From: a virus | Taxonomy: Duplodnaviria > Caudoviricetes | Reading direction: 5' to 3' (one strand) | DNA length: 64,000 nt | Virus record (IMG/VR): IMGVR_UViG_3300020419_001132 | Part shown: positions 1-64,000 of the stretch, one piece after another | Numbering within the stretch: position 1 is the first letter of the stretch | How the letters are laid out: every line of letters begins with the position of its first letter | Notes under the pieces: generated by a model | Told to the model about the DNA's origin: nothing | What the model saw: the letters and a program-made list of their open reading frames with translations, nothing else | Databases searched by the model: none | Position numbers and translations under genes: made by a program

Positions 1-950
1 CTTCCGGACAAACGGTTACAGCGGCGCAATATAATGATTTGCAAAGTAGAACTAACCAAATTTTAGGTACTGGTTCTGGTGACTCTGGTTACGGACAGTC
101 ACTTACAAGTGCCCAGGTATTAACAGGAAATACCATAACAGCTACGCAAATGGACAATTTGCGTGTAGATATTAATAAATGTCATAACCACCAACAAGGA
201 ACAGATGCAGGTATAGGAAATATCGATGCTGGACAAATTATTGGTGCAGATGCTAGTGGAACAGCACTAGGGTCGTTGACCGAAACAACTGAAGGTTATA
301 ACGATTACGACTCAGCTGTTACAACAATCACAACAAATAGATTTTTAATTAATGAAGTTCCTGCTAATTCAACTACAGGATCTTTAGACAGTAGTGCAAG
401 AACAAGTTCTTGGAGTACAAGTGTTAATCATGAATTTACATGTTCTTTTACAGATGCTAATCATGCTAGACATTTTTTTAACAGTGGTGGAGAGATTAGA
501 TTTGCTTCAACGCATACAGGCGGATCAGGATCAAAGACTACAAGTTGGCAGTCCATTCAAAGTACAATGGGAACAATTAAATTTAAGTATACTTCGACAG
601 CTCAAACAGGTACCGGCGGTACAACTACAAGCATAGGATGGTATGATTTAACAACATCTTATCAAGAAGTTTTTAGACAAAACGCAACCGGTGCAACATA
701 TGGAGAAAACTACTATAAAATAAGTGCTAAAAGAAATTCTCCGAGCACAATTATTACTTTTAATGTTGAATATATAGATGCAGATACAGGTGATCCACCT
801 ATTACTCCAGTTCCTTATGGAGGTACTCCTGGAGGTGTAGACGAAAGTGTATCTGGCACAATTACAAGCGTCATAACAGGCCTAAGAGCTTCTGGCTCAA
901 ATGTTTCTGTTAATTTTCCTTCAGTATCTACTACTTCTGAACTGCAATAA
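1..950 (+). CDS. Virion structural protein (tail/baseplate-associated type), 5'-truncated by the window edge
   Basis: Frame is open from nt 3 (SGQTVTAAQYNDLQSRTNQ...), so the TTG at 39 is not the real start. S/T/G-rich beta-type composition typical of tail-associated proteins. Confidence 0.6.
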   Translation, partial: SGQTVTAAQYNDLQSRTNQILGTGSGDSGYGQSLTSAQVLTGNTITATQMDNLRVDINKCHNHQQGTDAGIGNIDAGQIIGADASGTALGSLTETTEGYNDYDSAVTTITTNRFLINEVPANSTTGSLDSSARTSSWSTSVNHEFTCSFTDANHARHFFNSGGEIRFASTHTGGSGSKTTSWQSIQSTMGTIKFKYTSTAQTGTGGTTTSIGWYDLTTSYQEVFRQNATGATYGENYYKISAKRNSPSTIITFNVEYIDADTGDPPITPVPYGGTPGGVDESVSGTITSVITGLRASGSNVSVNFPSVSTTSELQ

Positions 951-962
951 CCAATAAAACAC

Positions 963-991
963 TTGACAATATATCCATATTAGTATATACT
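963..991 (+). promoter_or_regulatory. sigma70-type promoter at the head of the enzyme island
   Basis: TTGACA(963-968)-N17-TATACT(986-991), followed by SD AGGAG and ATG at 1012. Confidence 0.8.
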
Positions 992-1011
992 ATTACTAAT
1001 AGGAGAATACT

Positions 1012-1347
1012 ATGGATACAAAGTTAAGCAAAGCATTGGATTTTTCCCAATATATGACTACACTAAACAATCAAAAAAGGTTGTTGTGGGAAAAATACCA
1101 AGAAAGTTTGTTATATTATTGTAATGGAGGAAAGTTTACTATAACTCCTGAACTAATAGCATATTGTAATGCCGCAGGTTATGATAATGTTGTGCTAATA
1201 GATGATAATCAATTACCCATAAAAGTTACACTGAAAGAATTTTTGTATGATATACGTGTACAATATGGAAAAGCATCTACAGAATATTATGAGCAGTACT
1301 CCAAGTTAAAAGTAAAAAGAAAAATAGAGGATTTAATTGAAGTATGA
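1012..1347 (+). CDS. Hypothetical protein
   Basis: 111-aa ORF with SD; stop overlaps the next start (ATGA). Confidence 0.75.
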   Translation: MDTKLSKALDFSQYMTTLNNQKRLLWEKYQESLLYYCNGGKFTITPELIAYCNAAGYDNVVLIDDNQLPIKVTLKEFLYDIRVQYGKASTEYYEQYSKLKVKRKIEDLIEV

Positions 1348-2159
1348 GTCAAGGAGTACTGTTATTTGCACACAACAGCCCTCAAATTGATTATGTAAAA
1401 CAGGCAGTATATTGTGCTAAGAAAATAAAAAAACATTTAAGTTTACAGGTAGCACTAGTAACCGATTCTAAAGCATATTTAGAACGAGCATTTCCTTATT
1501 ATTCTAATTATATTGACATTGTTGTAAGCAAACATCATAAAACAGAACAACATAGAAAGTTCTGGAATGGCACTATGTACAAAACATTGCCTTGGAATAA
1601 CTTTACAAGATGTCATAGTTACGATCTGTCGCCATTTGATAGAACACTAGTATTAGATACAGATTTTTTAGTAGGAAATAACTTGTTGCTAAAATGTTTC
1701 AGCAACAATAACTTTAAAATTAGTAGCAGTTTTATAGATTTAAATCCAAGTAGAAATGACATTACACTAAGCAGGGTAAGTGATACATCAATTAATATGT
1801 ATTGGGCAACTGTATTTTATTTTTGTAAAAATAAATTTAGCAAAACTTTTTTTAATTTAGTACAACACATACAAGATAATTGGAACTATTATAGGCTTTG
1901 TTATCAAATACAAGAAAATAACTTTAGGAATGATTTTGCATTTTCTATTGCATTGCACTTAATGGGTAATCCTCAAAAAGAATTACCTTGTAGTATATAC
2001 CTAACAACTGATAAAGACTTGCTTCTTAAAATACAAGATGATAGATATAAGATATTATTAGAGAATGAAACTTTATGTTCTGTAAACGAAACAAATATAC
2101 ATCTTATGAATAAGTTTACATTGAACGACAACATACATAAGGAGTTACAAAATGAGTAA
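1344..2159 (+). CDS. GT-A fold glycosyltransferase-like (nucleotide-diphospho-sugar transferase)
   Basis: DxD motif (VLDTDF), YDLSPFDRT, RNDFAFSIA; paralogue of the next ORF. Confidence 0.6.
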   Translation: MSQGVLLFAHNSPQIDYVKQAVYCAKKIKKHLSLQVALVTDSKAYLERAFPYYSNYIDIVVSKHHKTEQHRKFWNGTMYKTLPWNNFTRCHSYDLSPFDRTLVLDTDFLVGNNLLLKCFSNNNFKISSSFIDLNPSRNDITLSRVSDTSINMYWATVFYFCKNKFSKTFFNLVQHIQDNWNYYRLCYQIQENNFRNDFAFSIALHLMGNPQKELPCSIYLTTDKDLLLKIQDDRYKILLENETLCSVNETNIHLMNKFTLNDNIHKELQNE

Positions 2160-2973
2160 AGGATTTTGTTTTGTAGCCCAAAATAACGATACTACAGACT
2201 ACGTAAGGCAAGCATGTCTACTTGCAGTTAGTATACACAAGTTTAACAATAGTCAAAATATTTCCTTAATTACTAATGACCAAGTTCCAAAGAAGTATAG
2301 GGTATTATTTGATAAAATTATACCAATACAAAAAGATGATGCAGAAACTGCAACAAAAAAAATGCATAATCGTTGTAAGATGTATGAGCTATCACCTTAT
2401 ACACAAACTATTGGTATGGATGTAGACATGTTAGTTATGCGTGATATAACTAATTGGTGGTCATATTTAAAAAATTATGATTTATTTTTTGTAAGCAATG
2501 TGAAAACTTATAGAAACGAAACTGTTACGTCTACCTGGCATCGAAAAGTTTTTATTAATAATAATTTACCTAACTTATACAATGGAATATTTTATTTTAA
2601 AAAGTCAAAAACAGCAAAAAAATATTTTGATTTACTAAAAATTATTACACAGAATTGGGAAACATTTTATAAAGTTTACTCTCCTATCAAAATGCAAAAG
2701 TTTTATAGTGTAGATGTTAGTACAGCTATTGCCTGTAAAATTTTAGGAATAGACAAGCAAGTATGCGATCCTAATAGTTTTATTAGTTTTGTTCATATGA
2801 AACCAGCTTTACAAAACTGGAGAGAATCCTGTCTAAATTGGACAGATAAAGTGGATTGGTCTGTAAATAATAGCAAAGAACTTATGGTAGATAACTTTAT
2901 ACAAAACAATGTATTTCATTATGTAGAAGATAAGTTTTTAACAGACGAACTTATAAAGGAACTTGAAACATGA
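2152..2973 (+). CDS. GT-A fold glycosyltransferase-like, paralogue of 1344..2159
   Basis: DxD motif (MDVDML), YELSPYTQT, NGIFYFKK, HMKP (GT8-like). Confidence 0.6.
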   Translation: MSKGFCFVAQNNDTTDYVRQACLLAVSIHKFNNSQNISLITNDQVPKKYRVLFDKIIPIQKDDAETATKKMHNRCKMYELSPYTQTIGMDVDMLVMRDITNWWSYLKNYDLFFVSNVKTYRNETVTSTWHRKVFINNNLPNLYNGIFYFKKSKTAKKYFDLLKIITQNWETFYKVYSPIKMQKFYSVDVSTAIACKILGIDKQVCDPNSFISFVHMKPALQNWRESCLNWTDKVDWSVNNSKELMVDNFIQNNVFHYVEDKFLTDELIKELET

Positions 2974-3542
2974 GTTGTTTTGCATATTTTAATGAAGACA
3001 CGGGCGAAGTTACAGAAATAACTAGCGAAAAAGATAGCACACGTCTTTATATAGAAATAGATGATGCTCTTGCAACAAGTTTTTTAAATGCAACAGAAAG
3101 TATGTTGGATTGGATTGTAACAACTGACAGTGATAACAAGTATGTAATATCAAAAAAACAAAAAAATAAAAAAGAAGTAATAACAAACAATAGTATTTTT
3201 CCATTAAAAAGATTTAACAAAATACAAGAAACACAAGATGTATTTCAAGTTATACAAATAGGAACAAAATGGTTAGGTTATGCAAGTTTAACAAACGAGT
3301 GTAGAGATTTTTATAAACGTAGTAAAGATTATTTTGGACAATATAAGGTTTTGTATGTTACAGAAAAAGGCGATAAAAGAAAACTATTAGAAACTATTTC
3401 TGTTGACTTTGAAAATTTTTTTACTGATACTAAGTTTGAAATACAAGCAGAGACATTAAAAGATTGTGACCTGTATATTGCTTCAGGAAATGATAATTTT
3501 ATACATGTAAGGTGTGATAATGAGCATGAAATACTTTACTAG
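2970..3542 (+). CDS. Hypothetical protein
   Basis: 190-aa ORF translationally coupled to both neighbours. Confidence 0.7.
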   Translation: MSCFAYFNEDTGEVTEITSEKDSTRLYIEIDDALATSFLNATESMLDWIVTTDSDNKYVISKKQKNKKEVITNNSIFPLKRFNKIQETQDVFQVIQIGTKWLGYASLTNECRDFYKRSKDYFGQYKVLYVTEKGDKRKLLETISVDFENFFTDTKFEIQAETLKDCDLYIASGNDNFIHVRCDNEHEILY

Positions 3543-3891
3543 AAAGATGATAGCCCACAAAGACTTAAACAGTAATGGGACTCTTTTTGGCGGTCGTGTA
3601 CTTGACTGGATTGATGAGGAAGCATATATTTACTGTAGCTGTCAATTAGATAATGACAGAGTAGTAACAAGAAGTATGAGTAATATTGATTTTCTGCATA
3701 GTGCAGTAAGAGGAGATATTATTGAAATAGGCATGGAAACAGTGAAGCTAGGAATTACAAGTATTACAATTAAATGTAACGTAAGAAATAAACGTACAGA
3801 AAAAACAATTACCAGTGTTGATAAAATTGTATTTGTAAACTTAGGACCTGATGGTAAGCCTGCACCACACGGAGTAACAAATGAAAGTTAA
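3526..3891 (+). CDS. Acyl-CoA thioesterase (hotdog fold)
   Basis: DLNSNGTLFGGRVLDWIDEEA hotdog signature, IDFLHSAVRGD; likely start ATG 3526. Confidence 0.85.
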   Translation: MKYFTRKMIAHKDLNSNGTLFGGRVLDWIDEEAYIYCSCQLDNDRVVTRSMSNIDFLHSAVRGDIIEIGMETVKLGITSITIKCNVRNKRTEKTITSVDKIVFVNLGPDGKPAPHGVTNES

Positions 3892-5470
3892 CGTTCCAGA
3901 CTGTGATGTAGTTTATTTGTCATATGACGAACCTAATGCAGAAAAAAATTATGCAGATCTTCTAACAAAAGTTCCTTGGGCAAAACGTATACACGGAGTT
4001 GAAGGATCAGATGCGGCACACAAGGCATGTGCAGAAATATCAGAAACACAGCGTTTTATAACTATAGACGGTGATAATATGGTTAAGCCAGAATTTATAA
4101 ATCAAAGTGTAGAGTTTGTAGCAGGTTCAGATATTTCTAAAAATGTAATAAGTTGGACAGGATATAACAAGATTAACGGATTGATGTATGGCAACGGCGG
4201 AATAAAATGTTGGGATAGAGATACTGTGTTAAACATGAAAACACACGAAAATGCAGATCCTGATAACATACAAGCACAAGTTGATTTCTGTTGGGATTTA
4301 GAATACATTCAAATGGATGATTGTATGAGTATTGTTGAAAATAACTATAATTCCAAACAAGCATGGAGAGCTGGTTTTAGAGAAGGTGTAAAAATGTGTT
4401 TAATTGAAGGAGAAAAACCTTCCTTAGATGACCTTATAAATGTTCATTGGAAAAATATGCACAGACTATTTGTTTGGACAATGGTAGGGGCAGATGTTAA
4501 AAACGGGCAGTGGGCAATATACGGTGCTCGTGAAGGATTTTACAAAACGATGCTAACAGATTGGGATTATATAAATGTAAGAGATTTTGAATACCTTAAT
4601 GAATATTGGAAAAACAAAATAACTACTGAAGATACTGTATATGACAAGATAGAAGAATACGGAGAAGAACTTATTAACCAGATACAGGTACCTATAAGTC
4701 AATTACCACTGGACGAAGGTGGTAGCAAATTCTTCAAAACATTATATCAAAATCCTCCACGTATAACACATCATACTGTATTACCTAAAGATAGTGGACA
4801 GTATGATATTATAATGTTATCGTATGGAGAACAAAATTCTAATGAAAATTTTGCAAAACTTAAACAGCGTTTCCCTCAAGCAAAACGTATACATGGAGTA
4901 AAAGGTATTGCAAATGGACACATTGCTTGTGCAGAAATAGCAGATACAGATATGATGTGGATTGTAGACGGAGATGCAGAAGTTTTAGATAATTTTAATT
5001 TTAATTATGTAGTACCAGAGCATGAAAAAGATGCTGTCCATGTATGGAGAAGTGTAAATCCTGTCAACGACTTAGAATACGGATACGGTGGAGTAAAACT
5101 TTTACCGGTAGAGCTAACAAAAGAAGTGGACACAAGTAGTGTAGATGTAAACACCAGCATTAGTACAAAATTTAAAGTCATGAAAGAGGTAAGTTGTGTT
5201 ACTAAGTTTAATACAGGCCCGTACGAGGCCTGGAAAAGTGCATTTAGAGAATGTTCAAAATTAGCAAGTAAGGTAATAGATCGACAGAAAGAGGATGAAA
5301 CAAATGCCAGACTTAAAACTTGGACGACCGTGGGACACGATAGATTATATGGTGAATATGCTCTGGCAGGCGCTACCGCTGGTATGGAGTTTGGCCTTTC
5401 TGGGGGGTCTGATCTTCAGTTGATAAACGATTTTGATTGGTTAAAGGAAAGATTTGATGAACAATTCTGA
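3881..5470 (+). CDS. Tandem two-domain glycosyltransferase-like protein
   Basis: Two homologous halves (LSYDEPN..KRIHGVEG..AHKACAE..IDGDN and LSYGEQN..KRIHGVKG..GHIACAE..VDGDA), each with a DxD and an AW(R/K)xxFRE motif. Confidence 0.6.
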   Translation: MKVNVPDCDVVYLSYDEPNAEKNYADLLTKVPWAKRIHGVEGSDAAHKACAEISETQRFITIDGDNMVKPEFINQSVEFVAGSDISKNVISWTGYNKINGLMYGNGGIKCWDRDTVLNMKTHENADPDNIQAQVDFCWDLEYIQMDDCMSIVENNYNSKQAWRAGFREGVKMCLIEGEKPSLDDLINVHWKNMHRLFVWTMVGADVKNGQWAIYGAREGFYKTMLTDWDYINVRDFEYLNEYWKNKITTEDTVYDKIEEYGEELINQIQVPISQLPLDEGGSKFFKTLYQNPPRITHHTVLPKDSGQYDIIMLSYGEQNSNENFAKLKQRFPQAKRIHGVKGIANGHIACAEIADTDMMWIVDGDAEVLDNFNFNYVVPEHEKDAVHVWRSVNPVNDLEYGYGGVKLLPVELTKEVDTSSVDVNTSISTKFKVMKEVSCVTKFNTGPYEAWKSAFRECSKLASKVIDRQKEDETNARLKTWTTVGHDRLYGEYALAGATAGMEFGLSGGSDLQLINDFDWLKERFDEQF

Positions 5471-6293
5471 ATCGACATTACAATGGGTTAGAGGTTTGTC
5501 AGAATATCTTGACTTTGTAAAAGACGATAAATCTAAAATGTTTATTGATTTTTTAGAACAAAGTATGTATGCAGATAATCCAGTTATTGATAATACTAAT
5601 CAAAAAGGAATGATAGAATTTATAAGTATCCTTAGAAAATTTGCTCCTAATGAGATTTTTGATATATTCCATAAGTATTATAGATTAGGTTTTGATCCAA
5701 AAGCACTTCAAGATGCATTTAGTAGAGGACAAGTATTAAGTAAAATCTGGTTAGTAAATGAGCTTGTAAAAATACAAAAAAACTTTGATATGATTCATGT
5801 ACATGCAGGTTGGTTTGGGCAAATAAGATTGTACTTAGATCAGATGCAGATAAAGTATAATAAAATGCGTGTGTTTGATATAGATAAAACAGCAAATGAA
5901 GTAAGTGACAAAGTGTTTAATAATTTGTTGTTAGAAAATTATTATGTTAAAGCTTCTATTGCAGACGTAGATAATCTTGCAACACTTTATAGAACAGGAT
6001 TTGAATATCCAATTACTGAGGACAAAAATGAAAAAACAGAAGCAGACTTGATTATAAACACAAGTGCAGAACATTTTCAAGAAAATTGGTTTTTAAAATA
6101 TAGAAATAAACCACAGTCTACAGATCCTTTGTTTATTATTCAGACAAATAATTTGCATAGTCTACCCGAGCATGTAAATACTATACACAACGTAGAAGAA
6201 ATGATAAAAAAATATCCTATGTCTCGGGTAGAGTATAGTGGACAATTAGAATTACAAGGATATACTAGATATATGTTGATAGGAAGAATATAA
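5454..6293 (+). CDS. SAM-dependent methyltransferase-like protein
   Basis: HVHAGWFG motif I-like segment, FDIDK, ADLIINTSAEH. Confidence 0.55.
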   Translation: MMNNSESTLQWVRGLSEYLDFVKDDKSKMFIDFLEQSMYADNPVIDNTNQKGMIEFISILRKFAPNEIFDIFHKYYRLGFDPKALQDAFSRGQVLSKIWLVNELVKIQKNFDMIHVHAGWFGQIRLYLDQMQIKYNKMRVFDIDKTANEVSDKVFNNLLLENYYVKASIADVDNLATLYRTGFEYPITEDKNEKTEADLIINTSAEHFQENWFLKYRNKPQSTDPLFIIQTNNLHSLPEHVNTIHNVEEMIKKYPMSRVEYSGQLELQGYTRYMLIGRI

Positions 6294-6964
6294 TGTCAGT
6301 AAGAAAAATTGAAGCTGGTGAAGATTGGGCTCTATGGAGGTCAGACGTAGTAGAAAATAATATTGAACAAATGTCTGCAGAACTAGGCAGAGCATATAGG
6401 CTTTTTACAGAAACATTTACAGGTATGAATTCTTCGCTTACAAGTTTAGATCCTTTTAATAATACTTCGTTAAAAGATTTACCAAATATATTCCAAAATG
6501 TAAAACGAGAAGAACAGGAAGATAGAAATTTTTTAAACACTAATCAAGATGTATCAGGTTACAGATTTTACAATGTGTTTGCCTTAACTACACCGAGTCC
6601 TCTTTTTTGGGAACTATTTCAAGAAATAAAATATATTGTTGAACAACAGTTTGATTATCACGGACCAAAATGGATTCAGTGCTGGTTAAATTATCACAAG
6701 CAAGATGAAGTTTTAGATTGGCATAACCATGCTTTCCCTATGCACGGGTATGTGTCTATTCGCCCTCATTATACTACAACTACTTTTGGTGATTATGAAG
6801 TTAAAAATGAAATTGGAAATATATACATTGGTCCTGGCCATAGAGATCATAAAGTAATTGTAAACAAGGAATGGAAAGATGATATGCCTAGGTTAACACT
6901 AGGATATGATATAATTACAGATGTAAATATCCCAGACAATCAATTTTCCGCTATACCGTTATGA
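6293..6964 (+). CDS. Fe(II)/2OG-type oxygenase-like (DSBH) protein
   Basis: WLNYH..DWHNH..H(R)DHKV..RLTLGYD; HxH...H metal-binding pattern. Confidence 0.55.
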   Translation: MSVRKIEAGEDWALWRSDVVENNIEQMSAELGRAYRLFTETFTGMNSSLTSLDPFNNTSLKDLPNIFQNVKREEQEDRNFLNTNQDVSGYRFYNVFALTTPSPLFWELFQEIKYIVEQQFDYHGPKWIQCWLNYHKQDEVLDWHNHAFPMHGYVSIRPHYTTTTFGDYEVKNEIGNIYIGPGHRDHKVIVNKEWKDDMPRLTLGYDIITDVNIPDNQFSAIPL

Positions 6965-7188
6965 TTGAAAATTTAACTTTACGCAAATTACAGTTAGAAT
7001 GTGCTAGAGCTTTACAGACTATGCAAGCCACTAATAATAACATACATCAATTTAATAAAAAGGCCCACCATAATAGCCAAGACTGGTATAAGGCAGTAGT
7101 AGAATGGTATATTAATTCATATGGTGGATTACCGAGCAAGGTAGGTCCTGGCACAAAAGTAAAATTAATTATGGATAGTGAAGAATGA
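6961..7188 (+). CDS. Hypothetical protein
   Basis: 75-aa ORF with ATGA-type overlaps on both ends. Confidence 0.7.
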   Translation: MIENLTLRKLQLECARALQTMQATNNNIHQFNKKAHHNSQDWYKAVVEWYINSYGGLPSKVGPGTKVKLIMDSEE

Positions 7189-7733
7189 AAGATATCACAC
7201 CAAAACACAACCAACACAAACAAAACAAAAACAAAATTTTTGTTAAAAAAAATAAAGTTTATAAAACTTTACGAACCGGTAAAGTATATGGACCTGATTG
7301 GTTAAAAGCCTATCGTAAAATATATGAACGTAATAAAAATTTGGTTAAAGTTTATGATGTTTTAGAAGAAGGTACAATGATATTAATGGAGAGGCTAGAC
7401 ATAATATGTACTTTAGACCAACTTTTTAGTAAAGATTCTAAACATAAAAATTTAATAACAAAAGATTTAATATGTGAAATAATTAGTGTTATAAGTAGGT
7501 CTTGGGCAATAGATTTTGAATATTCTAAAACACTTACAGGCCATGAATATTTTATACACAATGACTTAAAATTATCTAATTTAGCTTTGACTAGCGACTA
7601 TCAGATTAAATTCATAGATCCTGACTCATACGGATTTACTTTTGAATTAGATGGTGGATACACGTTTATTCAAACACATATAGAACTAATGCATAGAATA
7701 CAAAGGTATTATAATAATATAAAAGATGTATAA
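7185..7733 (+). CDS. Protein-kinase-like fold enzyme
   Basis: HNDLKLSNL catalytic loop and FIDPDS (DFG-equivalent). Confidence 0.6.
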   Translation: MKDITPKHNQHKQNKNKIFVKKNKVYKTLRTGKVYGPDWLKAYRKIYERNKNLVKVYDVLEEGTMILMERLDIICTLDQLFSKDSKHKNLITKDLICEIISVISRSWAIDFEYSKTLTGHEYFIHNDLKLSNLALTSDYQIKFIDPDSYGFTFELDGGYTFIQTHIELMHRIQRYYNNIKDV

Positions 7734-8790
7734 TTACGCAGATATAAAAACAATTCATTTAGAGATTACGCAGAATTGTCAAGCGGCTTGTCCTATGTGC
7801 GATCGTAACATGAATGGTGAAGGAATAAATCCTCATATAAACTTAGATGAACTATCTCTAAAAGATTGTATGGATATCTTTCCTCCAAAATTTATTAGTC
7901 AACTTGATACTATGTATATGTGTGGAAATTTAGGAGATCCTATAATTGCAAAAGACACATTAGAAGTATTTGATTATTTTAGACAAAATAATTCTACAAT
8001 GTGGTTAAGCATGAATACAAACGCAGGAGCAAAAAATGTTGAATGGTGGAAAAAACTTGCTAAAACAATTGGAAAAAAGGGTGCCGTTATATTCTCTGTT
8101 GACGGTCTTAGTGACACTAATCATCTGTATAGGCAAAATGTTGTTTGGAACAATGTAGAACGCAACATGCGAGCATTTATTGAAGCTGGAGGTAGAGCTC
8201 GTTGGGATTTTTTAATTTTTGAACATAATCAACATCAAGTAGAAGAAGCACAAGACCTTGCAAACAAATGGGGTTGTGAAAAATTTGTTGCTAAAAAAAC
8301 AGGAAGGTTTATTACACAAGATTCACAAAAGAAAGAATCACACCAAGCAGTAAGTAAGAAAGGACAAAACACAGCTGAATTAAAAAAGCCTGATCCTAAG
8401 TACCAAAACAAGGCATTAAAAAAACAAGATATTATTATAAAAAAATATGGTAGTATGGATGCATACTATGATGTTGCTCCTATTAAACCTAAATGTGTTG
8501 ACAAGAAGGAAATTTACGTAAGTGCAGAAGGGTTAGTACTTCCTTGTTGTTGGACAGCAGGTAGGATGTATAAATGGTGGCATAAAGATCCTTATGTAGA
8601 ACAGATATGGGATTTCATAGATAAAGATAAAATTAACGCTAAGAAAGGCTTAGAACAAGTTTTCGAGACAGACATATTTACAAATATATCTAACAGTTGG
8701 AATAAATCCAGTTGTGCTGATGGAAAATTAAAAGTTTGTGCAATGAAATGCGGAGCAGAATTTGATCCATTTACTGAACAATTTAAATAA
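7726..8790 (+). CDS. Radical SAM protein with C-terminal twitch/SPASM-like Cys domain (group A)
   Basis: CQAACPMC; CGNLGDP; C-terminal C..PCCW..CAMKC. Confidence 0.9.
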   Translation: MYNYADIKTIHLEITQNCQAACPMCDRNMNGEGINPHINLDELSLKDCMDIFPPKFISQLDTMYMCGNLGDPIIAKDTLEVFDYFRQNNSTMWLSMNTNAGAKNVEWWKKLAKTIGKKGAVIFSVDGLSDTNHLYRQNVVWNNVERNMRAFIEAGGRARWDFLIFEHNQHQVEEAQDLANKWGCEKFVAKKTGRFITQDSQKKESHQAVSKKGQNTAELKKPDPKYQNKALKKQDIIIKKYGSMDAYYDVAPIKPKCVDKKEIYVSAEGLVLPCCWTAGRMYKWWHKDPYVEQIWDFIDKDKINAKKGLEQVFETDIFTNISNSWNKSSCADGKLKVCAMKCGAEFDPFTEQFK

Positions 8791-8808
8791 GATAAGTACG
8801 TATATAAA

Positions 8809-9864
8809 ATGAATATAGATAGTATACGTAAAATAGAGCTAGAGATTACAAGCGATTGTAATGCGGCATGTCCAGGTTGTGCTAGGACACAACATATAGA
8901 TAAACTTGAAATTAAGAGTTTCATGTTATCTGATCTGCTTAGATTATTTCCAGACACAAAACATATTAAAGATAAGCAGTTTAAGTTTTGTGGTGTACTA
9001 GGAGATCCTGCACTTAATAAAGATGCTGTTAGTATGACAGAACATCTTACAGATCATGGCGGGTATTGCCAATGGAGTACTAACGGCGCATATCAAACTT
9101 CTGATTGGTGGCATGCATTAGGCGAGATAAGTGCTAATACTAACCTTGTTGATGTAAATTTTTGTGTAGATGGACATAAGGAAACTAATCATATCTATAG
9201 GGTAAACACAAACTGGAAAGTATTAGAACGCAACATGCAAGCCTATAGTGACGCAGGTGGAAAAGCAACTTGGATTTTTATTGTTTTTGATCATAATGAA
9301 TTTGAATTGGAAACAGCTAGAGAACATGCAAATAAATTAGGATTTACGTTTGCAACTCGTACTGGAATGAGAAACAGTTATGACGACTGGGTTTCTCAAA
9401 TAGGAAAGAAAAATGAAAAACAAAAGAAAGTCATTACTACTACTGGAAAGAAAGAACATAGTAAAAAAGATCAGGTATTGGAACTAGACAAGTTTCTTGC
9501 TAACGAAAATAAAACAAATAAAGAAACAAAAGAAATACTTACAACAATAAAATGTAAACTTGTACACGAAGGTGAAATTTTTATTAGTTCTAAACAAGAA
9601 ATGTGGCCTTGTTGTTTTTTATGGGATAGTGCATTTAAAAATAAAGAAAATATTTTAAATAAACTTAGTGAATACCAAACTGGTTGGAACAGTCTTAAAA
9701 CTAACAGCATTGATACTGTTTTACAACATCCATGGTTTGACAAAATATTAGGACAAAGCTGGAACCCTAATCACGAGAAACATCTACCAAGATGTATAAA
9801 AACATGTGCTTATCATAAAGCATATCACAATGAGATAAACATAGATGTCACAAGCAATTTGTAA
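8809..9864 (+). CDS. Radical SAM protein, C-terminal twitch-like domain (group A)
   Basis: CNAACPGC; CGVLGDP; PCCF..CIKTC. Confidence 0.9.
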   Translation: MNIDSIRKIELEITSDCNAACPGCARTQHIDKLEIKSFMLSDLLRLFPDTKHIKDKQFKFCGVLGDPALNKDAVSMTEHLTDHGGYCQWSTNGAYQTSDWWHALGEISANTNLVDVNFCVDGHKETNHIYRVNTNWKVLERNMQAYSDAGGKATWIFIVFDHNEFELETAREHANKLGFTFATRTGMRNSYDDWVSQIGKKNEKQKKVITTTGKKEHSKKDQVLELDKFLANENKTNKETKEILTTIKCKLVHEGEIFISSKQEMWPCCFLWDSAFKNKENILNKLSEYQTGWNSLKTNSIDTVLQHPWFDKILGQSWNPNHEKHLPRCIKTCAYHKAYHNEINIDVTSNL

Positions 9865-11041
9865 ATTACAGTCAACAGGAATAACAATTGATGGTGCTGA
9901 AGGTCGTGTGAAGCCATGTTGTCATTTTGATTCAAATAAAACTTTTAATATTCCTGACGTAAGTGACATAGAAAATTTTGAGCAAGTGTTAGATAGCAAA
10001 CTTTCAAAACGTATAAAAAAGTTAACAAAAAAAGGAATTTTATTTCAAAAGGAGACAGAGATAATACCTCAGTGTAATACTTGTTGGGATAGAGAGAGAA
10101 ATAAATTACAATCACGTCGTAATTGGTATAACACAAAATTAACCGGAACTGGTGCTACGGTAGAAAATTTGCAAATAGCATTAGATTATACTTGTAATCT
10201 CATGTGTAGAATTTGTGCTCCTAAGCATAGTAGTAAATGGAATAGTGCCAAAGATGTAATAAAAAAATTAAGAACAATTTATCCCGAACATCCAGTTTAT
10301 GAAGCAAATCCTATAAAACAAAATTATTCTGAGAATATAAAAAGAGTCATACAAAATAGTGATTTAACTAATTTAAAAACAATAGAACTGATAGGCGGTG
10401 AACCTTTTTACAGTAAGCATTTTAATTGGTTTATAGAAACTATATGTGAGAAATGTAATCCAGAAAATATTGAATTTTCTACAATTACCAATGGGACTAT
10501 TATACCTCCTAAAGATATATTAGATAAATTACTTAGGTTTAAATGTGTAAACATAAAATTAAGTATTGACGGGTTGGGTCCTTTAGCTGAAAGCACGAGA
10601 CACGGAGTTGATTGGAATACAATAGATAAAAATATTCACACGTGGGCCAAATTGCATAACAAAGCTAATACAAGACAGATAGAAGTCAGAGCCAATCCTA
10701 CAGTAAGTATTCTTAATGTGAATAAATTACAAGAAATTATTGATTATTTTGATGACTGGAAAAATATTACAGTTGCTCCACATGGCTTGGAAGGACCTAG
10801 TTGGTTGTGTTTAGAGCAAATTCCTATTAAAATAAGAAAAAAATGGGTACCAACTTATCGGCATCCGTATCAAAATCATCAATTTAAAAACATTGTACTA
10901 AATGATAGAGTGGTGGAAAATAAATTACAACGGTTTTTAGAAAGCACATTAGTTTTAGATAATCATTACGGCATGGCTTTCAAAGATTGTAATCCAGAAA
11001 TGTACGAAACTATAGAAAGGCTTGTCAATGTGGAACAGTGA
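9845..11041 (+). CDS. Radical SAM protein, N-terminal twitch-like domain (group B)
   Basis: N-terminal C..PCCH..CNTC, then CNLMCRIC and GGEP. Confidence 0.9.
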   Translation: MSQAICKLQSTGITIDGAEGRVKPCCHFDSNKTFNIPDVSDIENFEQVLDSKLSKRIKKLTKKGILFQKETEIIPQCNTCWDRERNKLQSRRNWYNTKLTGTGATVENLQIALDYTCNLMCRICAPKHSSKWNSAKDVIKKLRTIYPEHPVYEANPIKQNYSENIKRVIQNSDLTNLKTIELIGGEPFYSKHFNWFIETICEKCNPENIEFSTITNGTIIPPKDILDKLLRFKCVNIKLSIDGLGPLAESTRHGVDWNTIDKNIHTWAKLHNKANTRQIEVRANPTVSILNVNKLQEIIDYFDDWKNITVAPHGLEGPSWLCLEQIPIKIRKKWVPTYRHPYQNHQFKNIVLNDRVVENKLQRFLESTLVLDNHYGMAFKDCNPEMYETIERLVNVEQ

Positions 11042-11969
11042 TACACTAGAATGGATTGACATTGAACTTACAAGTTTTTGTAATATAAGTTGTAAAGGTT
11101 GTTTTAGGGTAATATCTAAGGAAGCAGATAAAATTCTTAACAAAACATACCTTGATTTGAATGTAATTAAAGAAAAATTTAAAAAAGAAATGTTTCCTAA
11201 TATAAAAATTATTAATTTTTGTGGAAGTGTAGACGAACCTACAACTCATCCTCAGTTTTTTGAAATAATAAAGCACTTTGCAACATGGGATTGTCATATC
11301 AATGTTGCAACAAATGGTAGTTTAAGAACTGCTAGTTGGTGGACTAAACTTGCAGAGATAATGCCTGAAAGCCATGTTGTAACTTGGGGCATAGATGGTA
11401 GTGATGAAACTAGCGAGTTATACAGACAAGGGTCTAATTTTAAAAAAGTACAGCAAAATTTTAGGGCGTTTATAGCCGCCGGAGGCAGAGCTCATTGGCA
11501 ATTTATTGTATTTGAACACAACGAGCACCAATTAGAAATTGCAAAGAAAATGGCAGTAAATGAAGGCTTTAAGGAGTTCAAAACAATCATTAGTCATAGA
11601 AAAGACATAGGTGGAGTGAAACATAAAAAGCTCGAAGTAGAAGAATCTCCTACAATAAGTTGTAAGTATGGTAATCAAAAGCGTATATTTGTAAATCATA
11701 TGGGAAATGTAATTCCTTGTTGTCACCTTAACAGCAAAATGTTAGAATTTTCAGTTAACGATAAACAAAAAGATAGATTTGAACAAATATTAGTTGAAAA
11801 CAACTATATGTCTGATATTAATCTTAAAAATGTTTCATTAGATGATGCTATACATGGTAAAGTTTGGACAGATATACAAAAAAGTTGGAATTCAAACAAT
11901 AGAATACCAAGATGTGAAAGTGTTTGCAAACAAAACATGCGAGATAAATTTATAAAAGAAAAGTTATAG
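11022..11969 (+). CDS. Radical SAM protein, C-terminal twitch-like domain (group A)
   Basis: CNISCKGC; CGSVDEP; PCCH..CESVC. Confidence 0.9.
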   Translation: MSMWNSDTLEWIDIELTSFCNISCKGCFRVISKEADKILNKTYLDLNVIKEKFKKEMFPNIKIINFCGSVDEPTTHPQFFEIIKHFATWDCHINVATNGSLRTASWWTKLAEIMPESHVVTWGIDGSDETSELYRQGSNFKKVQQNFRAFIAAGGRAHWQFIVFEHNEHQLEIAKKMAVNEGFKEFKTIISHRKDIGGVKHKKLEVEESPTISCKYGNQKRIFVNHMGNVIPCCHLNSKMLEFSVNDKQKDRFEQILVENNYMSDINLKNVSLDDAIHGKVWTDIQKSWNSNNRIPRCESVCKQNMRDKFIKEKL

Positions 11970-12608
11970 TATAGTATAGGTTACTTTTTTATCATATCGT
12001 TCTACATACCGTAGTATATCATTACTTTCATCTTTTAAAACAACATTACTGTGGAAGTTTGTATTTGGATAACCTATTCCTAACATTGTTATAATATTTG
12101 AGTCAAGAGTATACCCTATACTTTTAAGATAATTTTTAAGTAATTCGGTGTTATAACAACAACAAAATCCTGTTCTCATGCCCAGCTGATTTGCGGCTAG
12201 TGCAACAGCACCAGAGCTAATACCTGCAGATAAAGTAGCATTAAAATTGTGTACATGGTGTTGTTGCTGTATACTATCCTTTTTTTCATGGCCAGCATAT
12301 TTAAAATTATCTCCTGTGTATTCATTTTTTAAATATATGAAAAGTAAAGGACTATCAACTTGAGAGTTTCTGTCCTTAGTACCCTTGTTTTCTTCGTCAA
12401 TAGAACATTTATATATATTTTTGTTGTAAACAGGATTATCAGAAACCAATAGATGATAATACGCTTGATTTTGCTTTGTAGGAAGATCTATAGCTATATT
12501 GATCAAGGTATACTTTACAAGTTGGGATATTTTTTTATTTCTATCCCAATTACGTTGACATTGATTTGCAGTTTTACTAGCACTTACTAGTAATTTTCTA
12601 ACACCCAT
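11964..12608 (-). CDS. Nitroreductase-family (FMN-dependent) protein
   Basis: SASKTANQ..W start motif, ALAANQLGMRTGFCCC, MLGIGYP C-terminal signature. Confidence 0.65.
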   Translation of the reverse strand: MGVRKLLVSASKTANQCQRNWDRNKKISQLVKYTLINIAIDLPTKQNQAYYHLLVSDNPVYNKNIYKCSIDEENKGTKDRNSQVDSPLLFIYLKNEYTGDNFKYAGHEKKDSIQQQHHVHNFNATLSAGISSGAVALAANQLGMRTGFCCCYNTELLKNYLKSIGYTLDSNIITMLGIGYPNTNFHSNVVLKDESNDILRYVERYDKKVTYTIL

Positions 12609-12653
12609 GTGAAACCCTGTTTTTCAGCTTAAATAAATCCATACTAAGTTTAA

Positions 12654-12669
12654 TATAAATATATTTATG
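12654..12669. promoter_or_regulatory. Bidirectional T4-late-like promoter
   Basis: TATAAATA on + (12654-12661) and CATAAATA on - (12669-12662) form the palindrome ATAAATATATTTAT between divergent genes. Confidence 0.55.
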
Positions 12670-12691
12670 TTCATTAAAGTAGTAGTTAACT

Positions 12692-14098
12692 ATGCATAGA
12701 AAACCTCCTTCAGAAACGTTTTGCTTGTTACCATGGGTGCATTTAAGCACTAGACCAGATGGAAGTATGCGAGTATGCTGTACTGCAAACGCAAGTTCAG
12801 TAGGAGCTACTAATGACCGAGAACACGGTGGGCAAGTGGGTATTTTAAAAACAGAAGATGGTAAACCAAACAATTTAAATGTAAGTGACTTCGAAACTGC
12901 TTGGAATAGCACATATATGAAAAATGTACGTAAGCAGATGCTTAACGGAGAAAAACCGCCTAGCTGTTTGAAATGTTATAAAGAAGAAGCGGCCGGCCAC
13001 AAAAGTAAGCGTATGTGGGAAACACATTACTGGGGACAGCGTGTTGATTTAGATAAAATACTAGCTGACACCAAAGAGGATGGGTCTGTTCCTCCACAAC
13101 TAGCATACATAGATTTACGTTTTGGTACCAAATGTCAGTTAGCTTGTGTTATGTGTTCTCCACATGACAGTTCTGGTTGGATTAAGGATTGGAAAGCTGT
13201 TTTTCCTGCTGTAGAAAATGCTAGTCTGAAAGAAACTATGCAATGGAAAGACAAGGGTAGTTTTAACGGAAGTAGCTATAACTGGCACAAACAAAATCCT
13301 ACATTTTGGAAACAGTTTTATGAGCAGATGCCAAGTATGCAACAGATATATTTTGCAGGCGGCGAAAGTTTAATTATTGAGGAGCATTATGAAATACTTG
13401 AACATGCTATTAAAATGGGATATGCTAAAAATTTAGAGTTACGATATAATTCAAATGGTGTTGAATGGCGTGACGATTTGTTTGACCTTTGGAAGCATTT
13501 TAAATTAGTGCGTTTTCACTATAGTGTAGATAGCATAAAACAAATGAATGATTACATACGTTATCCTAGTGAGTGGAAACGGCAAGAAGAAGTTTTCCAT
13601 ATTTTAGATAATGAAACAAGTGATAATGTTGAAGTAACTATAGCTTGTGCAGTACAGGCTTTAAACATTTATTACATTCCAGATTTTATAAAATGGAAAC
13701 TTGAAAAGAAATTTAGAAAAATAAACATGTGGCCGTTTGCCGCAGGAGCAATAAATTATCATTTTGTTTATCATCCGCCACATCTTAATGTAAAGATATT
13801 ACCTACATGGTTTAAAAAAGAATGTAGATTAAAGTATGAAAGATTTTATCCATGGTGGGAAGAAAATTGGGAGTTAGGTGTACCTAGTTGGCATAAAGGT
13901 AAAGTAACATATGAAGAATGGCGTAGTGCAGAATACGGCATTAAGAGACTAAAAGGTATGCTTAAATTTATGGAAAGTGAAGATTGGAGTAGGCGTCTAC
14001 CTGAGATGAAGGAATTTCTACAACTTTGTGATAAGCAAAGAGGCATAACTTTCGAAAAAACTTTTCCTGAAATGCGGGGCATATTTAATGATTTCTAA
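12692..14098 (+). CDS. Radical SAM protein, N-terminal twitch-like domain (group B)
   Basis: FCLLPW..VCC..CLKC; CQLACVMC; AGGES. Confidence 0.9.
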   Translation: MHRKPPSETFCLLPWVHLSTRPDGSMRVCCTANASSVGATNDREHGGQVGILKTEDGKPNNLNVSDFETAWNSTYMKNVRKQMLNGEKPPSCLKCYKEEAAGHKSKRMWETHYWGQRVDLDKILADTKEDGSVPPQLAYIDLRFGTKCQLACVMCSPHDSSGWIKDWKAVFPAVENASLKETMQWKDKGSFNGSSYNWHKQNPTFWKQFYEQMPSMQQIYFAGGESLIIEEHYEILEHAIKMGYAKNLELRYNSNGVEWRDDLFDLWKHFKLVRFHYSVDSIKQMNDYIRYPSEWKRQEEVFHILDNETSDNVEVTIACAVQALNIYYIPDFIKWKLEKKFRKINMWPFAAGAINYHFVYHPPHLNVKILPTWFKKECRLKYERFYPWWEENWELGVPSWHKGKVTYEEWRSAEYGIKRLKGMLKFMESEDWSRRLPEMKEFLQLCDKQRGITFEKTFPEMRGIFNDF

Positions 14099-15326
14099 TA
14101 CAATGTGCCCTTATCCTTACATGCATCAGTTAATTAGTTCCTCAGGAACTGTTACACCTTGCTGTCATGTTTATGAACCTCCTGGTACTCCTTGGAAAAA
14201 AGTAAATTTTAGAGATGGCATAACAACTGACTTACATAAGTTAATGCGTAAGCAAATGGAAAGTGGTAAATGGCCTGGTATTTGTGTAAAATGCAAAGAT
14301 CAAGAACTTAGGGGAGATATTAGTCATAGACAACTTGCCCTTGAACAATTTGGGAATACACACGATATTAAAATAAAATCACTTGACGTGGCATATACTA
14401 ATAAATGTAATTTAGCATGTAGAATGTGTAAACCTTCAGATAGTAGTTTGCTAGACGAACTTTATATAAAAGCAAAAGAAGATGGCATAAATGAGATTCC
14501 TAGTTGGATTAAGATTTTTGGACATTCACCTACTTATGAATACGAAGCCATAGAAAAGGTTAAGTACACGAAGAAACTTATTGCAGAAGGATTAACTAAT
14601 TTAAAAGTAACTGGCGGAGAACCTACAGCGTGTAAACATTTTATGGGACTAGTTGAATGGATATTACAAAAGGGCCACGCAAAGAATATAGCTATACAAA
14701 TTACAACAAATGGTACAAAACTTAATAAAGTGTTAATTAAAAAATTACTACAGTTTAAACAAGTAAAGTTAGTATTAAGTATAGACGGCACTGGAAATGT
14801 ATACAACTATGTTAGACATCACGGTTCTTGGGATAAAACATATAGTAACTTACAGGAATTATCAAAGCATCCTAGTATAACAGTAAGTGTAGCATGTATT
14901 GCTTCTTTTTTTAACACTACTAATATAATAGATTTAATATACCAATGTGCAGAACTTGGCATTGCAGTTCATGTTGATCAAGATCTTAAACCAAGAAATT
15001 CAGAAATAACACCGTACAATCACGATAGTAATATTTCAAGTATCCTATTAGACCAAGCGACCCAATTAAGAAAAGATTTTAAAAGTTGGAAATCGTATAG
15101 TGGTGAAGACACAAAAATGCCGGTTGGATTTAATAAAATTATTTGGTATGCAAATAAGTCAGCAAAAACACTTGAAAATATTGCTAATACTCCACGTCCT
15201 AAAGGACATATTAGAGATCGATTACAACAGACAATAAAAATACAAGACAAGTTATATAATACCAACTTTGAAGATTTTCTGCAACCTGAACAAATAAGAT
15301 ACCTAGGTGGTAACTATGCCCAGTGA
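14088..15326 (+). CDS. Radical SAM protein, N-terminal twitch-like domain (group B)
   Basis: CPYPY..PCCH..CVKC; CNLACRMC; TGGEP. Confidence 0.9.
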   Translation: MISNTMCPYPYMHQLISSSGTVTPCCHVYEPPGTPWKKVNFRDGITTDLHKLMRKQMESGKWPGICVKCKDQELRGDISHRQLALEQFGNTHDIKIKSLDVAYTNKCNLACRMCKPSDSSLLDELYIKAKEDGINEIPSWIKIFGHSPTYEYEAIEKVKYTKKLIAEGLTNLKVTGGEPTACKHFMGLVEWILQKGHAKNIAIQITTNGTKLNKVLIKKLLQFKQVKLVLSIDGTGNVYNYVRHHGSWDKTYSNLQELSKHPSITVSVACIASFFNTTNIIDLIYQCAELGIAVHVDQDLKPRNSEITPYNHDSNISSILLDQATQLRKDFKSWKSYSGEDTKMPVGFNKIIWYANKSAKTLENIANTPRPKGHIRDRLQQTIKIQDKLYNTNFEDFLQPEQIRYLGGNYAQ

Positions 15327-17838
15327 AGTTAAATTACCTTGTTACTATGCCCACGGAGGGTTGAATTATAAAAACGGATTTGCAACAGTATGTCCTATTA
15401 GCGGAGCTAGGTTAAAAGAAATAGATGAAGAACTTCCTAGTAAATTTTGGAATAATAATTATTTTACAGAATACAGAAAATCTTTAGATAGAGGCGTCTA
15501 TCCTCCTGATTGTAACCTATGTAAAACTAACGAAGAAAATAATATAAAAAGTATGAGACAGGATTACCCTGCAGATTTATCTAATTATGATCCAGCTACT
15601 GGAAAAGTAAACTTTGCAGGATTAAAACATGTAGAACTAAGATTTAGTAATGCTTGTAATATGGCTTGCTTACATTGTAGTGATGTTTATAGTAGCCAAT
15701 GGGGTAGCAGGTTAAAAGATTATGTACCAGATGAAATAGATAAGGAATATAACTTAGAACAATTACTTAAAACACAACACCGAGTATGGTGGCCGGAAAG
15801 AGATGCTAACTGGAAAGTAGGAAATAAAGATCCGGGACCTGCAAAGTTTTTTGATGTAAACATAAGTTTAAAGACAGCCCATGTACTAGAAATTGTAGAA
15901 GATTTAATTAAAAATTTTCCTAATATAGAAAAGATAGATTTTGCAGGCGGAGAAGTATTATATCAAAAACAATTTTTTCCATGTTTACATAAATTAGCTG
16001 AACACCCTAATGCTAAAAATATATTAATATTTTTCCATAGTAATTTTAATGCTGACTTTGATGTTCAAGATCTAAGTGATGCTTTGGAACCTTTTGGCAA
16101 AAGTCAAATTCAGATTAGTGTTGATGCAGGAACAAATATATATCCTTACTTTAGAGACGGCAGTTGGAAAAAGTTAAAAGAAAATTTAAAAAACTTTAAC
16201 CAAGTAAATAACTTTACTGAGATAAATGCAGTATGTACTACTAGTGCATACCAGATAATGGATATAGAAAATGTAATAGAATCTTTACTTGAATTAAACT
16301 TAAATGCTATAAATTGTAGTATTGTTTATACCCCAAGATACATAAATCCAGCTATAATGATGCGACATTTTTCTAAGGAAGTAATTGAAGATTTAGAATC
16401 TACTAGAGAAATAATTAGACATATTGAATCAGTAAGATATTTAGATGATCCGAAAAAACACAGATCGTGGAACGGACAGATATTTAGTGACATTAGATCT
16501 GCACTTCAGGGTATAGACAATATAGAAGAATATGTTACTAATTACAAACATACAGTAGAAAAAGACTGGGAAGGGTTTTTACACTACAGTAAAAAAATGG
16601 ACAAATTGTGGAAAAAAGATTTTAATAAACATTTTATAAAATACAAAAGAAAGGATGGTAAAATGAATAGAATAAACATAGTAAAAGCTCACGTACTTAC
16701 ATATGAGTCAATTCCCTACAAGGAATCAATAAAAGTTCCTGTCAGTAACAATCATGTAGACGCTATCCTTGAGAAACAGAAATTACTTAAAAATGTCCCC
16801 CAATTAAGAAAGCGATCCGACGAAGTTGATGTTTGGAAAGAAAAATTACAAAAATTAAACGATGAAAGAAATTATTCTGAACATGTTAAGGATTTAGGAC
16901 CTGAAGAAAAGAAAGCATTTGCAGATGCAAAAAATGATAGTGAGATGTATGAGATTATTAGAACACATCATCAAGATGAAATACGCAAACGTCTATTAGA
17001 TCGACAAAACCTAAGCAAAGTAAAACTTGTAACAGAAGAAATAAGAAAAATTATTTTTTTAAGAGAAGAAGAAAATATTAGAAACTTAATTAGGCGTGGA
17101 ATAAAAACATTTGATCAAGACGGAGTTGATATACCTTTGAATCCGTGTTGGAATAAAATAGCAATTATGCTAAGTGGTGGAGCAGATAGTGCTAGTCTTG
17201 CTTACATACTCTGTGCAGAAATTGAAAAAAATAAACATGAATGTACTGTAGATATTTTAAGTTCACATAGATGTTGGGAAACCAGACCATGGCAGGCAGA
17301 TATTAGCTTAAGAGTTTTTAACTGGCTAAAAGATAGATTTCCGAATATAATTGGAGAACGTTTTACAACCTTTGTTGCACCACAACTAGAACACGGTGTA
17401 TCTGGAGAGATGTTTGATGGCAGATCTGGAGAACAGGTTCTAATGTCAGAATTTAACAACTATATGGCTCATGCTAATGGATACAATGCTGTGTATAATG
17501 CAACAACTGCTAACCTACCAGGATATACTGGGCAAAGAATGCTTAATAGAGATGAAGGTGCTGAAAAGTTTGTAGGCATAGCAAAAGAAGGAGGTTGGTG
17601 GAATTTACAACCATATTCACATGTTCCAAAAGATTGGGTAATCAAGCAGTACAAAGATTTAAATATACTGGACTTCTTAAATTTAACACGAAGCTGTGAA
17701 GGAGATTCACAAAAAGAACGTACCCATTTTGGAATGGATGCTACGTGGTACAAGTGTACTGGAGAAATACCAGACGAGTGTGGTATTTGTTATTGGTGCA
17801 AAGAAAGAAAATGGGCTATGGAAAAGAATGAGCTTTGA
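15307..17838 (+). CDS. Fusion of a radical SAM domain (group B) to a QueC-like PP-loop ATPase domain
   Basis: N half has CNMACLHC and AGGEV. C-terminal part has SGGADS (PP-loop) and TRSCEG..CGICYWCKER (QueC-type Zn site). Confidence 0.8.
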   Translation: MVTMPSEVKLPCYYAHGGLNYKNGFATVCPISGARLKEIDEELPSKFWNNNYFTEYRKSLDRGVYPPDCNLCKTNEENNIKSMRQDYPADLSNYDPATGKVNFAGLKHVELRFSNACNMACLHCSDVYSSQWGSRLKDYVPDEIDKEYNLEQLLKTQHRVWWPERDANWKVGNKDPGPAKFFDVNISLKTAHVLEIVEDLIKNFPNIEKIDFAGGEVLYQKQFFPCLHKLAEHPNAKNILIFFHSNFNADFDVQDLSDALEPFGKSQIQISVDAGTNIYPYFRDGSWKKLKENLKNFNQVNNFTEINAVCTTSAYQIMDIENVIESLLELNLNAINCSIVYTPRYINPAIMMRHFSKEVIEDLESTREIIRHIESVRYLDDPKKHRSWNGQIFSDIRSALQGIDNIEEYVTNYKHTVEKDWEGFLHYSKKMDKLWKKDFNKHFIKYKRKDGKMNRINIVKAHVLTYESIPYKESIKVPVSNNHVDAILEKQKLLKNVPQLRKRSDEVDVWKEKLQKLNDERNYSEHVKDLGPEEKKAFADAKNDSEMYEIIRTHHQDEIRKRLLDRQNLSKVKLVTEEIRKIIFLREEENIRNLIRRGIKTFDQDGVDIPLNPCWNKIAIMLSGGADSASLAYILCAEIEKNKHECTVDILSSHRCWETRPWQADISLRVFNWLKDRFPNIIGERFTTFVAPQLEHGVSGEMFDGRSGEQVLMSEFNNYMAHANGYNAVYNATTANLPGYTGQRMLNRDEGAEKFVGIAKEGGWWNLQPYSHVPKDWVIKQYKDLNILDFLNLTRSCEGDSQKERTHFGMDATWYKCTGEIPDECGICYWCKERKWAMEKNEL

Positions 17839-19003
17839 TACAATTGACTTATTAACTGGAAAAGTATTTCAAGTAACCTGGGATACTGGTAGAAGATGTA
17901 ACTATGATTGTAGTTATTGTCCTGTACATCGACATGACAATTTTAGTAAACATGCAACATTAGATGAACTTAAAGCAAACACAGATTTTTTATTCGAGTA
18001 TATAGATACATACATGCAATACAGAGATTATAAGTATGCTAGTATCAGTTTTACAGGCGGAGAACCTACTGTAAACCCCAATTTTATTCCTTTTATACAA
18101 TACTTAAAAAATGAATACAATACAAGATATGCAAATAAATGGAATGCAAATTTTGCATTGACAAGTAATGGAGCCATGGGAGAAAAAATGGCTCAACGTG
18201 TAATGGAAAACATGAGACATATAACAGTAAGTTATCATGCAGAAAGCGATATTAAATTAAAGCAACAGGTTAGAGATAGAATATTACAGTTTCATACAGA
18301 CGGACCGGCTCACAAAATGACTTTAAGTATAAATGTAATGTTTCACGCAGAGCATTTTGATGAATGTAAAGACCTTTGTGAGTTTTTAGATGAGCATGGA
18401 GTAAAATATGTACCTAGAATAATAGGCGAGGAAGCGGGCAGTAGGAATAACTTTGCTCATCAATATACAGATCAACAACTAGATTACATAAAAAATTATT
18501 GGAAATATAAAAACGAAAAACTTAATAACACCAGAGAAGAAGCTAACATTTTAAGTGCCGCCGGAGAAAAAACTACAGAAAAGAAAAAATTAGGCTTTAC
18601 AGTAGGTAGACCATGTTGTGGTAGCAGAGAAATGTGTTTAAGTATGAAAGGCAAAAGTAGAAAAGCAACCTTTGTAGATATGCGTGAATTTAAAGGTTGG
18701 AATTGTAGCGTAAACTGGTTTTTCTTACATTTAGAACAACAAACAGATAGCATTTATCATCATCAAACATGCCAAGCTAGGTTTGATAAAACTAGAGGAC
18801 CTATTGGAAAATTAAGTGAAGGCAAAAAATTAATTGCAGAACTAAAAAGTAATTTAAAAAATAATACAATGCCGACTGTAGTATGTCCTAAGCATACCTG
18901 TGGATGTGGGTTGTGTGCGCCTAAATCAAAATATAAAGAAAATTATATGGAAGTAATGAAAAATCACATAGATACTTCTGTATTAGGAACCATAAGTGGA
19001 TAA
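17828..19003 (+). CDS. Radical SAM protein (group C)
   Basis: WDTGRRCNYDCSYC; TGGEPT; Cys-rich C-terminus CPKHTCGCGLC. True start is probably ATG 17828, coupled to the upstream stop. Confidence 0.9.
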   Translation: MSFDTIDLLTGKVFQVTWDTGRRCNYDCSYCPVHRHDNFSKHATLDELKANTDFLFEYIDTYMQYRDYKYASISFTGGEPTVNPNFIPFIQYLKNEYNTRYANKWNANFALTSNGAMGEKMAQRVMENMRHITVSYHAESDIKLKQQVRDRILQFHTDGPAHKMTLSINVMFHAEHFDECKDLCEFLDEHGVKYVPRIIGEEAGSRNNFAHQYTDQQLDYIKNYWKYKNEKLNNTREEANILSAAGEKTTEKKKLGFTVGRPCCGSREMCLSMKGKSRKATFVDMREFKGWNCSVNWFFLHLEQQTDSIYHHQTCQARFDKTRGPIGKLSEGKKLIAELKSNLKNNTMPTVVCPKHTCGCGLCAPKSKYKENYMEVMKNHIDTSVLGTISG

Positions 19004-20087
19004 GAAATATGCATGTCCTCTACCGTTCAATCATATGGCGGTAAGACCTGATGGTCAAATTTTTCCATGCTGTATTTTTAGATGGGACGATGTTCCTGAA
19101 GATTTAAATATCTATCATAAAGACCCTTTTAACCATAATTACATGAAAAAACTTAGACAAGACATGTTAGAAGATAAACCTATTTCAGGTTGTTCGCATT
19201 GTTATGATAGGGAAAAAAGTAATGCTAGTAGTTTTAGATTAGAAGCATGGAACGAACAGGAAAAGTATGGTACGACAAGTTTGTCTACAGGACAAGAACC
19301 TCAATTACGGTATGTTGACCTAAGTATTAGTAACACTTGTAACAACAAGTGTAGAATGTGTGTTCCTGCTTTAAGCACTCATTGGTATAGTGATGCAAAA
19401 AAATTAGGACTACAAATTCCAAAAGGAATAGTAAGAAATCCTTTTATAGAAAACACAGATTTTTCAACATTAAGTTATATAAAATTATTAGGCGGAGAGC
19501 CTTTAATGGAGCAAAATGTATTAATAAAGATTTTAAAACAATGTGATTTAGAAAATCTAACAGTACATTTAATTACAAATGCAACTTTAAGACCTAACGA
19601 AGAATTGCTTAATTTATTTGAAAAATGTAAACAAGTAAAGGTTACATTAAGCATAGATGCATATGGAGATTTAAATGACTTTTTACGTAAAGGAAGTTAC
19701 TGGAAAACTACATTTAAAAATCTGCTGTGGTTTTTAGATATGTTTCCAAAGTCCTCTGTTCATAGTGTTCTAAGCATTTACAATATAAACAAAGCAAAAG
19801 AATTTGTTTATTTTTGCAATGAATTAAAAAAAGGCTGTCAAAAGTATTTTCTTATAGATGGACCCGATTATATGATGCCAAGACATTTACCAGAACAAGT
19901 TAAACCAAAAATACTAGAAAGTTTACAAGGTATAGAAAGTTTTGAAGTATATGAAAAAGAATTACATAAAACGGGAGATTTTAATATATTTGTTAAACAA
20001 GACAAAGTAATGAATAATTTGCGTAATGAACATTGGAAAAATGCAAATCCGGACTTGCATAATCTTGTAAAAGAGTATATAATATAA
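18996..20087 (+). CDS. Radical SAM protein, N-terminal twitch-like domain (group B)
   Basis: CPLPF..PCC..CSHC; CNNKCRMC; LGGEP. Confidence 0.9.
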   Translation: MDKKYACPLPFNHMAVRPDGQIFPCCIFRWDDVPEDLNIYHKDPFNHNYMKKLRQDMLEDKPISGCSHCYDREKSNASSFRLEAWNEQEKYGTTSLSTGQEPQLRYVDLSISNTCNNKCRMCVPALSTHWYSDAKKLGLQIPKGIVRNPFIENTDFSTLSYIKLLGGEPLMEQNVLIKILKQCDLENLTVHLITNATLRPNEELLNLFEKCKQVKVTLSIDAYGDLNDFLRKGSYWKTTFKNLLWFLDMFPKSSVHSVLSIYNINKAKEFVYFCNELKKGCQKYFLIDGPDYMMPRHLPEQVKPKILESLQGIESFEVYEKELHKTGDFNIFVKQDKVMNNLRNEHWKNANPDLHNLVKEYII

Positions 20088-20089
20088 GT

Positions 20090-21202
20090 ATGACCGAAGA
20101 TTTAAAATGGAGTAATTATGACTTTTCTAAAATACCATTTGACGACATTGTTAAGGTCGGCCAAAGGACGCTTCTATACAGAGATCTGTTTACTGTTAGT
20201 TGGCTTCTTGGTCGCTTTTGCAACTATCGTTGCAGTTATTGTTGGCCATACGCCAGATCAGATAAAAAAGATCACAGGCCCACACAGCTCGCTTATCATA
20301 CAATCGATGAGATAAAGAGGCAAGCACGTGACAACAATTTTAATTCTTTTCATTTTAGTCTTTCTGGTGGCGAGCCTACGTTTCACCCAGGATACCTTGA
20401 CATCCTTAAATATTTGGCTGATGATGTCGACAATACTAATTATACTAGTATACACATGACAAGTAATTGTTCGAGACCAATGAAGTGGTTTCGTACGTAT
20501 GTAGATTATGCAAAGCCGTTTCATCGTGCCAGCATAACTGCAAGCCTACATGTTGAACATGTAAATACAAAAGATAAGATGCAAGACTTTGCAGACAAGT
20601 TAAATTTATGTCAGGAGTACGATGTTCAAGTTACAATTAATCAGGTTATGGTTCCAGAACATTTTGAAAGAGATTGGGAAAATGCTCTTTTCTTTCACGA
20701 ACAAGGAATCAACGTTACCCTTAAACCTCAGTCGGATCCGACTGCGTCCAGAGTGGTTGATGGATACAAAGACGAAGATCTCAAAAGACTCTACAACGGA
20801 ATGCCGCAAAGAGCCTTCACCGAAACGAAACGTATTTGGAATAACCGTCCACGACCACAGTTTCAAGTTCCCGCAGGAATAACAGGAAAAAATGATGCTA
20901 GTGTGCCTTGGCATATGCAGGTTGAATTAGAAGATAGCAAAGGTAAAAAATGGTATATGGACCAAGCAGAACGGTTTAATGCCTTTAATTTTAACAATTT
21001 TGAAGGATGGGCATGTAACGCCGGTTACAGCGGAATAATAATACGGGAGCCTGACGGTTCGGTAAAAAGGAGTTATTCGTGCCATGATGTGCCCCTTGGT
21101 AACATCGAAACAGGTTTCGAGCTATTTAAGGCACCTAAACCTTGTATTACAAAAAGTTGCGTAAGTTCCGCCGATTCTAAAATACCAAAAAACAAGTACT
21201 AA
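20090..21202 (+). CDS. Radical SAM protein (group C)
   Basis: WLLGRFCNYRCSYC; SGGEPT; C-terminal CNAG..SCH..CITKSC. Confidence 0.9.
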   Translation: MTEDLKWSNYDFSKIPFDDIVKVGQRTLLYRDLFTVSWLLGRFCNYRCSYCWPYARSDKKDHRPTQLAYHTIDEIKRQARDNNFNSFHFSLSGGEPTFHPGYLDILKYLADDVDNTNYTSIHMTSNCSRPMKWFRTYVDYAKPFHRASITASLHVEHVNTKDKMQDFADKLNLCQEYDVQVTINQVMVPEHFERDWENALFFHEQGINVTLKPQSDPTASRVVDGYKDEDLKRLYNGMPQRAFTETKRIWNNRPRPQFQVPAGITGKNDASVPWHMQVELEDSKGKKWYMDQAERFNAFNFNNFEGWACNAGYSGIIIREPDGSVKRSYSCHDVPLGNIETGFELFKAPKPCITKSCVSSADSKIPKNKY

Positions 21203-21218
21203 CAAGTTAAATATTAAT

Positions 21219-21977
21219 ATGAGTCTAGTATGTGAAGAAATATTATCCTTAAGCACAGCAGTACGTACAAACGTGTTAGAAGATGTTAACCGTGCTGTAG
21301 AGGGCTTAAAATGCGATTTAGACGGTGTTTTAAAGTACTCTACTAATATAGTTGAGTGGTTAAAACCGGTTGTAGATCTGTCTAATTTCCATGTATATCC
21401 TATGAATGGAATAACGCAAGGACTAGATTGGTGGTACGATAAAGAGTCTAGATGCGTGGTTATGAAGCCAGGAGATTACCAATGGATATCTCCAAAAGGT
21501 GGATATGGAAGGGTATGTTACATCAGTGTACCGAGTGCTATTGATGGTAACTTTGTTGATATTCCAAAAGACAATCCTACAGTGGTTGACTTAGCTTATG
21601 TTGGAAGTACAAAAGTTAAAAAAATAAATATTCCAGAAAATACACAATTTGCATTTTATAGTTTTAGTAAACCGTTTGGCATTAGGAATGTAAGAACAGG
21701 ATGGATTTTTACAAAGAAACCCGATCTTAGATTAGAAGCACTTACCCATAGTGCAAAGTACTACAATTATCATGCTCATAATATTGCAGAAACTATAATT
21801 AATAATTTTGATATTGATTATGTTTGGAACCAATTAAAAGAAAAACAAAAAGTCGTATGTGAAAAATATAGCTTTACACCAAGTGATAGTGTTTGGTTAG
21901 CATCTACACAAGATCCAGCTTACGATAAATTTAAAAGAGGGGAACGTGCCAGGTTATGTCTCGCACCGTGTTATTAG
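21219..21977 (+). CDS. PLP-dependent aminotransferase-like protein (class I/II, short)
   Basis: VVDLAYV and SFSKPFGIRNVRTGW (PLP-lysine motif). Confidence 0.7.
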   Translation: MSLVCEEILSLSTAVRTNVLEDVNRAVEGLKCDLDGVLKYSTNIVEWLKPVVDLSNFHVYPMNGITQGLDWWYDKESRCVVMKPGDYQWISPKGGYGRVCYISVPSAIDGNFVDIPKDNPTVVDLAYVGSTKVKKINIPENTQFAFYSFSKPFGIRNVRTGWIFTKKPDLRLEALTHSAKYYNYHAHNIAETIINNFDIDYVWNQLKEKQKVVCEKYSFTPSDSVWLASTQDPAYDKFKRGERARLCLAPCY

Positions 21978-23476
21978 GAACTATCTCAAGTGTATATCAC
22001 GACTGGGTACCATACCCGGTTGGTTGCCTAATCTCTCACTGTCTAAAAAATCCTAAAATAAAAAAAGAATACAAATTTCTTGAACCTTTATATAAGAATA
22101 AATGGGATAATCAAGAAACCCACGATAAATTAAAACAAGCAGATATATTAGGTTTAACCTGTTATGTTTGGAATCAAAATGCAAATGATGAAATAGCTCA
22201 AATATTTAAACAGTACAATCCTGCAGGTATTGTTGTGTACGGAGGACCTAACGTACCAGAAGAAAATTTACAAGAATTTAAACGTAACTATGTAGATCAT
22301 TACATGACAGGCCCTGGAGAATTACAATGGGAAAAATTATTAGATCCTGCTAGTGATAGCGAATATGCAATACCAACTCCTTACACTGACGGAATATTTG
22401 ATAATATTTTAAAACACGAAGATGATATTGCTGTTGCATTTGAAACAAACAGAGGATGTCCATATCACTGTGCATTTTGTGATTGGGGAGGAGTCAGTCG
22501 TAGTAAAATTACAAAACTTAAAGATGCCGCAGTAAAAGAAACTATAGAACACGTATTAAGTTTTGACAAAGTAAAACGTTTAGAAATACTAGATGCAAAC
22601 TATGGTATATTTCCAAGAGATGTGGATTTTGTACAGCATATAGTCGATAATAAAAAACGTGATGATATGTTATTAACCTTTGCAGGATTTGCTAAAAATG
22701 GATCGCCATACCTTCCTGATATAATGAATTTAACAATGGATAATTTTAACGACAAGTTAAGGAATGTAAAAATAAGTTTGCAGACATTAACGCCTGATGT
22801 GTTAGATACAATACAAAGAAAAAATATTTCTACAGATAAATTACTCCGTATCATGGATCAGTTGAGAGATATAAAAGTAAATTCAGAACTTATAATAGGC
22901 TTGCCTGGAGAAACAGCAAGTAGTTGGGCTGATACTTTGTTCAAACATCCTGAGTTAGGAATAGATTTTGCTAGAGCATACCCGTTATACGTATTGCCTA
23001 ATACGCCTATGGCTACACAAGATTATAGAACTAAACACAAAATAAAAACTAAAAAAATTAATTTGCCTAATAAAGAAACGTTTGAAATGATATATGAGTG
23101 TAGTAGTTATGATTTAGATGAAATTACACAAATATATTTAAACTGGTGGTACTTTAACACTTTTTATAATTTTGGTATAGATAAAACTATTACAAAAGAT
23201 ACTATGAATGACTTTTTTGCAAATTTAAAAGATACGCCTTTTATGAGTTGTTGTGTAGAAGAAGTAAGAAATATATTACACAGAATATTCAAACCAGAGG
23301 ACGAAATGTTGTTAGAAGGATATGATTATAACTTTTTACATAAACAGCTAGGCAGAGGAAAAGAATTGTTATACATGAAGAAACACAACAAGACAGTACA
23401 ACAAGAACTAGGAATAAAGTTTGACATAAAAAATGATGATAAAGAACTAGGGAGCGCCTTTGCGTATATAAAATGA
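21956..23476 (+). CDS. Cobalamin-binding radical SAM protein (class B methylase type)
   Basis: N-terminal B12-binding-like region (LGLTCYVWN, YGGPNV); RGCPYHCAFCDWG; ELIIGLPGET. Confidence 0.85.
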   Translation: MSRTVLLGTISSVYHDWVPYPVGCLISHCLKNPKIKKEYKFLEPLYKNKWDNQETHDKLKQADILGLTCYVWNQNANDEIAQIFKQYNPAGIVVYGGPNVPEENLQEFKRNYVDHYMTGPGELQWEKLLDPASDSEYAIPTPYTDGIFDNILKHEDDIAVAFETNRGCPYHCAFCDWGGVSRSKITKLKDAAVKETIEHVLSFDKVKRLEILDANYGIFPRDVDFVQHIVDNKKRDDMLLTFAGFAKNGSPYLPDIMNLTMDNFNDKLRNVKISLQTLTPDVLDTIQRKNISTDKLLRIMDQLRDIKVNSELIIGLPGETASSWADTLFKHPELGIDFARAYPLYVLPNTPMATQDYRTKHKIKTKKINLPNKETFEMIYECSSYDLDEITQIYLNWWYFNTFYNFGIDKTITKDTMNDFFANLKDTPFMSCCVEEVRNILHRIFKPEDEMLLEGYDYNFLHKQLGRGKELLYMKKHNKTVQQELGIKFDIKNDDKELGSAFAYIK

Positions 23477-24138
23477 AAGACGTAATTTTTACACCATTAG
23501 CAATTCCACCAATACCAGAAAAACAAAAAGTATTAGATAGATTTAATGCTCCAGATTTTTATGTTTGGTGGGACGAAGAAACACTATTAGGAGAAAAAGA
23601 AAATAACAATCCATTAGGACATCCTCAACAATGGACAGATAATGCAAGAAATAACTATCCAGAACTTATAGATTGGGTTGAAACTTACATTCCTTGCGAC
23701 GAATGGTATTACATACGTATAGCAAGAGCTAAGGAAGAGATACCTCCACACGTAGATGGCAACTCTGTAAATCCTACACATAAGCACCATCTTGCAATAC
23801 TTCCAGAAGCACTAGAATATAATATGAAACACGAGCCAATAGGATATAGATTTGTTATAGCAGGTAGCAAAGACAAAATGTACATGTGTAAAGAACATGA
23901 TTACTCTAAAGATATGACATGGCAGGAAAAACATATGTGTATTGTCCCTGAAGATACAGATGCATTTGTTATTAGAAACCAAGACCAAGCACATGGTGTT
24001 GAAGCTGATACAGATGATCGATTAATAGGTTTTATACTAGGAAAAGTAAATGCCAAAAAACATTGGGACCTAATAGAAAAGAGTGTAAGTACATACAGCG
24101 ATAAAGTGATAAGGAAACAAGATGTATTCAATGCATGA
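23473..24138 (+). CDS. Fe(II)/2OG-type oxygenase (AspH-like DSBH)
   Basis: IPPHVDG...AHGV...RLIGF (HxD...H...R). Confidence 0.65.
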   Translation: MKDVIFTPLAIPPIPEKQKVLDRFNAPDFYVWWDEETLLGEKENNNPLGHPQQWTDNARNNYPELIDWVETYIPCDEWYYIRIARAKEEIPPHVDGNSVNPTHKHHLAILPEALEYNMKHEPIGYRFVIAGSKDKMYMCKEHDYSKDMTWQEKHMCIVPEDTDAFVIRNQDQAHGVEADTDDRLIGFILGKVNAKKHWDLIEKSVSTYSDKVIRKQDVFNA

Positions 24139-24706
24139 TGGTATGGACACAAGCATACATTTAGAAGTAGCTGAAAGGCTTAATCCTAGCACCTGTGTAG
24201 AAGTAGGCACTTATTACGGAGGTATAACTTACAAACTATGTAAAGCATTACCCCATTGTCATTTTTTTGCAGTCCAGGCATACCACGATCATAAACTTAA
24301 TCACATGCCGGATACAATAAGAGGAGAATACAGCCAAGGAGTAGCTGATAAGACAAAAAGCATTAATCTAGATCCTAGCTTGAAAAACCAAGATTGGAAA
24401 AGAGCAGTAGCACAAAATTTTCCTCCTGAATATCATGATTATTTTGATTTTAATTTATTAGTAAAAACATTCCAAGATTGTAACAATGTAAGCATAATAT
24501 TAGATACAAGTCCATTTAAATGGCAGTTTCCTGAAGTAGATTTAACTATTTTTGATTTATCTCCATTACTAGAAGAGAATATAAAACAGTATGAATTTTG
24601 GAAAAATAAAAGTAAAAATATTTTAGTAGGAGCATATAATCATCAACAAGAGTTTATTGATTATGCAGGCGGAGCAAAAATGAGAAAGGATTATGTATTG
24701 GTATGA
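24122..24706 (+). CDS. Class I SAM methyltransferase-like protein
   Basis: CVEVGTYYGG motif I. Confidence 0.55.
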   Translation: MYSMHDGMDTSIHLEVAERLNPSTCVEVGTYYGGITYKLCKALPHCHFFAVQAYHDHKLNHMPDTIRGEYSQGVADKTKSINLDPSLKNQDWKRAVAQNFPPEYHDYFDFNLLVKTFQDCNNVSIILDTSPFKWQFPEVDLTIFDLSPLLEENIKQYEFWKNKSKNILVGAYNHQQEFIDYAGGAKMRKDYVLV

Positions 24707-25416
24707 CAAAGAATTATCACGAAGCAGTTGGCTTTTATCAAACATATGAATTAAATGTAGATTTTGTTGAAAGAGTAAGAGAAGAGATTACACCTTTTTT
24801 TGAAAATTATGTTGTTGATGATGTAGCACAAGGAGGATGGGGTAGCGGTTATGTGCCTTTTGAAGATTGCGGTCCTTGGACACACAAGTTTATAGATTTG
24901 TTTAAAGGCAACTTTTTAAGTAATATAAGATTAAGTGCTTTCAGTCCAACAAATAGTTATGATTGGCATATTGGTATAGAGAAAGAAAACAATAAATGGA
25001 AACAGGGTGGTGAGAACGAAGAACCGGAAATTTATCCTTATCAAGTTAAATGTAGCACACTAAATGTTTTTTGTAGTCCTTCTATAGGTGATAGAACATT
25101 GTTTGCAACCGATATGGATATGCCTCCTTATAGAGGATATTATATTGGATATGGCACCAAAAAGAAGATGCTTGTAATAGATGAAATGGTTGTAGATAGA
25201 AATCCTGTTATTTTAAATACAGGGCTATGGCATAAAATAGATGCAAGTGGAGAAAGAAACATGGCTAGTTTTCTGTTTACTCCTTATCTTAGTTTTGCAG
25301 GATTAGTAGCATATTGTAGAGAAGTAGGATTATTGATCGAAAGGACTAATCCTATTATACCTTATTACGAAGAAGATTGGGAAGACAAGTATATGCAAGG
25401 AAGAAAATTTGACTAA
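24703..25416 (+). CDS. Fe(II)/2OG-type DSBH enzyme with HxG motif
   Basis: WHIG...NTGLWHKI...RNMASF; paralogue of the next ORF. Confidence 0.55.
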   Translation: MTKNYHEAVGFYQTYELNVDFVERVREEITPFFENYVVDDVAQGGWGSGYVPFEDCGPWTHKFIDLFKGNFLSNIRLSAFSPTNSYDWHIGIEKENNKWKQGGENEEPEIYPYQVKCSTLNVFCSPSIGDRTLFATDMDMPPYRGYYIGYGTKKKMLVIDEMVVDRNPVILNTGLWHKIDASGERNMASFLFTPYLSFAGLVAYCREVGLLIERTNPIIPYYEEDWEDKYMQGRKFD

Positions 25417-25999
25417 TTGTGCATATAATTTAAATATTGATGTTACTGATCTTAGAAAAGAATTATTAGAGTATCAAAAGACACTTTCTTATACTAAAGA
25501 AGATTGGGGTAGCTTATTTGTAGAAAGAGAAAAATTAGGAAAACATACAGAAAATTTTTATAAAATACTTCCTAATTGTTTTTTAAGTAAAATAAGATTT
25601 ATAGATTATACACAATTTGACGAAGAAAATCCCCATTTATATCATATAGATGTTGATGTAGCTAATCAAGGTTATTATGATGGTGAGATACATCACATGC
25701 AGATTAGACAAGCATCAATTAACATTTTACTTTCAGGCAATGAGAATATAGAAACATTATTTGCTGTAGATCTTGAAAGTGAATATAGTGACAAGCTACA
25801 TTATTTCAAAGAAAGAAATATGAAAGTTGTCGATAGAAAAAAAGCTACTAAGTTTCCAATGCTTATTAATACAGGAATGTGGCATAAGTCAGATCCAATT
25901 GATAACACAAGAAAGCTAGCCAGTTTTATATTTCATCCTTTTGTATCATTTATTGAAGCAAGAGAAAGGTGCAAACATAAAGGAGTATTAATAGAATGA
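25409..25999 (+). CDS. Fe(II)/2OG-type DSBH oxygenase
   Basis: YHID...NTGMWHKS...RKLASF. Confidence 0.6.
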   Translation: MTNCAYNLNIDVTDLRKELLEYQKTLSYTKEDWGSLFVEREKLGKHTENFYKILPNCFLSKIRFIDYTQFDEENPHLYHIDVDVANQGYYDGEIHHMQIRQASINILLSGNENIETLFAVDLESEYSDKLHYFKERNMKVVDRKKATKFPMLINTGMWHKSDPIDNTRKLASFIFHPFVSFIEARERCKHKGVLIE

Positions 26000-26607
26000 A
26001 AAAGAATCAATTACCTAGTATACATAATTTAAATTTAGATATAGATCTAAAAACATTGCAAAATGAATGTGATAAACTTGCAGAAAAATTTGTTGATGTA
26101 AAAACTGCAAATCCAATGTTGTGTGATAATCATATGGAATTGGTTGCAGATGTATATGATAATTTTGAACAAATAAATCTAACAACTCCGAGCGAAATAC
26201 TGCCTTATACTGCTAGTATAAAAGAAAGACTAAAACGTAAGGAAGAACACTTATACAATATTCCTACAGAAGATTACACAGGAAGTTATTTTGAAAAAAT
26301 TGTTACACAACTTAAAGCACCTGCAAGTAGAATACGTATAACAAAATTAGCACCAGGAAAAAATATTCCGTTTCATGTTGATTATGATGTCAGTTATGCT
26401 GTAAGATGTATAGTTCCAATTTACGGAGATAAGCAAGTAATTAATTTATTCAAGCGTGACGGAAAGTTAGAAGCCTATAATCTAGATAGTGGAAATGCAT
26501 ATTTTTTAAATATCGGATATCCACATGCTGTTATTAACATGAGTACAAAACCAAGAATTGCACTTATGTTTAGTTTAAATGGTACTGAAGATCTAGAATC
26601 AATATGA
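25996..26607 (+). CDS. Aspartyl/asparaginyl beta-hydroxylase-like oxygenase
   Basis: RIRITKLAPGKNIPFHVDYD...FLNIGYPHAVIN...RIALM. Confidence 0.75.
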   Translation: MKKNQLPSIHNLNLDIDLKTLQNECDKLAEKFVDVKTANPMLCDNHMELVADVYDNFEQINLTTPSEILPYTASIKERLKRKEEHLYNIPTEDYTGSYFEKIVTQLKAPASRIRITKLAPGKNIPFHVDYDVSYAVRCIVPIYGDKQVINLFKRDGKLEAYNLDSGNAYFLNIGYPHAVINMSTKPRIALMFSLNGTEDLESI

Positions 26608-27149
26608 TTATATTTCCAGATAGGATTTTTATTCTTATTCCTAAGTGTGGCTGTAACAGTATTATGAGTATGTATGGTGTAAATCCTTGGGCAAAACATA
26701 GACAACATATTGAAAATAAAGAGGAAGCAGTTTTATATTTAAAAGGAGATTATCCCCATATGCCTGTTAGTCAGATTCCAGAAAGATTTTCTTATCTGCC
26801 TACAGAAGCGATAGTCAGAAACCCTTGGCATAGAACTGTAAGTAGATATTTTTATCTACAAAAAATGAACGACTTCGAAATGAGTTTTGAAGAATTTGTA
26901 AAAAGTAAGTATATACATCCTATGTACAAACAAGATCCTGATTATGCCAAATGGGGTAGTGTAAGTTGGACACAACAGATTGAATGGATTGACGATAATA
27001 CAAAGGTACATAAATTTGAAGAGTATGATTTTACGTTACATGAAAATAAATCACATAGTCGAGATTTTGAAAGTATGTATAATAACGAGTTATATAAAAT
27101 AGTAGGAGATTATTACATAAAAGATGTAGAAAGGTTTAATTATGTATAA
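26604..27149 (+). CDS. Sulfotransferase (Sulfotransfer_2-like)
   Basis: IPKCGCNS 5'-PSB-like motif; IVRNPWHRTVSRY 3'-PB motif. Confidence 0.7.
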   Translation: MIIFPDRIFILIPKCGCNSIMSMYGVNPWAKHRQHIENKEEAVLYLKGDYPHMPVSQIPERFSYLPTEAIVRNPWHRTVSRYFYLQKMNDFEMSFEEFVKSKYIHPMYKQDPDYAKWGSVSWTQQIEWIDDNTKVHKFEEYDFTLHENKSHSRDFESMYNNELYKIVGDYYIKDVERFNYV

Positions 27150-27729
27150 AAGTTGTTATGAAGTAGATGTTAAATTGCCAGATGATTATGTAGATAAGGC
27201 ATTAAAAGCATTTCACGAAAGATTGCCGGAGGCTTATACAGATAGAGCACCTGATGCCCATATAGATGAGTATCCCGAATTGTTTGAAATATTTGGAGAT
27301 ATGAAAGGTTGGTTTGCACCAAAGGTTAGATTGCTTAACCACACTCCTAACGAACTAGGGACAACGGCACCACACTTTGATGTCAATGAGCATTGGCAAT
27401 ATGAAGATATGGATAGATTTATTAAAATTGAAGCAAGTTTGAATGTTCCATTATTTGCCCCAGAAGGCGTTGTTACACGTTGGTATCAACAAAAGAATCC
27501 AGATGTTATACACCCATATGACTTTTGGGAAGGTAAAAAATATGAAATGCGAACAGTAGATGAATTTGAAATTACAAATAAGCCTGTATTGTTTAGAACA
27601 GGTATTTGGCATGCTGTAGAAAAATCAGACAGCAAACGCACTATGCTAAGTTTCAGTGCAAGATATGGTATCGATTGGGATACTTTTGTAAATTGTTGGA
27701 GAGACAGCGGATTACTTATTGAGCGTTAG
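27142..27729 (+). CDS. Fe(II)/2OG-type DSBH oxygenase
   Basis: APHFD...FRTGIWHAV...RTMLSF. Confidence 0.6.
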   Translation: MYKSCYEVDVKLPDDYVDKALKAFHERLPEAYTDRAPDAHIDEYPELFEIFGDMKGWFAPKVRLLNHTPNELGTTAPHFDVNEHWQYEDMDRFIKIEASLNVPLFAPEGVVTRWYQQKNPDVIHPYDFWEGKKYEMRTVDEFEITNKPVLFRTGIWHAVEKSDSKRTMLSFSARYGIDWDTFVNCWRDSGLLIER

Positions 27730-28276
27730 ACTCGCCCTTCCAGCGTAAAAATGGTTCTTCACTTGCAAAAGGCCAACCACTAATATTTAATCTATCACCA
27801 GTACAGTTATCTACTTCATGTAGTATGTCTACATGCATACATACAAGCCTATTTCGTTTAGGTAATATGCTTATACCATCGACACGTAAAGCACCATCAG
27901 TTTCGTCTGTCAGGTATAACATGTATGTCCAATCACCGTATATTTTATGATCCTCTATATGTGGAGCACAGAAACTTCTTTCTGGTTCAAACTTTTTTGC
28001 AAACAGTTGCAGGGGATTAAGTTTTTCTGTTGGAAGATCTAAACCTATTACATTGCCTATTTTTTTCAACAAAGGATAACGCAAGTCACTTCGCCTAAGT
28101 TCTGTGCGTAGCATATACCAATCATAGTCTGTTTTTTCTTCCATTACATGATTACAGTCTTCATTGTTTAATGAAATAGTTTCAGCTCCGGTAACTAACT
28201 TTGTAAGATCTGTAATTAATTCTTCTTCTAAAAAATTATCACAAATTATTAATGTATCAAACTCAGTTCTTAGCAT
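27716..28276 (-). CDS. 2OG-Fe(II) oxygenase (prolyl-4-hydroxylase-like)
   Basis: APHIED..YMLYL..LHEV..RLNISGW. Confidence 0.7.
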   Translation of the reverse strand: MLRTEFDTLIICDNFLEEELITDLTKLVTGAETISLNNEDCNHVMEEKTDYDWYMLRTELRRSDLRYPLLKKIGNVIGLDLPTEKLNPLQLFAKKFEPERSFCAPHIEDHKIYGDWTYMLYLTDETDGALRVDGISILPKRNRLVCMHVDILHEVDNCTGDRLNISGWPFASEEPFLRWKGESNAQ

Positions 28277-29336
28277 AATTTAATTCCTTTGTATTCCAAT
28301 TTTTTCCATATCCACTACTGTATTCAAATTTTTGCCCACATGTCCTTCCACATGTATATATTCTTTTATATTTGTCATCAGGATTATTCCAGGATCTTTC
28401 TAAATAAGTTTGGAAAAATTCGTTTTGTAAAACATTCCAACCATATTTTCTCATATCATTAAAATCTTCGCCATACAAGTCTAAAAAATATTTAAAACTT
28501 TCCCATTGTTTAGTATGCCTTTTGTCGGCAAAATATTTAGGACCACCAAACCAACAGCATGGCCATAGGCGCATATCCATATCAATAAATAATCTAAAAT
28601 CTTTTTTAAACTTACAAGTGATATCTGTATTTGCAACATAATCATCAAAGTTTTTGTATTGAGAAAGTACAGAAGAAAAGTCTTGTGTTACGTGACTGTC
28701 TTTATTTTTTACCGTATTGCCTTTTCTAGTTTTAACTTGCGTTTTTGTATCTTGAAATCTAGCAGTATATTTTACAGTAAAATTGGTAAATCCTAATTTA
28801 CTTGCTAATTTTTCTGCATCATCTATTTGATGATAATTATGTGCAAACTCTATAAATTGCCATTCTGCTTTCCCACCAGCTTTTATATAAGCAGTTGCAT
28901 TTTCAATAATTTTTTCGAAATTACTTCCTATTCTATACAAATGATTAGTATCTTTTAATCCGTCTATTGAAAATACTACAGATAGTTTTTCTTTGCCGTT
29001 ATTAGCTAAGTCAGTCCACCACTTAGGTTTCCTAGCACTACCATTTGTTTCTATTCTCATTGTTCTTGTAAAATCTAAACTGTATAAAAAAGTTTCTTCA
29101 AAGGTCGGACTTGCTATTATATCTCCAAAGTTTCCACAATGAATAATTTGGTCTAATTTATTATTTGTAAAAGGTTCTAATATAATTTTATAATCTTGTA
29201 AAGTTAAATCAGTGATTGGCATACCTGGATTTACTTTTTGATCTTTACTTACCCTGCCACATTGTGGACACATTAAATTACATCTGCTTGTATGATCAAG
29301 CATTAATTTTTTAATGTATGAAGTATTAGTAAACAT
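28263..29336 (-). CDS. Radical SAM protein, C-terminal twitch-like domain (group A)
   Basis: CNLMCPQC; CGNFGD; PCCW..CGRTC; likely start 29336 (TAATG overlap). Confidence 0.9.
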   Translation of the reverse strand: MFTNTSYIKKLMLDHTSRCNLMCPQCGRVSKDQKVNPGMPITDLTLQDYKIILEPFTNNKLDQIIHCGNFGDIIASPTFEETFLYSLDFTRTMRIETNGSARKPKWWTDLANNGKEKLSVVFSIDGLKDTNHLYRIGSNFEKIIENATAYIKAGGKAEWQFIEFAHNYHQIDDAEKLASKLGFTNFTVKYTARFQDTKTQVKTRKGNTVKNKDSHVTQDFSSVLSQYKNFDDYVANTDITCKFKKDFRLFIDMDMRLWPCCWFGGPKYFADKRHTKQWESFKYFLDLYGEDFNDMRKYGWNVLQNEFFQTYLERSWNNPDDKYKRIYTCGRTCGQKFEYSSGYGKNWNTKELNYAKN

Positions 29337-29983
29337 TATTTTATAAGTGCAAATTTCTTGCAGTCGTCCCAACTTTCAGTATCGTAAGGTATATGGGCAA
29401 CTACTCGCCAATGATCAGTAGGATTCACAACCTGATGAAACTGATGTCTATTAAAGATAGCAGGCTTTTCGTGTAAACAATATTCTACAGCAACTTCTTC
29501 GTCTGGTATTTCTGATAATTCTGGCCTGCCTTTAATATAATTATAGCTGTCTATATATCTATTATCTTCTGGATCGTGCCAATGTGCATACTTTGTTATG
29601 CTTTGTTCATCAGTGCCTATTAATGGTAACATTAAGGCACCTGCATGCCAATCAGGTGAAGGAGCAGGATGTCTGTGCGGGACAAATATAGGAGTTATTT
29701 CTGGACATGTAACAAAAAACATAACATCAGATACAAGATGAAACTTAGGTATTAATCTTTGCCATTCGTTGTATTCAGGTAAATGCATAATTTGTCCAAT
29801 ACGAACTTTTGTCCACATTCTGGCTCTATAAAATGCATCATTGCGTTCAAAATGTTTTTTAAAGTAATCGGTTCTTGGTTGGTTAGTGACTAAGCTAGGA
29901 CATATATTAAATATATCTCTACACATCCTTTGCATTAACGTATAATCTTCACTCCATTCAAGTTCTATTATAAAATCATCCAT
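29336..29983 (-). CDS. Fe(II)/2OG-type DSBH oxygenase-like protein
   Basis: PHRH...FNRHQFHQVVN...RVVAH. Confidence 0.5.
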   Translation of the reverse strand: MDDFIIELEWSEDYTLMQRMCRDIFNICPSLVTNQPRTDYFKKHFERNDAFYRARMWTKVRIGQIMHLPEYNEWQRLIPKFHLVSDVMFFVTCPEITPIFVPHRHPAPSPDWHAGALMLPLIGTDEQSITKYAHWHDPEDNRYIDSYNYIKGRPELSEIPDEEVAVEYCLHEKPAIFNRHQFHQVVNPTDHWRVVAHIPYDTESWDDCKKFALIK

Positions 29984-30609
29984 TTATATTCCCTTGCATT
30001 TTCTATTACTGACTCGTAATCTATGTAATCTCTCATTTTAGCATATTCAGTAGATAAATTCATTTCCTCATAGTTAAATGTTTTAAGTTTATTAAATTTT
30101 CTCAAATCTAAACTGTTATCACGGTTATTAATATCTAACCATAATTCTACGTCAGATTTATCAATTTGTATTTTTTGTTTTTTAATTTTGTTCATTTCAC
30201 TTACTTTAGGATTAGGATGCTCCCAACCTGTTTTTTGTTGATATGTATGACTTAAAAACTGCTCCCATTTGTTTTGTCTTTGTAAATAGTATACATTTTT
30301 ATCTTCGTAAAAACTATATAACCATTCTCTATGATCTTCCCAGTTATATATCTGACTTGGAAATAGTTTTATACAATAGTGCCTGTCTTTTTTTATTTCT
30401 GATTCAATAAACTTGGTTTTTGAAGCAAGATTGTCTTTATCTAACTGGTCAAACATTTCTAATAGATGTTTATGGTTTCTTCTTTTAATCCAATATAACC
30501 AATCTTTGTTAAAGTATTCTCCAATGTAATTACTAGGTTTATCCAAGTAGCTATCTATAAACCAAGTGCTTCCACTTCTTGGACTAGCTATTAGTAGTTT
30601 AGTATCCAT
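29968..30609 (-). CDS. Sulfotransferase (Stf0-like)
   Basis: ASPRSGSTWF 5'-PSB motif; YLQRQNKWEQFLS; likely start 30609. Confidence 0.7.
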   Translation of the reverse strand: MDTKLLIASPRSGSTWFIDSYLDKPSNYIGEYFNKDWLYWIKRRNHKHLLEMFDQLDKDNLASKTKFIESEIKKDRHYCIKLFPSQIYNWEDHREWLYSFYEDKNVYYLQRQNKWEQFLSHTYQQKTGWEHPNPKVSEMNKIKKQKIQIDKSDVELWLDINNRDNSLDLRKFNKLKTFNYEEMNLSTEYAKMRDYIDYESVIENAREYKWMIL

Positions 30610-31342
30610 TTTGTTTCTGCCAGTCACTCCAATCAAAACTTCCATCTTCTAGCCACTGATTATTATGAGTATCACCCTTGCTTTGCAGACCGTGAATACT
30701 ACCTACTAAGTGTAATCTTTTATAATCTGTATATGGAACTTGATGAGGGCGAACAGTATTAAGTAGGAATGCTTCTCCTGGATCACACATAATAGGCCCA
30801 GCATCAGTATCTATTGCACTTACTTTAGGATCATTTTCTAATACATGATGATATCTAAATCCAGTATCTCCATCTGTATGCCATTCAAAGATACATTCAT
30901 TTTCCATATAGCTATACCAATAATTACTTCGACCCATATTATTACAATATTCATTTAATGCCTGATAATGATGTTCGCCTAGTTTTTTCATATCATTATG
31001 TAAAAAACACCAAATATCTTTTTGTGTATAGTTTCCTAGTCTTGCATTTTCTTGGCGCATCATTATCTTATATAGTGTTCCTGTTTCAAGATGATGTTCT
31101 TCAGTGTAATCTTCCCAGTCTGGTTCATCTTCTATTACAAACCCACGTAAGCTATCAACAAAATCTTTTTTATGCATAAGTTTGTCACTACGTTTTAGAT
31201 ATACATTCATGTATGTTTGGTTGCCAAACTTAATATCATCAAAAAATTCTTCAGTCATCTCATAGAATAGATCTGTCATTTCTTTTGTATTACTGATAGG
31301 CGGAATCTTTTTCCAAGCGTCTGTCATATGTGGGTCAAACAT
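30599..31342 (-). CDS. AspH-like Fe(II)/2OG oxygenase
   Basis: EWHTD...FLLNTVRPHQV...RLHLV; likely start 31342. Confidence 0.6.
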   Translation of the reverse strand: MFDPHMTDAWKKIPPISNTKEMTDLFYEMTEEFFDDIKFGNQTYMNVYLKRSDKLMHKKDFVDSLRGFVIEDEPDWEDYTEEHHLETGTLYKIMMRQENARLGNYTQKDIWCFLHNDMKKLGEHHYQALNEYCNNMGRSNYWYSYMENECIFEWHTDGDTGFRYHHVLENDPKVSAIDTDAGPIMCDPGEAFLLNTVRPHQVPYTDYKRLHLVGSIHGLQSKGDTHNNQWLEDGSFDWSDWQKQNGY

Positions 31343-31782
31343 TCGTATACTTCCTCTATTGGTTCTGCAAAACAAATTTGAAAATTTGTCCGCACATGGT
31401 TATTATTATTTACAAAATGTTCCTTTTGTGTATTCATTAGCACAGGAGTTTCATGTGTAACAATAGGACCATCTACAAATTCACAGTTAGCGTAATCTTT
31501 GTGCCAATAAAGTGGAACAATCAATACTGTGTTTCTATCCCATTTGTCGTTGTCTATATGGGGAATAACTTTTGATCCAGGCGGCTGTTGAACAAACATA
31601 GTATAACTTTTTAACGGAAACCTATTATACTTTTCAATGTTGTTATCCCAACATAGGTTGCCGTCATATGCTCCACCTTTTGTTGGATATGATATAAAAT
31701 TACTCCAGTCTAGACTTAGTTCTAATTCTTTAACTTCGCCATCAGAGATAACATTAGGTATCGCTATCCAATAAGGTAGCAT
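31324..31782 (-). CDS. Fe(II)/2OG-type DSBH oxygenase
   Basis: PPGSKVIPHID...LMNTQKEHFV...RTNFQI. Confidence 0.65.
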   Translation of the reverse strand: MLPYWIAIPNVISDGEVKELELSLDWSNFISYPTKGGAYDGNLCWDNNIEKYNRFPLKSYTMFVQQPPGSKVIPHIDNDKWDRNTVLIVPLYWHKDYANCEFVDGPIVTHETPVLMNTQKEHFVNNNNHVRTNFQICFAEPIEEVYECLTHI

Positions 31783-32432
31783 TATGTATATACCGCAAAT
31801 TTTTGTGCTTGTACAGCTTCTTCACAAACTTTAACATTAAGTATTAGCCATAAGCTATCACTGTTTACACTATTATTAAATAGGCAATGCGGTTTATGTG
31901 TGTTCATAAAGTATGATGTACCTTGTTGCCAATAGATAGGTTGCATGGTTGCTCCACCACCAAACATAAAATGAAATGTTGGAGGGTTTACATTTTTAAT
32001 AGGAGTTATAATCCTAAATACTTCCGGATCGTTGATTCTGTCACCGTCACAATGTGTGGGAAAATAACCTCCTGGCGGCAGTTTAATAAAATGACTTCTT
32101 GCTATCCAATCCTTCCAAGGGTCAACTAATTTACGTACTTCCTCGCACTGGTGATAGACAGGTGTAAGTGTTGTATAACTTGCTTCGTAAAAAATTTCGC
32201 CTGTTCGTTCCATTACGTCTTTGAGGCTATCTAGGTCGTTACCATCAAAACCCCCATCAATACTAGTTACACTTAATCCGTCTCGTAGGATATGTGGTTT
32301 ACCAGGATTAAATTTTTTCCATTTATCTTTAAATGGCTCTAGTTCTTTTTGTAATTTACCTGTATTACATTTAAATTTTGTTGGTAGTAAATCACCATAG
32401 TTACACATTATATTGTAAAGATGCCAACTCAT
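31782..32432 (-). CDS. AspH-like Fe(II)/2OG oxygenase
   Basis: LPPGGYFPTHCD...FMNTHKPHCLFN. Confidence 0.7.
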   Translation of the reverse strand: MSWHLYNIMCNYGDLLPTKFKCNTGKLQKELEPFKDKWKKFNPGKPHILRDGLSVTSIDGGFDGNDLDSLKDVMERTGEIFYEASYTTLTPVYHQCEEVRKLVDPWKDWIARSHFIKLPPGGYFPTHCDGDRINDPEVFRIITPIKNVNPPTFHFMFGGGATMQPIYWQQGTSYFMNTHKPHCLFNNSVNSDSLWLILNVKVCEEAVQAQKFAVYT

Positions 32433-32880
32433 TTATAACCTCCTGTACTGCTTCTTCTAGTGTTGTTTTTGTTATTAGATTAGGATTATCTTTTGTAAGT
32501 TCATGATTTTTTAGAAATCCCCATGTAAGATACTTTTGATTAAGTGTAGTACTTATATTCCTTAATGCTAATTTATTCTGTTTCTTGATTTTATATTCTT
32601 CATCTATAACATTAGCTTCAGTAATATTACTGCCTATATTGATACAAGGAATCTTTTTTTTATTTGCTAGTACACTTATATTTACTTGTGCATTTCCAAC
32701 TTCTGCGTTGTTTACAATTACATCAAACTTTGTTTCAAAAATAGCATCAGCATTGAACAATAAATTATAACCATTTGTTCTACTAAATCCTACTACCTCG
32801 TATCCTCCTTGAATACATTTTTCTTTAATATGTTTGCCGAAGCCTTTCGTATGCCCGGTTATGCCAATCGTAATACCCAT
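32401..32880 (-). CDS. Short SDR / NAD(P)-binding Rossmann-fold protein
   Basis: ITGHTKGFG (TGxxxGxG), IVNNA, INIGS, YxxxK-like YKIKK. Confidence 0.6.
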   Translation of the reverse strand: MGITIGITGHTKGFGKHIKEKCIQGGYEVVGFSRTNGYNLLFNADAIFETKFDVIVNNAEVGNAQVNISVLANKKKIPCINIGSNITEANVIDEEYKIKKQNKLALRNISTTLNQKYLTWGFLKNHELTKDNPNLITKTTLEEAVQEVINELASLQYNV

Positions 32881-33314
32881 TGCAGGCCTCCTCGTGGTAT
32901 ATCTTCCTGTGTCAAATTCCAGTTATAAAAGTTATGTTTTTGAAACCATTCCAGTAATTTAGGATTTTCTTCTCTGCTTATCCAGATATCTTTATATCCT
33001 AATTCTAATGCATACTTTGTACTTTGTTCTAACGTTTCGTTTCCTCGTTGCAGATCATCGTTCATACTCCCCCAATCATAATCTCTATCTCTTGTATGTC
33101 TACTCATAATACGTATGCTACCATTATATTCAGGACGTTCTATGCCTGCACTATAATAAATTAGATGGGGATCGTATGCCATACGGGAAAATTTAGTATG
33201 TTCAAATAATGGCCATTGTACATAATTAGATTCATGTTTATGACCTTTTGTTTTTTTAAATAGTTCTTTTATATCATTTAAATGAGGATTAATATCTTCT
33301 AGTAACCATTTCAT
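32859..33314 (-). CDS. Hypothetical protein (possibly GNAT-like)
   Basis: 151-aa coupled ORF; only weak resemblance to GNAT (YALELGYKDIWIS). Confidence 0.4.
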   Translation of the reverse strand: MKWLLEDINPHLNDIKELFKKTKGHKHESNYVQWPLFEHTKFSRMAYDPHLIYYSAGIERPEYNGSIRIMSRHTRDRDYDWGSMNDDLQRGNETLEQSTKYALELGYKDIWISREENPKLLEWFQKHNFYNWNLTQEDIPRGGLQWVLRLA

Positions 33315-33886
33315 GGAATGCTTTCTTCGTGATGATCTTTATGGTTACCTTCAAAGGGTGCAATAACATTTACCCATAATCTGTTTGCAGGACCTTCTGC
33401 GTCGTGACCAAACAAGTTTAGCACACCAAAACCTAAGTATGCAAGAAGAAATATTATTGATAAAATTACTAGAGCATTTACACCGAAAAGTAAAAACCAT
33501 AAAATAGTGTTTGCAATATAGATTGTATATCTATGTTTATGGAAAAATACTACTCTTGGATTCTTTATCATGTCTTTTATATATTTCCTTGGTATTGATT
33601 CAATATGCCATAAACTAAAAAGTATATTATACCAGGGTTGGAACTTAGCACTATGGGGGTCTTTTTCAGTATCAGCAAATTCGTGGTGCATACGATGTAC
33701 GCCAACCCATCCTAAAGGACTTCTTAGCCCACATAGCAATCCGCAGTAAAGCATTACAATTTCTTGCCACTTATTTGCCTTAAAACTTTTATGTGAAAAA
33801 TACCTATGATAACCATAAGTAACACCTATTGTTACAACAACCATGTAACAAAAATAAGATAAGAGTATAAGATATAGTACTTCCAT
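33311..33886 (-). CDS. Membrane fatty-acid (delta-9 type) desaturase, short
   Basis: His boxes GYHRYFSH, HRMHH, NHKDHH; hydrophobic segments. Confidence 0.85.
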   Translation of the reverse strand: MEVLYLILLSYFCYMVVVTIGVTYGYHRYFSHKSFKANKWQEIVMLYCGLLCGLRSPLGWVGVHRMHHEFADTEKDPHSAKFQPWYNILFSLWHIESIPRKYIKDMIKNPRVVFFHKHRYTIYIANTILWFLLFGVNALVILSIIFLLAYLGFGVLNLFGHDAEGPANRLWVNVIAPFEGNHKDHHEESIP

Positions 33887-33928
33887 ACTAATACTTATCT
33901 CAATTATGTTGGGTATAAATTAATGTGA

Positions 33929-35212
33929 TTAGTTTAGGTTTTCCCAAGCACCACCATTGTATCCTTGGAACTTGGCTCCTGCTGTATTAAATACAATCAT
34001 TCCTGCTGAAGGGCTTGAAAGTGCGGTATCACGTGCAGAATCATTTGCATATACAGGTAGCATAAATGCACCTGAAGCTTTTACATTACCTACTACTTCA
34101 ACTGCTTCTGTAACTGCACCAAAACTAGTATTTGCAGGATCAACTCTAAGTTTAACACCACCACTTACCATGTAGTCATTAAATAAACTTAAACCTTTAC
34201 CGCCACCGTTTGAATTAATAAACATAGCTGTTTTTGATGCTGATATATAACCATATGTAGTATTATTATCATTAAATTTTACTGAACCTAATGTTGTTGA
34301 AGAACCTGCTCCTGCTGTTCCATATTCTAATCTTAGTTCTGCGTCTGTTGCATCAATTGTTTTGACTGTAACTTGTTTTGTTTGTACTAATGCATTGTCT
34401 ACGGTACCTACAAGTTTTGATAATATACCATCAACAAGTATTGTAGAATCATCTGAATAAACTGATCCAGTTAGTTCTCCGTCTAATGTACCGTTAACTG
34501 CTCCACTAAATGTTCCTTTAACTATACTAGCTGATATTTGTCCGTTGACAGCATCAACCAGTAATGTTGAATTATCTGCAAATACTGAACCGCTTAGATC
34601 ACCGTCTATTGCTGTTGCATTTACTGTTGCGGCAGTAATAGTTGTAACGTTAGTTATTGCCTGGGTATTCATATTCAATGCGCCACTGCCCATTGTTAAC
34701 CCGTTAAGGTTAATAATAGTATTGGAGTTTGCATCAATATTGCCTGACATTGTTAAGCCAGATATACTTAGAGTGCTTGTCGGTGCCCAATTTGCGCCGC
34801 CCCAAGCTAGTAATTGATTTGTACTAGGGGTTCCTATAGCTACATCACTTAGGTCTTTAATTGAATTATTTGTTAGGACAATTTTACTATTAACAGCATC
34901 TACAAGGATAGTAGAATCATCGCCAACAATACTACCTTTATAATCTCCTACGAAGTTAGTAGCAGTAACAGAGCCAGTTATATTAATATTACCATTACCA
35001 GTAATATTTTTACTGTTCATATCTAAATTTCCGCCAAGTTGTGGAGTAACATCTTCTAAAAGATCGTTCATTCCACTTACAAGGTTTCCACCTAATGTAG
35101 TGCCGTCTCCAGCATACAGTTTTTTCGTATCAGTAGTGTATACTATTTCGCCTTCTGCTGGCGTTACGCCCGTTCTACTAGCATTAGTACCGCGTCTAAG
35201 TCTTAAAGCCAT
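33929..35212 (-). CDS. Tail-fibre-like structural protein
   Basis: N-terminal MALRLRRGT..PAEGEIVYTTDTKKLYAGDG (Mtd-N/hyaluronidase-N-like); PQLGGNLD motif; G/S/T/N-rich body. Confidence 0.7.
   Translation of the reverse strand: MALRLRRGTNASRTGVTPAEGEIVYTTDTKKLYAGDGTTLGGNLVSGMNDLLEDVTPQLGGNLDMNSKNITGNGNINITGSVTATNFVGDYKGSIVGDDSTILVDAVNSKIVLTNNSIKDLSDVAIGTPSTNQLLAWGGANWAPTSTLSISGLTMSGNIDANSNTIINLNGLTMGSGALNMNTQAITNVTTITAATVNATAIDGDLSGSVFADNSTLLVDAVNGQISASIVKGTFSGAVNGTLDGELTGSVYSDDSTILVDGILSKLVGTVDNALVQTKQVTVKTIDATDAELRLEYGTAGAGSSTTLGSVKFNDNNTTYGYISASKTAMFINSNGGGKGLSLFNDYMVSGGVKLRVDPANTSFGAVTEAVEVVGNVKASGAFMLPVYANDSARDTALSSPSAGMIVFNTAGAKFQGYNGGAWENLN
34409..34954 (-). repeat. Three ~26-aa internal repeats in the tail-fibre-like gene
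   Basis: FVGDYKGSIVGDDSTILVDAVNSKIV / IDGDLSGSVFADNSTLLVDAVNGQIS / LDGELTGSVYSDDSTILVDGILSKLV. Confidence 0.8.
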
Positions 35213-35242
35213 GTCTTTTAACTCCTAGTGAATTACTATATG

Positions 35243-35250
35243 TATTTATA
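35243..35250 (-). promoter_or_regulatory. T4-late-type promoter
   Basis: Exact TATAAATA upstream of SD AGGAG and ATG 35212. Confidence 0.65.
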
Positions 35251-35267
35251 CATTTAGCCATCTAAAC

Positions 35268-35597
35268 TTACCTGCGTTTTTTTAAGAAACTTGCTGTTCG
35301 ACGTTGAATATCTTGCTTTATTCTTTTGGTATCTAGTCTAAAATCAATGTGCTTTATGTCGTTTTCGTATTCAGCAAACAAATCACCCATTGACTTCTCT
35401 ACAGCCTCCGGACTGTCTTTTAATTTAGACTTTGCAACATCTATATCCCATATCTTTCCATCACTAAATTGTACACGAACAGAATGAAGATATTTAATTG
35501 GCACAACATTTAATTCAACATCTTGAAATATTTCCGGCCAATGCGATATAACGTCTTCTGGAAGCTTCTTGGTCTTTTTAGGCACTTTCGTTAGCAA
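35268..35597 (-). CDS. Hypothetical protein
   Basis: 109-aa coupled ORF. Confidence 0.65.
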   Translation of the reverse strand: MLTKVPKKTKKLPEDVISHWPEIFQDVELNVVPIKYLHSVRVQFSDGKIWDIDVAKSKLKDSPEAVEKSMGDLFAEYENDIKHIDFRLDTKRIKQDIQRRTASFLKKRR

Positions 35598-36210
35598 CTT
35601 TTTTCTTCTTGGTAGGCGCTAACTCTTCTGCTTGTTCTCTAAGTTTCTTTGCTTCTTTGAATAACCTATCAGCTTGTGATCTGTACCCAGAGGCAATTTG
35701 TTCATCGCTTAATACACCATCTTGTGGAGCAGTTAAGTTTGTAGTTGCATCGTCTGCAATCGGTTGTGCAGGCGTTGTTTTAGCAGATTCTGTTGCTGTT
35801 TTAGGAGCATCTGAAACTTCTGCTCTTGGATCTTTTAGAGCTAAATCATCAATGCTAACTCCTTTTTGATCAGCAATAATTTTGTTAAGCTCATCTAAAG
35901 AAACTACAGTCTTATTGTCAGGAGTCATTTCAACATCAGATGTGTTAAACTTTACCATCTTTCCTGTTGTATGAAACCTTGCTAACATATTACTTCCATC
36001 TGAAAGTTGTGTTCTAGCCATTACTTCAGCTAGTTCGTTAGCACTCTGAGCGGCATTAGATTCAACAAGACTAATCAAACTATCATGATCAGCCGCTTCT
36101 AAGTTTTCAGTTGTTACACATACACACTGATCAGATTCACCTGGTACAGTTCTATATGCAACTACTAGTTTTCGTTGATTGGTTTTCAATCTTCCTACAT
36201 GTTTAAGCAT
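35578..36210 (-). CDS. Hypothetical protein
   Basis: SD AAGGAG before ATG 36210 (MLKHVG...). Confidence 0.7.
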   Translation of the reverse strand: MLKHVGRLKTNQRKLVVAYRTVPGESDQCVCVTTENLEAADHDSLISLVESNAAQSANELAEVMARTQLSDGSNMLARFHTTGKMVKFNTSDVEMTPDNKTVVSLDELNKIIADQKGVSIDDLALKDPRAEVSDAPKTATESAKTTPAQPIADDATTNLTAPQDGVLSDEQIASGYRSQADRLFKEAKKLREQAEELAPTKKKKVANESA

Positions 36211-36466
36211 TTTTTGCTCCTTCTTGTGCCTTCTGTTGAGCGGCAACGGCTGTTAGAAAGGCTTCTAGTTTGGTATAAACGGTGCCTACTACAGTCATTT
36301 CGTTTGGTTTAAATGCACCTCTGCCACTTGCAACATCAATAATTTGTTTCAAATTATTTAAATCGGCAACGGTTAATTCAACTGGTCCTTCTGCTCCTTC
36401 TGGTGTAGAAGTTTGTTCTTCTACAGGTGCAACAGACTCAGCTGGTTTTTCTTTCTCGTCGGTCAT
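36203..36466 (-). CDS. Hypothetical protein
   Basis: SD AAGGAG; 87 aa. Confidence 0.7.
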   Translation of the reverse strand: MTDEKEKPAESVAPVEEQTSTPEGAEGPVELTVADLNNLKQIIDVASGRGAFKPNEMTVVGTVYTKLEAFLTAVAAQQKAQEGAKNA

Positions 36467-36503
36467 ACAAGTTTCTCCTTATATTATAATTATGACTTAA
36501 TAT

Positions 36504-36794
36504 TTACTTATATTTTAAATGTGGACAAGCTAAAGTGAAATACGATAGCTCTTTAGGTTCTTCAAAACCTACCTTTAAAGACTCTGACATGGTGTTTGAT
36601 GTATCAACATGTATTCCTCTTCCTATGTAAAACCTACCTTTAAGGTGGCTTTTAATCCATTTACCTATTGTGTGATCAAGGTTATACCTCATAGGAACAT
36701 GTATGTATTCAAAATGAGGAGGCGGATTATTCGGAGTTCTTACACCGAAGAAGTCTAAACGATTAGGTTTTTTAATTGTTAATTGCTTCTTCAT
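36504..36794 (-). CDS. Hypothetical protein
   Basis: 96-aa ORF overlapping the upstream stop. Confidence 0.65.
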   Translation of the reverse strand: MKKQLTIKKPNRLDFFGVRTPNNPPPHFEYIHVPMRYNLDHTIGKWIKSHLKGRFYIGRGIHVDTSNTMSESLKVGFEEPKELSYFTLACPHLKYK

Positions 36795-38160
36795 AATGTG
36801 CAGTTATCCCAAATGGTGCTTCAAAATTTTTATCATGATATCCATGTATAATGAATACAGTATCGCAATACTCTTCGTCACCCCAACTATCCCAAGGATA
36901 GCCATCTGTAAACATAATAAATTTCTTAGGTTGAATGTCGTTTTCTTTCATGTATTTCCAATTACACATGAAGTCTGTACCACCTCCACCTTTGATGTCG
37001 TAGTTTAATAAATCATCACTATTGTCAGATGAAAAATCTTGTTCATTATAAACTTTTGTATCAAAGCACCATACTTTAATATTAAAGTCTTTGTATTGAT
37101 CCATAATGCCTTTTAGCTCAGACATCATTTCCTTAGCTTGTTCGTTACCAATTGAACCGCTCATGTCAAGTCCAACGGCAATGTCAATTGTTTCTTCAAA
37201 ATTCATTCCAGGAAGAACTGCACCAATGTGCCAACCTTTACGTGAAGGCCTCATAAAAGTGTAATCGCTCTTTATTACAGATTGAATCTGTTGCTGAATT
37301 ATTTCTCGCCAATTCATTTTAGGTTCTGTAAGTTCTTTTATCATTCTTTCTATTTCACCAGGAACATTACCAGCACCTGCGGCTTGTGCCGCCGCCATCA
37401 TACCTTCTTTAATTTCTTCTTTAATCTTACGAAGTTGCTCTTTTGAATACTTAGGAGGTCCTTTTTTCTTATTTCCATTAGCACCTTTTCCTTGATTATC
37501 ACCGTCTTCACCCCAGTCGATATGATCATCTAACAATTCACCTAATTGATCTAAATCAATTTTTTCCGCATTTTCATATAAGTGATCGTATACTTGTTCT
37601 GACGACCAACCTTCGTATTTGTAGTCTTGATAGATAGGTATTTGTGTAACTTTTTCTCCTATCTTTTCTCTAACAAGTAAGTTGTTTACAAGATAGTCAC
37701 AAGCAATATTATATAAGTGAGGATCTCTATCTACCCTTCGCTCTAAATGATCGAATGCACAATGTAATATTTCGTGTGCAATTACAAATTCAATTTGTTT
37801 TTCTGTAAGGTTATTAAAAAATTGTGTGTTGTAATATAAATGTCTACCGTCTGTTGCGGCAGTAGGACACCAATCATCACAACTAGCTATTTTTAATCTT
37901 GTAGCCATGTTACCAAAGAATGGATGTCTCAATAAAAGTCCAACCCTTGCTACAATAACTTTATCTAAAACTTCTTTAGACATTTTTTCAAGAACTTCTG
38001 GATCAATATCTGGATCTGGTTGCCAATTCTTTTTGCCAAGTTTTTCAGGTAAAGTTGATCCTGGAACTGGCATATTATTAACGTCTGCAACCTCACCCAT
38101 AATGATGTCGTTCATATGTGCTTGGAATTCACCTTCTGTATTTGCTTGTGATATTGTCAT
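36772..38160 (-). CDS. Metallopeptidase-like + VWA domain protein (DUF2201 type)
   Basis: AATDG..HEILH zincin motif; VWA MIDAS DMSGS, GGGTDF, FTDG. Confidence 0.85.
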   Translation of the reverse strand: MTISQANTEGEFQAHMNDIIMGEVADVNNMPVPGSTLPEKLGKKNWQPDPDIDPEVLEKMSKEVLDKVIVARVGLLLRHPFFGNMATRLKIASCDDWCPTAATDGRHLYYNTQFFNNLTEKQIEFVIAHEILHCAFDHLERRVDRDPHLYNIACDYLVNNLLVREKIGEKVTQIPIYQDYKYEGWSSEQVYDHLYENAEKIDLDQLGELLDDHIDWGEDGDNQGKGANGNKKKGPPKYSKEQLRKIKEEIKEGMMAAAQAAGAGNVPGEIERMIKELTEPKMNWREIIQQQIQSVIKSDYTFMRPSRKGWHIGAVLPGMNFEETIDIAVGLDMSGSIGNEQAKEMMSELKGIMDQYKDFNIKVWCFDTKVYNEQDFSSDNSDDLLNYDIKGGGGTDFMCNWKYMKENDIQPKKFIMFTDGYPWDSWGDEEYCDTVFIIHGYHDKNFEAPFGITAHYEEAINN

Positions 38161-38195
38161 GTTATGTTCCCTATTCAGTGCCTTATTATGTATAT

Positions 38196-38224
38196 ACTAT
38201 ACTATATTTAATGAAAGAAGTCAA
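38196..38224 (-). promoter_or_regulatory. sigma70-type promoter
   Basis: TTGACT-N17-TATAGT. Confidence 0.7.
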
Positions 38225-38269
38225 GAGAAATGGACATTTTTTGTAAGAGAAATGCCCAAAACTCATATA

Positions 38270-39355
38270 TTATGCCTGTTGTGCTTTGGTAATATATCTA
38301 CCAAAACGATCATGAAACTCATCAAAACACTTAACTTCATCTGGATCAATTGGAAGAGCATATTGTGTGAGGGCCAACTTTACACCCATAACAACCAATT
38401 CAGTTTCGAAGTTGTCCATCATAAAACGTAAAAATCTATCAACCATATCATCGAAGTCTTTATCGTTTTTATCAGATGCTTCTTTAAGTTCATAACAGAG
38501 TGAGACCGCTAAGGAATACATGGCACTGATTTCTTTGGTCTGCAACTCCTTTACCTTGCCGTTTAATATGTCGGCTGGGTTAGGCATTTGTGATGCTACC
38601 TTACGGTGAGCAACAAACTTGAGAGCCAGGCCTTCGCCTACTGAACCACTAACAAGATCTGTTGTAGTTTCCTCGTCAAGTTCATCTTCAAGCAACTCAC
38701 TAACAAAACTCCATGAACGCGGAGTTGCAAATGATCGGCTTGGAGATTTCGGATCAAAGTCGTATAGGTCCTTTTTGCTAAATTGCAAATAACCTACAAC
38801 GTCTTTATGAATTTTGTTATCAACGGCCCATGAAAACCAATCTGGAAAATCAACTGAAAGTTCTAAGTGAACAAACCTGTTTGCTAATGGAGCCGGCATT
38901 CTATAAACAACACCTTTATCTGCTTCTCTGTTACCTGCGGCAACAATATAAACATTATCAGGTAGTTCATAAGTGCCAACACGTCTATTAAGAATAAGCT
39001 GATAAGCCGCCGCCTGTACAGCCGGAGCCGCAGAATTCATTTCGTCTAAGAAAAGGATAATTGCCTTATGTTTCTTAGCCATTTTAGCATTTGGAAGTTC
39101 AACAGGTGGTGCCCATTGCATAGTATTATCGTTTGCTGAATAATACGGAATTCCTTTAATATCTGTTGGTTCCCAAAGTGATAACCTAACATCAATTACG
39201 TGAGCTTCAATAGACTCACCAATTTGATGAACGATATCTGATTTACCAATGCCTGGAGGTCCCCAAATAAATACGGGCCTCTTTTTGTTCATTGCATGTA
39301 ATATTCTTGATTTTGCCGTATTCGGGCCTAGTGTGCGAACTGCTACATTTTCCAT
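38270..39355 (-). CDS. MoxR-like AAA+ ATPase
   Basis: Walker A GPPGIGKS, Walker B LFLDE, AAGN, PLANRF. Confidence 0.9.
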   Translation of the reverse strand: MENVAVRTLGPNTAKSRILHAMNKKRPVFIWGPPGIGKSDIVHQIGESIEAHVIDVRLSLWEPTDIKGIPYYSANDNTMQWAPPVELPNAKMAKKHKAIILFLDEMNSAAPAVQAAAYQLILNRRVGTYELPDNVYIVAAGNREADKGVVYRMPAPLANRFVHLELSVDFPDWFSWAVDNKIHKDVVGYLQFSKKDLYDFDPKSPSRSFATPRSWSFVSELLEDELDEETTTDLVSGSVGEGLALKFVAHRKVASQMPNPADILNGKVKELQTKEISAMYSLAVSLCYELKEASDKNDKDFDDMVDRFLRFMMDNFETELVVMGVKLALTQYALPIDPDEVKCFDEFHDRFGRYITKAQQA

Positions 39356-39402
39356 TTTGTACTCCTTTTTTTCGTCAGTGCCTAATTTCTAACTATATAT
39401 AC

Positions 39403-39430
39403 AGTATAGCATCACTAGAATAAAAGTCAA
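39403..39430 (-). promoter_or_regulatory. sigma70-type promoter
   Basis: TTGACT-N16-TATACT upstream of the AAA gene. Confidence 0.6.
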
Positions 39431-39450
39431 CCTTTTGTTTACCAAAAAGT

Positions 39451-39831
39451 TTAAGATTGTCGTTTCATTGCTTTAACAAGTCCATATTTACGTAGATCTC
39501 CTGCGAAAAGATGCAGTTCTAATGACTTCTTTTCGTTCGTAACGTAAAGACTATCTTTAGCCATAAAATATGGACAAGTTATAAACTTGTCAAGGAAAAT
39601 TATTGTTTGAGTTGTAATTGCTTTGTTTTTAGGATAAGGTATTTGATAAAATCTAAGATCAAGTGTTTCTTTCAAAAAGATAAATCCTGATTCTGTAAGA
39701 CGTAATCCGCCTTCTTTTTTATCGCGAGTGTTTTGCCACCATAGAGGCATGTGTTCTTTTAGTGTAGCTTCTGATATACTAATGTTTGCTTGTTTTAGAA
39801 ATATTTTTGTATATGTTTCTTTTAAGTTCAT
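39451..39831 (-). CDS. Hypothetical protein
   Basis: 126-aa coupled ORF. Confidence 0.7.
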   Translation of the reverse strand: MNLKETYTKIFLKQANISISEATLKEHMPLWWQNTRDKKEGGLRLTESGFIFLKETLDLRFYQIPYPKNKAITTQTIIFLDKFITCPYFMAKDSLYVTNEKKSLELHLFAGDLRKYGLVKAMKRQS

Positions 39832-40115
39832 TCTTTCACTTCTTCACCTGAAGTTAGCTTTATTACCTTGAAGTCTTTAGAATCAAACATGTCGTTTAAT
39901 TTTTCAGCCAAGTTATGAGCATGTCCAGGATTAGAAAATGAAACCTTTTTATATTTAGGACCGGGATAATTTGTTAAAGAGTTGGAACTTTTTAAATTAA
40001 ATGGTTTGTTTTTGTAGAAAACAGCCCATATAGCTTCTGCGTCTAAAACTTGCTCTGCTCTATACGATTTTTTGTCAATAAATTCTAACAATACATTTGG
40101 CTTTGGTCTACTCAT
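39828..40115 (-). CDS. Hypothetical protein
   Basis: 95 aa; SD AAGGA. Confidence 0.7.
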   Translation of the reverse strand: MSRPKPNVLLEFIDKKSYRAEQVLDAEAIWAVFYKNKPFNLKSSNSLTNYPGPKYKKVSFSNPGHAHNLAEKLNDMFDSKDFKVIKLTSGEEVKE

Positions 40116-40141
40116 ATACGTTCCTTAGTTATATACGTATA

Positions 40142-40149
40142 TATTTATC
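40142..40149 (-). promoter_or_regulatory. T4-late-like promoter
   Basis: GATAAATA upstream of ATG 40115. Confidence 0.45.
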
Positions 40150-40151
40150 TT

Positions 40152-40388
40152 TTAAAAGCCTCGACCGCCGTCCATTTGTATTTCTATAGGTTGATCTTCT
40201 TGGGTATTTTTTTGAATAAGTTTTTCTAAATCGCCGTTTAACCTAGCTAAAACAATACCTAAAGTAAATGCTAACGTTTTAGCTTGAGAAATATCAAGTC
40301 TTACTTCATTAGACCTACTCTGATCTGCACCTTTTACCTGTTTTAAGAACTGTTCTAATGGTGCAGTATTAATTGGTTCTTTTTCCAT
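40152..40388 (-). CDS. Hypothetical protein
   Basis: 78-aa coupled ORF. Confidence 0.7.
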   Translation of the reverse strand: MEKEPINTAPLEQFLKQVKGADQSRSNEVRLDISQAKTLAFTLGIVLARLNGDLEKLIQKNTQEDQPIEIQMDGGRGF

Positions 40389-40845
40389 TTGCTCTTCCTA
40401 ATGCTTCTCGCATTTCTATTTTTGTTTTGAAAGGCCCTTGGTAATCATAAGTTTCTAAAGTAATAAGTTTAGGACAAAAACTTTTCACCCAACCTTTATC
40501 AAATTTAATTATATAAAATCCTGCACAATATAAACTTTTTGACTTGTAACTTTTTGTAAATAATGGCAGTTTATTTTTTACATCATACAGTGGATTATAA
40601 GGAACAGTAGTTGTAGGAAATCCGTGGCATTCTTTGGTATCAATTACAGTAATTTGCAGTTTATTCCACTTTATTGGTTCCCCTATTGCTCCAGTTACAT
40701 CTCCTTCGCTATCAAAAAATCTTGTACCATTTGAATCGCTAAGTAGATATTTTTCATCTGAAAGAGTTAATGTTGCAACTTTTTGTCCGTTCTCTTCTAA
40801 TATCCAAAATTTGCCATCAACTATTTCTTTTGCAGTTATACTCAT
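40369..40845 (-). CDS. Hypothetical protein
   Basis: Likely start 40845 (TAATG overlap). Confidence 0.7.
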   Translation of the reverse strand: MSITAKEIVDGKFWILEENGQKVATLTLSDEKYLLSDSNGTRFFDSEGDVTGAIGEPIKWNKLQITVIDTKECHGFPTTTVPYNPLYDVKNKLPLFTKSYKSKSLYCAGFYIIKFDKGWVKSFCPKLITLETYDYQGPFKTKIEMREALGRANGKRTN

Positions 40846-41114
40846 TATGTTTCTAACTCCTTTTCTATTATTCCTTCTTTTGTTAGTTGTTTTACTACGT
40901 CTTGATCCACACATGAAACCATATGTGGTCTGTAGTCGCTTCCAAACTCTTCGTACAATTTAAACAATATTTTATTTCCGTTTAAGGTTGCATATCGCTT
41001 ACATTGATCTACTGAGGTGAAAGTTGGTTCGGTAAAGACATATGCCATTGGCGGTTCAACTCCTTGTAGTTGACTGTTTAGCAATGTCATTAGTGCTACA
41101 ATATAGACTGTCAT
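40845..41114 (-). CDS. Small hypothetical protein with hydrophobic N-terminus
   Basis: 89 aa; N-terminal hydrophobic stretch and two Cys. Confidence 0.65.
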   Translation of the reverse strand: MTVYIVALMTLLNSQLQGVEPPMAYVFTEPTFTSVDQCKRYATLNGNKILFKLYEEFGSDYRPHMVSCVDQDVVKQLTKEGIIEKELET

Positions 41115-42100
41115 TTGTATCTTCCATTCAAAGGTTCAGCATATAGTTGTGCTTGTTCGCTTACTCTTTGTAAGTCCCACTTAGCACAGAATTTCATTAG
41201 TTTCATGCCTACTTGTGTTACTGATTTAGGGTTCTCTGTAGCATCTTCAACTACATCATTTATAATCGATCTAATGTTGCCAGGTTGTGCAGTCAAATCA
41301 CATAGTATTACATTACGATTGTAGTCATCTAGTACACGATGTTCTACACCTTCGTGATCAACCCACCTTTGTAACATCATATTATTCCAGTTATAGCCTT
41401 TTGTATCTTTATCTTCAAATGCCTCTTGTAAGCCTACTTTGTTTCTTGTGCCTTTTTTACGTACACCAGGAAAAGCACTAAACACATTATCACTAGTATC
41501 TCCTCGCATACACTTTTCAAATAACATATATGCAGGATTAGGTGCAGGCTTAGGTTCTCCTGTCTTTTTGTCAAGCACGGGTTTCTTTTTCTTATCGTCA
41601 AAGTAACCTTCATGTGTAATAATTGTATTGCTAACACCGTTATATTGTTTTACATTAGGTGCAATAAGTTGTGCAAAGTCTCCATCAGTTGAAATAATAA
41701 CATGATTATCATTTGGATGTGCTTGTACCCAACCTGCAATTAAGTCATCTGCTTCTAGTTGCGGATTTTGTAATACAGTACAGTTTGTCTTTTCTTTTAC
41801 AAAGTCTTTAAATAGATCAAATGTTTCCCAAAAAGTTTTATTTTCTTCTTGCTCTGCTTCTGTCAGTGCCTCTCTAGCATCTTGTCTATTTCGTTTGTAA
41901 GGCTCGTAAAAGTCTTTACGCCAACTACGACCTTCTAAACAGAATACAACATGATCACCATCAAAGTCTGCCCATGCTTTTTTTACACCACTAAGTGAAA
42001 TGTGCAAAGCCATGCCAATCTTTGTGTCAAGGTCTCCCCTTACTACATGTCTTGCACGAAAAAATGTATTAGCAGTATCAACTAGTATATATGTGGCCAT
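41111..42100 (-). CDS. rnh: T4-type RNase H / 5'-3' flap exonuclease
   Basis: ILVDTAN, FCLEG..SWRK, LEADDLIA, ISTDGDFAQL, GDTSDNV. Confidence 0.85.
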   Translation of the reverse strand: MATYILVDTANTFFRARHVVRGDLDTKIGMALHISLSGVKKAWADFDGDHVVFCLEGRSWRKDFYEPYKRNRQDAREALTEAEQEENKTFWETFDLFKDFVKEKTNCTVLQNPQLEADDLIAGWVQAHPNDNHVIISTDGDFAQLIAPNVKQYNGVSNTIITHEGYFDDKKKKPVLDKKTGEPKPAPNPAYMLFEKCMRGDTSDNVFSAFPGVRKKGTRNKVGLQEAFEDKDTKGYNWNNMMLQRWVDHEGVEHRVLDDYNRNVILCDLTAQPGNIRSIINDVVEDATENPKSVTQVGMKLMKFCAKWDLQRVSEQAQLYAEPLNGRYK

Positions 42101-42485
42101 TTAACTCTTCTCTTACGTATCGTTGCAATTCGTGATCTCCCACGTCTTCGGGTATTTCGTTCTTGTAAAAAAGTCTATAACTATCAGAACCATATTTCCC
42201 AACTCCATATAACATAGTAGCATCTTCTCCGTCCCATGTCAAGTAACTTTGGGTCATTTTTCTTATAGAATTTTCACGCCTGTTATAAAATCCTAAACTT
42301 CTGATAACTTCTACAACATCTTCTTTTTTACTTTTAAGAAATGATTCAGCAGTAGGCCATTTTGCAAAGAATACAGGTAGTACACGTTTCACTTGAACTC
42401 TACCTGTTTGATTTAGACAAATTACACCTACAAAGTGTTGCCATAAATTTGCAACCTGTTGTTGCACCATTAGATCTTCTCTCAT
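42078..42485 (-). CDS. Minimal HhH-GPD DNA glycosylase, MBD4-like
   Basis: ICLNQT..FFAKWPTAE..LGFYNRR..LYGVGKYGSDSYRLF..DHEL parallels the MBD4 catalytic domain. Confidence 0.75.
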   Translation of the reverse strand: MREDLMVQQQVANLWQHFVGVICLNQTGRVQVKRVLPVFFAKWPTAESFLKSKKEDVVEVIRSLGFYNRRENSIRKMTQSYLTWDGEDATMLYGVGKYGSDSYRLFYKNEIPEDVGDHELQRYVREELNGHIYTS

Positions 42486-42772
42486 TAGTCTTCTCTTTTA
42501 TATACAGGCCTTTGACCAAGTACCATAGGAACATCTAAATTAGGTGTAATTTCCACTTCTGCACAACTAAGATACTCTATATTAACATCGCCAAATTTCT
42601 TTTTGCTATGGTCTAATAATCCATTAAGCAATTTTGCTTCATAGTCGTTATAAAAAATTACACATTCATCGTATGAAGGAAACTGTAGTTGATAACTAAA
42701 TAGGTTTTCAGTTTTATTAGGGTTATCTATATAGCTTACTGTAGCTAAAAATATTATAGCAAAAAATTTCAT
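42485..42772 (-). CDS. Hypothetical protein with signal-like N-terminus
   Basis: MKFFAIIFLATVS hydrophobic start. Confidence 0.65.
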   Translation of the reverse strand: MKFFAIIFLATVSYIDNPNKTENLFSYQLQFPSYDECVIFYNDYEAKLLNGLLDHSKKKFGDVNIEYLSCAEVEITPNLDVPMVLGQRPVYKRED

Positions 42773-42773
42773 G

Positions 42774-43172
42774 TTAGCTAACCTCTGATTTTTCTTTATC
42801 AATTGGCTTCACATTGATATATCCTATATCTCTTTGTGTGTCAATGCCATCTTCTTCTAGAATTTGAATTGCAATAGTTCTAAACCAACCGTTCACAATT
42901 TCTTCATTAGTTTCACCTGAGTAACCTGCATCAAGTAGTTGTTCAATAAACTCGTTATTCCAATCGAGCTCGAAGAATCCGTTCTTGATGTTCTCAGGAT
43001 TTACTTGAGTATCAAGAACACCTACCCAAGGTTTACCTTCTTTTGTAGCTTCATCTTTTTCTTTTTGTAGAATAGCTCTACGTTGTTCTTCTGAACTAGT
43101 TTCAGGTGCAGTTTTTTCAATCTTAGGTGTAACTCCTAATATTGTTTTTAACTTTTGCCATTTATTTTCCAT
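42774..43172 (-). CDS. Hypothetical protein
   Basis: ORF with conserved-looking PWVGVL..FFELDWN segment. Confidence 0.7.
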   Translation of the reverse strand: MENKWQKLKTILGVTPKIEKTAPETSSEEQRRAILQKEKDEATKEGKPWVGVLDTQVNPENIKNGFFELDWNNEFIEQLLDAGYSGETNEEIVNGWFRTIAIQILEEDGIDTQRDIGYINVKPIDKEKSEVS

Positions 43173-43186
43173 ATGTTTTCCTTTCA

Positions 43187-43366
43187 TTACCATCCTGCCT
43201 TTCTTATTCTATCTGAAGGGTCTTTATCAACCTTAGCCTTCATTGCTTTTTGATGTTGTTTATTTTTGTATTCACGTATGTTTTCAAGTTCGTATTCTGG
43301 ATACGGTGGATGGTAGGGCTTGTTTGCTGGCTTACTTTTAAATAGATTTTTTATAAACTGTAACAT
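43187..43366 (-). CDS. Small hypothetical protein (59 aa, not in ORF track)
   Basis: MLQFIKNLFKVKPANKPYHPPYPEYEL...RKAGW*; fills the gap between genes. Confidence 0.6.
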   Translation of the reverse strand: MLQFIKNLFKSKPANKPYHPPYPEYELENIREYKNKQHQKAMKAKVDKDPSDRIRKAGW

Positions 43367-43367
43367 G

Positions 43368-44297
43368 TTAAGTTCCTATTGCATTACCAAACAAGTATAC
43401 ATGTACTCTTGCCGCTACATTATATCCACGTTTAAATGCCTTTTCAGCAACTTTGCCTGCACCTGCTATTTGTTCTTCTTCTCTAGCACCTGTTGGCATA
43501 ACCCATATAGGCCAATCTACACCTTCTGCTTTAAACAGTTTAATAACTTCTTCCATTTCTTCCCACTCTCTATCGTCTGGACCAACTACAAACTTTAATT
43601 GTCCTTTATCAGAAAGTTCTCTGTACTCTGCTACTATTTGAGGCTTGATTGCTTTTTCTCTTTTCTCACCTGCAACTGACCATAGTTTAGGACTACAACT
43701 AAAAAATATTTCTGTGTCTATCCTGTTTACCCATTCCTTAAACGGATCTCTTAACTTTTGTGTTCCGTTAGTTTCAAATGTCATACTGCCCGGCAAGTTA
43801 CCTTGTCTTTCAAGTTCTTCATATATTCCGACAGTTGCTGTCTGTCCAGTTACCATTAAAGGCTCTCCGCCTGTAATACATAAGTGTTGACTTTGTCCTG
43901 TTACTGGATGTTTAAATAATCCTTCAGGATTACTTTCGTTTTTCAATATGTCAATAATTTTATTCGCCATTACTGTCGGCGTTTCTTGACCCATCAAGTC
44001 TTTAAACTTCTTTGCCCATGTGTAACTACTATCACAACCTTTATCCCACACAGGCAAGTCTTCAACTTTTTTTACTGTTGATACATCAAAATCTTGAAAA
44101 GGTAATTCATATGTATCTGGATTTGTAGGATCTAATTGTCCAAATCCGTTGCATTGTAAATTACATAAAAAGAAACGTATCCAAGCCGTAGGCACTCCTG
44201 TGTAATGTCCTTCGCCTTGAATACTATGAAATATTTCTGAATAGTAAAACTTCTTTTCTACAGTTTTACCAAATTCATGTTGTGCTAATGCAGACAT
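43368..44297 (-). CDS. queE: 7-carboxy-7-deazaguanine synthase (radical SAM)
   Basis: YSEIFHSIQGEGHYTG..WIRFFLCNLQC...CDSSYTW; ITGGEPL; ETNGT; SPKL; RVHVYLFG. Confidence 0.85.
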   Translation of the reverse strand: MSALAQHEFGKTVEKKFYYSEIFHSIQGEGHYTGVPTAWIRFFLCNLQCNGFGQLDPTNPDTYELPFQDFDVSTVKKVEDLPVWDKGCDSSYTWAKKFKDLMGQETPTVMANKIIDILKNESNPEGLFKHPVTGQSQHLCITGGEPLMVTGQTATVGIYEELERQGNLPGSMTFETNGTQKLRDPFKEWVNRIDTEIFFSCSPKLWSVAGEKREKAIKPQIVAEYRELSDKGQLKFVVGPDDREWEEMEEVIKLFKAEGVDWPIWVMPTGAREEEQIAGAGKVAEKAFKRGYNVAARVHVYLFGNAIGT

Positions 44298-44497
44298 TAT
44301 ACTATCTCTTCTACAATGCCTAACACTTCAGCTAGTACAAAACCAATACCTGCAAACATCATTAAGTAACCTGAGTAAGCAATAACTATATCTGTATAGT
44401 CGTTTGCCGCCCAAAGTTCATAACCTGCGTAAGCCAATACGCCGCCTGCTAATATTCTTAAAACACTCTTTACCATACTTACTGTAAAATGATTCAT
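44297..44497 (-). CDS. Small membrane protein
   Basis: 66 aa with two hydrophobic helices. Confidence 0.65.
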   Translation of the reverse strand: MNHFTVSMVKSVLRILAGGVLAYAGYELWAANDYTDIVIAYSGYLMMFAGIGFVLAEVLGIVEEIV

Positions 44498-44508
44498 AAT
44501 ATATCTCC

Positions 44509-45204
44509 TTATTTGTTACAAGCAAATTCTTGTTGTAGTTTAATATTATCCATAAACTCTTTTTTAGTACCTGGATCGTCACCAAATGCTCCACGTAGTA
44601 CAGTTGTTTGTGTTAAACTACTATGAGCACCAATACCTCTATTCTCACAACAACCGTGTGTTGCTTGTAAATAAACACCTACATTAGGACTATTAGTTGC
44701 ATGTTGTATTTTATTAGCAATAACGTTATTAAGTTCTTCTTGTAGTGTTCCACGTCTAGCACACCATTGTGCAATACGTGTATATTTAGAAAGTCCTATA
44801 AGTGTTTCTGCGGCAATTATGCCAATATATGCAACACCGCTTACTGGTTGATGATGATGCGAACACATACTTTTAATTTCGCTTCTTACAACTAACATTC
44901 CTTTATAACTTTCTGTACTGTCATTAGGAAATGCAGTTGCATTAGGCATAGGATTATACCTACCACTCATCAGTTCATTTATATACATTTTTGCTAGTCG
45001 CCTGCCAGTATCCATACTGTTAGGATCATTAAACCTATCAATTACTAAGCCATCTAGTACAGATTCAAACTTAGGAGTCAATTCTTCAATTAGTGCCTCT
45101 TTGTCGCCTTTTTGTAAGACCTCAGAAATGTTGTCACCTGCCCAATAGCGGATGCCAGCATCTTGTAGTCTCATGATAATTTCTTTACTTTTACTCATTT
45201 TCAT
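44509..45204 (-). CDS. folE: GTP cyclohydrolase I
   Basis: SMCSHHHQP, GLSKYTRI, LQEEL, HGCCENRG. Confidence 0.92.
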   Translation of the reverse strand: MKMSKSKEIIMRLQDAGIRYWAGDNISEVLQKGDKEALIEELTPKFESVLDGLVIDRFNDPNSMDTGRRLAKMYINELMSGRYNPMPNATAFPNDSTESYKGMLVVRSEIKSMCSHHHQPVSGVAYIGIIAAETLIGLSKYTRIAQWCARRGTLQEELNNVIANKIQHATNSPNVGVYLQATHGCCENRGIGAHSSLTQTTVLRGAFGDDPGTKKEFMDNIKLQQEFACNK

Positions 45205-45241
45205 TCTCCGAGTTATAGACGAGGATGTCTATTATGTTATT

Positions 45242-45270
45242 ATTATACAATATATTTAGGCGATTGTCAA
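45242..45270 (-). promoter_or_regulatory. Consensus sigma70 promoter for the folE-queE operon
   Basis: Perfect TTGACA-N17-TATAAT. Confidence 0.85.
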
Positions 45271-45317
45271 TCAAAACATTCGCCCAAATTAAATTTTTGC
45301 TTGTATTTAGGTTTTTC

Positions 45318-45554
45318 TTACCCATTCAATACAGTTTTGTCGGAACTTTCAGAAAAATATTTGTCCAACATAGATAGTCTATCGTCTGCCGCCGCTAGTT
45401 TGTTTAATTCTTCTATCACTGCTTCTGTAATATCAGAATGTTCACCTATTCCAGCGGGCATAGTTTGATAGACTTTAATATTGGCCATATGGACCGCTAT
45501 CTCCCCCTCTGCCTGCTTTCTAGCCGCAATCAATAAAGCTTCACCTGGCTTCAT
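45318..45554 (-). CDS. Hypothetical protein
   Basis: 78 aa; GIGEHSD motif. Confidence 0.7.
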   Translation of the reverse strand: MKPGEALLIAARKQAEGEIAVHMANIKVYQTMPAGIGEHSDITEAVIEELNKLAAADDRLSMLDKYFSESSDKTVLNG

Positions 45555-45907
45555 CCATTACTCTCCTTACGTTTTAGGTAATTTCCTTTGTTAGGAATTA
45601 CGTTTCTGACCCCACCTCTGGGATCCTCGATATCCCCCTTATTACGGGGAATTAAGTGTACATGAGGATACATCACAGTTTGTCCTGCGGCCTCACCTAC
45701 ATTTTGTCCTATATTAAATCCATCACATATATTATCTTGTACCCATTCATATCCCCAGCCGTATGCGGCTTTATAACAATATGCTAAACACTCCCATGTT
45801 TCTTCTTTAGGCACAAACAAAATATGTCCGTCTGTGACCGGAAATCCGTCTCTATAAACTGTATAATGCTTCGTATCTATTACTATGTCAGTCCAAGGTT
45901 TATCCAT
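45551..45907 (-). CDS. HIT-family nucleotide hydrolase
   Basis: GHILFVPK; FNIGQNVGEAAGQTVMYPHVHLIPR. Confidence 0.88.
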   Translation of the reverse strand: MDKPWTDIVIDTKHYTVYRDGFPVTDGHILFVPKEETWECLAYCYKAAYGWGYEWVQDNICDGFNIGQNVGEAAGQTVMYPHVHLIPRNKGDIEDPRGGVRNVIPNKGNYLKRKESNG

Positions 45908-45912
45908 AATAT

Positions 45913-46251
45913 TTAATTTCCTACAAAAAAGTTAACAATGCCTGTTGCAAAAATAAAAACTGCTACTCCATTAATAAAAACTAGTGCTCTGTCATGCCAA
46001 AGCATACCTACTACTCCCCAACCCATTACTCCACCAAGATGAAAGAATAAGTTATATGGCTCCATACCTCCAGCACTGGTCAATACCATTCCAATAAGAA
46101 TAATAAAACTAGAAGCCCATTTAATATACCAACTTAGATCGTACTTAGGTGTAATCTTTTTAAACACTCTACTAGAGTTTAACTCCTTAATCTTATCGTC
46201 TAAATTAGGAACCCACTTTTTTATTTCTTTTTCTATATCTTTTTTATTCAT
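45913..46251 (-). CDS. Small membrane protein
   Basis: Three hydrophobic segments. Confidence 0.65.
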   Translation of the reverse strand: MNKKDIEKEIKKWVPNLDDKIKELNSSRVFKKITPKYDLSWYIKWASSFIILIGMVLTSAGGMEPYNLFFHLGGVMGWGVVGMLWHDRALVFINGVAVFIFATGIVNFFVGN

Positions 46252-46798
46252 ATGTTCCTACATTTTCCCAAGGGTAAACTAACCAAACATCTTCTTCTGC
46301 CTTGTTCACCTCATGACAAGAATAGTGTGTCTTAAATTTAAAGTCACTAGCTAAATTATCTGTTATAACCGCAAATCTTACATTTTCACACCAAACATTA
46401 CGCCAATGATCATCTTCAGGGTAACAACTACTTTGCCAGTCTTCAACAATCCAATTGAATGTTGATCCTGTATCGTTAATATCGTCAACAATTAATATAT
46501 TCTTTCCTTGTCCGTTACTGTCTGCATTAGGTGTTCCAAATGCATCTTCTGCCATCCAAGCATTAGATTCGTTTGCATATCCACTGTCACGTAAACTAAC
46601 TTTTATTGCTTCACAACGTATGCCGGTCATATTAGAAATAATTGTTGCAGGAACATTGCCGCCTCTTGTTATTCCTACAATATAATCAGGTGTCCATTGA
46701 TCCTTATACATTTGATTTACAATACTTGTGCTACAATTTTCTATGTCTTTCCATGTATAGAAATGCTTTTTAATCATATTACCAAACCCAAGATACAA
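46244..46798 (-). CDS. Type I phosphoribosyltransferase (xanthine/guanine PRT-like)
   Basis: IVGITRGG; ILIVDDINDTGSTF PRPP-binding loop; WLVYPWE. Confidence 0.85.
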   Translation of the reverse strand: MYLGFGNMIKKHFYTWKDIENCSTSIVNQMYKDQWTPDYIVGITRGGNVPATIISNMTGIRCEAIKVSLRDSGYANESNAWMAEDAFGTPNADSNGQGKNILIVDDINDTGSTFNWIVEDWQSSCYPEDDHWRNVWCENVRFAVITDNLASDFKFKTHYSCHEVNKAEEDVWLVYPWENVGTYE

Positions 46799-47339
46799 AA
46801 CTGTACCTTGTCCCTTCTGTTATTAATGTTACTTTGTGTGAGTACATAAATGTACTTGGAAATATAAGAATATCTCCTGCTCCTAGCTCAACTTTATTGT
46901 CGTCTAGCATAATAAAATCGCCGCCTGTAAAGTTATCGTTTAGTAATCCTACTACAGACAGGGTAGGAATACCTTTTCTTTCACCGTCGAACATCTGTTG
47001 AACTCGATCGGCATGCATATGCATCTGTGTATTTTCATCATACTTATTAAACCTAACATCCGTAAATCCGTCGAATCCTTGAAGTGTAGGTAATGCTATA
47101 TCTTTTTCTATGTATTGTATTAGACTATCTTTAACAATATGATGTAGTTCTTTATAGTGAGGCACTACTTGGTGAGATATAGAAAGTTCAGTATCTGTAC
47201 TAAATTTCTCTTTTTCACTATGGGAATAAAATGTATGCTTTTGCCAATCATCTTGGAAATTATCAATTATAGTATTGCATATGTTTACAGGAACTTTTTG
47301 TTTTTGAACGACTACATAAGACATAAGATCTTTCTTCAT
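46779..47339 (-). CDS. 2OG-Fe(II) oxygenase (P4H-like)
   Basis: MHADR..LNDNFTGGDF..FPS..YSHKV..GTRYSFVSW. Confidence 0.85.
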   Translation of the reverse strand: MKKDLMSYVVVQKQKVPVNICNTIIDNFQDDWQKHTFYSHSEKEKFSTDTELSISHQVVPHYKELHHIVKDSLIQYIEKDIALPTLQGFDGFTDVRFNKYDENTQMHMHADRVQQMFDGERKGIPTLSVVGLLNDNFTGGDFIMLDDNKVELGAGDILIFPSTFMYSHKVTLITEGTRYSFVSWVW

Positions 47340-47704
47340 TATACATCGCCCTCCTTCTTTTTATTAAAGTCTGACTTACACATATCATAAAATAATTTAA
47401 AATTTCTCCAAGCCTTATCTAAACCTGGATAATCTTTAGACATTTCTTCCACATCATTTTTAAAATTAGTTTCTGTATAGGATGCTTCTCCGGGACTAAT
47501 ATTCACTGTGAACTCTGATCCAGTATCATTTGTTCCATATGTTAAAGGATCAAACCTTCCATCTCCATAAGATACACCGCTTGTTCCTCCGCCTGTTGAT
47601 GTTACATCGTATGTAATAGTATCGCCTAAATCTAAATTGAGTTGATCGATATTAACAGTTACAGTATCTTCCAAGTTTATTTTGTAAGTGGTATCATCTC
47701 CCAT
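47339..47704 (-). CDS. Hypothetical protein
   Basis: 121 aa; ends in a YPGLDKAWRNFK motif. Confidence 0.65.
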   Translation of the reverse strand: MGDDTTYKINLEDTVTVNIDQLNLDLGDTITYDVTSTGGGTSGVSYGDGRFDPLTYGTNDTGSEFTVNISPGEASYTETNFKNDVEEMSKDYPGLDKAWRNFKLFYDMCKSDFNKKKEGDV

Positions 47705-48753
47705 TATATAGCCTCATATAACTGCTTACCAGAAAAGAAATCTGTGTTAAGTTTTTTTACTTGTTTATCTAATGGTACAAGAAAGTCTTCGTAGTGTTCC
47801 ATGTATTCGGATATCTGATTAACAACTTCTGATCTATGAATTTTGTAACTTGCAAAACTTTCTGTCCATTTGCTAGGATATTTAAAATCTGGCAAAGCCA
47901 TTTCTTCGTAGCTAAGTCTGTCTGGAACCATTGGTATTGCACCAACAACTGCTCCTTCGTACCAACTAATACCTAGTGTTTCTTGTAAGTTTGCACTAAA
48001 CACCATCTTAGCTTCTCCTAGCAAGTTATGATATTGATTCTTATCAAGTTGTTTTTCTTGACAAACAACAAAATCGTATTGTGGTAACTGTGTTGCTAAA
48101 TCACTGAAGATTTCTAGTTGTTTCTCTGGAGCAATTCTATGTGGAAAAAGTATTAAATTACGTTTCTGCATTCCTTTATATGGAAGCAATTCTTCACGTA
48201 AATACTCCATAGGCCACCCGACTCGAACACTTTTTTCATCTAATTCTATTCCTTCTAACATAAGTTCATTACTAAACATATTAATATGAAACTCTGTAGC
48301 AAAGAAGTTGTGATTATAGCATTCATACATACTAGCTTCAGCTTTTCTAACCCAAGGTTTGTTACCAATTAGTCTACCTAAAAAGTCGTGCGGATCATAA
48401 CTACCAGCATGCCACATGCCACCAATGCTAATGTCAACACCCAATAATTCTGCCATATAACGCAATTGAATAACTGTAGGATTCCAGGCATCGGTGTACA
48501 AAAAATAATCATCGTCTTTAACCTTGCCATTGCAGAACATTTCTCCTATTTGTTCGAGTTGTTTACTCTTATATATGTTCGTTCCGCCAAAGTTAAGAAA
48601 CGCCCCAGGCGTTGTTGCTTGAGGAGTCTCTCCTCCACTTATAGTGACGACTTCCTCATTAGTAGACCGTTTAAGTTGCTTAGGAAGATGCTCCTTCCAC
48701 TGTTTAGTATACCTAGTGTCTACTGCTTCAATGTCTACTATATAAATGGTCAT
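47704..48753 (-). CDS. GT-B (GT4-like) glycosyltransferase
   Basis: FPHRIAPEKQ and ETLGISWYE (EX7E motif), GAIPMVPDRLSYEE. Confidence 0.75.
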   Translation of the reverse strand: MTIYIVDIEAVDTRYTKQWKEHLPKQLKRSTNEEVVTISGGETPQATTPGAFLNFGGTNIYKSKQLEQIGEMFCNGKVKDDDYFLYTDAWNPTVIQLRYMAELLGVDISIGGMWHAGSYDPHDFLGRLIGNKPWVRKAEASMYECYNHNFFATEFHINMFSNELMLEGIELDEKSVRVGWPMEYLREELLPYKGMQKRNLILFPHRIAPEKQLEIFSDLATQLPQYDFVVCQEKQLDKNQYHNLLGEAKMVFSANLQETLGISWYEGAVVGAIPMVPDRLSYEEMALPDFKYPSKWTESFASYKIHRSEVVNQISEYMEHYEDFLVPLDKQVKKLNTDFFSGKQLYEAI

Positions 48754-48935
48754 CGTCTTTTATTATTCCTCCATTTTTTTCTAGTTCTAGACCAAGCCAT
48801 ATAACTTTCCCAAGTTCTGTCGCCTTTTTTATAAAGGCTGGCTTCTTTAAAAACTTTACCTTCGAGTCTACAGTAATCTCGGAATGTGTCGAGATCGTCA
48901 AAAATTTTCCTAATAAGGGGATTCTTAATTGCCAT
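48750..48935 (-). CDS. Small hypothetical protein
   Basis: MAIKNPLIRKIF..., SD AAGGA before ATG 48935. Confidence 0.6.
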   Translation of the reverse strand: MAIKNPLIRKIFDDLDTFRDYCRLEGKVFKEASLYKKGDRTWESYMAWSRTRKKWRNNKRR

Positions 48936-48951
48936 GATAGTTCCTTGTATA

Positions 48952-49440
48952 TCATTGTGTGGGGTAATAAATCGAACAGCCGTTTTCACCGTCTTCAGCA
49001 ACGTCAATCTCTACAAATCGGCCTGGGTATTTTGCAGAAATCTCTTGATATAAGTCATCAGCAATCATTTCGCATGACTTATGATTTAATTCTATTACAT
49101 CTTCATTGTATAGTTTTTCCATCCATCGTTTAAACTGAATAAATTCAATATCACGATCATCATGGAATACTTCTATTCGCACTTTGAAGTGGAATATATG
49201 TCGATGTGCAACGCCTAAGAAGCTCACGTCGTCCCAGTCTCCTGTTGCAAGTTTTGGATCATCTTTAGCCGCTGGATACAAATGTATTCCTTCTTTTCTA
49301 AATGTTACCCAAATACTTCGCTTTGCATTTTTCACTGCATCTTCCATACCTTTTACCTTCTCCATAAGTTCTTCAAACCGAGCTTCTCTCTTATTGACTA
49401 AGTTTATTATATTATCTTTAGATGATTTTGTCAAGTCCAT
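48952..49440 (-). CDS. QueD-like T-fold protein (LxxxHRHxF variant; QueD or DpdL-type)
   Basis: LGVAHRHIFHFKV..HDDRDIEF..SCEMIA..EDGENG; lacks the canonical CxxxHGH cysteine. Confidence 0.7.
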   Translation of the reverse strand: MDLTKSSKDNIINLVNKREARFEELMEKVKGMEDAVKNAKRSIWVTFRKEGIHLYPAAKDDPKLATGDWDDVSFLGVAHRHIFHFKVRIEVFHDDRDIEFIQFKRWMEKLYNEDVIELNHKSCEMIADDLYQEISAKYPGRFVEIDVAEDGENGCSIYYPTQ

Positions 49441-49933
49441 AATCTTTCCATTCTGTAAATTTATCTCTATGCATCAAATCATGTAGACTATGACACCAAA
49501 CACCAGGATTAGATGCCTTAAAGTCTTTATCGTCAATTTTTAACATAGTGTTATAGTTCCATTGTTTTATATAAGGAACAGGTACACGCAGTTGCGGAAT
49601 AAAATTATCATATTCGCAAAGTCCACCCTCTAAAAATTCTTCTGCGTATTTTATAGGAATATCTAGAGAGCATAACTTACCAGCTGACAAAAATGCTTTA
49701 ATAAGATTCTCCCATGATTCCCATTCTTTATCATTCTCTGGATGGAATGAATGATTTGCACCAAAGAATATATGTTCACATTGATTTTCATCATAATGTT
49801 TTTGTATTTCGTGAGGTTCGTGTACTCCTGTAACAAATAGTGTTTTTAATCCATATGCAGGAGTCTTTTCTACTTCATTACCTATGAACATTTTAACATC
49901 AGTTTGTGTGCCGTTTTCGTAATCTCTATTCAT
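49418..49933 (-). CDS. Hypothetical protein inside the deazaguanine locus
   Basis: 171 aa; IFFGANHSF, NPGVWCHS motifs. Confidence 0.7.
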   Translation of the reverse strand: MNRDYENGTQTDVKMFIGNEVEKTPAYGLKTLFVTGVHEPHEIQKHYDENQCEHIFFGANHSFHPENDKEWESWENLIKAFLSAGKLCSLDIPIKYAEEFLEGGLCEYDNFIPQLRVPVPYIKQWNYNTMLKIDDKDFKASNPGVWCHSLHDLMHRDKFTEWKDYGLDKII

Positions 49934-50139
49934 TTGCTTATCATCACTAAAATTGCAGTAAAGAAAAGTGCAAAGAACACAACCGTATAGTCTTTTTTTG
50001 GTTCTATTTTACAAGCCTCCTCAAACTCACTGTAATCTAAAGGCATATAATCTCTGTTCCATGCATCTCTTCTTGTATCTTTCTTACGTTGATCGACTTT
50101 GATAGATCCTGGGTCTACTTTATAATCTTCCTTTTTCAT
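49930..50139 (-). CDS. Small protein with C-terminal TM helix
   Basis: 69 aa coupled ORF. Confidence 0.6.
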   Translation of the reverse strand: MKKEDYKVDPGSIKVDQRKKDTRRDAWNRDYMPLDYSEFEEACKIEPKKDYTVVFFALFFTAILVMISK

Positions 50140-50534
50140 CTATCATTTCCTTTCATTGCAAAATACAATCCACCAACCCATAGCATAACATGAAAGTTAT
50201 CATAAAGGATAACATCCATAAAGCTCTCAGGTTGTCCTACCCAAATCACTCCAGTCATAATACATCCAATAGTAAATCCACTGAACTTAGTTATTAAATT
50301 TCCTACCCAGGGCCATAATCTTTTCCAAAGTGCAGAAATTCCTCCGATTAGCAGGCCAAACCCTGCTCCTAGTTCACCTAATATTACAAATACCCAAACT
50401 ATATAAGGCAATTCGAAACTTTGTGCATCTTCAATTGAGATAGGTAGTTTAATAAGTCCTTGTTGAATAAACACTATTGCAAGAGGTACTCTTAGCAACC
50501 AACCAGGTAAGTGTTCGTTTATTTTCTGTATCAT
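50136..50534 (-). CDS. DoxX-family membrane protein
   Basis: LLRVPLAIVFIQQGLIK..ELGAGFGLLIG. Confidence 0.7.
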   Translation of the reverse strand: MIQKINEHLPGWLLRVPLAIVFIQQGLIKLPISIEDAQSFELPYIVWVFVILGELGAGFGLLIGGISALWKRLWPWVGNLITKFSGFTIGCIMTGVIWVGQPESFMDVILYDNFHVMLWVGGLYFAMKGNDR

Positions 50535-50713
50535 TTTCTTTTTATATGATCCTTTAGTGCTAACTTTTGTTTCTTTAATTTTACTAGATGTTCTTTAGTT
50601 TCCCAACTTCTATCGTAATTTCTTTCTGCTTCTACTTGCTCTACTTTCTTATGAAAGTAATCAAACATATTTTGCATCTTTTTAGCCTTCTTGGTGGCTC
50701 TTCCAGTACTCAT
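50531..50713 (-). CDS. DUF465-like small coiled-coil protein
   Basis: HKKVEQVE..LKKQKLALKDHI. Confidence 0.55.
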   Translation of the reverse strand: MSTGRATKKAKKMQNMFDYFHKKVEQVEAERNYDRSWETKEHLVKLKKQKLALKDHIKRK

Positions 50714-52173
50714 TATATCTCCTCAAACAAATTATTGAACTGCGAACTTGCATTTACAGTTCTCTTTCCAGTAGCACCTCTTGTTCCAATAATCGACATC
50801 CAAAACTTTGAAAACTCTTCTATCACAAGATTTGCTTCATCTCTGCTACTTGTAGCAAAAATAGCTTCAACGACATCTTTGAAGTATACTCTATCAAATC
50901 GTTCGTCTACTAACATAGCAGGAATAGTATTATTGTCGTATTTTCTATTTGCTTCTTGTACTGCATTAATGTGCATCCATACATTGTGTCCCATCATTAT
51001 TGCATAAGAAAAACTATCCCAACTAGTTTTACCTTCTTTTCCTATTTTATTTAGGTCTCCTGGACCATATATACAAATGTCTTTAGCCATTAATTCTGCA
51101 GTAATAGGAGAGTCTAAGAAACTTGTATGTTTTCCTTCTCTAACAAATGCAGTACCAAACGGCGTAGTATCTGTAGATAAACTTTTGTCATCTATACTAG
51201 GAACCATTCTGTATACCCATTTAGATCTATCTTGGGTTTCTAGTTCGCAATATATTTGTCCATTCGCTGTTGCTAAAAACGGACTAGCACAGTCAAATGT
51301 TACAGTAAAGTTTTCGTTATGATACTTACGAACTGCTCTTTGTATATCAGTAAGTAGTGTAGCCCATTCTAGTTTGCTTGTGCCTAAAAAGTGCATTACA
51401 TCATGTATACCTTTTTCTAGTAATCCGTCAAATCTTAGTGCAACTAGTCGTTTCAAAACAAGATGCACATCACACATATTCTGTCCACCCATTGACCATC
51501 CATTAAAGTGATCATTAGGATATTTTTTAGGATCACAATAGTCTTTCATCTGATTATACCAGTCATCTGCATCAGCATGATTTTCGCCTTGTAAAACATT
51601 TAGGAATTTACAAGCACCAGATCTATTTTTCATCCAATAATCGTTATTGATACGTGTGGCATTTACTGCATCTTGGTAGTTGTCAATACCAGTAGCTTTT
51701 GCACCCTCGGGTGAACGTGAAACCCAAGCCGGAATATCTAATATCATTCCATAGTCCATGTAAGCATCCATCCATCGTAGAACACCATCACGTTTCTTTT
51801 GTGCTTTAGGACAATTAGGATCTTTCCAATCGCCTTCCCAAACACCTTTACCTATTTGAAATCCACCAGAGTCTCCTAATATCCAACTGTTATTTCTATC
51901 TCTGTTCCGAATCATATCTTCTTTAGGAGAATCTTTGTTAATATCTAGCTCAGCATGACCTGCAGAATACAAAGTCCATTTGTACTGAAATTGACCCTGT
52001 GTTGGATTAATGTAATTAAGACCTTCTACACCATTTTTTAAGTTACTAGGTATTCTTGACGTTTCAACATATTCATCAAAACGTTGTTTTCCAACATATG
52101 TAGCATAAAATCCGCTTAAAGCTGGAAGAAATCTAGCATAATCTTTTTGTTGTGCAGTTAAGTCTGTAATCAT
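50713..52173 (-). CDS. dpdA: DNA 7-deazaguanine transglycosylase (TGT fold)
   Basis: GDSGGFQ, MILDIP, LNVLQG, GWSMGG, HFLGTS, TFDCASP; co-located with folE/queD-like/queE. Confidence 0.75.
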   Translation of the reverse strand: MITDLTAQQKDYARFLPALSGFYATYVGKQRFDEYVETSRIPSNLKNGVEGLNYINPTQGQFQYKWTLYSAGHAELDINKDSPKEDMIRNRDRNNSWILGDSGGFQIGKGVWEGDWKDPNCPKAQKKRDGVLRWMDAYMDYGMILDIPAWVSRSPEGAKATGIDNYQDAVNATRINNDYWMKNRSGACKFLNVLQGENHADADDWYNQMKDYCDPKKYPNDHFNGWSMGGQNMCDVHLVLKRLVALRFDGLLEKGIHDVMHFLGTSKLEWATLLTDIQRAVRKYHNENFTVTFDCASPFLATANGQIYCELETQDRSKWVYRMVPSIDDKSLSTDTTPFGTAFVREGKHTSFLDSPITAELMAKDICIYGPGDLNKIGKEGKTSWDSFSYAIMMGHNVWMHINAVQEANRKYDNNTIPAMLVDERFDRVYFKDVVEAIFATSSRDEANLVIEEFSKFWMSIIGTRGATGKRTVNASSQFNNLFEEI

Positions 52174-52430
52174 GAATCAGCTCTCCACCTATACACTTCT
52201 GGGATACAAAAATTTCTGCCCCATTTACAAGTATTATCTTCTTTGCATACACGTTCGTGTTTACTGTTTTCCCAACAATCACCTGTTAGTCCTCGCATCT
52301 TTACAAGTTTCGCAAATCCATCATCTATTGATAGCATAATAATAGAAGGAAAAATTAAGCCCATGGTTACAATCCAAAAGAATGCCCAACCAAAGCCTTT
52401 ATTATGATATGGTTGATTTGGATCACTCAT
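52170..52430 (-). CDS. Small membrane protein
   Basis: N-terminal TM helix; Cys-containing C-terminus. Confidence 0.6.
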   Translation of the reverse strand: MSDPNQPYHNKGFGWAFFWIVTMGLIFPSIIMLSIDDGFAKLVKMRGLTGDCWENSKHERVCKEDNTCKWGRNFCIPEVYRWRADS

Positions 52431-53158
52431 TATTTGCTCTGAGCTGGTAGTATATAGTCGTATTTTACCATACCACTATCTACTGAAATTTGCATAGCAC
52501 CTTGATCACTCAAACTCATAGTTAAATTACCGTCTAAGTTAAGTATAGATTGAACTTGTGCGACAGGCCAACTCCAAGTATGTGCTAGTGTACCTTCTAT
52601 TCCGTGATGGAAAACAAATTCACCTGCATGTGTGCTTTGATCACCGAACGCAAAAACAAGATTACCATCTTTTGTACTAACATTAAAGTTAGGCTCTTCT
52701 GAATGTGCCGCACTCATTAGTTTCATTCTTGCAATACTTGCCACACTTGGGGCAAATGTAACTTGCCACTGGGCACCTTTAAATTTTACTGTTTTAAGTT
52801 TTTCGTCAATGATTGCTTTGTTCATAAAACGATAATCATTTTGGAAATCACCAGCCGCATTTTCAAAATGAATATGTGTAGGAACAGTTTCTCCATTTCT
52901 TTCTGCTTTTACAACTTCTATCTTTGCATCTTTTTGATATTCTGGATTCTTTAAATGCAATGCAAGTTTGTCTAAATTTGGCATACCAAAAGTATTTTGA
53001 AATTCGCCTACTGCTGACTGTGCTTCAGCAGATAGTATAACACTACGGTCTTCAGCCATAGAGTCAATCTGTGTTCCTTCTTCGTTTGTAACTTTTACCA
53101 AGCTCAAGAACCCTAAAGCATGAGTGTGTGCTACAATATCTTGTAAGATGTCTTTCAT
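52430..53158 (-). CDS. Sliding clamp (T4 gp45-like)
   Basis: 242 aa two-repeat alpha/beta pattern, near the DNA polymerase. Confidence 0.6.
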   Translation of the reverse strand: MKDILQDIVAHTHALGFLSLVKVTNEEGTQIDSMAEDRSVILSAEAQSAVGEFQNTFGMPNLDKLALHLKNPEYQKDAKIEVVKAERNGETVPTHIHFENAAGDFQNDYRFMNKAIIDEKLKTVKFKGAQWQVTFAPSVASIARMKLMSAAHSEEPNFNVSTKDGNLVFAFGDQSTHAGEFVFHHGIEGTLAHTWSWPVAQVQSILNLDGNLTMSLSDQGAMQISVDSGMVKYDYILPAQSK

Positions 53159-53178
53159 ATTATTCTCCTATTGTTATT

Positions 53179-53207
53179 ATTATAGTATCTAAGTGGTTGA
53201 AAGTCAA
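53179..53207 (-). promoter_or_regulatory. sigma70-type promoter
   Basis: TTGACT-N17-TATAAT upstream of the clamp-dpdA operon. Confidence 0.8.
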
Positions 53208-53989
53208 GTGTTTTTCCTAACTTTATTGTTATATTCTACCGCTGATCTTATGATATTTAGATCGATGCCGGCATTGTCTGCTGATTTTAGGATAGCATTT
53301 GCATCCTTTGGAAAGCAATGACCACCAAAGCCTCTTTCTTCTGTGACCTTGGTATGACTATGTCCTATTCTAGGATCTTCGCCAATTTCTTGAGCTACTT
53401 TATCGAAGTCTATATTTAATTTTTTACACATATCAAATATCTGATTAAAAAAACTTACCTTAGTAGCTAAAAATGCATTGCGAAATACCTTTGCAATTAT
53501 TAATTCTTTAGGTTCGCTTATAATAATGTTTTTGCCACAGTTATTAAAAACTTCAGTCCAATACGGAATATCATCGCCACCAAGAGATATATCTTCACAA
53601 TCTAATAAATCTTTTGTTGCAGTTTTAGATCTCAAATACTCAGGACTAAAAGTTATGTTATGTTTAGGAAATTTTTCTTTTAAATTAAACCAACCATCAA
53701 TACTAATAGTGCTTTTTATAAGTACTGGAATGTTTTCTTTTGTTTGAGATAATACTTCAAAAATGTTTGACATATTACATGCACCATCATAGTCTTCAGG
53801 AGTGCTTACACAAACTATTACACTTTCTGAATTATAATCACTAATCCTACCTAAAAAAGTTTTCTGTTTGCCTAAAATTCTATAGTATTCTGGATCAACA
53901 ATTTGTGTCATGTAATCAAAATCGTTAAGTAATTTTTCGTGAGCTTGTCCTACAGACCCATATCCAGCAATTATAATGTATCCGGTCAT
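53204..53989 (-). CDS. ugd: UDP-glucose/GDP-mannose 6-dehydrogenase family (C-terminal domain absent)
   Basis: AGYGSVG, SPEYLR, RNAFLATKVSFFN, DPRIG, GFGGHCFPKD. Confidence 0.88.
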   Translation of the reverse strand: MTGYIIIAGYGSVGQAHEKLLNDFDYMTQIVDPEYYRILGKQKTFLGRISDYNSESVIVCVSTPEDYDGACNMSNIFEVLSQTKENIPVLIKSTISIDGWFNLKEKFPKHNITFSPEYLRSKTATKDLLDCEDISLGGDDIPYWTEVFNNCGKNIIISEPKELIIAKVFRNAFLATKVSFFNQIFDMCKKLNIDFDKVAQEIGEDPRIGHSHTKVTEERGFGGHCFPKDANAILKSADNAGIDLNIIRSAVEYNNKVRKNT

Positions 53990-54156
53990 TCAGTATCCTC
54001 TATGCAGACAAAGCCTACACCTGGTTCTGCCTCTTGTTCTTCTATGATAGCATTTTTCCAGCATTCGTATGAGCCTGTATAATAATTAATTGATTCTCCG
54101 GTTACAGTTCCGTTAGCAAGAATAGTAACCATTACAAGTATGTAACCATATATCAT
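53986..54156 (-). CDS. Small hypothetical protein (56 aa, not in ORF track)
   Basis: MIYGYILVMVTILANG...GFVCIEDTE*; ATGA overlaps at both ends. Confidence 0.6.
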   Translation of the reverse strand: MIYGYILVMVTILANGTVTGESINYYTGSYECWKNAIIEEQEAEPGVGFVCIEDTE

Positions 54157-54557
54157 TCGCAAATCCTCTTTCTTAAATCAGTTGTACTAAATCTATGATC
54201 TCTTTTGTTAAAATATAATTCAATTCCTAAACGTCTACAAATATCTTTTCCAGTAAAGTCTTTATCTTTATATTCTTCACCTAATATACGTATATCTATT
54301 TGATACATTTCAAGTATGTCTTCTACATCTTTTTCTGTTGTGTAAGGAATAATTTCGTCAACATATTTTACACCTTTTAATTGGGTATAACGTTCTACAA
54401 TAGTTTGAATTGGCTTGTTCTTTTCTGGTCTGTCTATGGTAGGATCTAATTGTAGTCCTGCAACCAAATAATCGCATTTATTTTTTGACTCTCTAAGCAT
54501 TGCAATGTGGCCTGCATGTAGCAAATCAAATGCACTAAAGGTTATTCCAACTTTCAA
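54153..54557 (-). CDS. Cytidylyltransferase (glycerol-3-phosphate CTase-like)
   Basis: FDLLHAGH (HxGH), ER..QL..VKYVDEIIPY, FSTTDLR. Confidence 0.88.
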   Translation of the reverse strand: MKVGITFSAFDLLHAGHIAMLRESKNKCDYLVAGLQLDPTIDRPEKNKPIQTIVERYTQLKGVKYVDEIIPYTTEKDVEDILEMYQIDIRILGEEYKDKDFTGKDICRRLGIELYFNKRDHRFSTTDLRKRICE

Positions 54558-55279
54558 TTAGCTACTCCTGTTTTTTGTAGATTTTCTAAGATTTCTTTAG
54601 TCTCTCGCCAGTTCTTAACTTGTTTAGCAACTCCACCTCTTTCTTTGACTGCATAAGCTAAACTAAAATCGTTGCCATCAGGATCCATTCTATCTCCAAA
54701 GAAGAATAATTTTTCGTCGTCTTTAAAATGACTTACAATTTGTCTTTTATCTTTTCCTTTAGATATAATATCTATACCTGTTTCTCCGCCTACTACTGCA
54801 CTTACATCTGGAAATTTATTGTTTACTGCTTCAGCTATGTTTACACGTTCTTCACTTTGCATATCCCAATAATAGTAGTCTTTTCTTTGTACTTTATCAG
54901 CTTTTCTACCAACTACGGAAAAGTTTATCATACCTGGACGATGTTCTATGTGCTTACCTGTTTTAGTTTGGTATTCACTTCCTTGCAAATGGTTTTCTAA
55001 AAATGCCAATAGTTCAGCAGATGGTTTCCAGTTGTTTGTGTATACATTTTGTTGCTTTTCCCATATGTCATTACCATTACAGTTGTAACATTTGTTTACA
55101 CTTTTACATATTTCTATTCCTAGTTGCTCTACAGTTTTAGGATTATCACTACCTGTAACTAAAGACACAGGATTTTGTTGTGCAAAATACATAAACCATA
55201 ATGCAAATTCAGATTGTATTCTTTTACGGCTTGGAGTTAGTGTGCCGTCTACGTCAAATAAGAAATGATTCCTATTCAC
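54554..55279 (-). CDS. HAD-IIB phosphomannomutase-like enzyme
   Basis: FDVDGTLTPSR, IEHRPGMINFSVVGR, GGETGIDI, FFGDRMDPDGNDF. Confidence 0.82.
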   Translation of the reverse strand: MNRNHFLFDVDGTLTPSRKRIQSEFALWFMYFAQQNPVSLVTGSDNPKTVEQLGIEICKSVNKCYNCNGNDIWEKQQNVYTNNWKPSAELLAFLENHLQGSEYQTKTGKHIEHRPGMINFSVVGRKADKVQRKDYYYWDMQSEERVNIAEAVNNKFPDVSAVVGGETGIDIISKGKDKRQIVSHFKDDEKLFFFGDRMDPDGNDFSLAYAVKERGGVAKQVKNWRETKEILENLQKTGVAN

Positions 55280-55697
55280 TATTTTTCTCCTTTATATCTA
55301 GTTTTTCTAAACTTAATTTTTCCTTTGCACTCATTAAATAAGCGGCACCTGCAAGTACAAGAATTGCTCCTGCTTCTGCAATAAGCACCCAAGGATCAGC
55401 ATCCTTTGAATGTAATATAATTAATCTACATAATGCTGTCATAGCAATAATAATTGGTAATGTTACAGGTATTCTATTACTAATAAAGTATGCTCCTACC
55501 ATTCCAACTATTTCAGTGTAAATAAATAGCAAAAATAGATCAGCAAGTTGTATTTGTTTTGCAACCCACATATCCCATACTGAGGTTCCTGCGGCAACAA
55601 CAGTTAAACAACCTATAAATGCTAACATACCTTTTTCTGTTAAGGTAGTTGTCCAATGCAATCTTTTATTAACTTCCATATTACTCTCCAAAGTCAA
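55272..55697 (-). CDS. PsiE-like membrane protein
   Basis: LADLFLLFIYTEIVGMV..IIIAMTALCRLIIL. Confidence 0.7.
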   Translation of the reverse strand: MTLESNMEVNKRLHWTTTLTEKGMLAFIGCLTVVAAGTSVWDMWVAKQIQLADLFLLFIYTEIVGMVGAYFISNRIPVTLPIIIAMTALCRLIILHSKDADPWVLIAEAGAILVLAGAAYLMSAKEKLSLEKLDIKEKNSE

Positions 55698-58350
55698 ACA
55701 AGCTACTAAATGTGTTTTGTTGTTTAGTATCTTCTAAATTATAGTTTAGCACACCAATAAGATTGTCAAGTTTATTGTCAATAATAGTTTCTTCCATAGC
55801 ATCATTATCAAATGGAAGTTCTTTAAACCAATCTGGTATACGTAATTCATCTGTAGGATATGCAACACTAGTATAACCAAGTGGGTTATTTTTAAGTTTA
55901 CATACAATAACTTTCATTCCGTCAACTATTTCCTGCGAATACTTGTCTCCGTTCATACGTTTTAGTGTATTCCAGTTAATACTTGCTCTAACATGTCCGG
56001 GCATATTTGCCTTTCCTTGTTTTTCTTCTAGCCTTCTATAGTGTCCAACTTTATTAGCACGTTTGGGAGAGCCTTTCTCCCAACCGGGACGTTCTTTAAA
56101 GTCTCGCCTAAATTCTGTAATACGTTCTAGTACTTGCTCCTGTGGAATATCTGTAAGCACCATTAGTAATAGCTCACTTAAAAACTGTTGCATGAATACT
56201 GGCGTATCGGATCTTCGTAAGTCTAAGCCCATTGCTTTTACTTTACCTGGCTTACCGTCTACGTCACTTCTAAAGCCTTCAATATCATATACTAGTGCCG
56301 CATAACGTTTTTTAGTAATATAAAGTCCGCTTTCTGCTACAATTTCTCTACCTGCGGCAATAACATCTGATCTGCTTTTAGGACAATGAAATGCAGTTAA
56401 CATAAACTTTTCAAATGTTGTATTTGCTTCTTCTGCAACTTGGTCGTATAGGGTAATAACGTTATCTTTTGACCAAGGAATATTACCAGCCTCGATATCT
56501 TTTTTAAGTGTAGGATAAGCACTAAAATAAACAGAATCTGTATCACCATATATAACTGCTTGGCCTACATGATCATATGTTCCTGTTATTACCTTGTTTA
56601 CCTCAGCACTCATATGCTTAACAATAGTCCTGCCAGACAATGTTGTTGACTGACCAATACGTTTATCAAAGAATCTACAACCAGGATTAAGTATAGCACC
56701 ATATAAACTGTTTAAGTTAATCTTTTTAACAAGTTGTCTTTTGTCCCAATATTCAGTTTCTATTGCATTGCCGGCATCTTTTGCTTTTTTAAGTTGGGCT
56801 TGTAACTCTTTACGTTCTGCATACCAACGTGCAAGGATTCCAGGTATAACACCTTCAAACTCAGTTGTAAAAATAGTTCCATTAGAACTAAGCATCCAAG
56901 GCATGTTGCTGTCAAATACTAGCTTGTAGATTTCAGCACCACTCATTACTTGACTTTCTTGGTTTTCAAAGTCAACTGTAATGGCAATGTCTTTTCTCTT
57001 TGCCATGACTGCTTCGTATTCTTCTGAGCCGAACTTTCCTTCCCATGCTCCTGCAAAAGACTTCTTTTGCAGTACCATTGCATCATGTAGCATTGCTTCT
57101 GTATGCTCAGCACGTAGTTGTCCAACAATAGTTTCTGGAGCCATATTCAATGCACGAATTACACTAGGATACAGACTGTTTAAGTCCATTGACCCAATCC
57201 ATTTATGCAAACCTTTTTTAGGAAATGCTACATAGGCACCTGCGGCCGCAGTATTTTCGTCATCACGTTTTGGTCTGTTAGGAACTTGTAGTCCTCTATG
57301 ATGAGCTTCGTTGATAATTGCTTGTTCTGTAACTGCTACTGCACCCATAGTGGTTTGAAGCAAAACAGTATTTGCATGTGCTAGTTCGTTACTTAGATCA
57401 ATAAATCTTAGTTTTTTGTCCAGCTTGTCCAGTAATGCGGTATCTTGTATGTTGTATTCAATGAACTTTCTAAAGTCATTGTTGTACAGTTGATCCAAAG
57501 TTCCTTCATACGGAACCTTATTCTCTCCAACTTCGAGCTCGCCAATTGCATCAAGTCTATAAGTGTGTCTTTCTTCATATGTATATTTACGATATAATTC
57601 TAAACTATCTAAATGTACCCTGCCTACTAGGTCATAGGTTACAGCTGATTTGCCGTACTTTTCATATTCACGTTTTTTAGGAAGTTGTTTCCATAAGCAA
57701 AATCTTCTTGTGTCATCTTTGCTTAGTACCCTACTAGTTCTATTTACTGTATAAGGTATATCATAACCTTCACTGTTCCAGCCTGATAATATATCAGCAT
57801 CTTCGATTAATGTTAAGAAAGTGTCGATCATTTCACCTTCTTTTTCAAACAACATTACATTTTCAATGCCTTCAAGTTCTTTCTTTGCTTGATCCATTGT
57901 AAGTGTTTTAGGAGGAACGGCTAAACATATCATTGTTTCCATCCACTGTAAGTAAACACTTATACTTGTAATTGGCATAAACGGATCTGCAGGATCAGCA
58001 AATCCTCGTTCTGGGTCATAATCTGTCTCAATGTCAAAAAATGCAATGTTTAGTTTAGGTGCATCTTGATTGAGATAGTTTTCGCTTAGACATTGGAATA
58101 TAGGATTTATGTCGCTTTCAAAAAGTTCTTTGCCTTTGTTGATAGCAACTTCTTTACGAAAGTCCTTTGTGTTTTTAGAAACAATCCTCGTTAAAGGATC
58201 ACCATATATACTTTTATGTTTACCTTTTAGATCTTTGTAATAGAATGTATATTTTACGGGATATTCGTGAAATCTTCGTTTGCCGTCTACTCTTTCGACG
58301 ACCTTTATTATATCTTGATCACGGTCAAAGACCGCATCTACGTAACTCAT
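55681..58350 (-). CDS. polB: Family B DNA polymerase (T4 gp43-like)
   Basis: Exo FDIETD; pol motifs DLNSLYPS, KINLNSLYG, YGDTDS; no insertion seen. Confidence 0.97.
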   Translation of the reverse strand: MSYVDAVFDRDQDIIKVVERVDGKRRFHEYPVKYTFYYKDLKGKHKSIYGDPLTRIVSKNTKDFRKEVAINKGKELFESDINPIFQCLSENYLNQDAPKLNIAFFDIETDYDPERGFADPADPFMPITSISVYLQWMETMICLAVPPKTLTMDQAKKELEGIENVMLFEKEGEMIDTFLTLIEDADILSGWNSEGYDIPYTVNRTSRVLSKDDTRRFCLWKQLPKKREYEKYGKSAVTYDLVGRVHLDSLELYRKYTYEERHTYRLDAIGELEVGENKVPYEGTLDQLYNNDFRKFIEYNIQDTALLDKLDKKLRFIDLSNELAHANTVLLQTTMGAVAVTEQAIINEAHHRGLQVPNRPKRDDENTAAAGAYVAFPKKGLHKWIGSMDLNSLYPSVIRALNMAPETIVGQLRAEHTEAMLHDAMVLQKKSFAGAWEGKFGSEEYEAVMAKRKDIAITVDFENQESQVMSGAEIYKLVFDSNMPWMLSSNGTIFTTEFEGVIPGILARWYAERKELQAQLKKAKDAGNAIETEYWDKRQLVKKINLNSLYGAILNPGCRFFDKRIGQSTTLSGRTIVKHMSAEVNKVITGTYDHVGQAVIYGDTDSVYFSAYPTLKKDIEAGNIPWSKDNVITLYDQVAEEANTTFEKFMLTAFHCPKSRSDVIAAGREIVAESGLYITKKRYAALVYDIEGFRSDVDGKPGKVKAMGLDLRRSDTPVFMQQFLSELLLMVLTDIPQEQVLERITEFRRDFKERPGWEKGSPKRANKVGHYRRLEEKQGKANMPGHVRASINWNTLKRMNGDKYSQEIVDGMKVIVCKLKNNPLGYTSVAYPTDELRIPDWFKELPFDNDAMEETIIDNKLDNLIGVLNYNLEDTKQQNTFSSLFDFGE

Positions 58351-58360
58351 TTTCTCTCCT

Positions 58361-58411
58361 CGTTGCTTATGGCCAACGTACCTTCTACATGCCCGCCAAT
58401 CGGCCTAGGGC
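58361..58411 (-). promoter_or_regulatory. Structured 5' leader of polB (two hairpins)
   Basis: On -: GCCC-UAG-GCC-GAUU-GGC-GGGC, then CGUUG-GCCAUAAG-CAACG abutting SD AGGAG. Confidence 0.5.
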
Positions 58412-58426
58412 GTTTGTTGTATTTAA

Positions 58427-58687
58427 CTACTTGTCTTTACCAACGGTAGCAACAAGAACTTCTAAATCTTCAAATTCATCTGCAACTCTACTCCAGTCGC
58501 CTTTTTGTGCAACTTTTATAGCTTTGTTAATCAATGCAGGTTTGATCTCTAACTCTTCTGCAATTGATTTTACTGTGTCTCTTAAACCTTCTTGTAGGTC
58601 TTCTACTTCTTGTAAAACATTGACACCTTCGTTTACAAGTCTTTCAAGTTTTGCCTTTTCTTCTGCACCGTATACACGACTGCTCAT
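58427..58687 (-). CDS. DsbA/GapR-like small DNA-binding protein
   Basis: 86-aa helical pattern resembling T4 DsbA. Confidence 0.5.
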   Translation of the reverse strand: MSSRVYGAEEKAKLERLVNEGVNVLQEVEDLQEGLRDTVKSIAEELEIKPALINKAIKVAQKGDWSRVADEFEDLEVLVATVGKDK

Positions 58688-58710
58688 ATTGATCTCCTAA
58701 TGTTTAACTA

Positions 58711-58739
58711 AGTATACTATAAGTTTGCCTGTTTGTCAA
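58711..58739 (-). promoter_or_regulatory. sigma70-type promoter
   Basis: TTGACA-N17-TATACT. Confidence 0.8.
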
Positions 58740-58941
58740 GCATTTTTTTATATGCTTCTTCAAAACCATCCAAAGTGCCGTTAAATTCTACACTTTCCCC
58801 TTGTAACCTGCACCACATTCGTTTGAAATAGCCGTTGTAACAACTGTAAATGGTATCCATAGATGAATTCAAATGACCCTTTACAATCCAGAACATTTGA
58901 CAAGCCTCCTTATGTGAGGGGTTGTCCTCGCCGTCCGCCAT
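58717..58941 (-). CDS. Hypothetical protein
   Basis: 74 aa, directly follows the upstream stop. Confidence 0.6.
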   Translation of the reverse strand: MADGEDNPSHKEACQMFWIVKGHLNSSMDTIYSCYNGYFKRMWCRLQGESVEFNGTLDGFEEAYKKMLDKQANL

Positions 58942-59412
58942 TTATTTGAAATTTCTAAGTGAGTGGTATAATTGGTCCTTAACAGACTCTTCTTTTGGTT
59001 GTTCTTTGGGCCTTTGCCCTTTTAGTATTCTATTCATAGATACTAAACTACTTCTAAATCTAGGTTCAGTAAGTAGCTTTGTTATTAATCCTACATAAGG
59101 ACTGAGTGCATTTCTTTCATTTGGAGTTAATGTTTCTCCTGCTACTGCTTTTTGTAAGCCTCTAGCTACTAGTATATTTGGGTCATCGGAATCTAAGTCT
59201 GATTTAAGTGCTGAAATAGCGGCCGACAATCTATTGGTATCAATGTCATCTTCGCCTACAAGTTTGTCTTTCAAAGGATGTGGTTGTGAACCGTTTTTAC
59301 TTGGTGTAGAAGTTTTTGGTGTTGGATCTTTGCCTTTTGCCTGTCCAGGAGAGCCCATCTTTTGCTTTTCATTTACACCTGCTAGTGTTCGTATTTCATC
59401 AAATATACTCAT
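58942..59412 (-). CDS. Hypothetical protein with LAGVNE motif (putative internal virion protein)
   Basis: MSIFDEIRTLAGVNE; TAAATA upstream. Confidence 0.65.
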   Translation of the reverse strand: MSIFDEIRTLAGVNEKQKMGSPGQAKGKDPTPKTSTPSKNGSQPHPLKDKLVGEDDIDTNRLSAAISALKSDLDSDDPNILVARGLQKAVAGETLTPNERNALSPYVGLITKLLTEPRFRSSLVSMNRILKGQRPKEQPKEESVKDQLYHSLRNFK

Positions 59413-59420
59413 AATAATAT

Positions 59421-59651
59421 TTAGTCCCTCAATGCGGCGTAGCCTTTGTCCTTGGCAATTTCAATAGCTCTTCTTGCGTCTAATGGTTTAATTTTAGGAA
59501 ATTTTTTCTTCAACATTTTAAGAAGTACTCTTTCAGGATAAATGTTTACCTTAGGCACAATATAAGGAAGATATTCGGTCTTCATTTCCTTGCCCGACCA
59601 ATCCATCCATTTGGGCCAACCCCATCCTTCTGTAATTTGGTGTGCTAACAT
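59421..59651 (-). CDS. Hypothetical protein
   Basis: True start is probably ATG 59651 (MLAHQITEG...), just after the stop of the Cys-rich peptide. Confidence 0.65.
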   Translation of the reverse strand: MLAHQITEGWGWPKWMDWSGKEMKTEYLPYIVPKVNIYPERVLLKMLKKKFPKIKPLDARRAIEIAKDKGYAALRD

Positions 59652-59652
59652 A

Positions 59653-59760
59653 TTACTTACAATGTTTACAACTGCAACCTGTACAAACATCATTTGCACA
59701 GTCTAAACATTCTTCACCGCAATGATGGTCATGTCCACATTTCTCGCACTTGCATTCCAT
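59653..59760 (-). CDS. Metallothionein-like Cys/His-rich peptide (35 aa, not in ORF track)
   Basis: MECKCEKCGHDHHCGEECLDCANDVCTGCSCKHCK*; SD AGGAGAGG; fills the intergenic gap. Confidence 0.75.
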   Translation of the reverse strand: MECKCEKCGHDHHCGEECLDCANDVCTGCSCKHCK

Positions 59761-59779
59761 AGTCCTCTCCTAAATTATG

Positions 59780-60466
59780 TTATTTTTTTTGTTCTTTTTT
59801 ATAACGTGCTAAAAACTGCTTGTGTTTCGCATGGCTCTCTGCCGCATCTGGGCTTTTCTTATAAATTTTTAGCCAACCCTTATATTCTAAGTCATCTTTG
59901 GAACTGCTCTCTTTTACTTTTCCATATGTTTTACAAGGGTCTTGGCCACAACCACAGTTCTTTTTCTTTTCAACAAGTTTGTTGTTTAGCTTTTCTGATA
60001 GTACATTTTTGTATGGCGTAGGTGCTTTTGCATGGTACTTAGATTCAGCAAATTTCATTTCATAATCTAAGTTGTGGAAAACAGAAGATATGTAATCAGC
60101 GGCTTTAGTAATTTTACTTTGTTGCCAACCTTGTAGTCCTTCTGCTTCTGAAATATTTTTTAGCATATTATGGAGTTTAATAGAATATTTTGCAAGTTTG
60201 TATAAGTCTGATCTAGCCATATCAACTTCGTGATCTTTTTCGACCATATCAGCCATCATTGCCATATTCGAACCTTCTTCTACCGAATCTTTAATTTTAA
60301 CACAGTTATCAACTGTCTTGCCACCTTTTTTCTTAGTGCCCATACGTTTATAGCCCTTCCAACAAACCTTGCCATCTACACCTTTTTGTTTTTCTTCGTC
60401 TAGTGTAGTGTAACTAGGGTTACCACAATCTGGGCATAATTCGCTTTCAAAATGTTTTAATCTCAT
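59780..60466 (-). CDS. Modular hypothetical protein (putative internal virion protein)
   Basis: Short modules CPDCG; CWKGY..DNCVK; DHEVDMARSDL; CGCGQDPC separated by Glu sites. Confidence 0.7.
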   Translation of the reverse strand: MRLKHFESELCPDCGNPSYTTLDEEKQKGVDGKVCWKGYKRMGTKKKGGKTVDNCVKIKDSVEEGSNMAMMADMVEKDHEVDMARSDLYKLAKYSIKLHNMLKNISEAEGLQGWQQSKITKAADYISSVFHNLDYEMKFAESKYHAKAPTPYKNVLSEKLNNKLVEKKKNCGCGQDPCKTYGKVKESSSKDDLEYKGWLKIYKKSPDAAESHAKHKQFLARYKKEQKK

Positions 60467-60484
60467 AACATGCTCCTGTTATAG

Positions 60485-60492
60485 TATTTATG
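60485..60492 (-). promoter_or_regulatory. T4-late-like promoter
   Basis: CATAAATA upstream of SD AGGAG and ATG 60466. Confidence 0.5.
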
Positions 60493-60493
60493 T

Positions 60494-60880
60494 CTAACCG
60501 GCATGCATTGCCGCCATGTGAGCCTTATACTTTTTAGTTCCTTTTTTATGTGGACTTTTACCTTCTACCTTCTTTTTCTTTTTCTTGCCCATACGTGATA
60601 CAACACCTGGACCACCATTAGCAAAACCGTTACCTCCGCCCATACTAGTTGCTATTGCACTTGAACTTGTGGTTTCTAATATGTAATCGCCTTCTTTATG
60701 CTGTTTTACGTCTTTCATTTTTGACATTACTTTTTGTGCATCTTCTTTGTGTCCTGCATCTTTACATGCTTTTTTTATTGCACCTAGACCTGCGGCTCCG
60801 CCTTCTTTCTTGAGTGTTTTACGTATGCAATCCTCGATTGATCCTTTAGATTTGCTTTCTACTATTTCATATACTTTCAT
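60494..60880 (-). CDS. Basic modular hypothetical protein
   Basis: MKVYEIVES..., ETTSSSAIAT module, K-rich tail; start 60880 (ATGA overlap). Confidence 0.7.
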   Translation of the reverse strand: MKVYEIVESKSKGSIEDCIRKTLKKEGGAAGLGAIKKACKDAGHKEDAQKVMSKMKDVKQHKEGDYILETTSSSAIATSMGGGNGFANGGPGVVSRMGKKKKKKVEGKSPHKKGTKKYKAHMAAMHAG

Positions 60881-62445
60881 TTCTTTCTCCCAGATTTCAT
60901 ATTTGCACACCAATGATACATTTTAGCTTTTTCACCTGATGCATTTTTTGCCTTTTTACGTAGACTAGTAACACTACCGTTGCAACTAGCACCTGAACGT
61001 TTTACACGTCCTGGTCTGCTTTTACCCTTTTTTTTACCGTCTGCAAAGTTTTCTACGATTGCTTTTATTTTCCATGGCAACCTAGCAACTTCAACTTCCT
61101 TTATATTTAACATTTTAAGAGCATCTAGTCTATGATGCCCATTAATTATTTTATTGTCACAGTCTACTACAATATGATTGTATTTACCAGCTGTCAATCT
61201 GTCAACCTGTCTTTTAAAGTTTTCCATAATACGTTCTTGTTGCACAGGGATAAGATCTTTTACTTGTACTTTTTCTATTGTATGTTTAATATTTTGTAAA
61301 TTTTTATTTTTTATTTGTGGAAGTTGGTCTCTTGTATAAGATTCCTTCTTTTGTTGATTCATTGCTATTGCGTAAATAGCACCTTCTGGATCCATTCCTT
61401 TTTCTTTAGCCCATTTTGCTATATTTTTTTTTGCTTTGGGTTTACTTTTTAGTTTGTCAGCTTTTTTATGGGCTGACTTAATATCCGACTTGCTCATATC
61501 TTCTTTCATTAGTGTTTTTAAATTTCTAGCTGTTCTTTCAAACTTATGATCTTTATGTTTAAAGCCCATACCACCAGCGGCTTCCCATTTTCCTATGTTT
61601 ATTCCGTAGTCGTCAATTAGTATGTTAGGAGTGCCATCAGATTGAGATGCGTACTTGGCTTTATCAAATGTAATAATAATATTCTTAGGTGGAAAGAATG
61701 ATAAGTGTTTTTCAATCCATTGTCTTTTATGTGGTTCTGAATTAGGATCATCTGGCAACGGACTGCTTAAAATGTTGTACGATCCTTTGATGTCTTTGAT
61801 TAGAGATAGTAGGTTTTTTGCATTACTTGTCACTGGCAAATTTAGCCAAAAATCTTCTGTATCTCTTATCTTTTGCAAGGCTGGTTTTATGTCTTTTATG
61901 TTTCTCCAATCCTTACCAACAAGTTTTTTCCAGTCTCCAAAAAAATCTGCTAATACACCGTCCATGTCAACATAGATCTCACTTTGTGCATTTATGTCTT
62001 CTTTTACTTGTTCTTTTTCTTTTTTTCTATTCTTAGATATCTGATGTGCAAAATATCCTCCTGCACTACCACCTATTAAATATCTAAGGAAATCTACAAC
62101 TACTTCAGGACTCACACCAGGTGGCATTCTTCTAAGGAATTCTGTCATTATTTCCTTAGCTTTTTTTGCTCCTTTTTTCTTAGCTAATAGTGTAAAAGCC
62201 GCGACTATGATTGGCCAAACTTGTATTGCTTCTGTAACTTGTACTGATTCTGCAAGTCCTAAGTTATAGAGAACATTAGTGCTTTTACCTTTTACTTTTT
62301 TACTTAATGTAGGAGGTCTTCCGTCTTTGTCTACAGTATTACCAAACTTTTTTGCTTGTCTTGGGATTTCATTAGTACCCACATCAACTGTTGTGTTAAC
62401 ACCCTTTACTATTCTGCCGTCTTCGTATAATTCACCTACTTTCAT
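60877..62445 (-). CDS. Multidomain protein with a 5'(3')-deoxyribonucleotidase (HAD) domain and a ParB/Srx-like domain
   Basis: IYVDMDGVLADF..LIDDY; VKDLIPVQ..IVVD..IINGHHRL; plus several short modules. Confidence 0.75.
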   Translation of the reverse strand: MKVGELYEDGRIVKGVNTTVDVGTNEIPRQAKKFGNTVDKDGRPPTLSKKVKGKSTNVLYNLGLAESVQVTEAIQVWPIIVAAFTLLAKKKGAKKAKEIMTEFLRRMPPGVSPEVVVDFLRYLIGGSAGGYFAHQISKNRKKEKEQVKEDINAQSEIYVDMDGVLADFFGDWKKLVGKDWRNIKDIKPALQKIRDTEDFWLNLPVTSNAKNLLSLIKDIKGSYNILSSPLPDDPNSEPHKRQWIEKHLSFFPPKNIIITFDKAKYASQSDGTPNILIDDYGINIGKWEAAGGMGFKHKDHKFERTARNLKTLMKEDMSKSDIKSAHKKADKLKSKPKAKKNIAKWAKEKGMDPEGAIYAIAMNQQKKESYTRDQLPQIKNKNLQNIKHTIEKVQVKDLIPVQQERIMENFKRQVDRLTAGKYNHIVVDCDNKIINGHHRLDALKMLNIKEVEVARLPWKIKAIVENFADGKKKGKSRPGRVKRSGASCNGSVTSLRKKAKNASGEKAKMYHWCANMKSGRKK

Positions 62446-62663
62446 TTCTTCCTGCCTCTAAATTGAACAGGTCCAGTCATGTAGGGTTTAGAAAACCATA
62501 GCTTAAACCAGTCAGCATCTCCAGGCTTAACTCCTAGTTTCTTTTCTTTACGTTTTAATTCTGCGGCTGTTTCAGAGGGGTTTTCGTCTATCTTGTATTC
62601 AGTAAATCCTTTGAACTCATTTACACCTGCAAGACGTTTTAGTTCTTCAATACTAGAATACAT
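62442..62663 (-). CDS. Hypothetical protein with LAGVNE motif
   Basis: IEELKRLAGVNE; PGDADWFKLWFS. Confidence 0.7.
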   Translation of the reverse strand: MYSSIEELKRLAGVNEFKGFTEYKIDENPSETAAELKRKEKKLGVKPGDADWFKLWFSKPYMTGPVQFRGRKK

Positions 62664-62667
62664 TAGA

Positions 62668-64000
62668 CTACCCCTTTACACCTACATCTGGATTAACTGC
62701 CCTTGGTGCTTGAGGTGCTCTTTGTTTTGCTATTCTAGCATTTTGATCTTGATTAGTTTTGTCTAATGACGCCCACCATTCCTTAGCACCTGCGATTGCC
62801 TGATTAGCAGGAATACTACGTCCGTTTTTAAGGAATTTTACATCAGCAATAGCCATTAGTTGTTTTAATCTTTCTGAGTGATTTACATTAGGCATAGGTC
62901 TGCCCATTTGGCTTTGCCGTGTATATGCTAAGTATTTGTCTATAGACTTTTGCATTCTTTCTTTGCCGTATTTTTGTAATTTTGCTGGATTAGATTTTAA
63001 AACTATTGTTACATCATTAAAAGGATCAAACATTGCATTTTTAACTGTTACCCCCGACTTGTCTTTATTTACTGAGAAGCCGCCAGCTCCTACTCCAATA
63101 TTACCGGAGTCTGCTATTTTGTTGCCCTTCATATCATACGTTGCACTTTGGTCTACGTTTGCCTCTCCATTATCAGTTTTAACACTAGTTACAAAATTTA
63201 ATTTAATTTTTCTTTGCACATAGTCATATGTATATTCCAATCCTTTGATAGCTGGTGTTTTCCACATTGTCATTCTTCCATCGACAAATGTGTACTTACC
63301 TCCGCCATTGCTTACATGTACTTTATTGTCATCATATTTGTCTTGTACATAGGTTGTTCCATCATCTGCAGTATATCCAGTTCTGTTAACTGGTATAGTT
63401 GCATCTGGTGCCTTAGGTGGATTTTGTGGCTTAAGAACCTTTATTTTATCCGGTAAAGTATCTCCAACTGCTTCGTTTTTTTGACCCTGACCAAAAACTT
63501 TCTTGCGTCTTTTAAAATCCTTTTTTACTTTGTCCACAACATCTTTAACTATATTTTCACCAATAGCATCGACACCCATTAAACCTTGTAGTTTTTTAAA
63601 CATTTCTTCTGCAAAAGGTAATGCAGATTTTGTAACACCTAACTTGAATGCTTCTATATCATTATCCATTACAGTTTGTCGTAATTTACTTGCACTCATA
63701 CCCGTGGCATCTTCTGCATCTGGATCTCTAGTTAACCGCACTAGTTTTAAAGTATCAAAATTGTAATCGTGTTGATCCATTTTTTTACCATTGTATGATT
63801 GAAGTACATTGCCCATTTTAGGCTCACCTTCTAGATATATTAGATCAGTGTAACCCATTTTATATAATCTATCAGCCGCCAAAAAAGGACTCTTAGCAAG
63901 TCCTACAGCAATGCCGTTAAAACTTTTTTGTGCCCATGCTAATTTTTCTTCGGAACTTAATGGATCTGTAGGAAGTTTAGATGCTCTATCACTTAAAAAC
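62668..64000 (-). CDS. Cytidyltransferase-like (HIGH superfamily) domain plus additional modules; 5'-truncated by the window edge
   Basis: Frame is open to the window edge (..LSDRASKLPTDPLSSEEKLAWAQK..); GMSASKLR (KMSKS-like) signature. Confidence 0.6.
   Translation of the reverse strand, partial: FLSDRASKLPTDPLSSEEKLAWAQKSFNGIAVGLAKSPFLAADRLYKMGYTDLIYLEGEPKMGNVLQSYNGKKMDQHDYNFDTLKLVRLTRDPDAEDATGMSASKLRQTVMDNDIEAFKLGVTKSALPFAEEMFKKLQGLMGVDAIGENIVKDVVDKVKKDFKRRKKVFGQGQKNEAVGDTLPDKIKVLKPQNPPKAPDATIPVNRTGYTADDGTTYVQDKYDDNKVHVSNGGGKYTFVDGRMTMWKTPAIKGLEYTYDYVQRKIKLNFVTSVKTDNGEANVDQSATYDMKGNKIADSGNIGVGAGGFSVNKDKSGVTVKNAMFDPFNDVTIVLKSNPAKLQKYGKERMQKSIDKYLAYTRQSQMGRPMPNVNHSERLKQLMAIADVKFLKNGRSIPANQAIAGAKEWWASLDKTNQDQNARIAKQRAPQAPRAVNPDVGVKG

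Follow-up and report, generated by a model that had tools for sequence, protein, structure and literature searches.

A variable enzyme island behind the tail-fibre genes of an uncultured marine jumbo phage: a candidate system for building and editing a glycan

Introduction

Why would a phage keep a 33 kb island rich in radical SAM genes directly behind its tail-fibre genes, and on which substrate would the encoded enzymes act? The first-pass annotation of the 64,000-nucleotide stretch analysed here (the window) had placed such an island at positions 1012-33886 and proposed that the phage modifies its virion surface or makes an unusual glycan or small molecule. Gene sets of this kind are known from marine phages, without bench characterisation: so-called 'host recognition clusters', in which glycosyltransferases accompany radical SAM cassettes, have been described (PMC7029224), and a T4-like genome of marine origin carries 12 radical SAM genes (PMC5332604). 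The remark that no phage cluster of such size was known to have been characterised holds with respect to characterisation, whereas islands of this type as such had already been reported.

Results

An ORF check recovered all 39 tightly packed ORFs of the island at unchanged coordinates, neighbouring ORFs overlapping or lying a few bases apart. A 40th ORF of 75 amino acids (s75, 6961-7188, plus strand), kept in 66 of 80 related loci, had been overlooked. The GC content of the window is uniform (0.29-0.37). Structural genes flank the island on both sides, as first described: upstream lie tail-fibre-like genes and, closing the tail-fibre block, the gene of an S/T/G-rich fibre-like protein (1-950, plus strand; Ser+Thr 29%, Gly 11%), which starts 12 bases before the window, and the right border is formed by a fibre-like protein with an Mtd_N domain (33929-35212, minus strand; PF18454, 42 bits). 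The first island gene, o1 (1012-1347, plus strand, 111 aa), has no HMM match and is found with 34-50% identity in 17 related loci, in every one of them as the first gene.

Sequencing runs from 14 studies contain near-identical DNA, and independent metagenome contigs cover window positions 1-4917, across the fibre/o1 junction. These contigs and the position kept in relatives exclude cellular contamination or mis-assembly, and the island is genuine phage DNA. Linkage to tail-fibre genes, named beforehand as a check, is found in all 12 testable relatives, in which the island lies directly behind these genes. In all 10 testable loci o1 directly follows a homologue of the S/T/G-rich gene (one or two copies), with a tail-fibre gene also ahead of it. 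The homologue takes this place in the relatives G1 (256 kb) and G3 (182 kb) too, where the island is bounded by the same fibre block on one side and by the same Mtd_N gene plus replication module on the other. Island size differs between relatives: 28 kb with 8 radical SAM genes, 33 kb with 12 and 56 kb with 17. Essentially all relatives contain a core of o2, o3, o6, o7, s75, o10, o15 and o20. In the same contigs o15 is 82-89% identical, o20 79-90% and the DNA polymerase 78-88%; the fixed core, and in it the radical SAM enzymes o10, o15 and o20, is conserved as strongly as the DNA polymerase, indicating strong constraint.

All three GT-A-like proteins of the first-pass annotation are borne out. 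The paralogous o2 (1344-2159) and o3 (2152-2973, both plus strand; 1.9e-11) are GT8-like, their family profile matching glycogenin-1 and -2 (GT8, E about 7e-5) in an alignment that reaches the DxD motif, of which D107 is invariant and D105 near-invariant; in relatives they are 35-45% conserved. The core protein o6 (3881-5470, plus strand) is a tandem double GT-A glycosyltransferase consisting of two repeated halves with an invariant DGD in each. Its AF2 model (pLDDT 81) matches two-domain GT-A enzymes in Foldseek, namely Mimivirus R699, LH3, K4CP, heparosan synthase 2, LARGE1 and COLGALT1, and its AFDB matches carry the name glycosyltransferase 2. Phage homologues of o6 are 52-67% identical, those from Bdellovibrionota loci 36-47%. 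The adjoining core protein o7 (5454-6293, plus strand; pLDDT 88) is a class I SAM-dependent methyltransferase by fold, almost all of the best 50 PDB matches listed by Foldseek being methyltransferases, with at least 500 matches at E <= 0.001. Many relatives fuse o7 to o6 via 5-10 copies of a 23-residue repeat. Of the two methyltransferases first named, o7 is thus secured by fold, while for o24 the resemblance is weak or motif-only. Elsewhere in the window, beyond the island, a protein of the UDP-glucose/GDP-mannose dehydrogenase family (53204-53989, minus strand; PF00984, 89 bits) and a phosphomannomutase (54554-55279, minus strand; PF03332, 89.6 bits) are possible suppliers of activated sugar. 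The G1 island itself encodes an NAD-dependent sugar epimerase/dehydratase and a UDP-glucose/GDP-mannose dehydrogenase.

The 12 radical SAM genes reported earlier likewise stand up. They form four families, each protein has CxxxCxxC, and PF04055 scores above or near threshold in ten; the remaining two, o10 and o31, are clearly paralogous to o11 and o13 (BLAST 1e-36 to 1e-51). Family A comprises the core protein o10 (7726-8790, plus strand; CxxxCxxC at residues 18-25), o11 (8809-9864, plus strand; 30.6 bits; paralogue of o10, o13 and o31), o13 (11022-11969, plus strand; 36.8 bits), which is of C-terminal SPASM type (PF13186, residues 214-298), and o31 (within 27716-33886, minus strand; 26.3 bits). 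The identity of o10 is 62-77% across 76 related loci; in Bdellovibrionota loci, where it stands beside o15 and o20 orthologues, it is 41-46%. At least four of the twelve fall into the NCBIfam family NF033640 (cut-off 170 bits), whose members have an N-terminal twitch domain; these four are all on the plus strand: o12 (9845-11041; 202.6 bits), with a SPASM-type match at residues 6-81, N-terminal to the radical SAM core, o15 (12692-14098; 422.6 bits), likewise with an N-terminal twitch domain, o16 (14088-15326; 220.4 bits) and o17 (15307-17838; 203.6 bits), which has about 400 extra C-terminal residues. A fifth member is probably o19 (18996-20087, plus strand; family B), a BLAST paralogue of o12, o15 and o16 in which an N-terminal twitch domain (PF13186, residues 7-69) is followed by PF04055 (110-259). 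Conservation within the island is highest for o15, with 82-89% identity in the best 80 of 210 viral contigs, 56-62% in Bdellovibrionota orthologues and 4010 matching database proteins.

Family C consists of o18 (17696-19003, plus strand; PF04055 46.2 bits; 31-73% identity in relatives) and its paralogue o20 (6e-14; 20090-21202, plus strand; 57 bits), a core protein with a C-terminal Cys cluster. The listed GTG start of o18 overlaps o17 by 143 nt, so that the true start probably lies later. In o20, C309, C331, C352 and C357 are invariant, its PDB profile matches, to anSME and viperin, are weak, and identity reaches 79-90% among phages and 57-66% in MAG loci labelled Bdellovibrionota or, in a few cases, other bacteria. 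The B12-binding (class B) radical SAM protein o22 (21956-23476, plus strand; PF04055 41.9 bits, weak PF02310), recognised as such before, scores 155 bits against NF033712 (KedN5 family), below the cut-off of 700, is 93-94% identical in two related loci (L011 and L035), and is probably a C-methyltransferase. An N-terminal peptide-recognition extension is absent from all of the radical SAM proteins, SPASM and twitch types included; in family A CxxxCxxC begins at about residue 18, and in family B the twitch domain fills the N-terminus.

The remaining genes form a more variable shell. Neither o4 (2970-3542), a protein without assigned function, nor the 4HBT-fold thioesterase o5 (3514-3891, both plus strand; PF03061, 54 bits) was found among the 80 related loci. 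Always just ahead of o10, either adjoining it or separated by o9, lies s75, which is conserved along its full length (68-70% identity in G1 and G3) and absent from Bdellovibrionota loci. The small kinase-like protein o9 (7185-7733, plus strand), found in some relatives only, carries the catalytic-loop motif HNDLKxSN (HNDLKxxN type), in agreement with the earlier call, while its Pkinase match (E 0.0017) is below the cut-off. No HMM support was found for the proposed nitroreductase o14 and PLP enzyme o21. The former (11964-12608, minus strand, opposite to its neighbours) matches nothing in Pfam, PHROGs or NCBIfam and reappears as weak homologues (24-41%) in related islands; the latter (21219-21977, plus strand) adjoins o22 and is 61-75% identical in a few relatives, again beside o22.

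The block o23-o29 (23473-27729, plus strand) is mostly missing from relatives. It contains the AspH-type hydroxylase o27 (PF05118, 25.9 bits), as previously noted, the Sulfotransferase_2 protein o28 (PF03567, 22.7 bits versus a cut-off of 22) and one paralogue family, o25, o26 and o29, possibly cupin-type oxygenases. Convergent to it runs the variable block o30-o39 (27716-33886, minus strand) with o30 (2OG-FeII_Oxy_3; PF13640, 31.6 bits), the o27 paralogue o36 (1.4e-6) and the fatty-acid desaturase o39 (PF00487, 42.8 bits). Thioesterase and desaturase are thereby confirmed by HMM. One of two sulfotransferases, o28, holds; o33 is a weak or motif-only, sulfotransferase-like P-loop protein, and the SDR assignment of o37 comes down to weak SDR matches. 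Most right-half ORFs have no detectable family in Pfam, PHROGs and NCBIfam profile searches, and o23, o32, o34, o35 and o38 were assigned to none. The count of about 11 Fe/2OG oxygenases is not confirmed, because only o27 and o30 pass HMM thresholds and about five more are weakly supported: o36, o8, o29 and its paralogues o25 and o26. The plus-strand protein o8 (6293-6964; phrog_2696, 8e-43) also matches phrog_81 (2OG-Fe(II) oxygenase, 5.7e-4) and is possibly such an enzyme; in the Atlas, o29 falls close to AspH and 2OG clusters (0.90-0.92, a language-model lead only). For o23, o32, o34 and o35 the call was drawn from HxD motifs only. Transporter, NRPS and PKS genes were sought and not found, as stated before, and neither was lipid-carrier or export machinery; among the island proteins only the desaturase o39 has membrane segments.

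A putative sigma-70-like promoter, identified by consensus only (TTGACA-17-TATACT, 963-991, plus strand; 11 of 12 positions), precedes o1 and heads the first operon, o1-o13. A T4-type late-promoter-like box, TATAAATA (12654-12661, plus strand), lies 37 nt upstream of o15; there are 2 copies in 64 kb versus 12.8 expected, the other (35243-35250) being upstream of the Mtd_N fibre gene. The wider motif ATAA[AG]TA is overrepresented 10-16-fold ahead of gene starts. Left of the island it precedes three structural genes, the S/T/G-rich one and two of tail-fibre type; it also precedes the Mtd_N gene, o11, o15 and o39 (ATAAGTA 17 nt upstream of o11 and 12 nt upstream of o39), and 41 of 80 o15 orthologues. 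Since some replication-region genes likewise follow the box, its role as a late signal is a candidate reading and not proven.

Bdellovibrionota chromosomes have this core as well, together with large arrays of NF033640 genes, and the cellular members of the family mostly adjoin nucleotide-sugar, glycosyltransferase or polysaccharide genes, as seen in several bacteria. Its neighbours are FdtA, NDP-hexose 2,3-dehydratase and a GT28/EryCIII-type transferase in Poseidonocella, and two DegT-type aminotransferases and a GT2 in Halobacteriovorax. In a Bdellovibrionales chromosome eight radical SAM genes of the N-twitch kind stand in a row beside AsnB, GT2, UDP-glucose dehydrogenase and PMT_2, and a second array is accompanied by a phosphoglucomutase/phosphomannomutase. 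Some NF033640 contexts contain polyketide or fatty-acid genes, and one bacterial counterpart cluster holds AspH, desaturase and TauD.

Discussion

The locus is best read as a variable enzyme island in the tail-fibre region of a cosmopolitan, uncultured marine jumbo phage of about 350 kb. Its function would be that of a cytoplasmic island which builds and edits a glycan and probably decorates fibre-associated virion proteins with it; taken as a whole, we give this reading an even chance. In such a soluble pathway the sugar chain would be built first and edited afterwards. The transferases o2, o3 and o6 would assemble it from activated sugars, supplied in part by phage enzymes, and the core radical SAM enzymes o10, o15 and o20 may then perform chemically demanding reactions on the sugars, for example C-H abstraction that results in epimerisation, deoxygenation or oxidation, or that forms C-C or C-methyl bonds. 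The shell of further paralogous radical SAM enzymes, B12-dependent radical SAM methylase, AspH-/2OG-type oxygenases, sulfotransferases, thioesterase and desaturase, exchanged between strains, would diversify the product. The acceptor would most likely be a fibre-associated virion protein, for example the adjoining S/T/G-rich protein, so that the glycan would coat the particle. The analysis shows which genes are there, how well they are conserved, their synteny and the sugar surroundings of the families; substrate, the chemistry of each radical SAM enzyme and acceptor we infer. Core transferases, the methyltransferase, sugar enzymes and NF033640 neighbourhoods strengthen the glycan part of the original proposal. 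The proposed chain from residue hydroxylation to glycosylation and sulfation on virion proteins is not upheld, given the inflated oxygenase count and the lack of peptide-recognition extensions.

What the glycan is attached to can be read in other ways. The island may instead act on the host: the authors describing similar pelagimyophage islands favoured modification of the host O-chain (PMC7029224), and the sigma-70-like promoter ahead of o1-o13 would fit early expression and a host target. The product may also be a polysaccharide and not a protein-bound glycan, two alternatives which sequence and fold do not tell apart, the fold matches of o6 including glycosaminoglycan polymerases as well as collagen glycosyltransferases.

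Bacterial AspH-family enzymes hydroxylate lipids too (LpxO). A glycolipid or lipid target is possible in view of the polyketide and fatty-acid genes near NF033640 and of AspH, desaturase and TauD in the bacterial cluster. The position right behind the fibre genes, the absence of lipid-carrier and export machinery and the promoter-like box common with the fibre genes together make a fibre-associated acceptor the most likely one. If decoration of fibre-associated proteins is indeed the function, the phage spends 33 kb behind its tail-fibre genes on building and editing an unusual sugar coat.

Position and authenticity of the island

The 39 ORFs (o1 to o39 in order) that the first-pass annotation had placed in the island at 1012-33886 are confirmed, and they overlap or nearly touch one another. 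The window represents bases 10402-74401 of a linear 85.6-kb IMG/VR record with a CheckV completeness of 24%; with ratings of 72% for a relative of 256 kb and 66% for one of 236 kb, the genome should measure about 350 kb. The family-B DNA polymerase is nearest to those of Sinorhizobium phage Phosso, Agrobacterium phage Atu_ph07 and the Rak2-like jumbo myoviruses (42-50% identity). A nucleotide search of the GenBank phages with both window halves gave no match to any cultured phage, and a protein search with the radical SAM protein o15 yielded three weak matches only.

Upstream of 1012, on the 5′ side, lie genes for a giant virion protein, four tail-fibre-like proteins and the S/T/G-rich protein (1-950, +). 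The 3′ side is formed by the Mtd_N fibre-like gene (33929-35212, −), followed by a replication and nucleotide module with an HNH endonuclease, an ATPase, an exonuclease, a QueE-like radical SAM protein (43368-44297, −), GTP cyclohydrolase I (44509-45204, −), a further 2OG-FeII_Oxy_3 protein (46779-47339, −) and the DNA polymerase. The minus-strand genes between 43368 and 47339 are consistent with a 7-deazaguanine DNA modification pathway. Adjoining the polymerase gene are a UDP-glucose/GDP-mannose dehydrogenase-family protein (53204-53989, −), which at only 261 aa may be truncated or split, and a phosphomannomutase (54554-55279, −).

The expected linkage to structural genes holds in relatives. 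Ten related loci extend far enough upstream to be compared, and in each of them o1 comes right after a tail-fibre gene and the S/T/G-rich gene, the latter in one or two copies. In the long relatives G1 (256 kb) and G3 (182 kb), both examined in full, the island has the corresponding neighbours, with this fibre block on one side and the Mtd_N gene and replication module on the other. The size of the island varies among the three islands compared, from 28 kb with 8 radical SAM genes through 33 kb with 12 to 56 kb with 17 plus two elsewhere.

Near-identical DNA is found in runs of 14 studies from 2014 to 2025. Window positions 1-20000 are covered by contigs from other studies' runs, none of them marked as a possible source, and one independent contig piece (1-4917) crosses the junction between the fibre gene and o1. 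An IMG/VR scan with o15 returned 210 contigs, the best 80 of them at 82-89% protein identity, and a large protein database holds 4010 o15 relatives, many on contigs of 150-350 kb. A cellular contaminant or a mis-assembly, which the first-pass annotation had named among the findings that would overturn its proposal, is excluded by the junction shared between independent assemblies from many studies and by the synteny kept in relatives. The wider suspicion of an artefact, which also includes decaying, non-functional DNA, has a practically negligible probability, since every frame is intact, the genes are tightly coupled and conservation of the core equals that of the DNA polymerase; the close homologues in MAGs labelled bacterial would speak for it, but five of these contigs resemble mis-binned phage fragments.

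Contigs from oligo-dT RNA libraries (runs X19 and X20) match several island genes with few mismatches. They are short, with a depth of 2-4, and were not counted as proof of transcription, as DNA carry-over is possible and the uncovered parts are uninformative. At about 7200-7260, the A-rich start of o9, contig depth leaps to several hundred in four of four runs, which is probably low-complexity cross-mapping and not biology.

Promoter-like elements

The T4-type late-promoter-like box TATAAATA is strongly depleted in the 64 kb, with two copies against 12.8 expected from shuffles, one before o15 (12654-12661) and one before the Mtd_N gene (35243-35250). As a conserved signal the copy before o15 was rejected: it recurs in 3 of 80 relatives, at another distance, and only the looser motif ATAA[AG]TA is kept. 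In this phage and two relatives, the latter shows a 10-16-fold enrichment within the 60 nt that precede gene starts. Copies stand ahead of structural genes, of o11, o15 and o39 and of 41 of 80 o15 orthologues, as well as of some genes of the replication region, and the motif is likely a lineage-specific promoter element resembling the late promoters of T4 and cyanophages. The o1-o13 operon is headed by a sigma-70-like promoter, as judged by its consensus match.

Radical SAM enzymes

All 12 radical SAM genes carry the CxxxCxxC motif and belong to superfamily PF04055. Ten of them score 30.6-57.1 bits against a cut-off of 29.5 bits; o10 (24 bits) and o31 (26.3 bits) stay below it and are clear paralogues of o11 and o13. 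Family A (o10, o11, o13, o31) has a C-terminal auxiliary cysteine domain, family B (o12, o15, o16, o17, o19) a twitch-type cysteine domain ahead of the core, family C consists of o18 and o20, and o22 is a B12-binding class B radical SAM protein.

The four family B proteins scanned with NCBIfam NF033640 (N_Twi_rSAM) all exceed its curated whole-protein cut-off of 170 bits (o12 202.6, o15 422.6, o16 220.4 and o17 203.6 bits), and o19 was placed in the family through BLAST paralogy and an N-terminal SPASM-type match alone. In the family alignment C11 is near-invariant, a CC pair at about 33-34 is mostly conserved and C92 and C95 are invariant, so that the twitch cysteines are all N-terminal to the core cysteines C148, C152 and C155, as the NF033640 definition has it. 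The o17 gene (15307-17838, +) encodes 843 aa, in which the NF033640 domain is followed by about 400 residues without a family match. As o18 would share 143 nt with o17 if it began at its listed GTG, its true start probably lies further downstream.

Profile searches of the PDB with family B retrieve TvgB (8VPO, 3.5e-13), SkfB, CteB-like enzymes and BlsE, all through the generic radical SAM core only, while the N-terminal region matches the auxiliary-cluster domain of BtrN (E 0.005). For o20 the matches are likewise generic. The twitch/SPASM enzymes BtrN, anSME, SkfB, TvgB and BlsE share with the island enzymes a core combined with an auxiliary Fe-S cysteine cluster, but their auxiliary domain follows the core, whereas that of family B precedes it. 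Identity to these enzymes is low, and their substrate-defining residues are not transferable.

Fixed core, variable shell and a small conserved ORF

The gene order o1, o2, o3, o6, o7, (s75, o9), o10 ... o15 ... o20 is kept in relatives, while radical SAM paralogues between these anchors differ in number and kind and o23-o38 in the right half are for the most part found in this strain only. Among the best 80 of 210 viral contigs, o10, o15 and o20 are about as conserved as the DNA polymerase: o15 shows 82-89%, o20 79-90% and o10 62-77% identity, compared with 78-88% for the polymerase of the same contigs. The corresponding values for o2 and o3 are 35-45% only.

The island's one sizeable 'gap' is filled by s75, a 75-aa ORF at 6961-7188 (+) which was missing from the first-pass annotation. 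It belongs to no family, is conserved at full length in 66 of 80 related loci, always just before o10, and does not occur in those bacterial counterpart clusters in which o10, o15 and o20 are retained. A predicted complex of s75 with o10 scored 0.00, which is uninformative either way. With respect to RiPP clusters, the island contains neither a credible precursor gene nor, as judged from domain layout, an RRE: family A proteins have their CxxxCxxC motif from about residue 18 onwards, and the N-terminus of family B proteins is taken up by the twitch domain.

Predicted glycosyltransferases, methyltransferase and other enzymes

A profile of o2 and o3 matches glycogenin-1 and -2 (E 7e-5 to 7e-4, positions 9-104) and contains a DxD motif with near-invariant D105 and invariant D107; the single sequences had no match in Pfam. 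Both are predicted transferases of the GT8 family (GT-A fold). In o6 an internal repeat yields two invariant DGD motifs, at 63-65 and 363-365. Foldseek matches of the o6 model (pLDDT 81) include Mimivirus R699 as the best PDB entry, LH3, K4CP, heparosan synthase 2 and LARGE1 (E 3e-5 to 1e-3, probability 0.9-1.0) at a global TM of about 0.2, and the AFDB matches are named GT2. The score against PF00535 is 18.9 bits only, the PDB profile searches with o6 and o7 gave nothing, and an Atlas search with o6 retrieved only unnamed viral clusters. Judged by its model, o6 is predicted to be a glycosyltransferase of two tandem GT-A domains, compatible with both a polymerase and a protein transferase. Collagen-like G-X-Y repeats, possible substrates for a hydroxylase/transferase system of the LH3 kind, were sought in the flanking fibre proteins and none were found.

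For o7 a class I methyltransferase fold is predicted. In many relatives o6 and o7 form one protein of about 1000 residues (L013:4089-7469; L017:16-3285; L099:12681-15854(−); L061:2047-4854), joined by 5-10 copies of a 23-aa helical repeat with a consensus of roughly E-DLRKA-v-EKN-HSLFRL-G. The copy number differs between strains, and, speculatively, the repeat might act as a spacer or ruler.

HMM matches identify o5 as a 4HBT thioesterase, o27 as an AspH-type hydroxylase, o28 as a sulfotransferase, o30 as 2OG-FeII_Oxy_3 and o39 as a fatty-acid desaturase. The earlier count of about 11 Fe/2OG oxygenases shrinks to two solid cases and about five with weak support, the remainder having the HxD motif alone. 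A double-stranded beta-helix match together with the HxD/E...H triad is found in o27 (PF05118) and o30 (PF13640). A paralogue of o27 is o36, o8 matches phrog_81 weakly (5.7e-4), and o29 with its paralogues o25 and o26 offers an oxygenase lead only, through Atlas neighbours. For o23, o32, o34 and o35, which have HxD motifs, there was no HMM, hhalign or library match, and when the putative oxygenases were compared with one another by single-sequence hhalign, no pairs emerged beyond the paralogues known from BLAST. The PLP enzyme and the nitroreductase of the first-pass annotation find no HMM match, and PHROGs and NCBIfam scans of the unannotated right-half ORFs returned almost nothing.

Among the island proteins only the desaturase o39 has membrane segments. 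An O-antigen or capsule locus is not recognizable, as no initiating phosphoglycosyl transferase, flippase, ABC exporter, polymerase or ligase was matched by Pfam in the island. The 56-kb G1 island adds an NAD-dependent sugar epimerase/dehydratase and a UDP-glucose/GDP-mannose dehydrogenase. It also encodes a TctA-family transporter subunit (L093:7613-8899), adjoined by an ORF apparently with a signal peptide (G001 188911-189678); these are the only transport-type genes seen in the three islands compared.

Cellular counterparts and sugar context of NF033640

Searched against one genome per prokaryotic species, the family B alignment matches mostly Bdellovibrionota. Five genomes of this group (G006-G010; the expansion is also represented by loci L110-L117, L121, L136 and L176) contain between 15 and 27 NF033640 matches per genome, of which the majority exceed the cut-off; no match exceeds it in fourteen well-known control genomes. 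Tandem arrays are frequent, e.g. a run of eight consecutive radical SAM genes on a chromosome of 1.89 Mb, and one array has IS elements on its flanks. On about a dozen contigs, mostly from MAGs labelled Bdellovibrionota, orthologues of o10, o15 and o20 are adjacent, usually together with o6 and o7, at 36-66% identity. The phage polymerase is absent from the bacterial genomes with this cluster; one cluster shares a 349-kb contig with rpoB and includes a B12 radical SAM gene, an AspH-type gene, a desaturase and a TauD gene. The Bdellovibrionota arrays resemble the island in their NF033640 scores, their tandem habit, the core o6/o7/o10/o15/o20 and the accompanying AspH, desaturase and B12 radical SAM genes, but they are cellular loci with no fibre genes seen adjacent and no homologues of s75, o2 or o3 detected. 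They are a relative of the island and not its explanation.

In a maximum-likelihood tree of o15 the phage clade is nested in a grade of Bdellovibrionota orthologues (support 95/90 and 100/99), which suggests a transfer from Bdellovibrionota-like bacteria to the phage lineage, with the proviso that the tree is midpoint-rooted and its root, among added paralogues, is not secure. Five loci (L107, L108, L109, L118, L172; o15 identity 53-86%) fall inside or beside the phage clade, although they are filed in MAGs of Flavobacteriaceae, Crocinitomicaceae, Neisseriaceae, Gammaproteobacteria and Chloroflexota. Because of this placement, and since s75 is present in L108, L109 and L118, they are probably phage fragments mis-binned into bacterial MAGs.

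Elsewhere NF033640 genes are found next to two B12 radical SAMs, FdtA, an NDP-hexose 2,3-dehydratase, an EryCIII-type glycosyltransferase and a PKS (Poseidonocella), two DegT-type sugar aminotransferases, GT2 and GDSL proteins (Halobacteriovorax), AsnB, GT2, UDP-glucose dehydrogenase and PMT_2 (a Bdellovibrionales chromosome), phosphoglucomutase/phosphomannomutase (another Bdellovibrionales locus), and ACP, ketosynthases and GT2 (Paenibacillus). What these contexts have in common is chemistry on sugars or sugar nucleotides, in some cases with a lipid or polyketide as scaffold. Literature searches on N-terminal twitch radical SAMs, Bdellovibrio radical SAM paralogues and jumbo phages with radical SAMs brought up nothing relevant.

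Proposed function and alternatives

The island would constitute a soluble pathway in which the transferases build a glycan, the core radical SAM enzymes introduce conserved, chemically demanding edits, and the fast-changing shell of paralogues, oxygenases, sulfotransferases and the B12 methylase diversifies the product. As acceptor we infer a fibre-associated virion protein, from the fixed position behind the fibre genes, the lack of a lipid carrier, flippase, polymerase and exporter, and the promoter-like box common with fibre genes. Against this acceptor stand the sigma-70-like promoter of the o1 operon, the occurrence of the box before replication-region genes and the published view of similar islands, modification of the host O-chain (PMC7029224).

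That last view leads to host-surface remodelling, in which the island makes or edits host O-chain, capsule, lipid A or membrane lipids and so blocks superinfection or the sticking of progeny to debris, a role proposed for the host recognition clusters of pelagimyophages. GT8 is mainly an LPS family, and the authors of the pelagimyophage study favour O-chain modification (PMC7029224). The promoter heading o1-o13, the desaturase and thioesterase of the island, the bacterial cluster joining radical SAMs with AspH, desaturase and TauD, and the polysaccharide genes adjoining Bdellovibrionales arrays point the same way. The AspH family also includes lipid hydroxylases such as LpxO. With no initiating transferase, flippase, polymerase, ligase or ABC exporter and one membrane protein only, however, the phage would rely wholly on host export, and neither the strictly conserved position directly behind the fibre genes nor the box common with them favours this explanation, which we regard as unlikely while still giving it serious weight. 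Direct chemistry on protein or peptide is less probable still in our judgement; here SPASM/twitch radical SAMs and AspH-type enzymes would cross-link, epimerise, methylate or hydroxylate virion proteins or a small precursor, with the sugars secondary. The matches of family B to the RiPP maturases TvgB, SkfB and CteB-like, the constant adjacency of the small s75 to o10 and the neighbouring fibre genes agree with it, but the lack of a peptide-recognition domain of the RRE type, as judged from domain layout, and of a credible precursor weakens it: conservation of s75 over its full length looks like a folded protein and not like leader plus core, the ORF is missing from bacterial clusters, and the island has no space for further small ORFs. 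Moreover, the PDB matches reflect the generic core, the twitch region matches the sugar-type enzyme BtrN and most cellular contexts examined are sugar loci.

Those contexts include the PKS-plus-deoxysugar cluster of Poseidonocella and the fatty-acid-plus-GT2 cluster of Paenibacillus, which, together with an enzyme mix like that of natural-product tailoring, the thioesterase, SDR-like protein and desaturase of the island and the TctA-type transporter in the G1 island, would also suit a biosynthetic gene cluster for a diffusible or membrane metabolite (signal, toxin, siderophore-like compound or glycolipid) formed in the infected cell. Neither the island nor the conserved core contains a PKS, NRPS, terpene synthase or ketosynthase, though, the fibre-gene linkage is conserved, and a shell that turns over between strains is more in keeping with a surface antigen than with a metabolite whose target is fixed; a free small molecule or glycolipid is improbable. 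Decoration of the phage DNA by sugars and radical SAMs, e.g. as glycosylated or elaborated 7-deazaguanine, is very improbable. The QueE-like and GTP cyclohydrolase I genes lie in the same window and PP-loop, QueC-like genes (SGGxDS motif) occur among the radical SAMs of some sister islands, but the separation of the island from the deazaguanine genes weakens the case: these belong to the replication module, 10-18 kb off and beyond the fibre-like gene, and the island is tied to fibre genes and not to nucleotide metabolism. A hypervariable shell of 20 or more enzymes would also be difficult to square with a modified base, which the polymerase and packaging machinery of the phage itself have to tolerate.

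A bolder version of the glycan pathway, speculative and in our estimate rather unlikely, extends it to cells. According to it, the NF033640 arrays would be a combinatorial sugar-editing toolkit common to predatory Bdellovibrionota and this cosmopolitan jumbo-phage lineage, each paralogue performing a different radical modification of a glycan. The phage would have taken its core (o6, o7, o10, o15, o20) from these bacteria, which it possibly infects, and both would use the toolkit to cover their attack fibres with a hypervariable sugar coat of unprecedented chemistry.

Comparison with known systems

The closest described islands are the host recognition clusters (HRC) of pelagimyophages and cyanomyophages. 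These are hypervariable, fibre-linked, 44.6 kb long on average in pelagimyophages, and known from sequence only; they contain GT8, UDP-glucose dehydrogenase, other LPS-type genes and cassettes of radical SAM genes whose content changes from one close strain to the next, and AspH-type genes are common in phages with such clusters (Zaragoza-Solas et al. 2020, PMC7029224). A marine T4-like genome, TARA_ERS488813_N000010, contains 12 radical SAM genes (Nishimura et al. 2017, PMC5332604). The enzymes are analysed in neither paper, and no link to NF033640 or Bdellovibrionota was found in them. With the HRC the present island shares variable size and content at a fixed site beside fibre genes, and the presence of glycosyltransferases. 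The HRC described in PMC7029224 lies between VrlC and the neck gene gp14 of T4-like pelagi- or cyanomyophages. The present island lies between a fibre block and the replication module. Its phage also belongs to another lineage, that of the Atu_ph07/Phosso/Rak2-like jumbo phages, and radical SAMs dominate, three of them as a fixed core.

Soluble virus-borne glycosyltransferases and sugar-nucleotide enzymes decorate the particle in the host cytoplasm in the case of the Mimivirus fibril clusters and the capsid glycans of chlorovirus PBCV-1. These viruses have eukaryotic hosts, to our knowledge no radical SAM arrays belong to their glycan machinery, and the likeness of o6 to Mimivirus R699 is at fold level (TM by query about 0.2 owing to the domain arrangement, 10% identity). 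In mycobacteriophages, glycosyltransferase genes beside structural genes reportedly glycosylate capsid and tail-tube proteins; these cassettes comprise one to few genes without a shell of radical SAMs, oxygenases and sulfotransferases, in phage and host groups unrelated to those of the island. The WbdA/WbdD system of O-polysaccharide synthesis combines a multi-domain glycosyltransferase polymerase with a kinase-methyltransferase terminator that has a coiled-coil ruler. The multi-domain GT-A protein, methyltransferase and kinase-like protein of the island, the first two repeat-joined in relatives, recall it by analogy only, and the island is devoid of an ABC transporter and lipid-carrier enzymes.

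Implications

New, as far as found, are a three-radical-SAM core as conserved as the polymerase, the double GT-A-repeat-methyltransferase architecture, s75, the size of the lineage and its tie to the NF033640 arrays of Bdellovibrionota. Twelve Fe-S radical enzymes are a heavy cost for a virus in iron-poor, oxygenated surface water. Since three of them match the polymerase in conservation (best 80 of 210 contigs) and o15 has about 4000 relatives, the radical SAM enzymes must serve an essential role in this abundant lineage. The genes o6, o7, s75, o10, o15 and o20 form a compact, conserved and expressible set with which the substrate and reaction of NF033640 can be sought. The expansion of this family in Bdellovibrionota (15-27 matches per genome) points to an unstudied trait of bacterial predators and is a possible clue to the host. 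Were the toolkit reading true, radical SAM enzymes would perform a novel type of carbohydrate chemistry, and phage-host recognition would gain a further layer.

Should the product coat the virion, marine jumbo phages would join giant eukaryotic viruses and mycobacteriophages as makers of glycans, with radical chemistry added. The coat would then bear on host recognition, on the resistance of particles to grazing or enzymes, and on the question why no part of marine myovirus genomes varies more than the fibre-adjacent islands.

Follow-up and report, generated by a model that had tools for sequence, protein, structure and literature searches.

The closest known system to the locus reported here is that of Cellulophaga phage phiST, in which dDG formation involves FolE, QueD, QueE, DpdL and DpdA3 (Cui, Hutinet et al., NAR 2023, PMC10516641). 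DpdL is defined by the motif LxxxHRHxF and is the proposed CDG decarboxylase of this system, while a TGT-fold DpdA is taken as a signature of post-replicative insertion (PMC10516641). The window that we analyzed, a 64,000-nucleotide stretch of the 85.6 kb IMG/VR record IMGVR_UViG_3300020419_001132, resembles phiST in carrying FolE and QueE, a QueD paralogue with the LxxxHRHxF motif and a TGT-superfamily transglycosylase, in having no QueC, and in the placement of these genes among replication genes. In contrast to the window, phiST has no detectable glycosyltransferase (GT), no p171 (a conserved protein described below), and no phosphoribosyltransferase (PRTase) or HIT protein. Instead, its cluster includes a MazG-like pyrophosphatase and a kinase-like ATPase. 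Its DpdL is just 31% identical to that of the window, and its DpdA3 aligns weakly to the DpdA-like enzyme of the window (probability 36%).

A window-like gene order (PolB, clamp-like, DpdA-like, GT, DpdL, PRTase-like, QueE) is found in PA5oct, a Pseudomonas jumbo phage (Wroclawvirus), with identities to the window proteins of 36% for the DpdA-like enzyme, 44% for the GT, 59% for DpdL and 37% for QueE. QueD is encoded elsewhere in the PA5oct genome and there is no QueC; unlike in the window, a p171 homologue was not detected and the cluster contains no oxygenase or sugar-nucleotide gene. The DpdA-like and DpdL proteins of PA5oct are annotated as hypothetical, and the GT is unnamed in most records and labelled a family 4 glycosyltransferase in one PA5oct-like record. 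PA5oct DNA is reported to resist enzymes with G-containing sites (PMC12191111). The window comes from a marine jumbo phage that is abundant and only a distant relative of PA5oct. In Acidovorax phage ACP17 and Xanthomonas phage X1, a GT, DpdL and a p171 homologue also occur with FolE, QueE and DpdA, as in the window (identities of 42% and 26% for the GT and of 53% and 50% for DpdL, respectively), and the structural models of the ACP17 and window GTs compare with a TM of 0.90. The DpdA of these two phages, however, belongs to another, KVP40/nt-1-related subfamily, with only a profile-level link to the window enzyme.

The glucosyl-hydroxymethylcytosine of T-even phages shares a concept with the pathway proposed below, in that a phage GT-B enzyme puts the sugar of an NDP-sugar on a non-canonical base and lineages differ in the sugar used. 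The T-even base is a pyrimidine made at the nucleotide level, whereas the window base would be a purine analogue introduced by base exchange, and the T-even alpha- and beta-glucosyltransferases are not among the best 50 structural matches of the window GT. GT4 GT-B sugar addition to a TGT-inserted 7-deazaguanine derivative is known from the tRNA-queuosine glycosyltransferase QTMAN/GTDC1. Drosophila QTMAN is structural match 17 of the window GT (E 4.3e-9; Swiss-Prot AFDB), and the two are related through the GT4 fold only. QTMAN acts on the cyclopentenediol of queuosine in tRNA, a group that the window pathway cannot make because QueC, QueF, QueA and QueG are lacking.

Enzymes of the deazaguanine module

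The genes between positions 43368 and 55279 all lie on the minus strand, co-directional and closely packed, with several overlaps of start and stop codons. All of the genes named in the first-pass annotation (queE, folE, a QueD-like gene, dpdA/TGT, and genes for a GT, an oxygenase, a PRTase, a HIT protein and sugar enzymes) are present at their claimed positions. The module is anchored by a putative sliding-clamp-like replisome protein (52430..53158; phrog_12062, 1.2e-30), homologues of which are annotated as a sliding clamp in Phosso and as a structural protein in PA5oct. The nearby family B DNA polymerase (55681..58350, minus strand; PF00136 and PF03104) is about 50% identical to those of PA5oct and Phosso.

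The DpdA-like protein (50713..52173) had no sequence match in Pfam, PHROG or the PDB. Its AF2 model (pLDDT 89.9) has the TGT fold: the best 50 matches in the PDB are all TGT enzymes (E about 1e-6). The predicted catalytic residues D101 and D294 lie within the motifs DSGGFQ and FDCASP, which are kept in 150-153 of 153 relatives, and the nucleophile motif can be aligned with E. coli Tgt. Profile alignment with ACP17 DpdA (hhalign) gave a probability of 94.6%. We therefore describe the protein as a DpdA-like DNA-guanine transglycosylase of a PA5oct-type subfamily; in every lineage its gene lies between the clamp and replication genes.

QueE (7-carboxy-7-deazaguanine synthase, a radical SAM enzyme; 43368..44297; phrog_2076, 5.7e-55) and FolE (GTP cyclohydrolase I; 44509..45204; PF01227, 2.5e-36) are assigned here by HMM. 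The NCBIfam QueE models match weakly, under their cut-offs, and the NCBIfam FolE model (1.6e-38) falls under its curated cut-off. The window QueE has an unusual cluster motif, C-x3-C-x38-C, and the form C-x3-C-(35-50 residues)-CD[ST] occurs in 37/37 relatives. The reported lack of queC in the locus was borne out, and QueC was not found across the 85.6 kb record either. Canonical QueD was likewise not found in this record, which covers only about 24% of the genome; complete relatives encode QueD elsewhere, and QueC was not found in them.

The QueD-like gene (48952..49440) is indeed present, but its product carries the sequence LGVAHRHIF (L-x3-H-R-H-x-F), which makes it DpdL-type and not a canonical QueD, and the closest known system is consequently that of phiST, which the earlier reading had not named. 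The motif is found in 122/122 DpdL homologues, in which H53, H79, H81 and E124 are invariant, and the window protein is 53-69% identical to those of ACP17, PA5oct and Phosso. QueE accompanies DpdL in every case. Upstream, overlapping the DpdL gene by 23 nt, is p171 (49418..49933), which is conserved and had no match in Pfam, PHROG, NCBIfam or the PDB. A small basic protein of 61 aa (48750..48935) lies between DpdL and the GT, the stop codon of its gene overlapping the GT start codon (ATGA); its cluster (c7) occupies the same position in 99 loci.

The GT (47704..48753) had no direct Pfam match, while 28/58 members of its family match PF00534. Its AF2 model (pLDDT 94.9) has a GT4-type GT-B fold, with Foldseek matches to BshA, MshA, glycogen synthase and PimA (E down to 1e-10) and to GT4 enzymes in the Swiss-Prot AFDB. 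The EX7E motif (E258, E266) and a second motif, FPHRxAPEK, are both found in 95/106 relatives. Its structural neighbours are mostly GT4 enzymes acting on small molecules or glycans.

Downstream of the GT are p121 (47339..47704), an acidic protein of a conserved cluster with no family match in Pfam or PHROG; a purine-type, XPRT/HGPRT-like PRTase (46244..46798; PF00156, 2.8e-14), which matches the NCBIfam xanthine PRT model under its cut-off (3.4e-13); a HIT-family nucleotide hydrolase/transferase (45551..45907; PF01230, 5.7e-10); and the small conserved protein p78 (45318..45554; phrog_1811, 1.1e-20), which many relatives also have between HIT and FolE.

Conserved and variable genes in relatives

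We compared 157 IMG/VR loci, of which 99 continue for 4 kb or more downstream of DpdA and 32 (the long loci) for 8 kb or more. The kept order is clamp, DpdA, p171, DpdL, small protein, GT, (p121), PRTase, HIT, FolE, QueE. Linkage of the GT to dpdA, on which the first-pass annotation had staked its own proposal, is strong: the GT is found in 93 of the 99 loci. Each of the 32 long loci contains p171, DpdL and the GT, and p121, the PRTase and HIT occur in 28, 30 and 24 of them. Among cultured phages, the GT lies inside the DpdL/FolE/QueE cluster of four unrelated groups (PA5oct-like, ACP17, Phosso and X1), so that its adjacency to DpdL spans two different DpdA types. Remote GT relatives (28-33% identity) are again found with DpdL/DpdA or with FolE/radical-SAM/PTPS genes; the genes around them encode, among others, a polysaccharide deacetylase, a UDP-GlcNAc 2-epimerase and an FdtA-like isomerase, and one distant relative adjoins a PRTase and a NUDIX gene.

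The P4H-like 2OG-Fe(II) oxygenase (2OG-FeII_Oxy_3; 46779..47339; PF13640, 3.8e-10) is much more restricted. It is the single PF13640 gene of the 85.6 kb record and was found otherwise only in an identical contig (L005). About 13 loci have members of other 2OG families (c59, c42) within the module, and an oxygenase is missing from most relatives that carry the GT. The window gene is thus an accessory gene specific to this strain, its slot being filled by other 2OG families in some relatives, and the oxygenase-plus-GT pair envisaged in the first-pass annotation, with hydroxylation followed by glycosylation, cannot be the core mechanism.

Three nucleotide-sugar genes lie between the clamp-like gene and PolB. 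They encode a short NDP-sugar dehydrogenase-like protein (53204..53989; PF00984, 2.2e-25), a small sugar-phosphate/glycerol-phosphate nucleotidyltransferase of RfaE-domain-II/TagD-like type (54153..54557; PF01467, 2.3e-12; rfaE_dom_II 1.9e-19, g3p_cytidyltrns 3.9e-18) and a PMM-like HAD-IIB phosphomutase/phosphatase (54554..55279; PF03332, 3.5e-25). The dehydrogenase-like protein, of 261 aa, keeps the catalytic Cys motif GGHCFPKD and lacks the C-terminal nucleotide-sugar domain, matching TIGR03026 (2.1e-36) over profile positions 76-298 of 413. The supposed linkage of sugar genes to the module holds in part: nucleotide-sugar genes recur near the GT, but the dehydrogenase (UGDH), PMM and nucleotidyltransferase occur in only 7, 9 and 15 of the 32 long loci. 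The nucleotidyltransferase directly follows the GT in some distant lineages, an SDR epimerase/dehydratase is interleaved with the module in 64 loci, and GFO/MocA, ADH, DegT and class-III aminotransferase genes are interleaved as well. The sugar genes differ by lineage (PMM, nucleotidyltransferase, NDP-sugar dehydrogenase, SDR epimerase, aminotransferases, a deacetylase). As they are absent from many relatives, and a 256 kb relative has additional sugar gene clusters distant from the module, their tie to the GT is one that we infer.

Short, near-exact contigs of the GT, DpdL/p171, DpdA and QueE genes also occur in marine RNA libraries from two studies, in which DNA carry-over is possible.

Proposed pathway and alternative readings

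Known deazaguanine genes with a co-travelling GT in many unrelated phages suggest that the DNA may carry a sugar-bearing purine. We lean, if only modestly, towards a virion DNA with a sugar-bearing 7-deazaguanine, produced by a replisome-linked deazaguanine module that has been extended by a dedicated GT. We found no paper in the literature that describes such a base in DNA. The enzymology of the FolE, QueD and QueE families is established, and together these enzymes would convert GTP to CDG, with QueD supplied by the host or from another part of the phage genome. DpdL, probably with p171, would then turn CDG into 7-deazaguanine or another 7-substituted base, a conversion by DpdL that has been proposed in the literature. 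The DpdA-like enzyme would swap guanine in phage DNA for this base, as suggested by its TGT fold, its conserved catalytic Asp motifs and its position beside the clamp and polymerase. Finally, the GT4 enzyme, to which we assign this step only because of its co-occurrence with the module, would glycosylate the base from an NDP-sugar donor, either while the base is still free or once it is in the DNA. The PMM-like, nucleotidyltransferase and NDP-sugar dehydrogenase-like enzymes of this strain could provide or modify that donor (a hexose or hexuronic acid, for example), and the oxygenase could be an optional tailoring enzyme. The PRTase would most simply salvage the guanine released by exchange.

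A DpdL product that is indeed 7-deazaguanine (C7-H) would offer a GT4 enzyme no obvious hydroxyl or carboxyl group to act on, which counts against a sugar. The locus could instead be a plain phiST-like system giving dDG (or dCDG) without a sugar, with the GT acting on a co-regulated target such as a pterin intermediate of FolE/T-fold enzymes (cf. cyanobacterial pteridine glucosyltransferases), a protein or a host envelope glycan. A GT is not required for a DpdL system as such, since phiST makes dDG from its five proteins with no detectable GT; in addition, a tetrahydrobiopterin glucosyltransferase ranks 34th among the structural matches of the window GT, its closest neighbours work on small molecules, and such jumbo phages have other sugar clusters elsewhere. 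We nevertheless regard this account as rather unlikely, because co-regulation alone hardly explains why the GT keeps company with DpdL, QueE and DpdA even in relatives only 28% identical and with either of two DpdA types. QueE is invariably found with DpdL, a sepiapterin-reductase-like step is not conserved, and ACP17 dpdL and dpdA without the GT yielded no dDG (PMC10516641).

It is less probable still that the base is made before replication, with the PRTase joining the deazaguanine (glycosylated or not) to PRPP, HIT and host enzymes processing the nucleotide, the polymerase incorporating it, and the TGT-like enzyme having a minor or different role. Coupling of this kind has an analogy in toyocamycin and tubercidin biosynthesis. 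The frequency of the PRTase (30/32) and HIT (24/32) in long loci, the weak PRTase homologue within the PA5oct cluster, the MazG-like NTP pyrophosphohydrolase and kinase-like ATPase adjoining DpdL in phiST, and the distant GT relative beside PRTase and NUDIX genes are all consistent with it. However, a TGT-fold enzyme whose catalytic motifs are intact is universal, a dedicated kinase or reductase was not seen in the window, and guanine salvage is the simpler account of the PRTase. That the TGT-like enzyme targets tRNA, a known target of its family, or a protein, as in the Cap10 deazaguanylation of type IV CBASS outlined in a preprint (bioRxiv 10.1101/2025.04.06.647259), is very improbable, given the clamp-to-replication placement of its gene in every lineage, its homology to ACP17 DpdA, and the G-site-resistant DNA of PA5oct, which has the same module.

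Linkage of the glycosyltransferase to the deazaguanine module

From IMG/VR we collected 157 loci surrounding genes related to the DpdA-like one (27-100% identity) and clustered their ORFs. The following gene order is kept among them: family B DNA polymerase (PolB), a variable stretch, a clamp gene, the DpdA-like gene, the conserved protein p171 (49418-49933 in the window, minus strand), the QueD paralogue DpdL (48952-49440, minus strand), a basic protein of 60-80 aa, the GT4-type glycosyltransferase (GT; 47704-48753, minus strand), the small protein p121 (47339-47704), a second variable stretch, a purine-type phosphoribosyltransferase (PRTase; 46244-46798, minus strand), a HIT-family protein (45551-45907, minus strand), the small protein p78 (45318-45554), FolE and QueE. 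GT was present in 93 of the 99 loci that extend at least 4 kb downstream of dpdA; two of the six loci lacking it stop just past DpdL, and the other four are Phosso-like, with dpdA lying apart from the rest of the module. In the 32 loci that reach 8 kb or more downstream, p171, DpdL and GT were each found in all 32, alongside PRTase (30), FolE (28), QueE (27) and the HIT protein (24).

Among cultured phages, GT adjoins DpdL within the FolE/QueE clusters of four groups (the PA5oct-like phages, ACP17, Phosso and X1), and the DpdA proteins of ACP17 and X1 belong to another subfamily than that of the window. Clustered at 50%, the GT family comprises 1,174 representatives. Of five members looked up at 28-33% identity, three are on contigs of sufficient length, and each of these lies within a deazaguanine cluster. 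One contig carries DpdL, GT and a DpdA-like gene adjoining a clamp loader; the second carries QueE, FolE, GT, a 428-aa ORF, a polysaccharide deacetylase, a methyltransferase and a 6-pyruvoyl-tetrahydropterin synthase-family gene (PTPS); and the third carries an FdtA-like isomerase, a UDP-GlcNAc 2-epimerase, FolE, GT, a radical-SAM gene and a PTPS. The fourth member, on a 7 kb contig that is too short for such a judgement, is accompanied by a second GT4 gene, a PurT-like ATP-grasp gene, a PRTase and a NUDIX gene, while the contig of the fifth is only 1.3 kb long. Every gene named in the first-pass annotation was found, and the check that it set, linkage of the glycosyltransferase to dpdA in relatives, came out clearly positive, by the near-constant presence of GT downstream of dpdA and by the distant members in deazaguanine clusters. 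As judged from gene neighbourhoods, we regard the linkage between GT and the module as solid.

The predicted structure of GT (349 aa; AlphaFold2 pLDDT 94.9) is a GT-B fold of two Rossmann domains, and its structural matches are the GT4 enzymes BshA, MshA, glycogen synthase, PimA and PglA; the GT4 enzyme QTMAN is match 17 in the Swiss-Prot set of the AlphaFold database. Residues E258-x7-E266 (the EX7E motif) are invariant or nearly so, as are R206 and K211 of the R/K diphosphate-binding motif, and 95 of 106 relatives carry the two motifs together. The window GT gave no match to PF00534 at E 0.01; 28 of 58 family members do match (best E 5.7e-9). Neither the alpha- nor the beta-glucosyltransferase of T4 is among the top 50 PDB structural matches of GT, which are GT4 enzymes. 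On the predicted model, this lowers the likelihood that GT is a member of the T-even DNA glucosyltransferases, but not the likelihood that it works in like manner. Isoelectric point, considered as a means of sorting DNA-binding from small-molecule glycosyltransferases, gave no separation (pI 5.1 for GT and 5.7 for the DpdA-like protein), and sequence and profile searches of the PDB with the DpdA-like protein, GT and p171 returned no significant match.

The TGT-fold protein and the deazaguanine pathway genes

The DpdA-like protein (486 aa; 50713-52173, minus strand) was modelled with a pLDDT of 89.9, and tRNA-guanine transglycosylases (TGTs) account for every one of its top 50 structural matches in the PDB. 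Its FDCASP sequence aligns by profile to the FDCVMPT nucleophile motif of E. coli Tgt, and its DSGGFQ sequence likewise aligns to TGT. Homology to the DpdA of ACP17 was obtained at 94.6% probability (hhalign), with DSGGFQ and FDCASP aligned, and the protein is nearer to ACP17 DpdA than to the DpdA3 candidate of the Cellulophaga phage phiST (hhalign probability 36%, E 3.9e-4). Of 153 relatives, all have DSGG[FY]Q and 150 have the nucleophile motif. On its predicted model, the window protein is one with a TGT fold and catalytic aspartates, the features by which a DpdA is recognized. BLAST matches are confined to PA5oct-like phages, Phosso and one Vibrio phage. The Pfam TGT model detects neither the window protein nor the accepted phage DpdAs, and is therefore uninformative in either direction.

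Two genes of the CDG pathway are present in the module, namely folE, encoding GTP cyclohydrolase I (44509-45204, minus strand; PF01227, 2.5e-36), and queE, encoding the radical-SAM CDG synthase (43368-44297, minus strand; phrog_2076, 5.7e-55). The radical-SAM cysteines of this QueE are C45-x3-C49 followed by C88 past a 38-residue insert (C-x3-C-x38-C), a cluster motif that is unlike both the usual CxxxCxxC and the known Cx14CxxC variant. The same arrangement, C-x3-C-(35-50 residues)-CD[ST], occurs in all 37 of its relatives.

No canonical QueD (PTPS with CxxxHGH) was found in the IMG/VR record around the window, which at 85,654 bp represents an estimated 24% or so of the genome. In ACP17 a canonical QueD/PTPS lies inside the cluster, in PA5oct, Phosso and X1 it is encoded at a distance, and in one marine relative a PTPS is located about 60 kb from its module. 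Since PA5oct, Phosso and X1, all of them complete, have their PTPS outside the cluster, the missing QueD most likely lies beyond this fragment. The PTPS-family protein at L085 1495-2013 (a locus of the long relative G004, about 60 kb from the module) has CxxxHGY in place of the CxxxHGH of QueD, and neither the window's record nor any of three other long relatives yielded a homologue of it. QueC is absent from the window's 85.6 kb record, and none was found above the cut-off in PA5oct, Phosso, ACP17, X1 or a 256 kb relative; the general family scan of the region's ORFs gave no QueC, QueF or Gat-QueC.

The gene first read as QueD-like encodes DpdL, in which the motif LGVAHRHIF (LxxxHRHxF) replaces CxxxHGH; LxxxHRHxF is present in all 122 DpdL homologues collected. 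This signature defines DpdL, a protein proposed to decarboxylate CDG in the dDG system of phiST, an activity that the literature gives as a prediction only (Cui, Hutinet et al., PMC10516641). The DpdL proteins of GT-bearing phages share only 31% identity with that of phiST. An apparent fusion of p171 and DpdL in three loci, which might have served as Rosetta-stone evidence, was rejected when re-called ORFs gave separate genes with a stop codon between them. For p171, the ESM Atlas returned only sub-threshold, glycosyl-hydrolase-like leads, and a Pfam scan of 24 members returned none.

A 135-aa protein resembling HhH-GPD base-excision glycosylases is encoded two genes downstream of queE (42078-42485, minus strand). 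This family shifts position within the module among relatives, and in Phosso a gene annotated as a "glycosylase" immediately adjoins DpdL and GT. The protein may work with, or guard, a modified base.

Sugar genes, oxygenases and other cargo

Three nucleotide-sugar genes lie between the clamp-like gene (52430-53158) and PolB (55681-58350), all on the minus strand. They encode an NDP-sugar dehydrogenase-like protein, which is short, keeps the catalytic Cys motif and is missing the C-terminal domain; a 134-aa nucleotidyltransferase with best matches to RfaE domain II and TagD; and a PMM-like HAD protein. In the 32 long loci, the nucleotidyltransferase was found 15 times, the PMM-like gene nine times and the dehydrogenase-like gene seven times, and in some distant lineages GT and FolE directly flank the nucleotidyltransferase and dehydrogenase. 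In 64 loci there is an SDR epimerase/dehydratase, beside the clamp gene or straight after GT, and GFO/MocA, ADH-like, DegT, class-III aminotransferase, B12 radical-SAM and methyltransferase genes are variably present in the module. A conserved transferase amid interchangeable sugar-tailoring genes is the pattern that would be expected if different lineages attach different sugars.

In the deazaguanine cluster of distant GT-family relatives (L195 10303-11073; L196 4316-6026), a CE4 deacetylase stands just after GT and a putative DpdA, or an FdtA-like isomerase accompanies a UDP-GlcNAc 2-epimerase. By analogy with the logic of BshA/BshB and MshA/MshB, these genes hint at HexNAc-derived or amino sugars. 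The 256 kb relative (G001) encodes an SDR epimerase, DegT, B12-binding radical-SAM enzymes and a 2OG oxygenase at about 143-152 kb and 175-181 kb, away from its module, which is a second sugar/tailoring gene set in jumbo phages of this type. Since such sugar and radical-SAM clusters lie outside the module in that relative, the window's three sugar genes are to be taken, with caution, as putative partners of GT.

The 2OG-FeII_Oxy_3 oxygenase gene of the window (46779-47339, minus strand) is the sole PF13640 gene of the 85.6 kb record and, among the fetched loci, occurs only in the window and in one 100%-identical contig. Two other 2OG families fill slots between GT and the HIT gene in about 13 other loci, and we read the window oxygenase as optional tailoring rather than noise. 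The first-pass annotation had given hydroxylation followed by glycosylation as an example, and its interpretation is supported in part: the pairing of GT with the module is solid, the oxygenase-first chemistry is not. Most GT-bearing relatives are without an oxygenase, and hydroxylation therefore cannot create the acceptor of GT.

Three small membrane proteins encoded amid the module on the minus strand, DUF6552 (45913-46251), DoxX (50136-50534) and PsiE (55272-55697), are found in few relatives and are probably unrelated cargo; the PsiE gene shares the clamp-to-PolB stretch with the three sugar genes. Also on the minus strand, a MoxR-like AAA ATPase gene (38270-39355) adjoins a gene for a DUF2201 metallopeptidase/VWA protein (36772-38160), and a 5'-3' exonuclease/FEN-like gene is present at 41111-42100.

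A proposed route to a sugar-bearing purine and its source phages

The best-supported of the models that we considered has four steps. FolE, QueD and QueE would make CDG; DpdL, perhaps with its constant neighbour p171, would alter CDG, as proposed in the literature; the TGT-fold enzyme would exchange guanine in replicating phage DNA for the altered base; and the GT4 enzyme would place a sugar on either the free base or the inserted one. Family membership and established enzymology point to the first and third steps, and gene linkage suggests the fourth. Both routes of glycosylation have precedents: the eukaryotic TGT inserts a bulky 7-substituted base, and QTMAN glycosylates queuosine once it is in tRNA. 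The PRTase is most simply explained by guanine salvage after base exchange, a nucleotide-level route being the rival account of its role.

The weak point of this model is the acceptor, as plain 7-deazaguanine (DG) has no hydroxyl. Either the product of DpdL/p171 in GT-bearing phages is not plain DG, as the low identity between their DpdL and that of phiST allows, or the sugar is placed on the CDG carboxyl or on an exocyclic nitrogen. The N2-glycosylated preQ0 natural products huimycin and dapiramicin provide a chemical precedent.

We tentatively propose, at a little under an even chance, that virion DNA of the window's highly abundant marine jumbo-phage lineage and of PA5oct, ACP17, X1 and Phosso bears a 7-deazaguanine with a sugar attached. 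It would be the first purine base in DNA to carry one. Given the interchangeable nucleotide-sugar genes around a conserved GT, the sugar would be lineage-specific, with hexose, hexuronic acid, a deoxy- or amino-sugar and deacetylated HexNAc as candidates; this would parallel the sugar diversity of T-even hydroxymethylcytosine, with the same arms race against modification-dependent nucleases as a driver. To our knowledge, eight 7-deazaguanine derivatives occur in phage DNA, none of them sugar-bearing, and we know of DNA base glycosylation only for hydroxymethyl-pyrimidines. A full-text literature search, itself not exhaustive, turned up no description of a glycosylated deazaguanine in DNA. If GT is a fixed part of the DpdL-type module, it would add a new class of purine hypermodification. 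It could also account for the absence of dDG when ACP17 dpdL and its dpdA were expressed in E. coli, for which missing enzymes were suggested (Cui et al., PMC10516641). In PA5oct, a therapeutic candidate phage, it could reveal the identity of the unexplained modified G, which was inferred there from QueE and a PTPS (PMC12191111). Such a base would bear on evasion of restriction and CRISPR, on modification-dependent defence (END nucleases) and on sequencing bias, and the cultured relatives make the question directly testable.

The window has a GC content of about 33-36%, and every gene from 28 kb to 64 kb is on the minus strand. Its family B polymerase shares about 50% identity with those of Pseudomonas jumbo phage PA5oct and Sinorhizobium phage Phosso, which makes the window part of the genome of a marine jumbo phage that is a distant relative of both. 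A megablast search of GenBank phages with the locus gave no match. Near-identical DNA is present in marine metagenome runs of about eight independent studies (2014-2025), and the DpdA-like protein and GT have matches in over 7,700 protein clusters built at 90% identity. The runs in which the phage occurs are assembled contigs, with no Nanopore or other long-read run listed for this DNA. With the lineage this widespread, any such base would be common in the ocean. Marine RNA libraries from two studies contain short, near-exact contigs within GT, DpdL/p171, the DpdA-like gene and QueE, which are compatible with transcription, DNA carry-over being an alternative source of the same contigs. One run (X5, 2018), labelled with an organism rather than "metagenome", covers this very strain to a depth of about 27x, its contigs matching the whole locus (43368-55697) with zero mismatches, and could be a lead to a host or to an enrichment culture.
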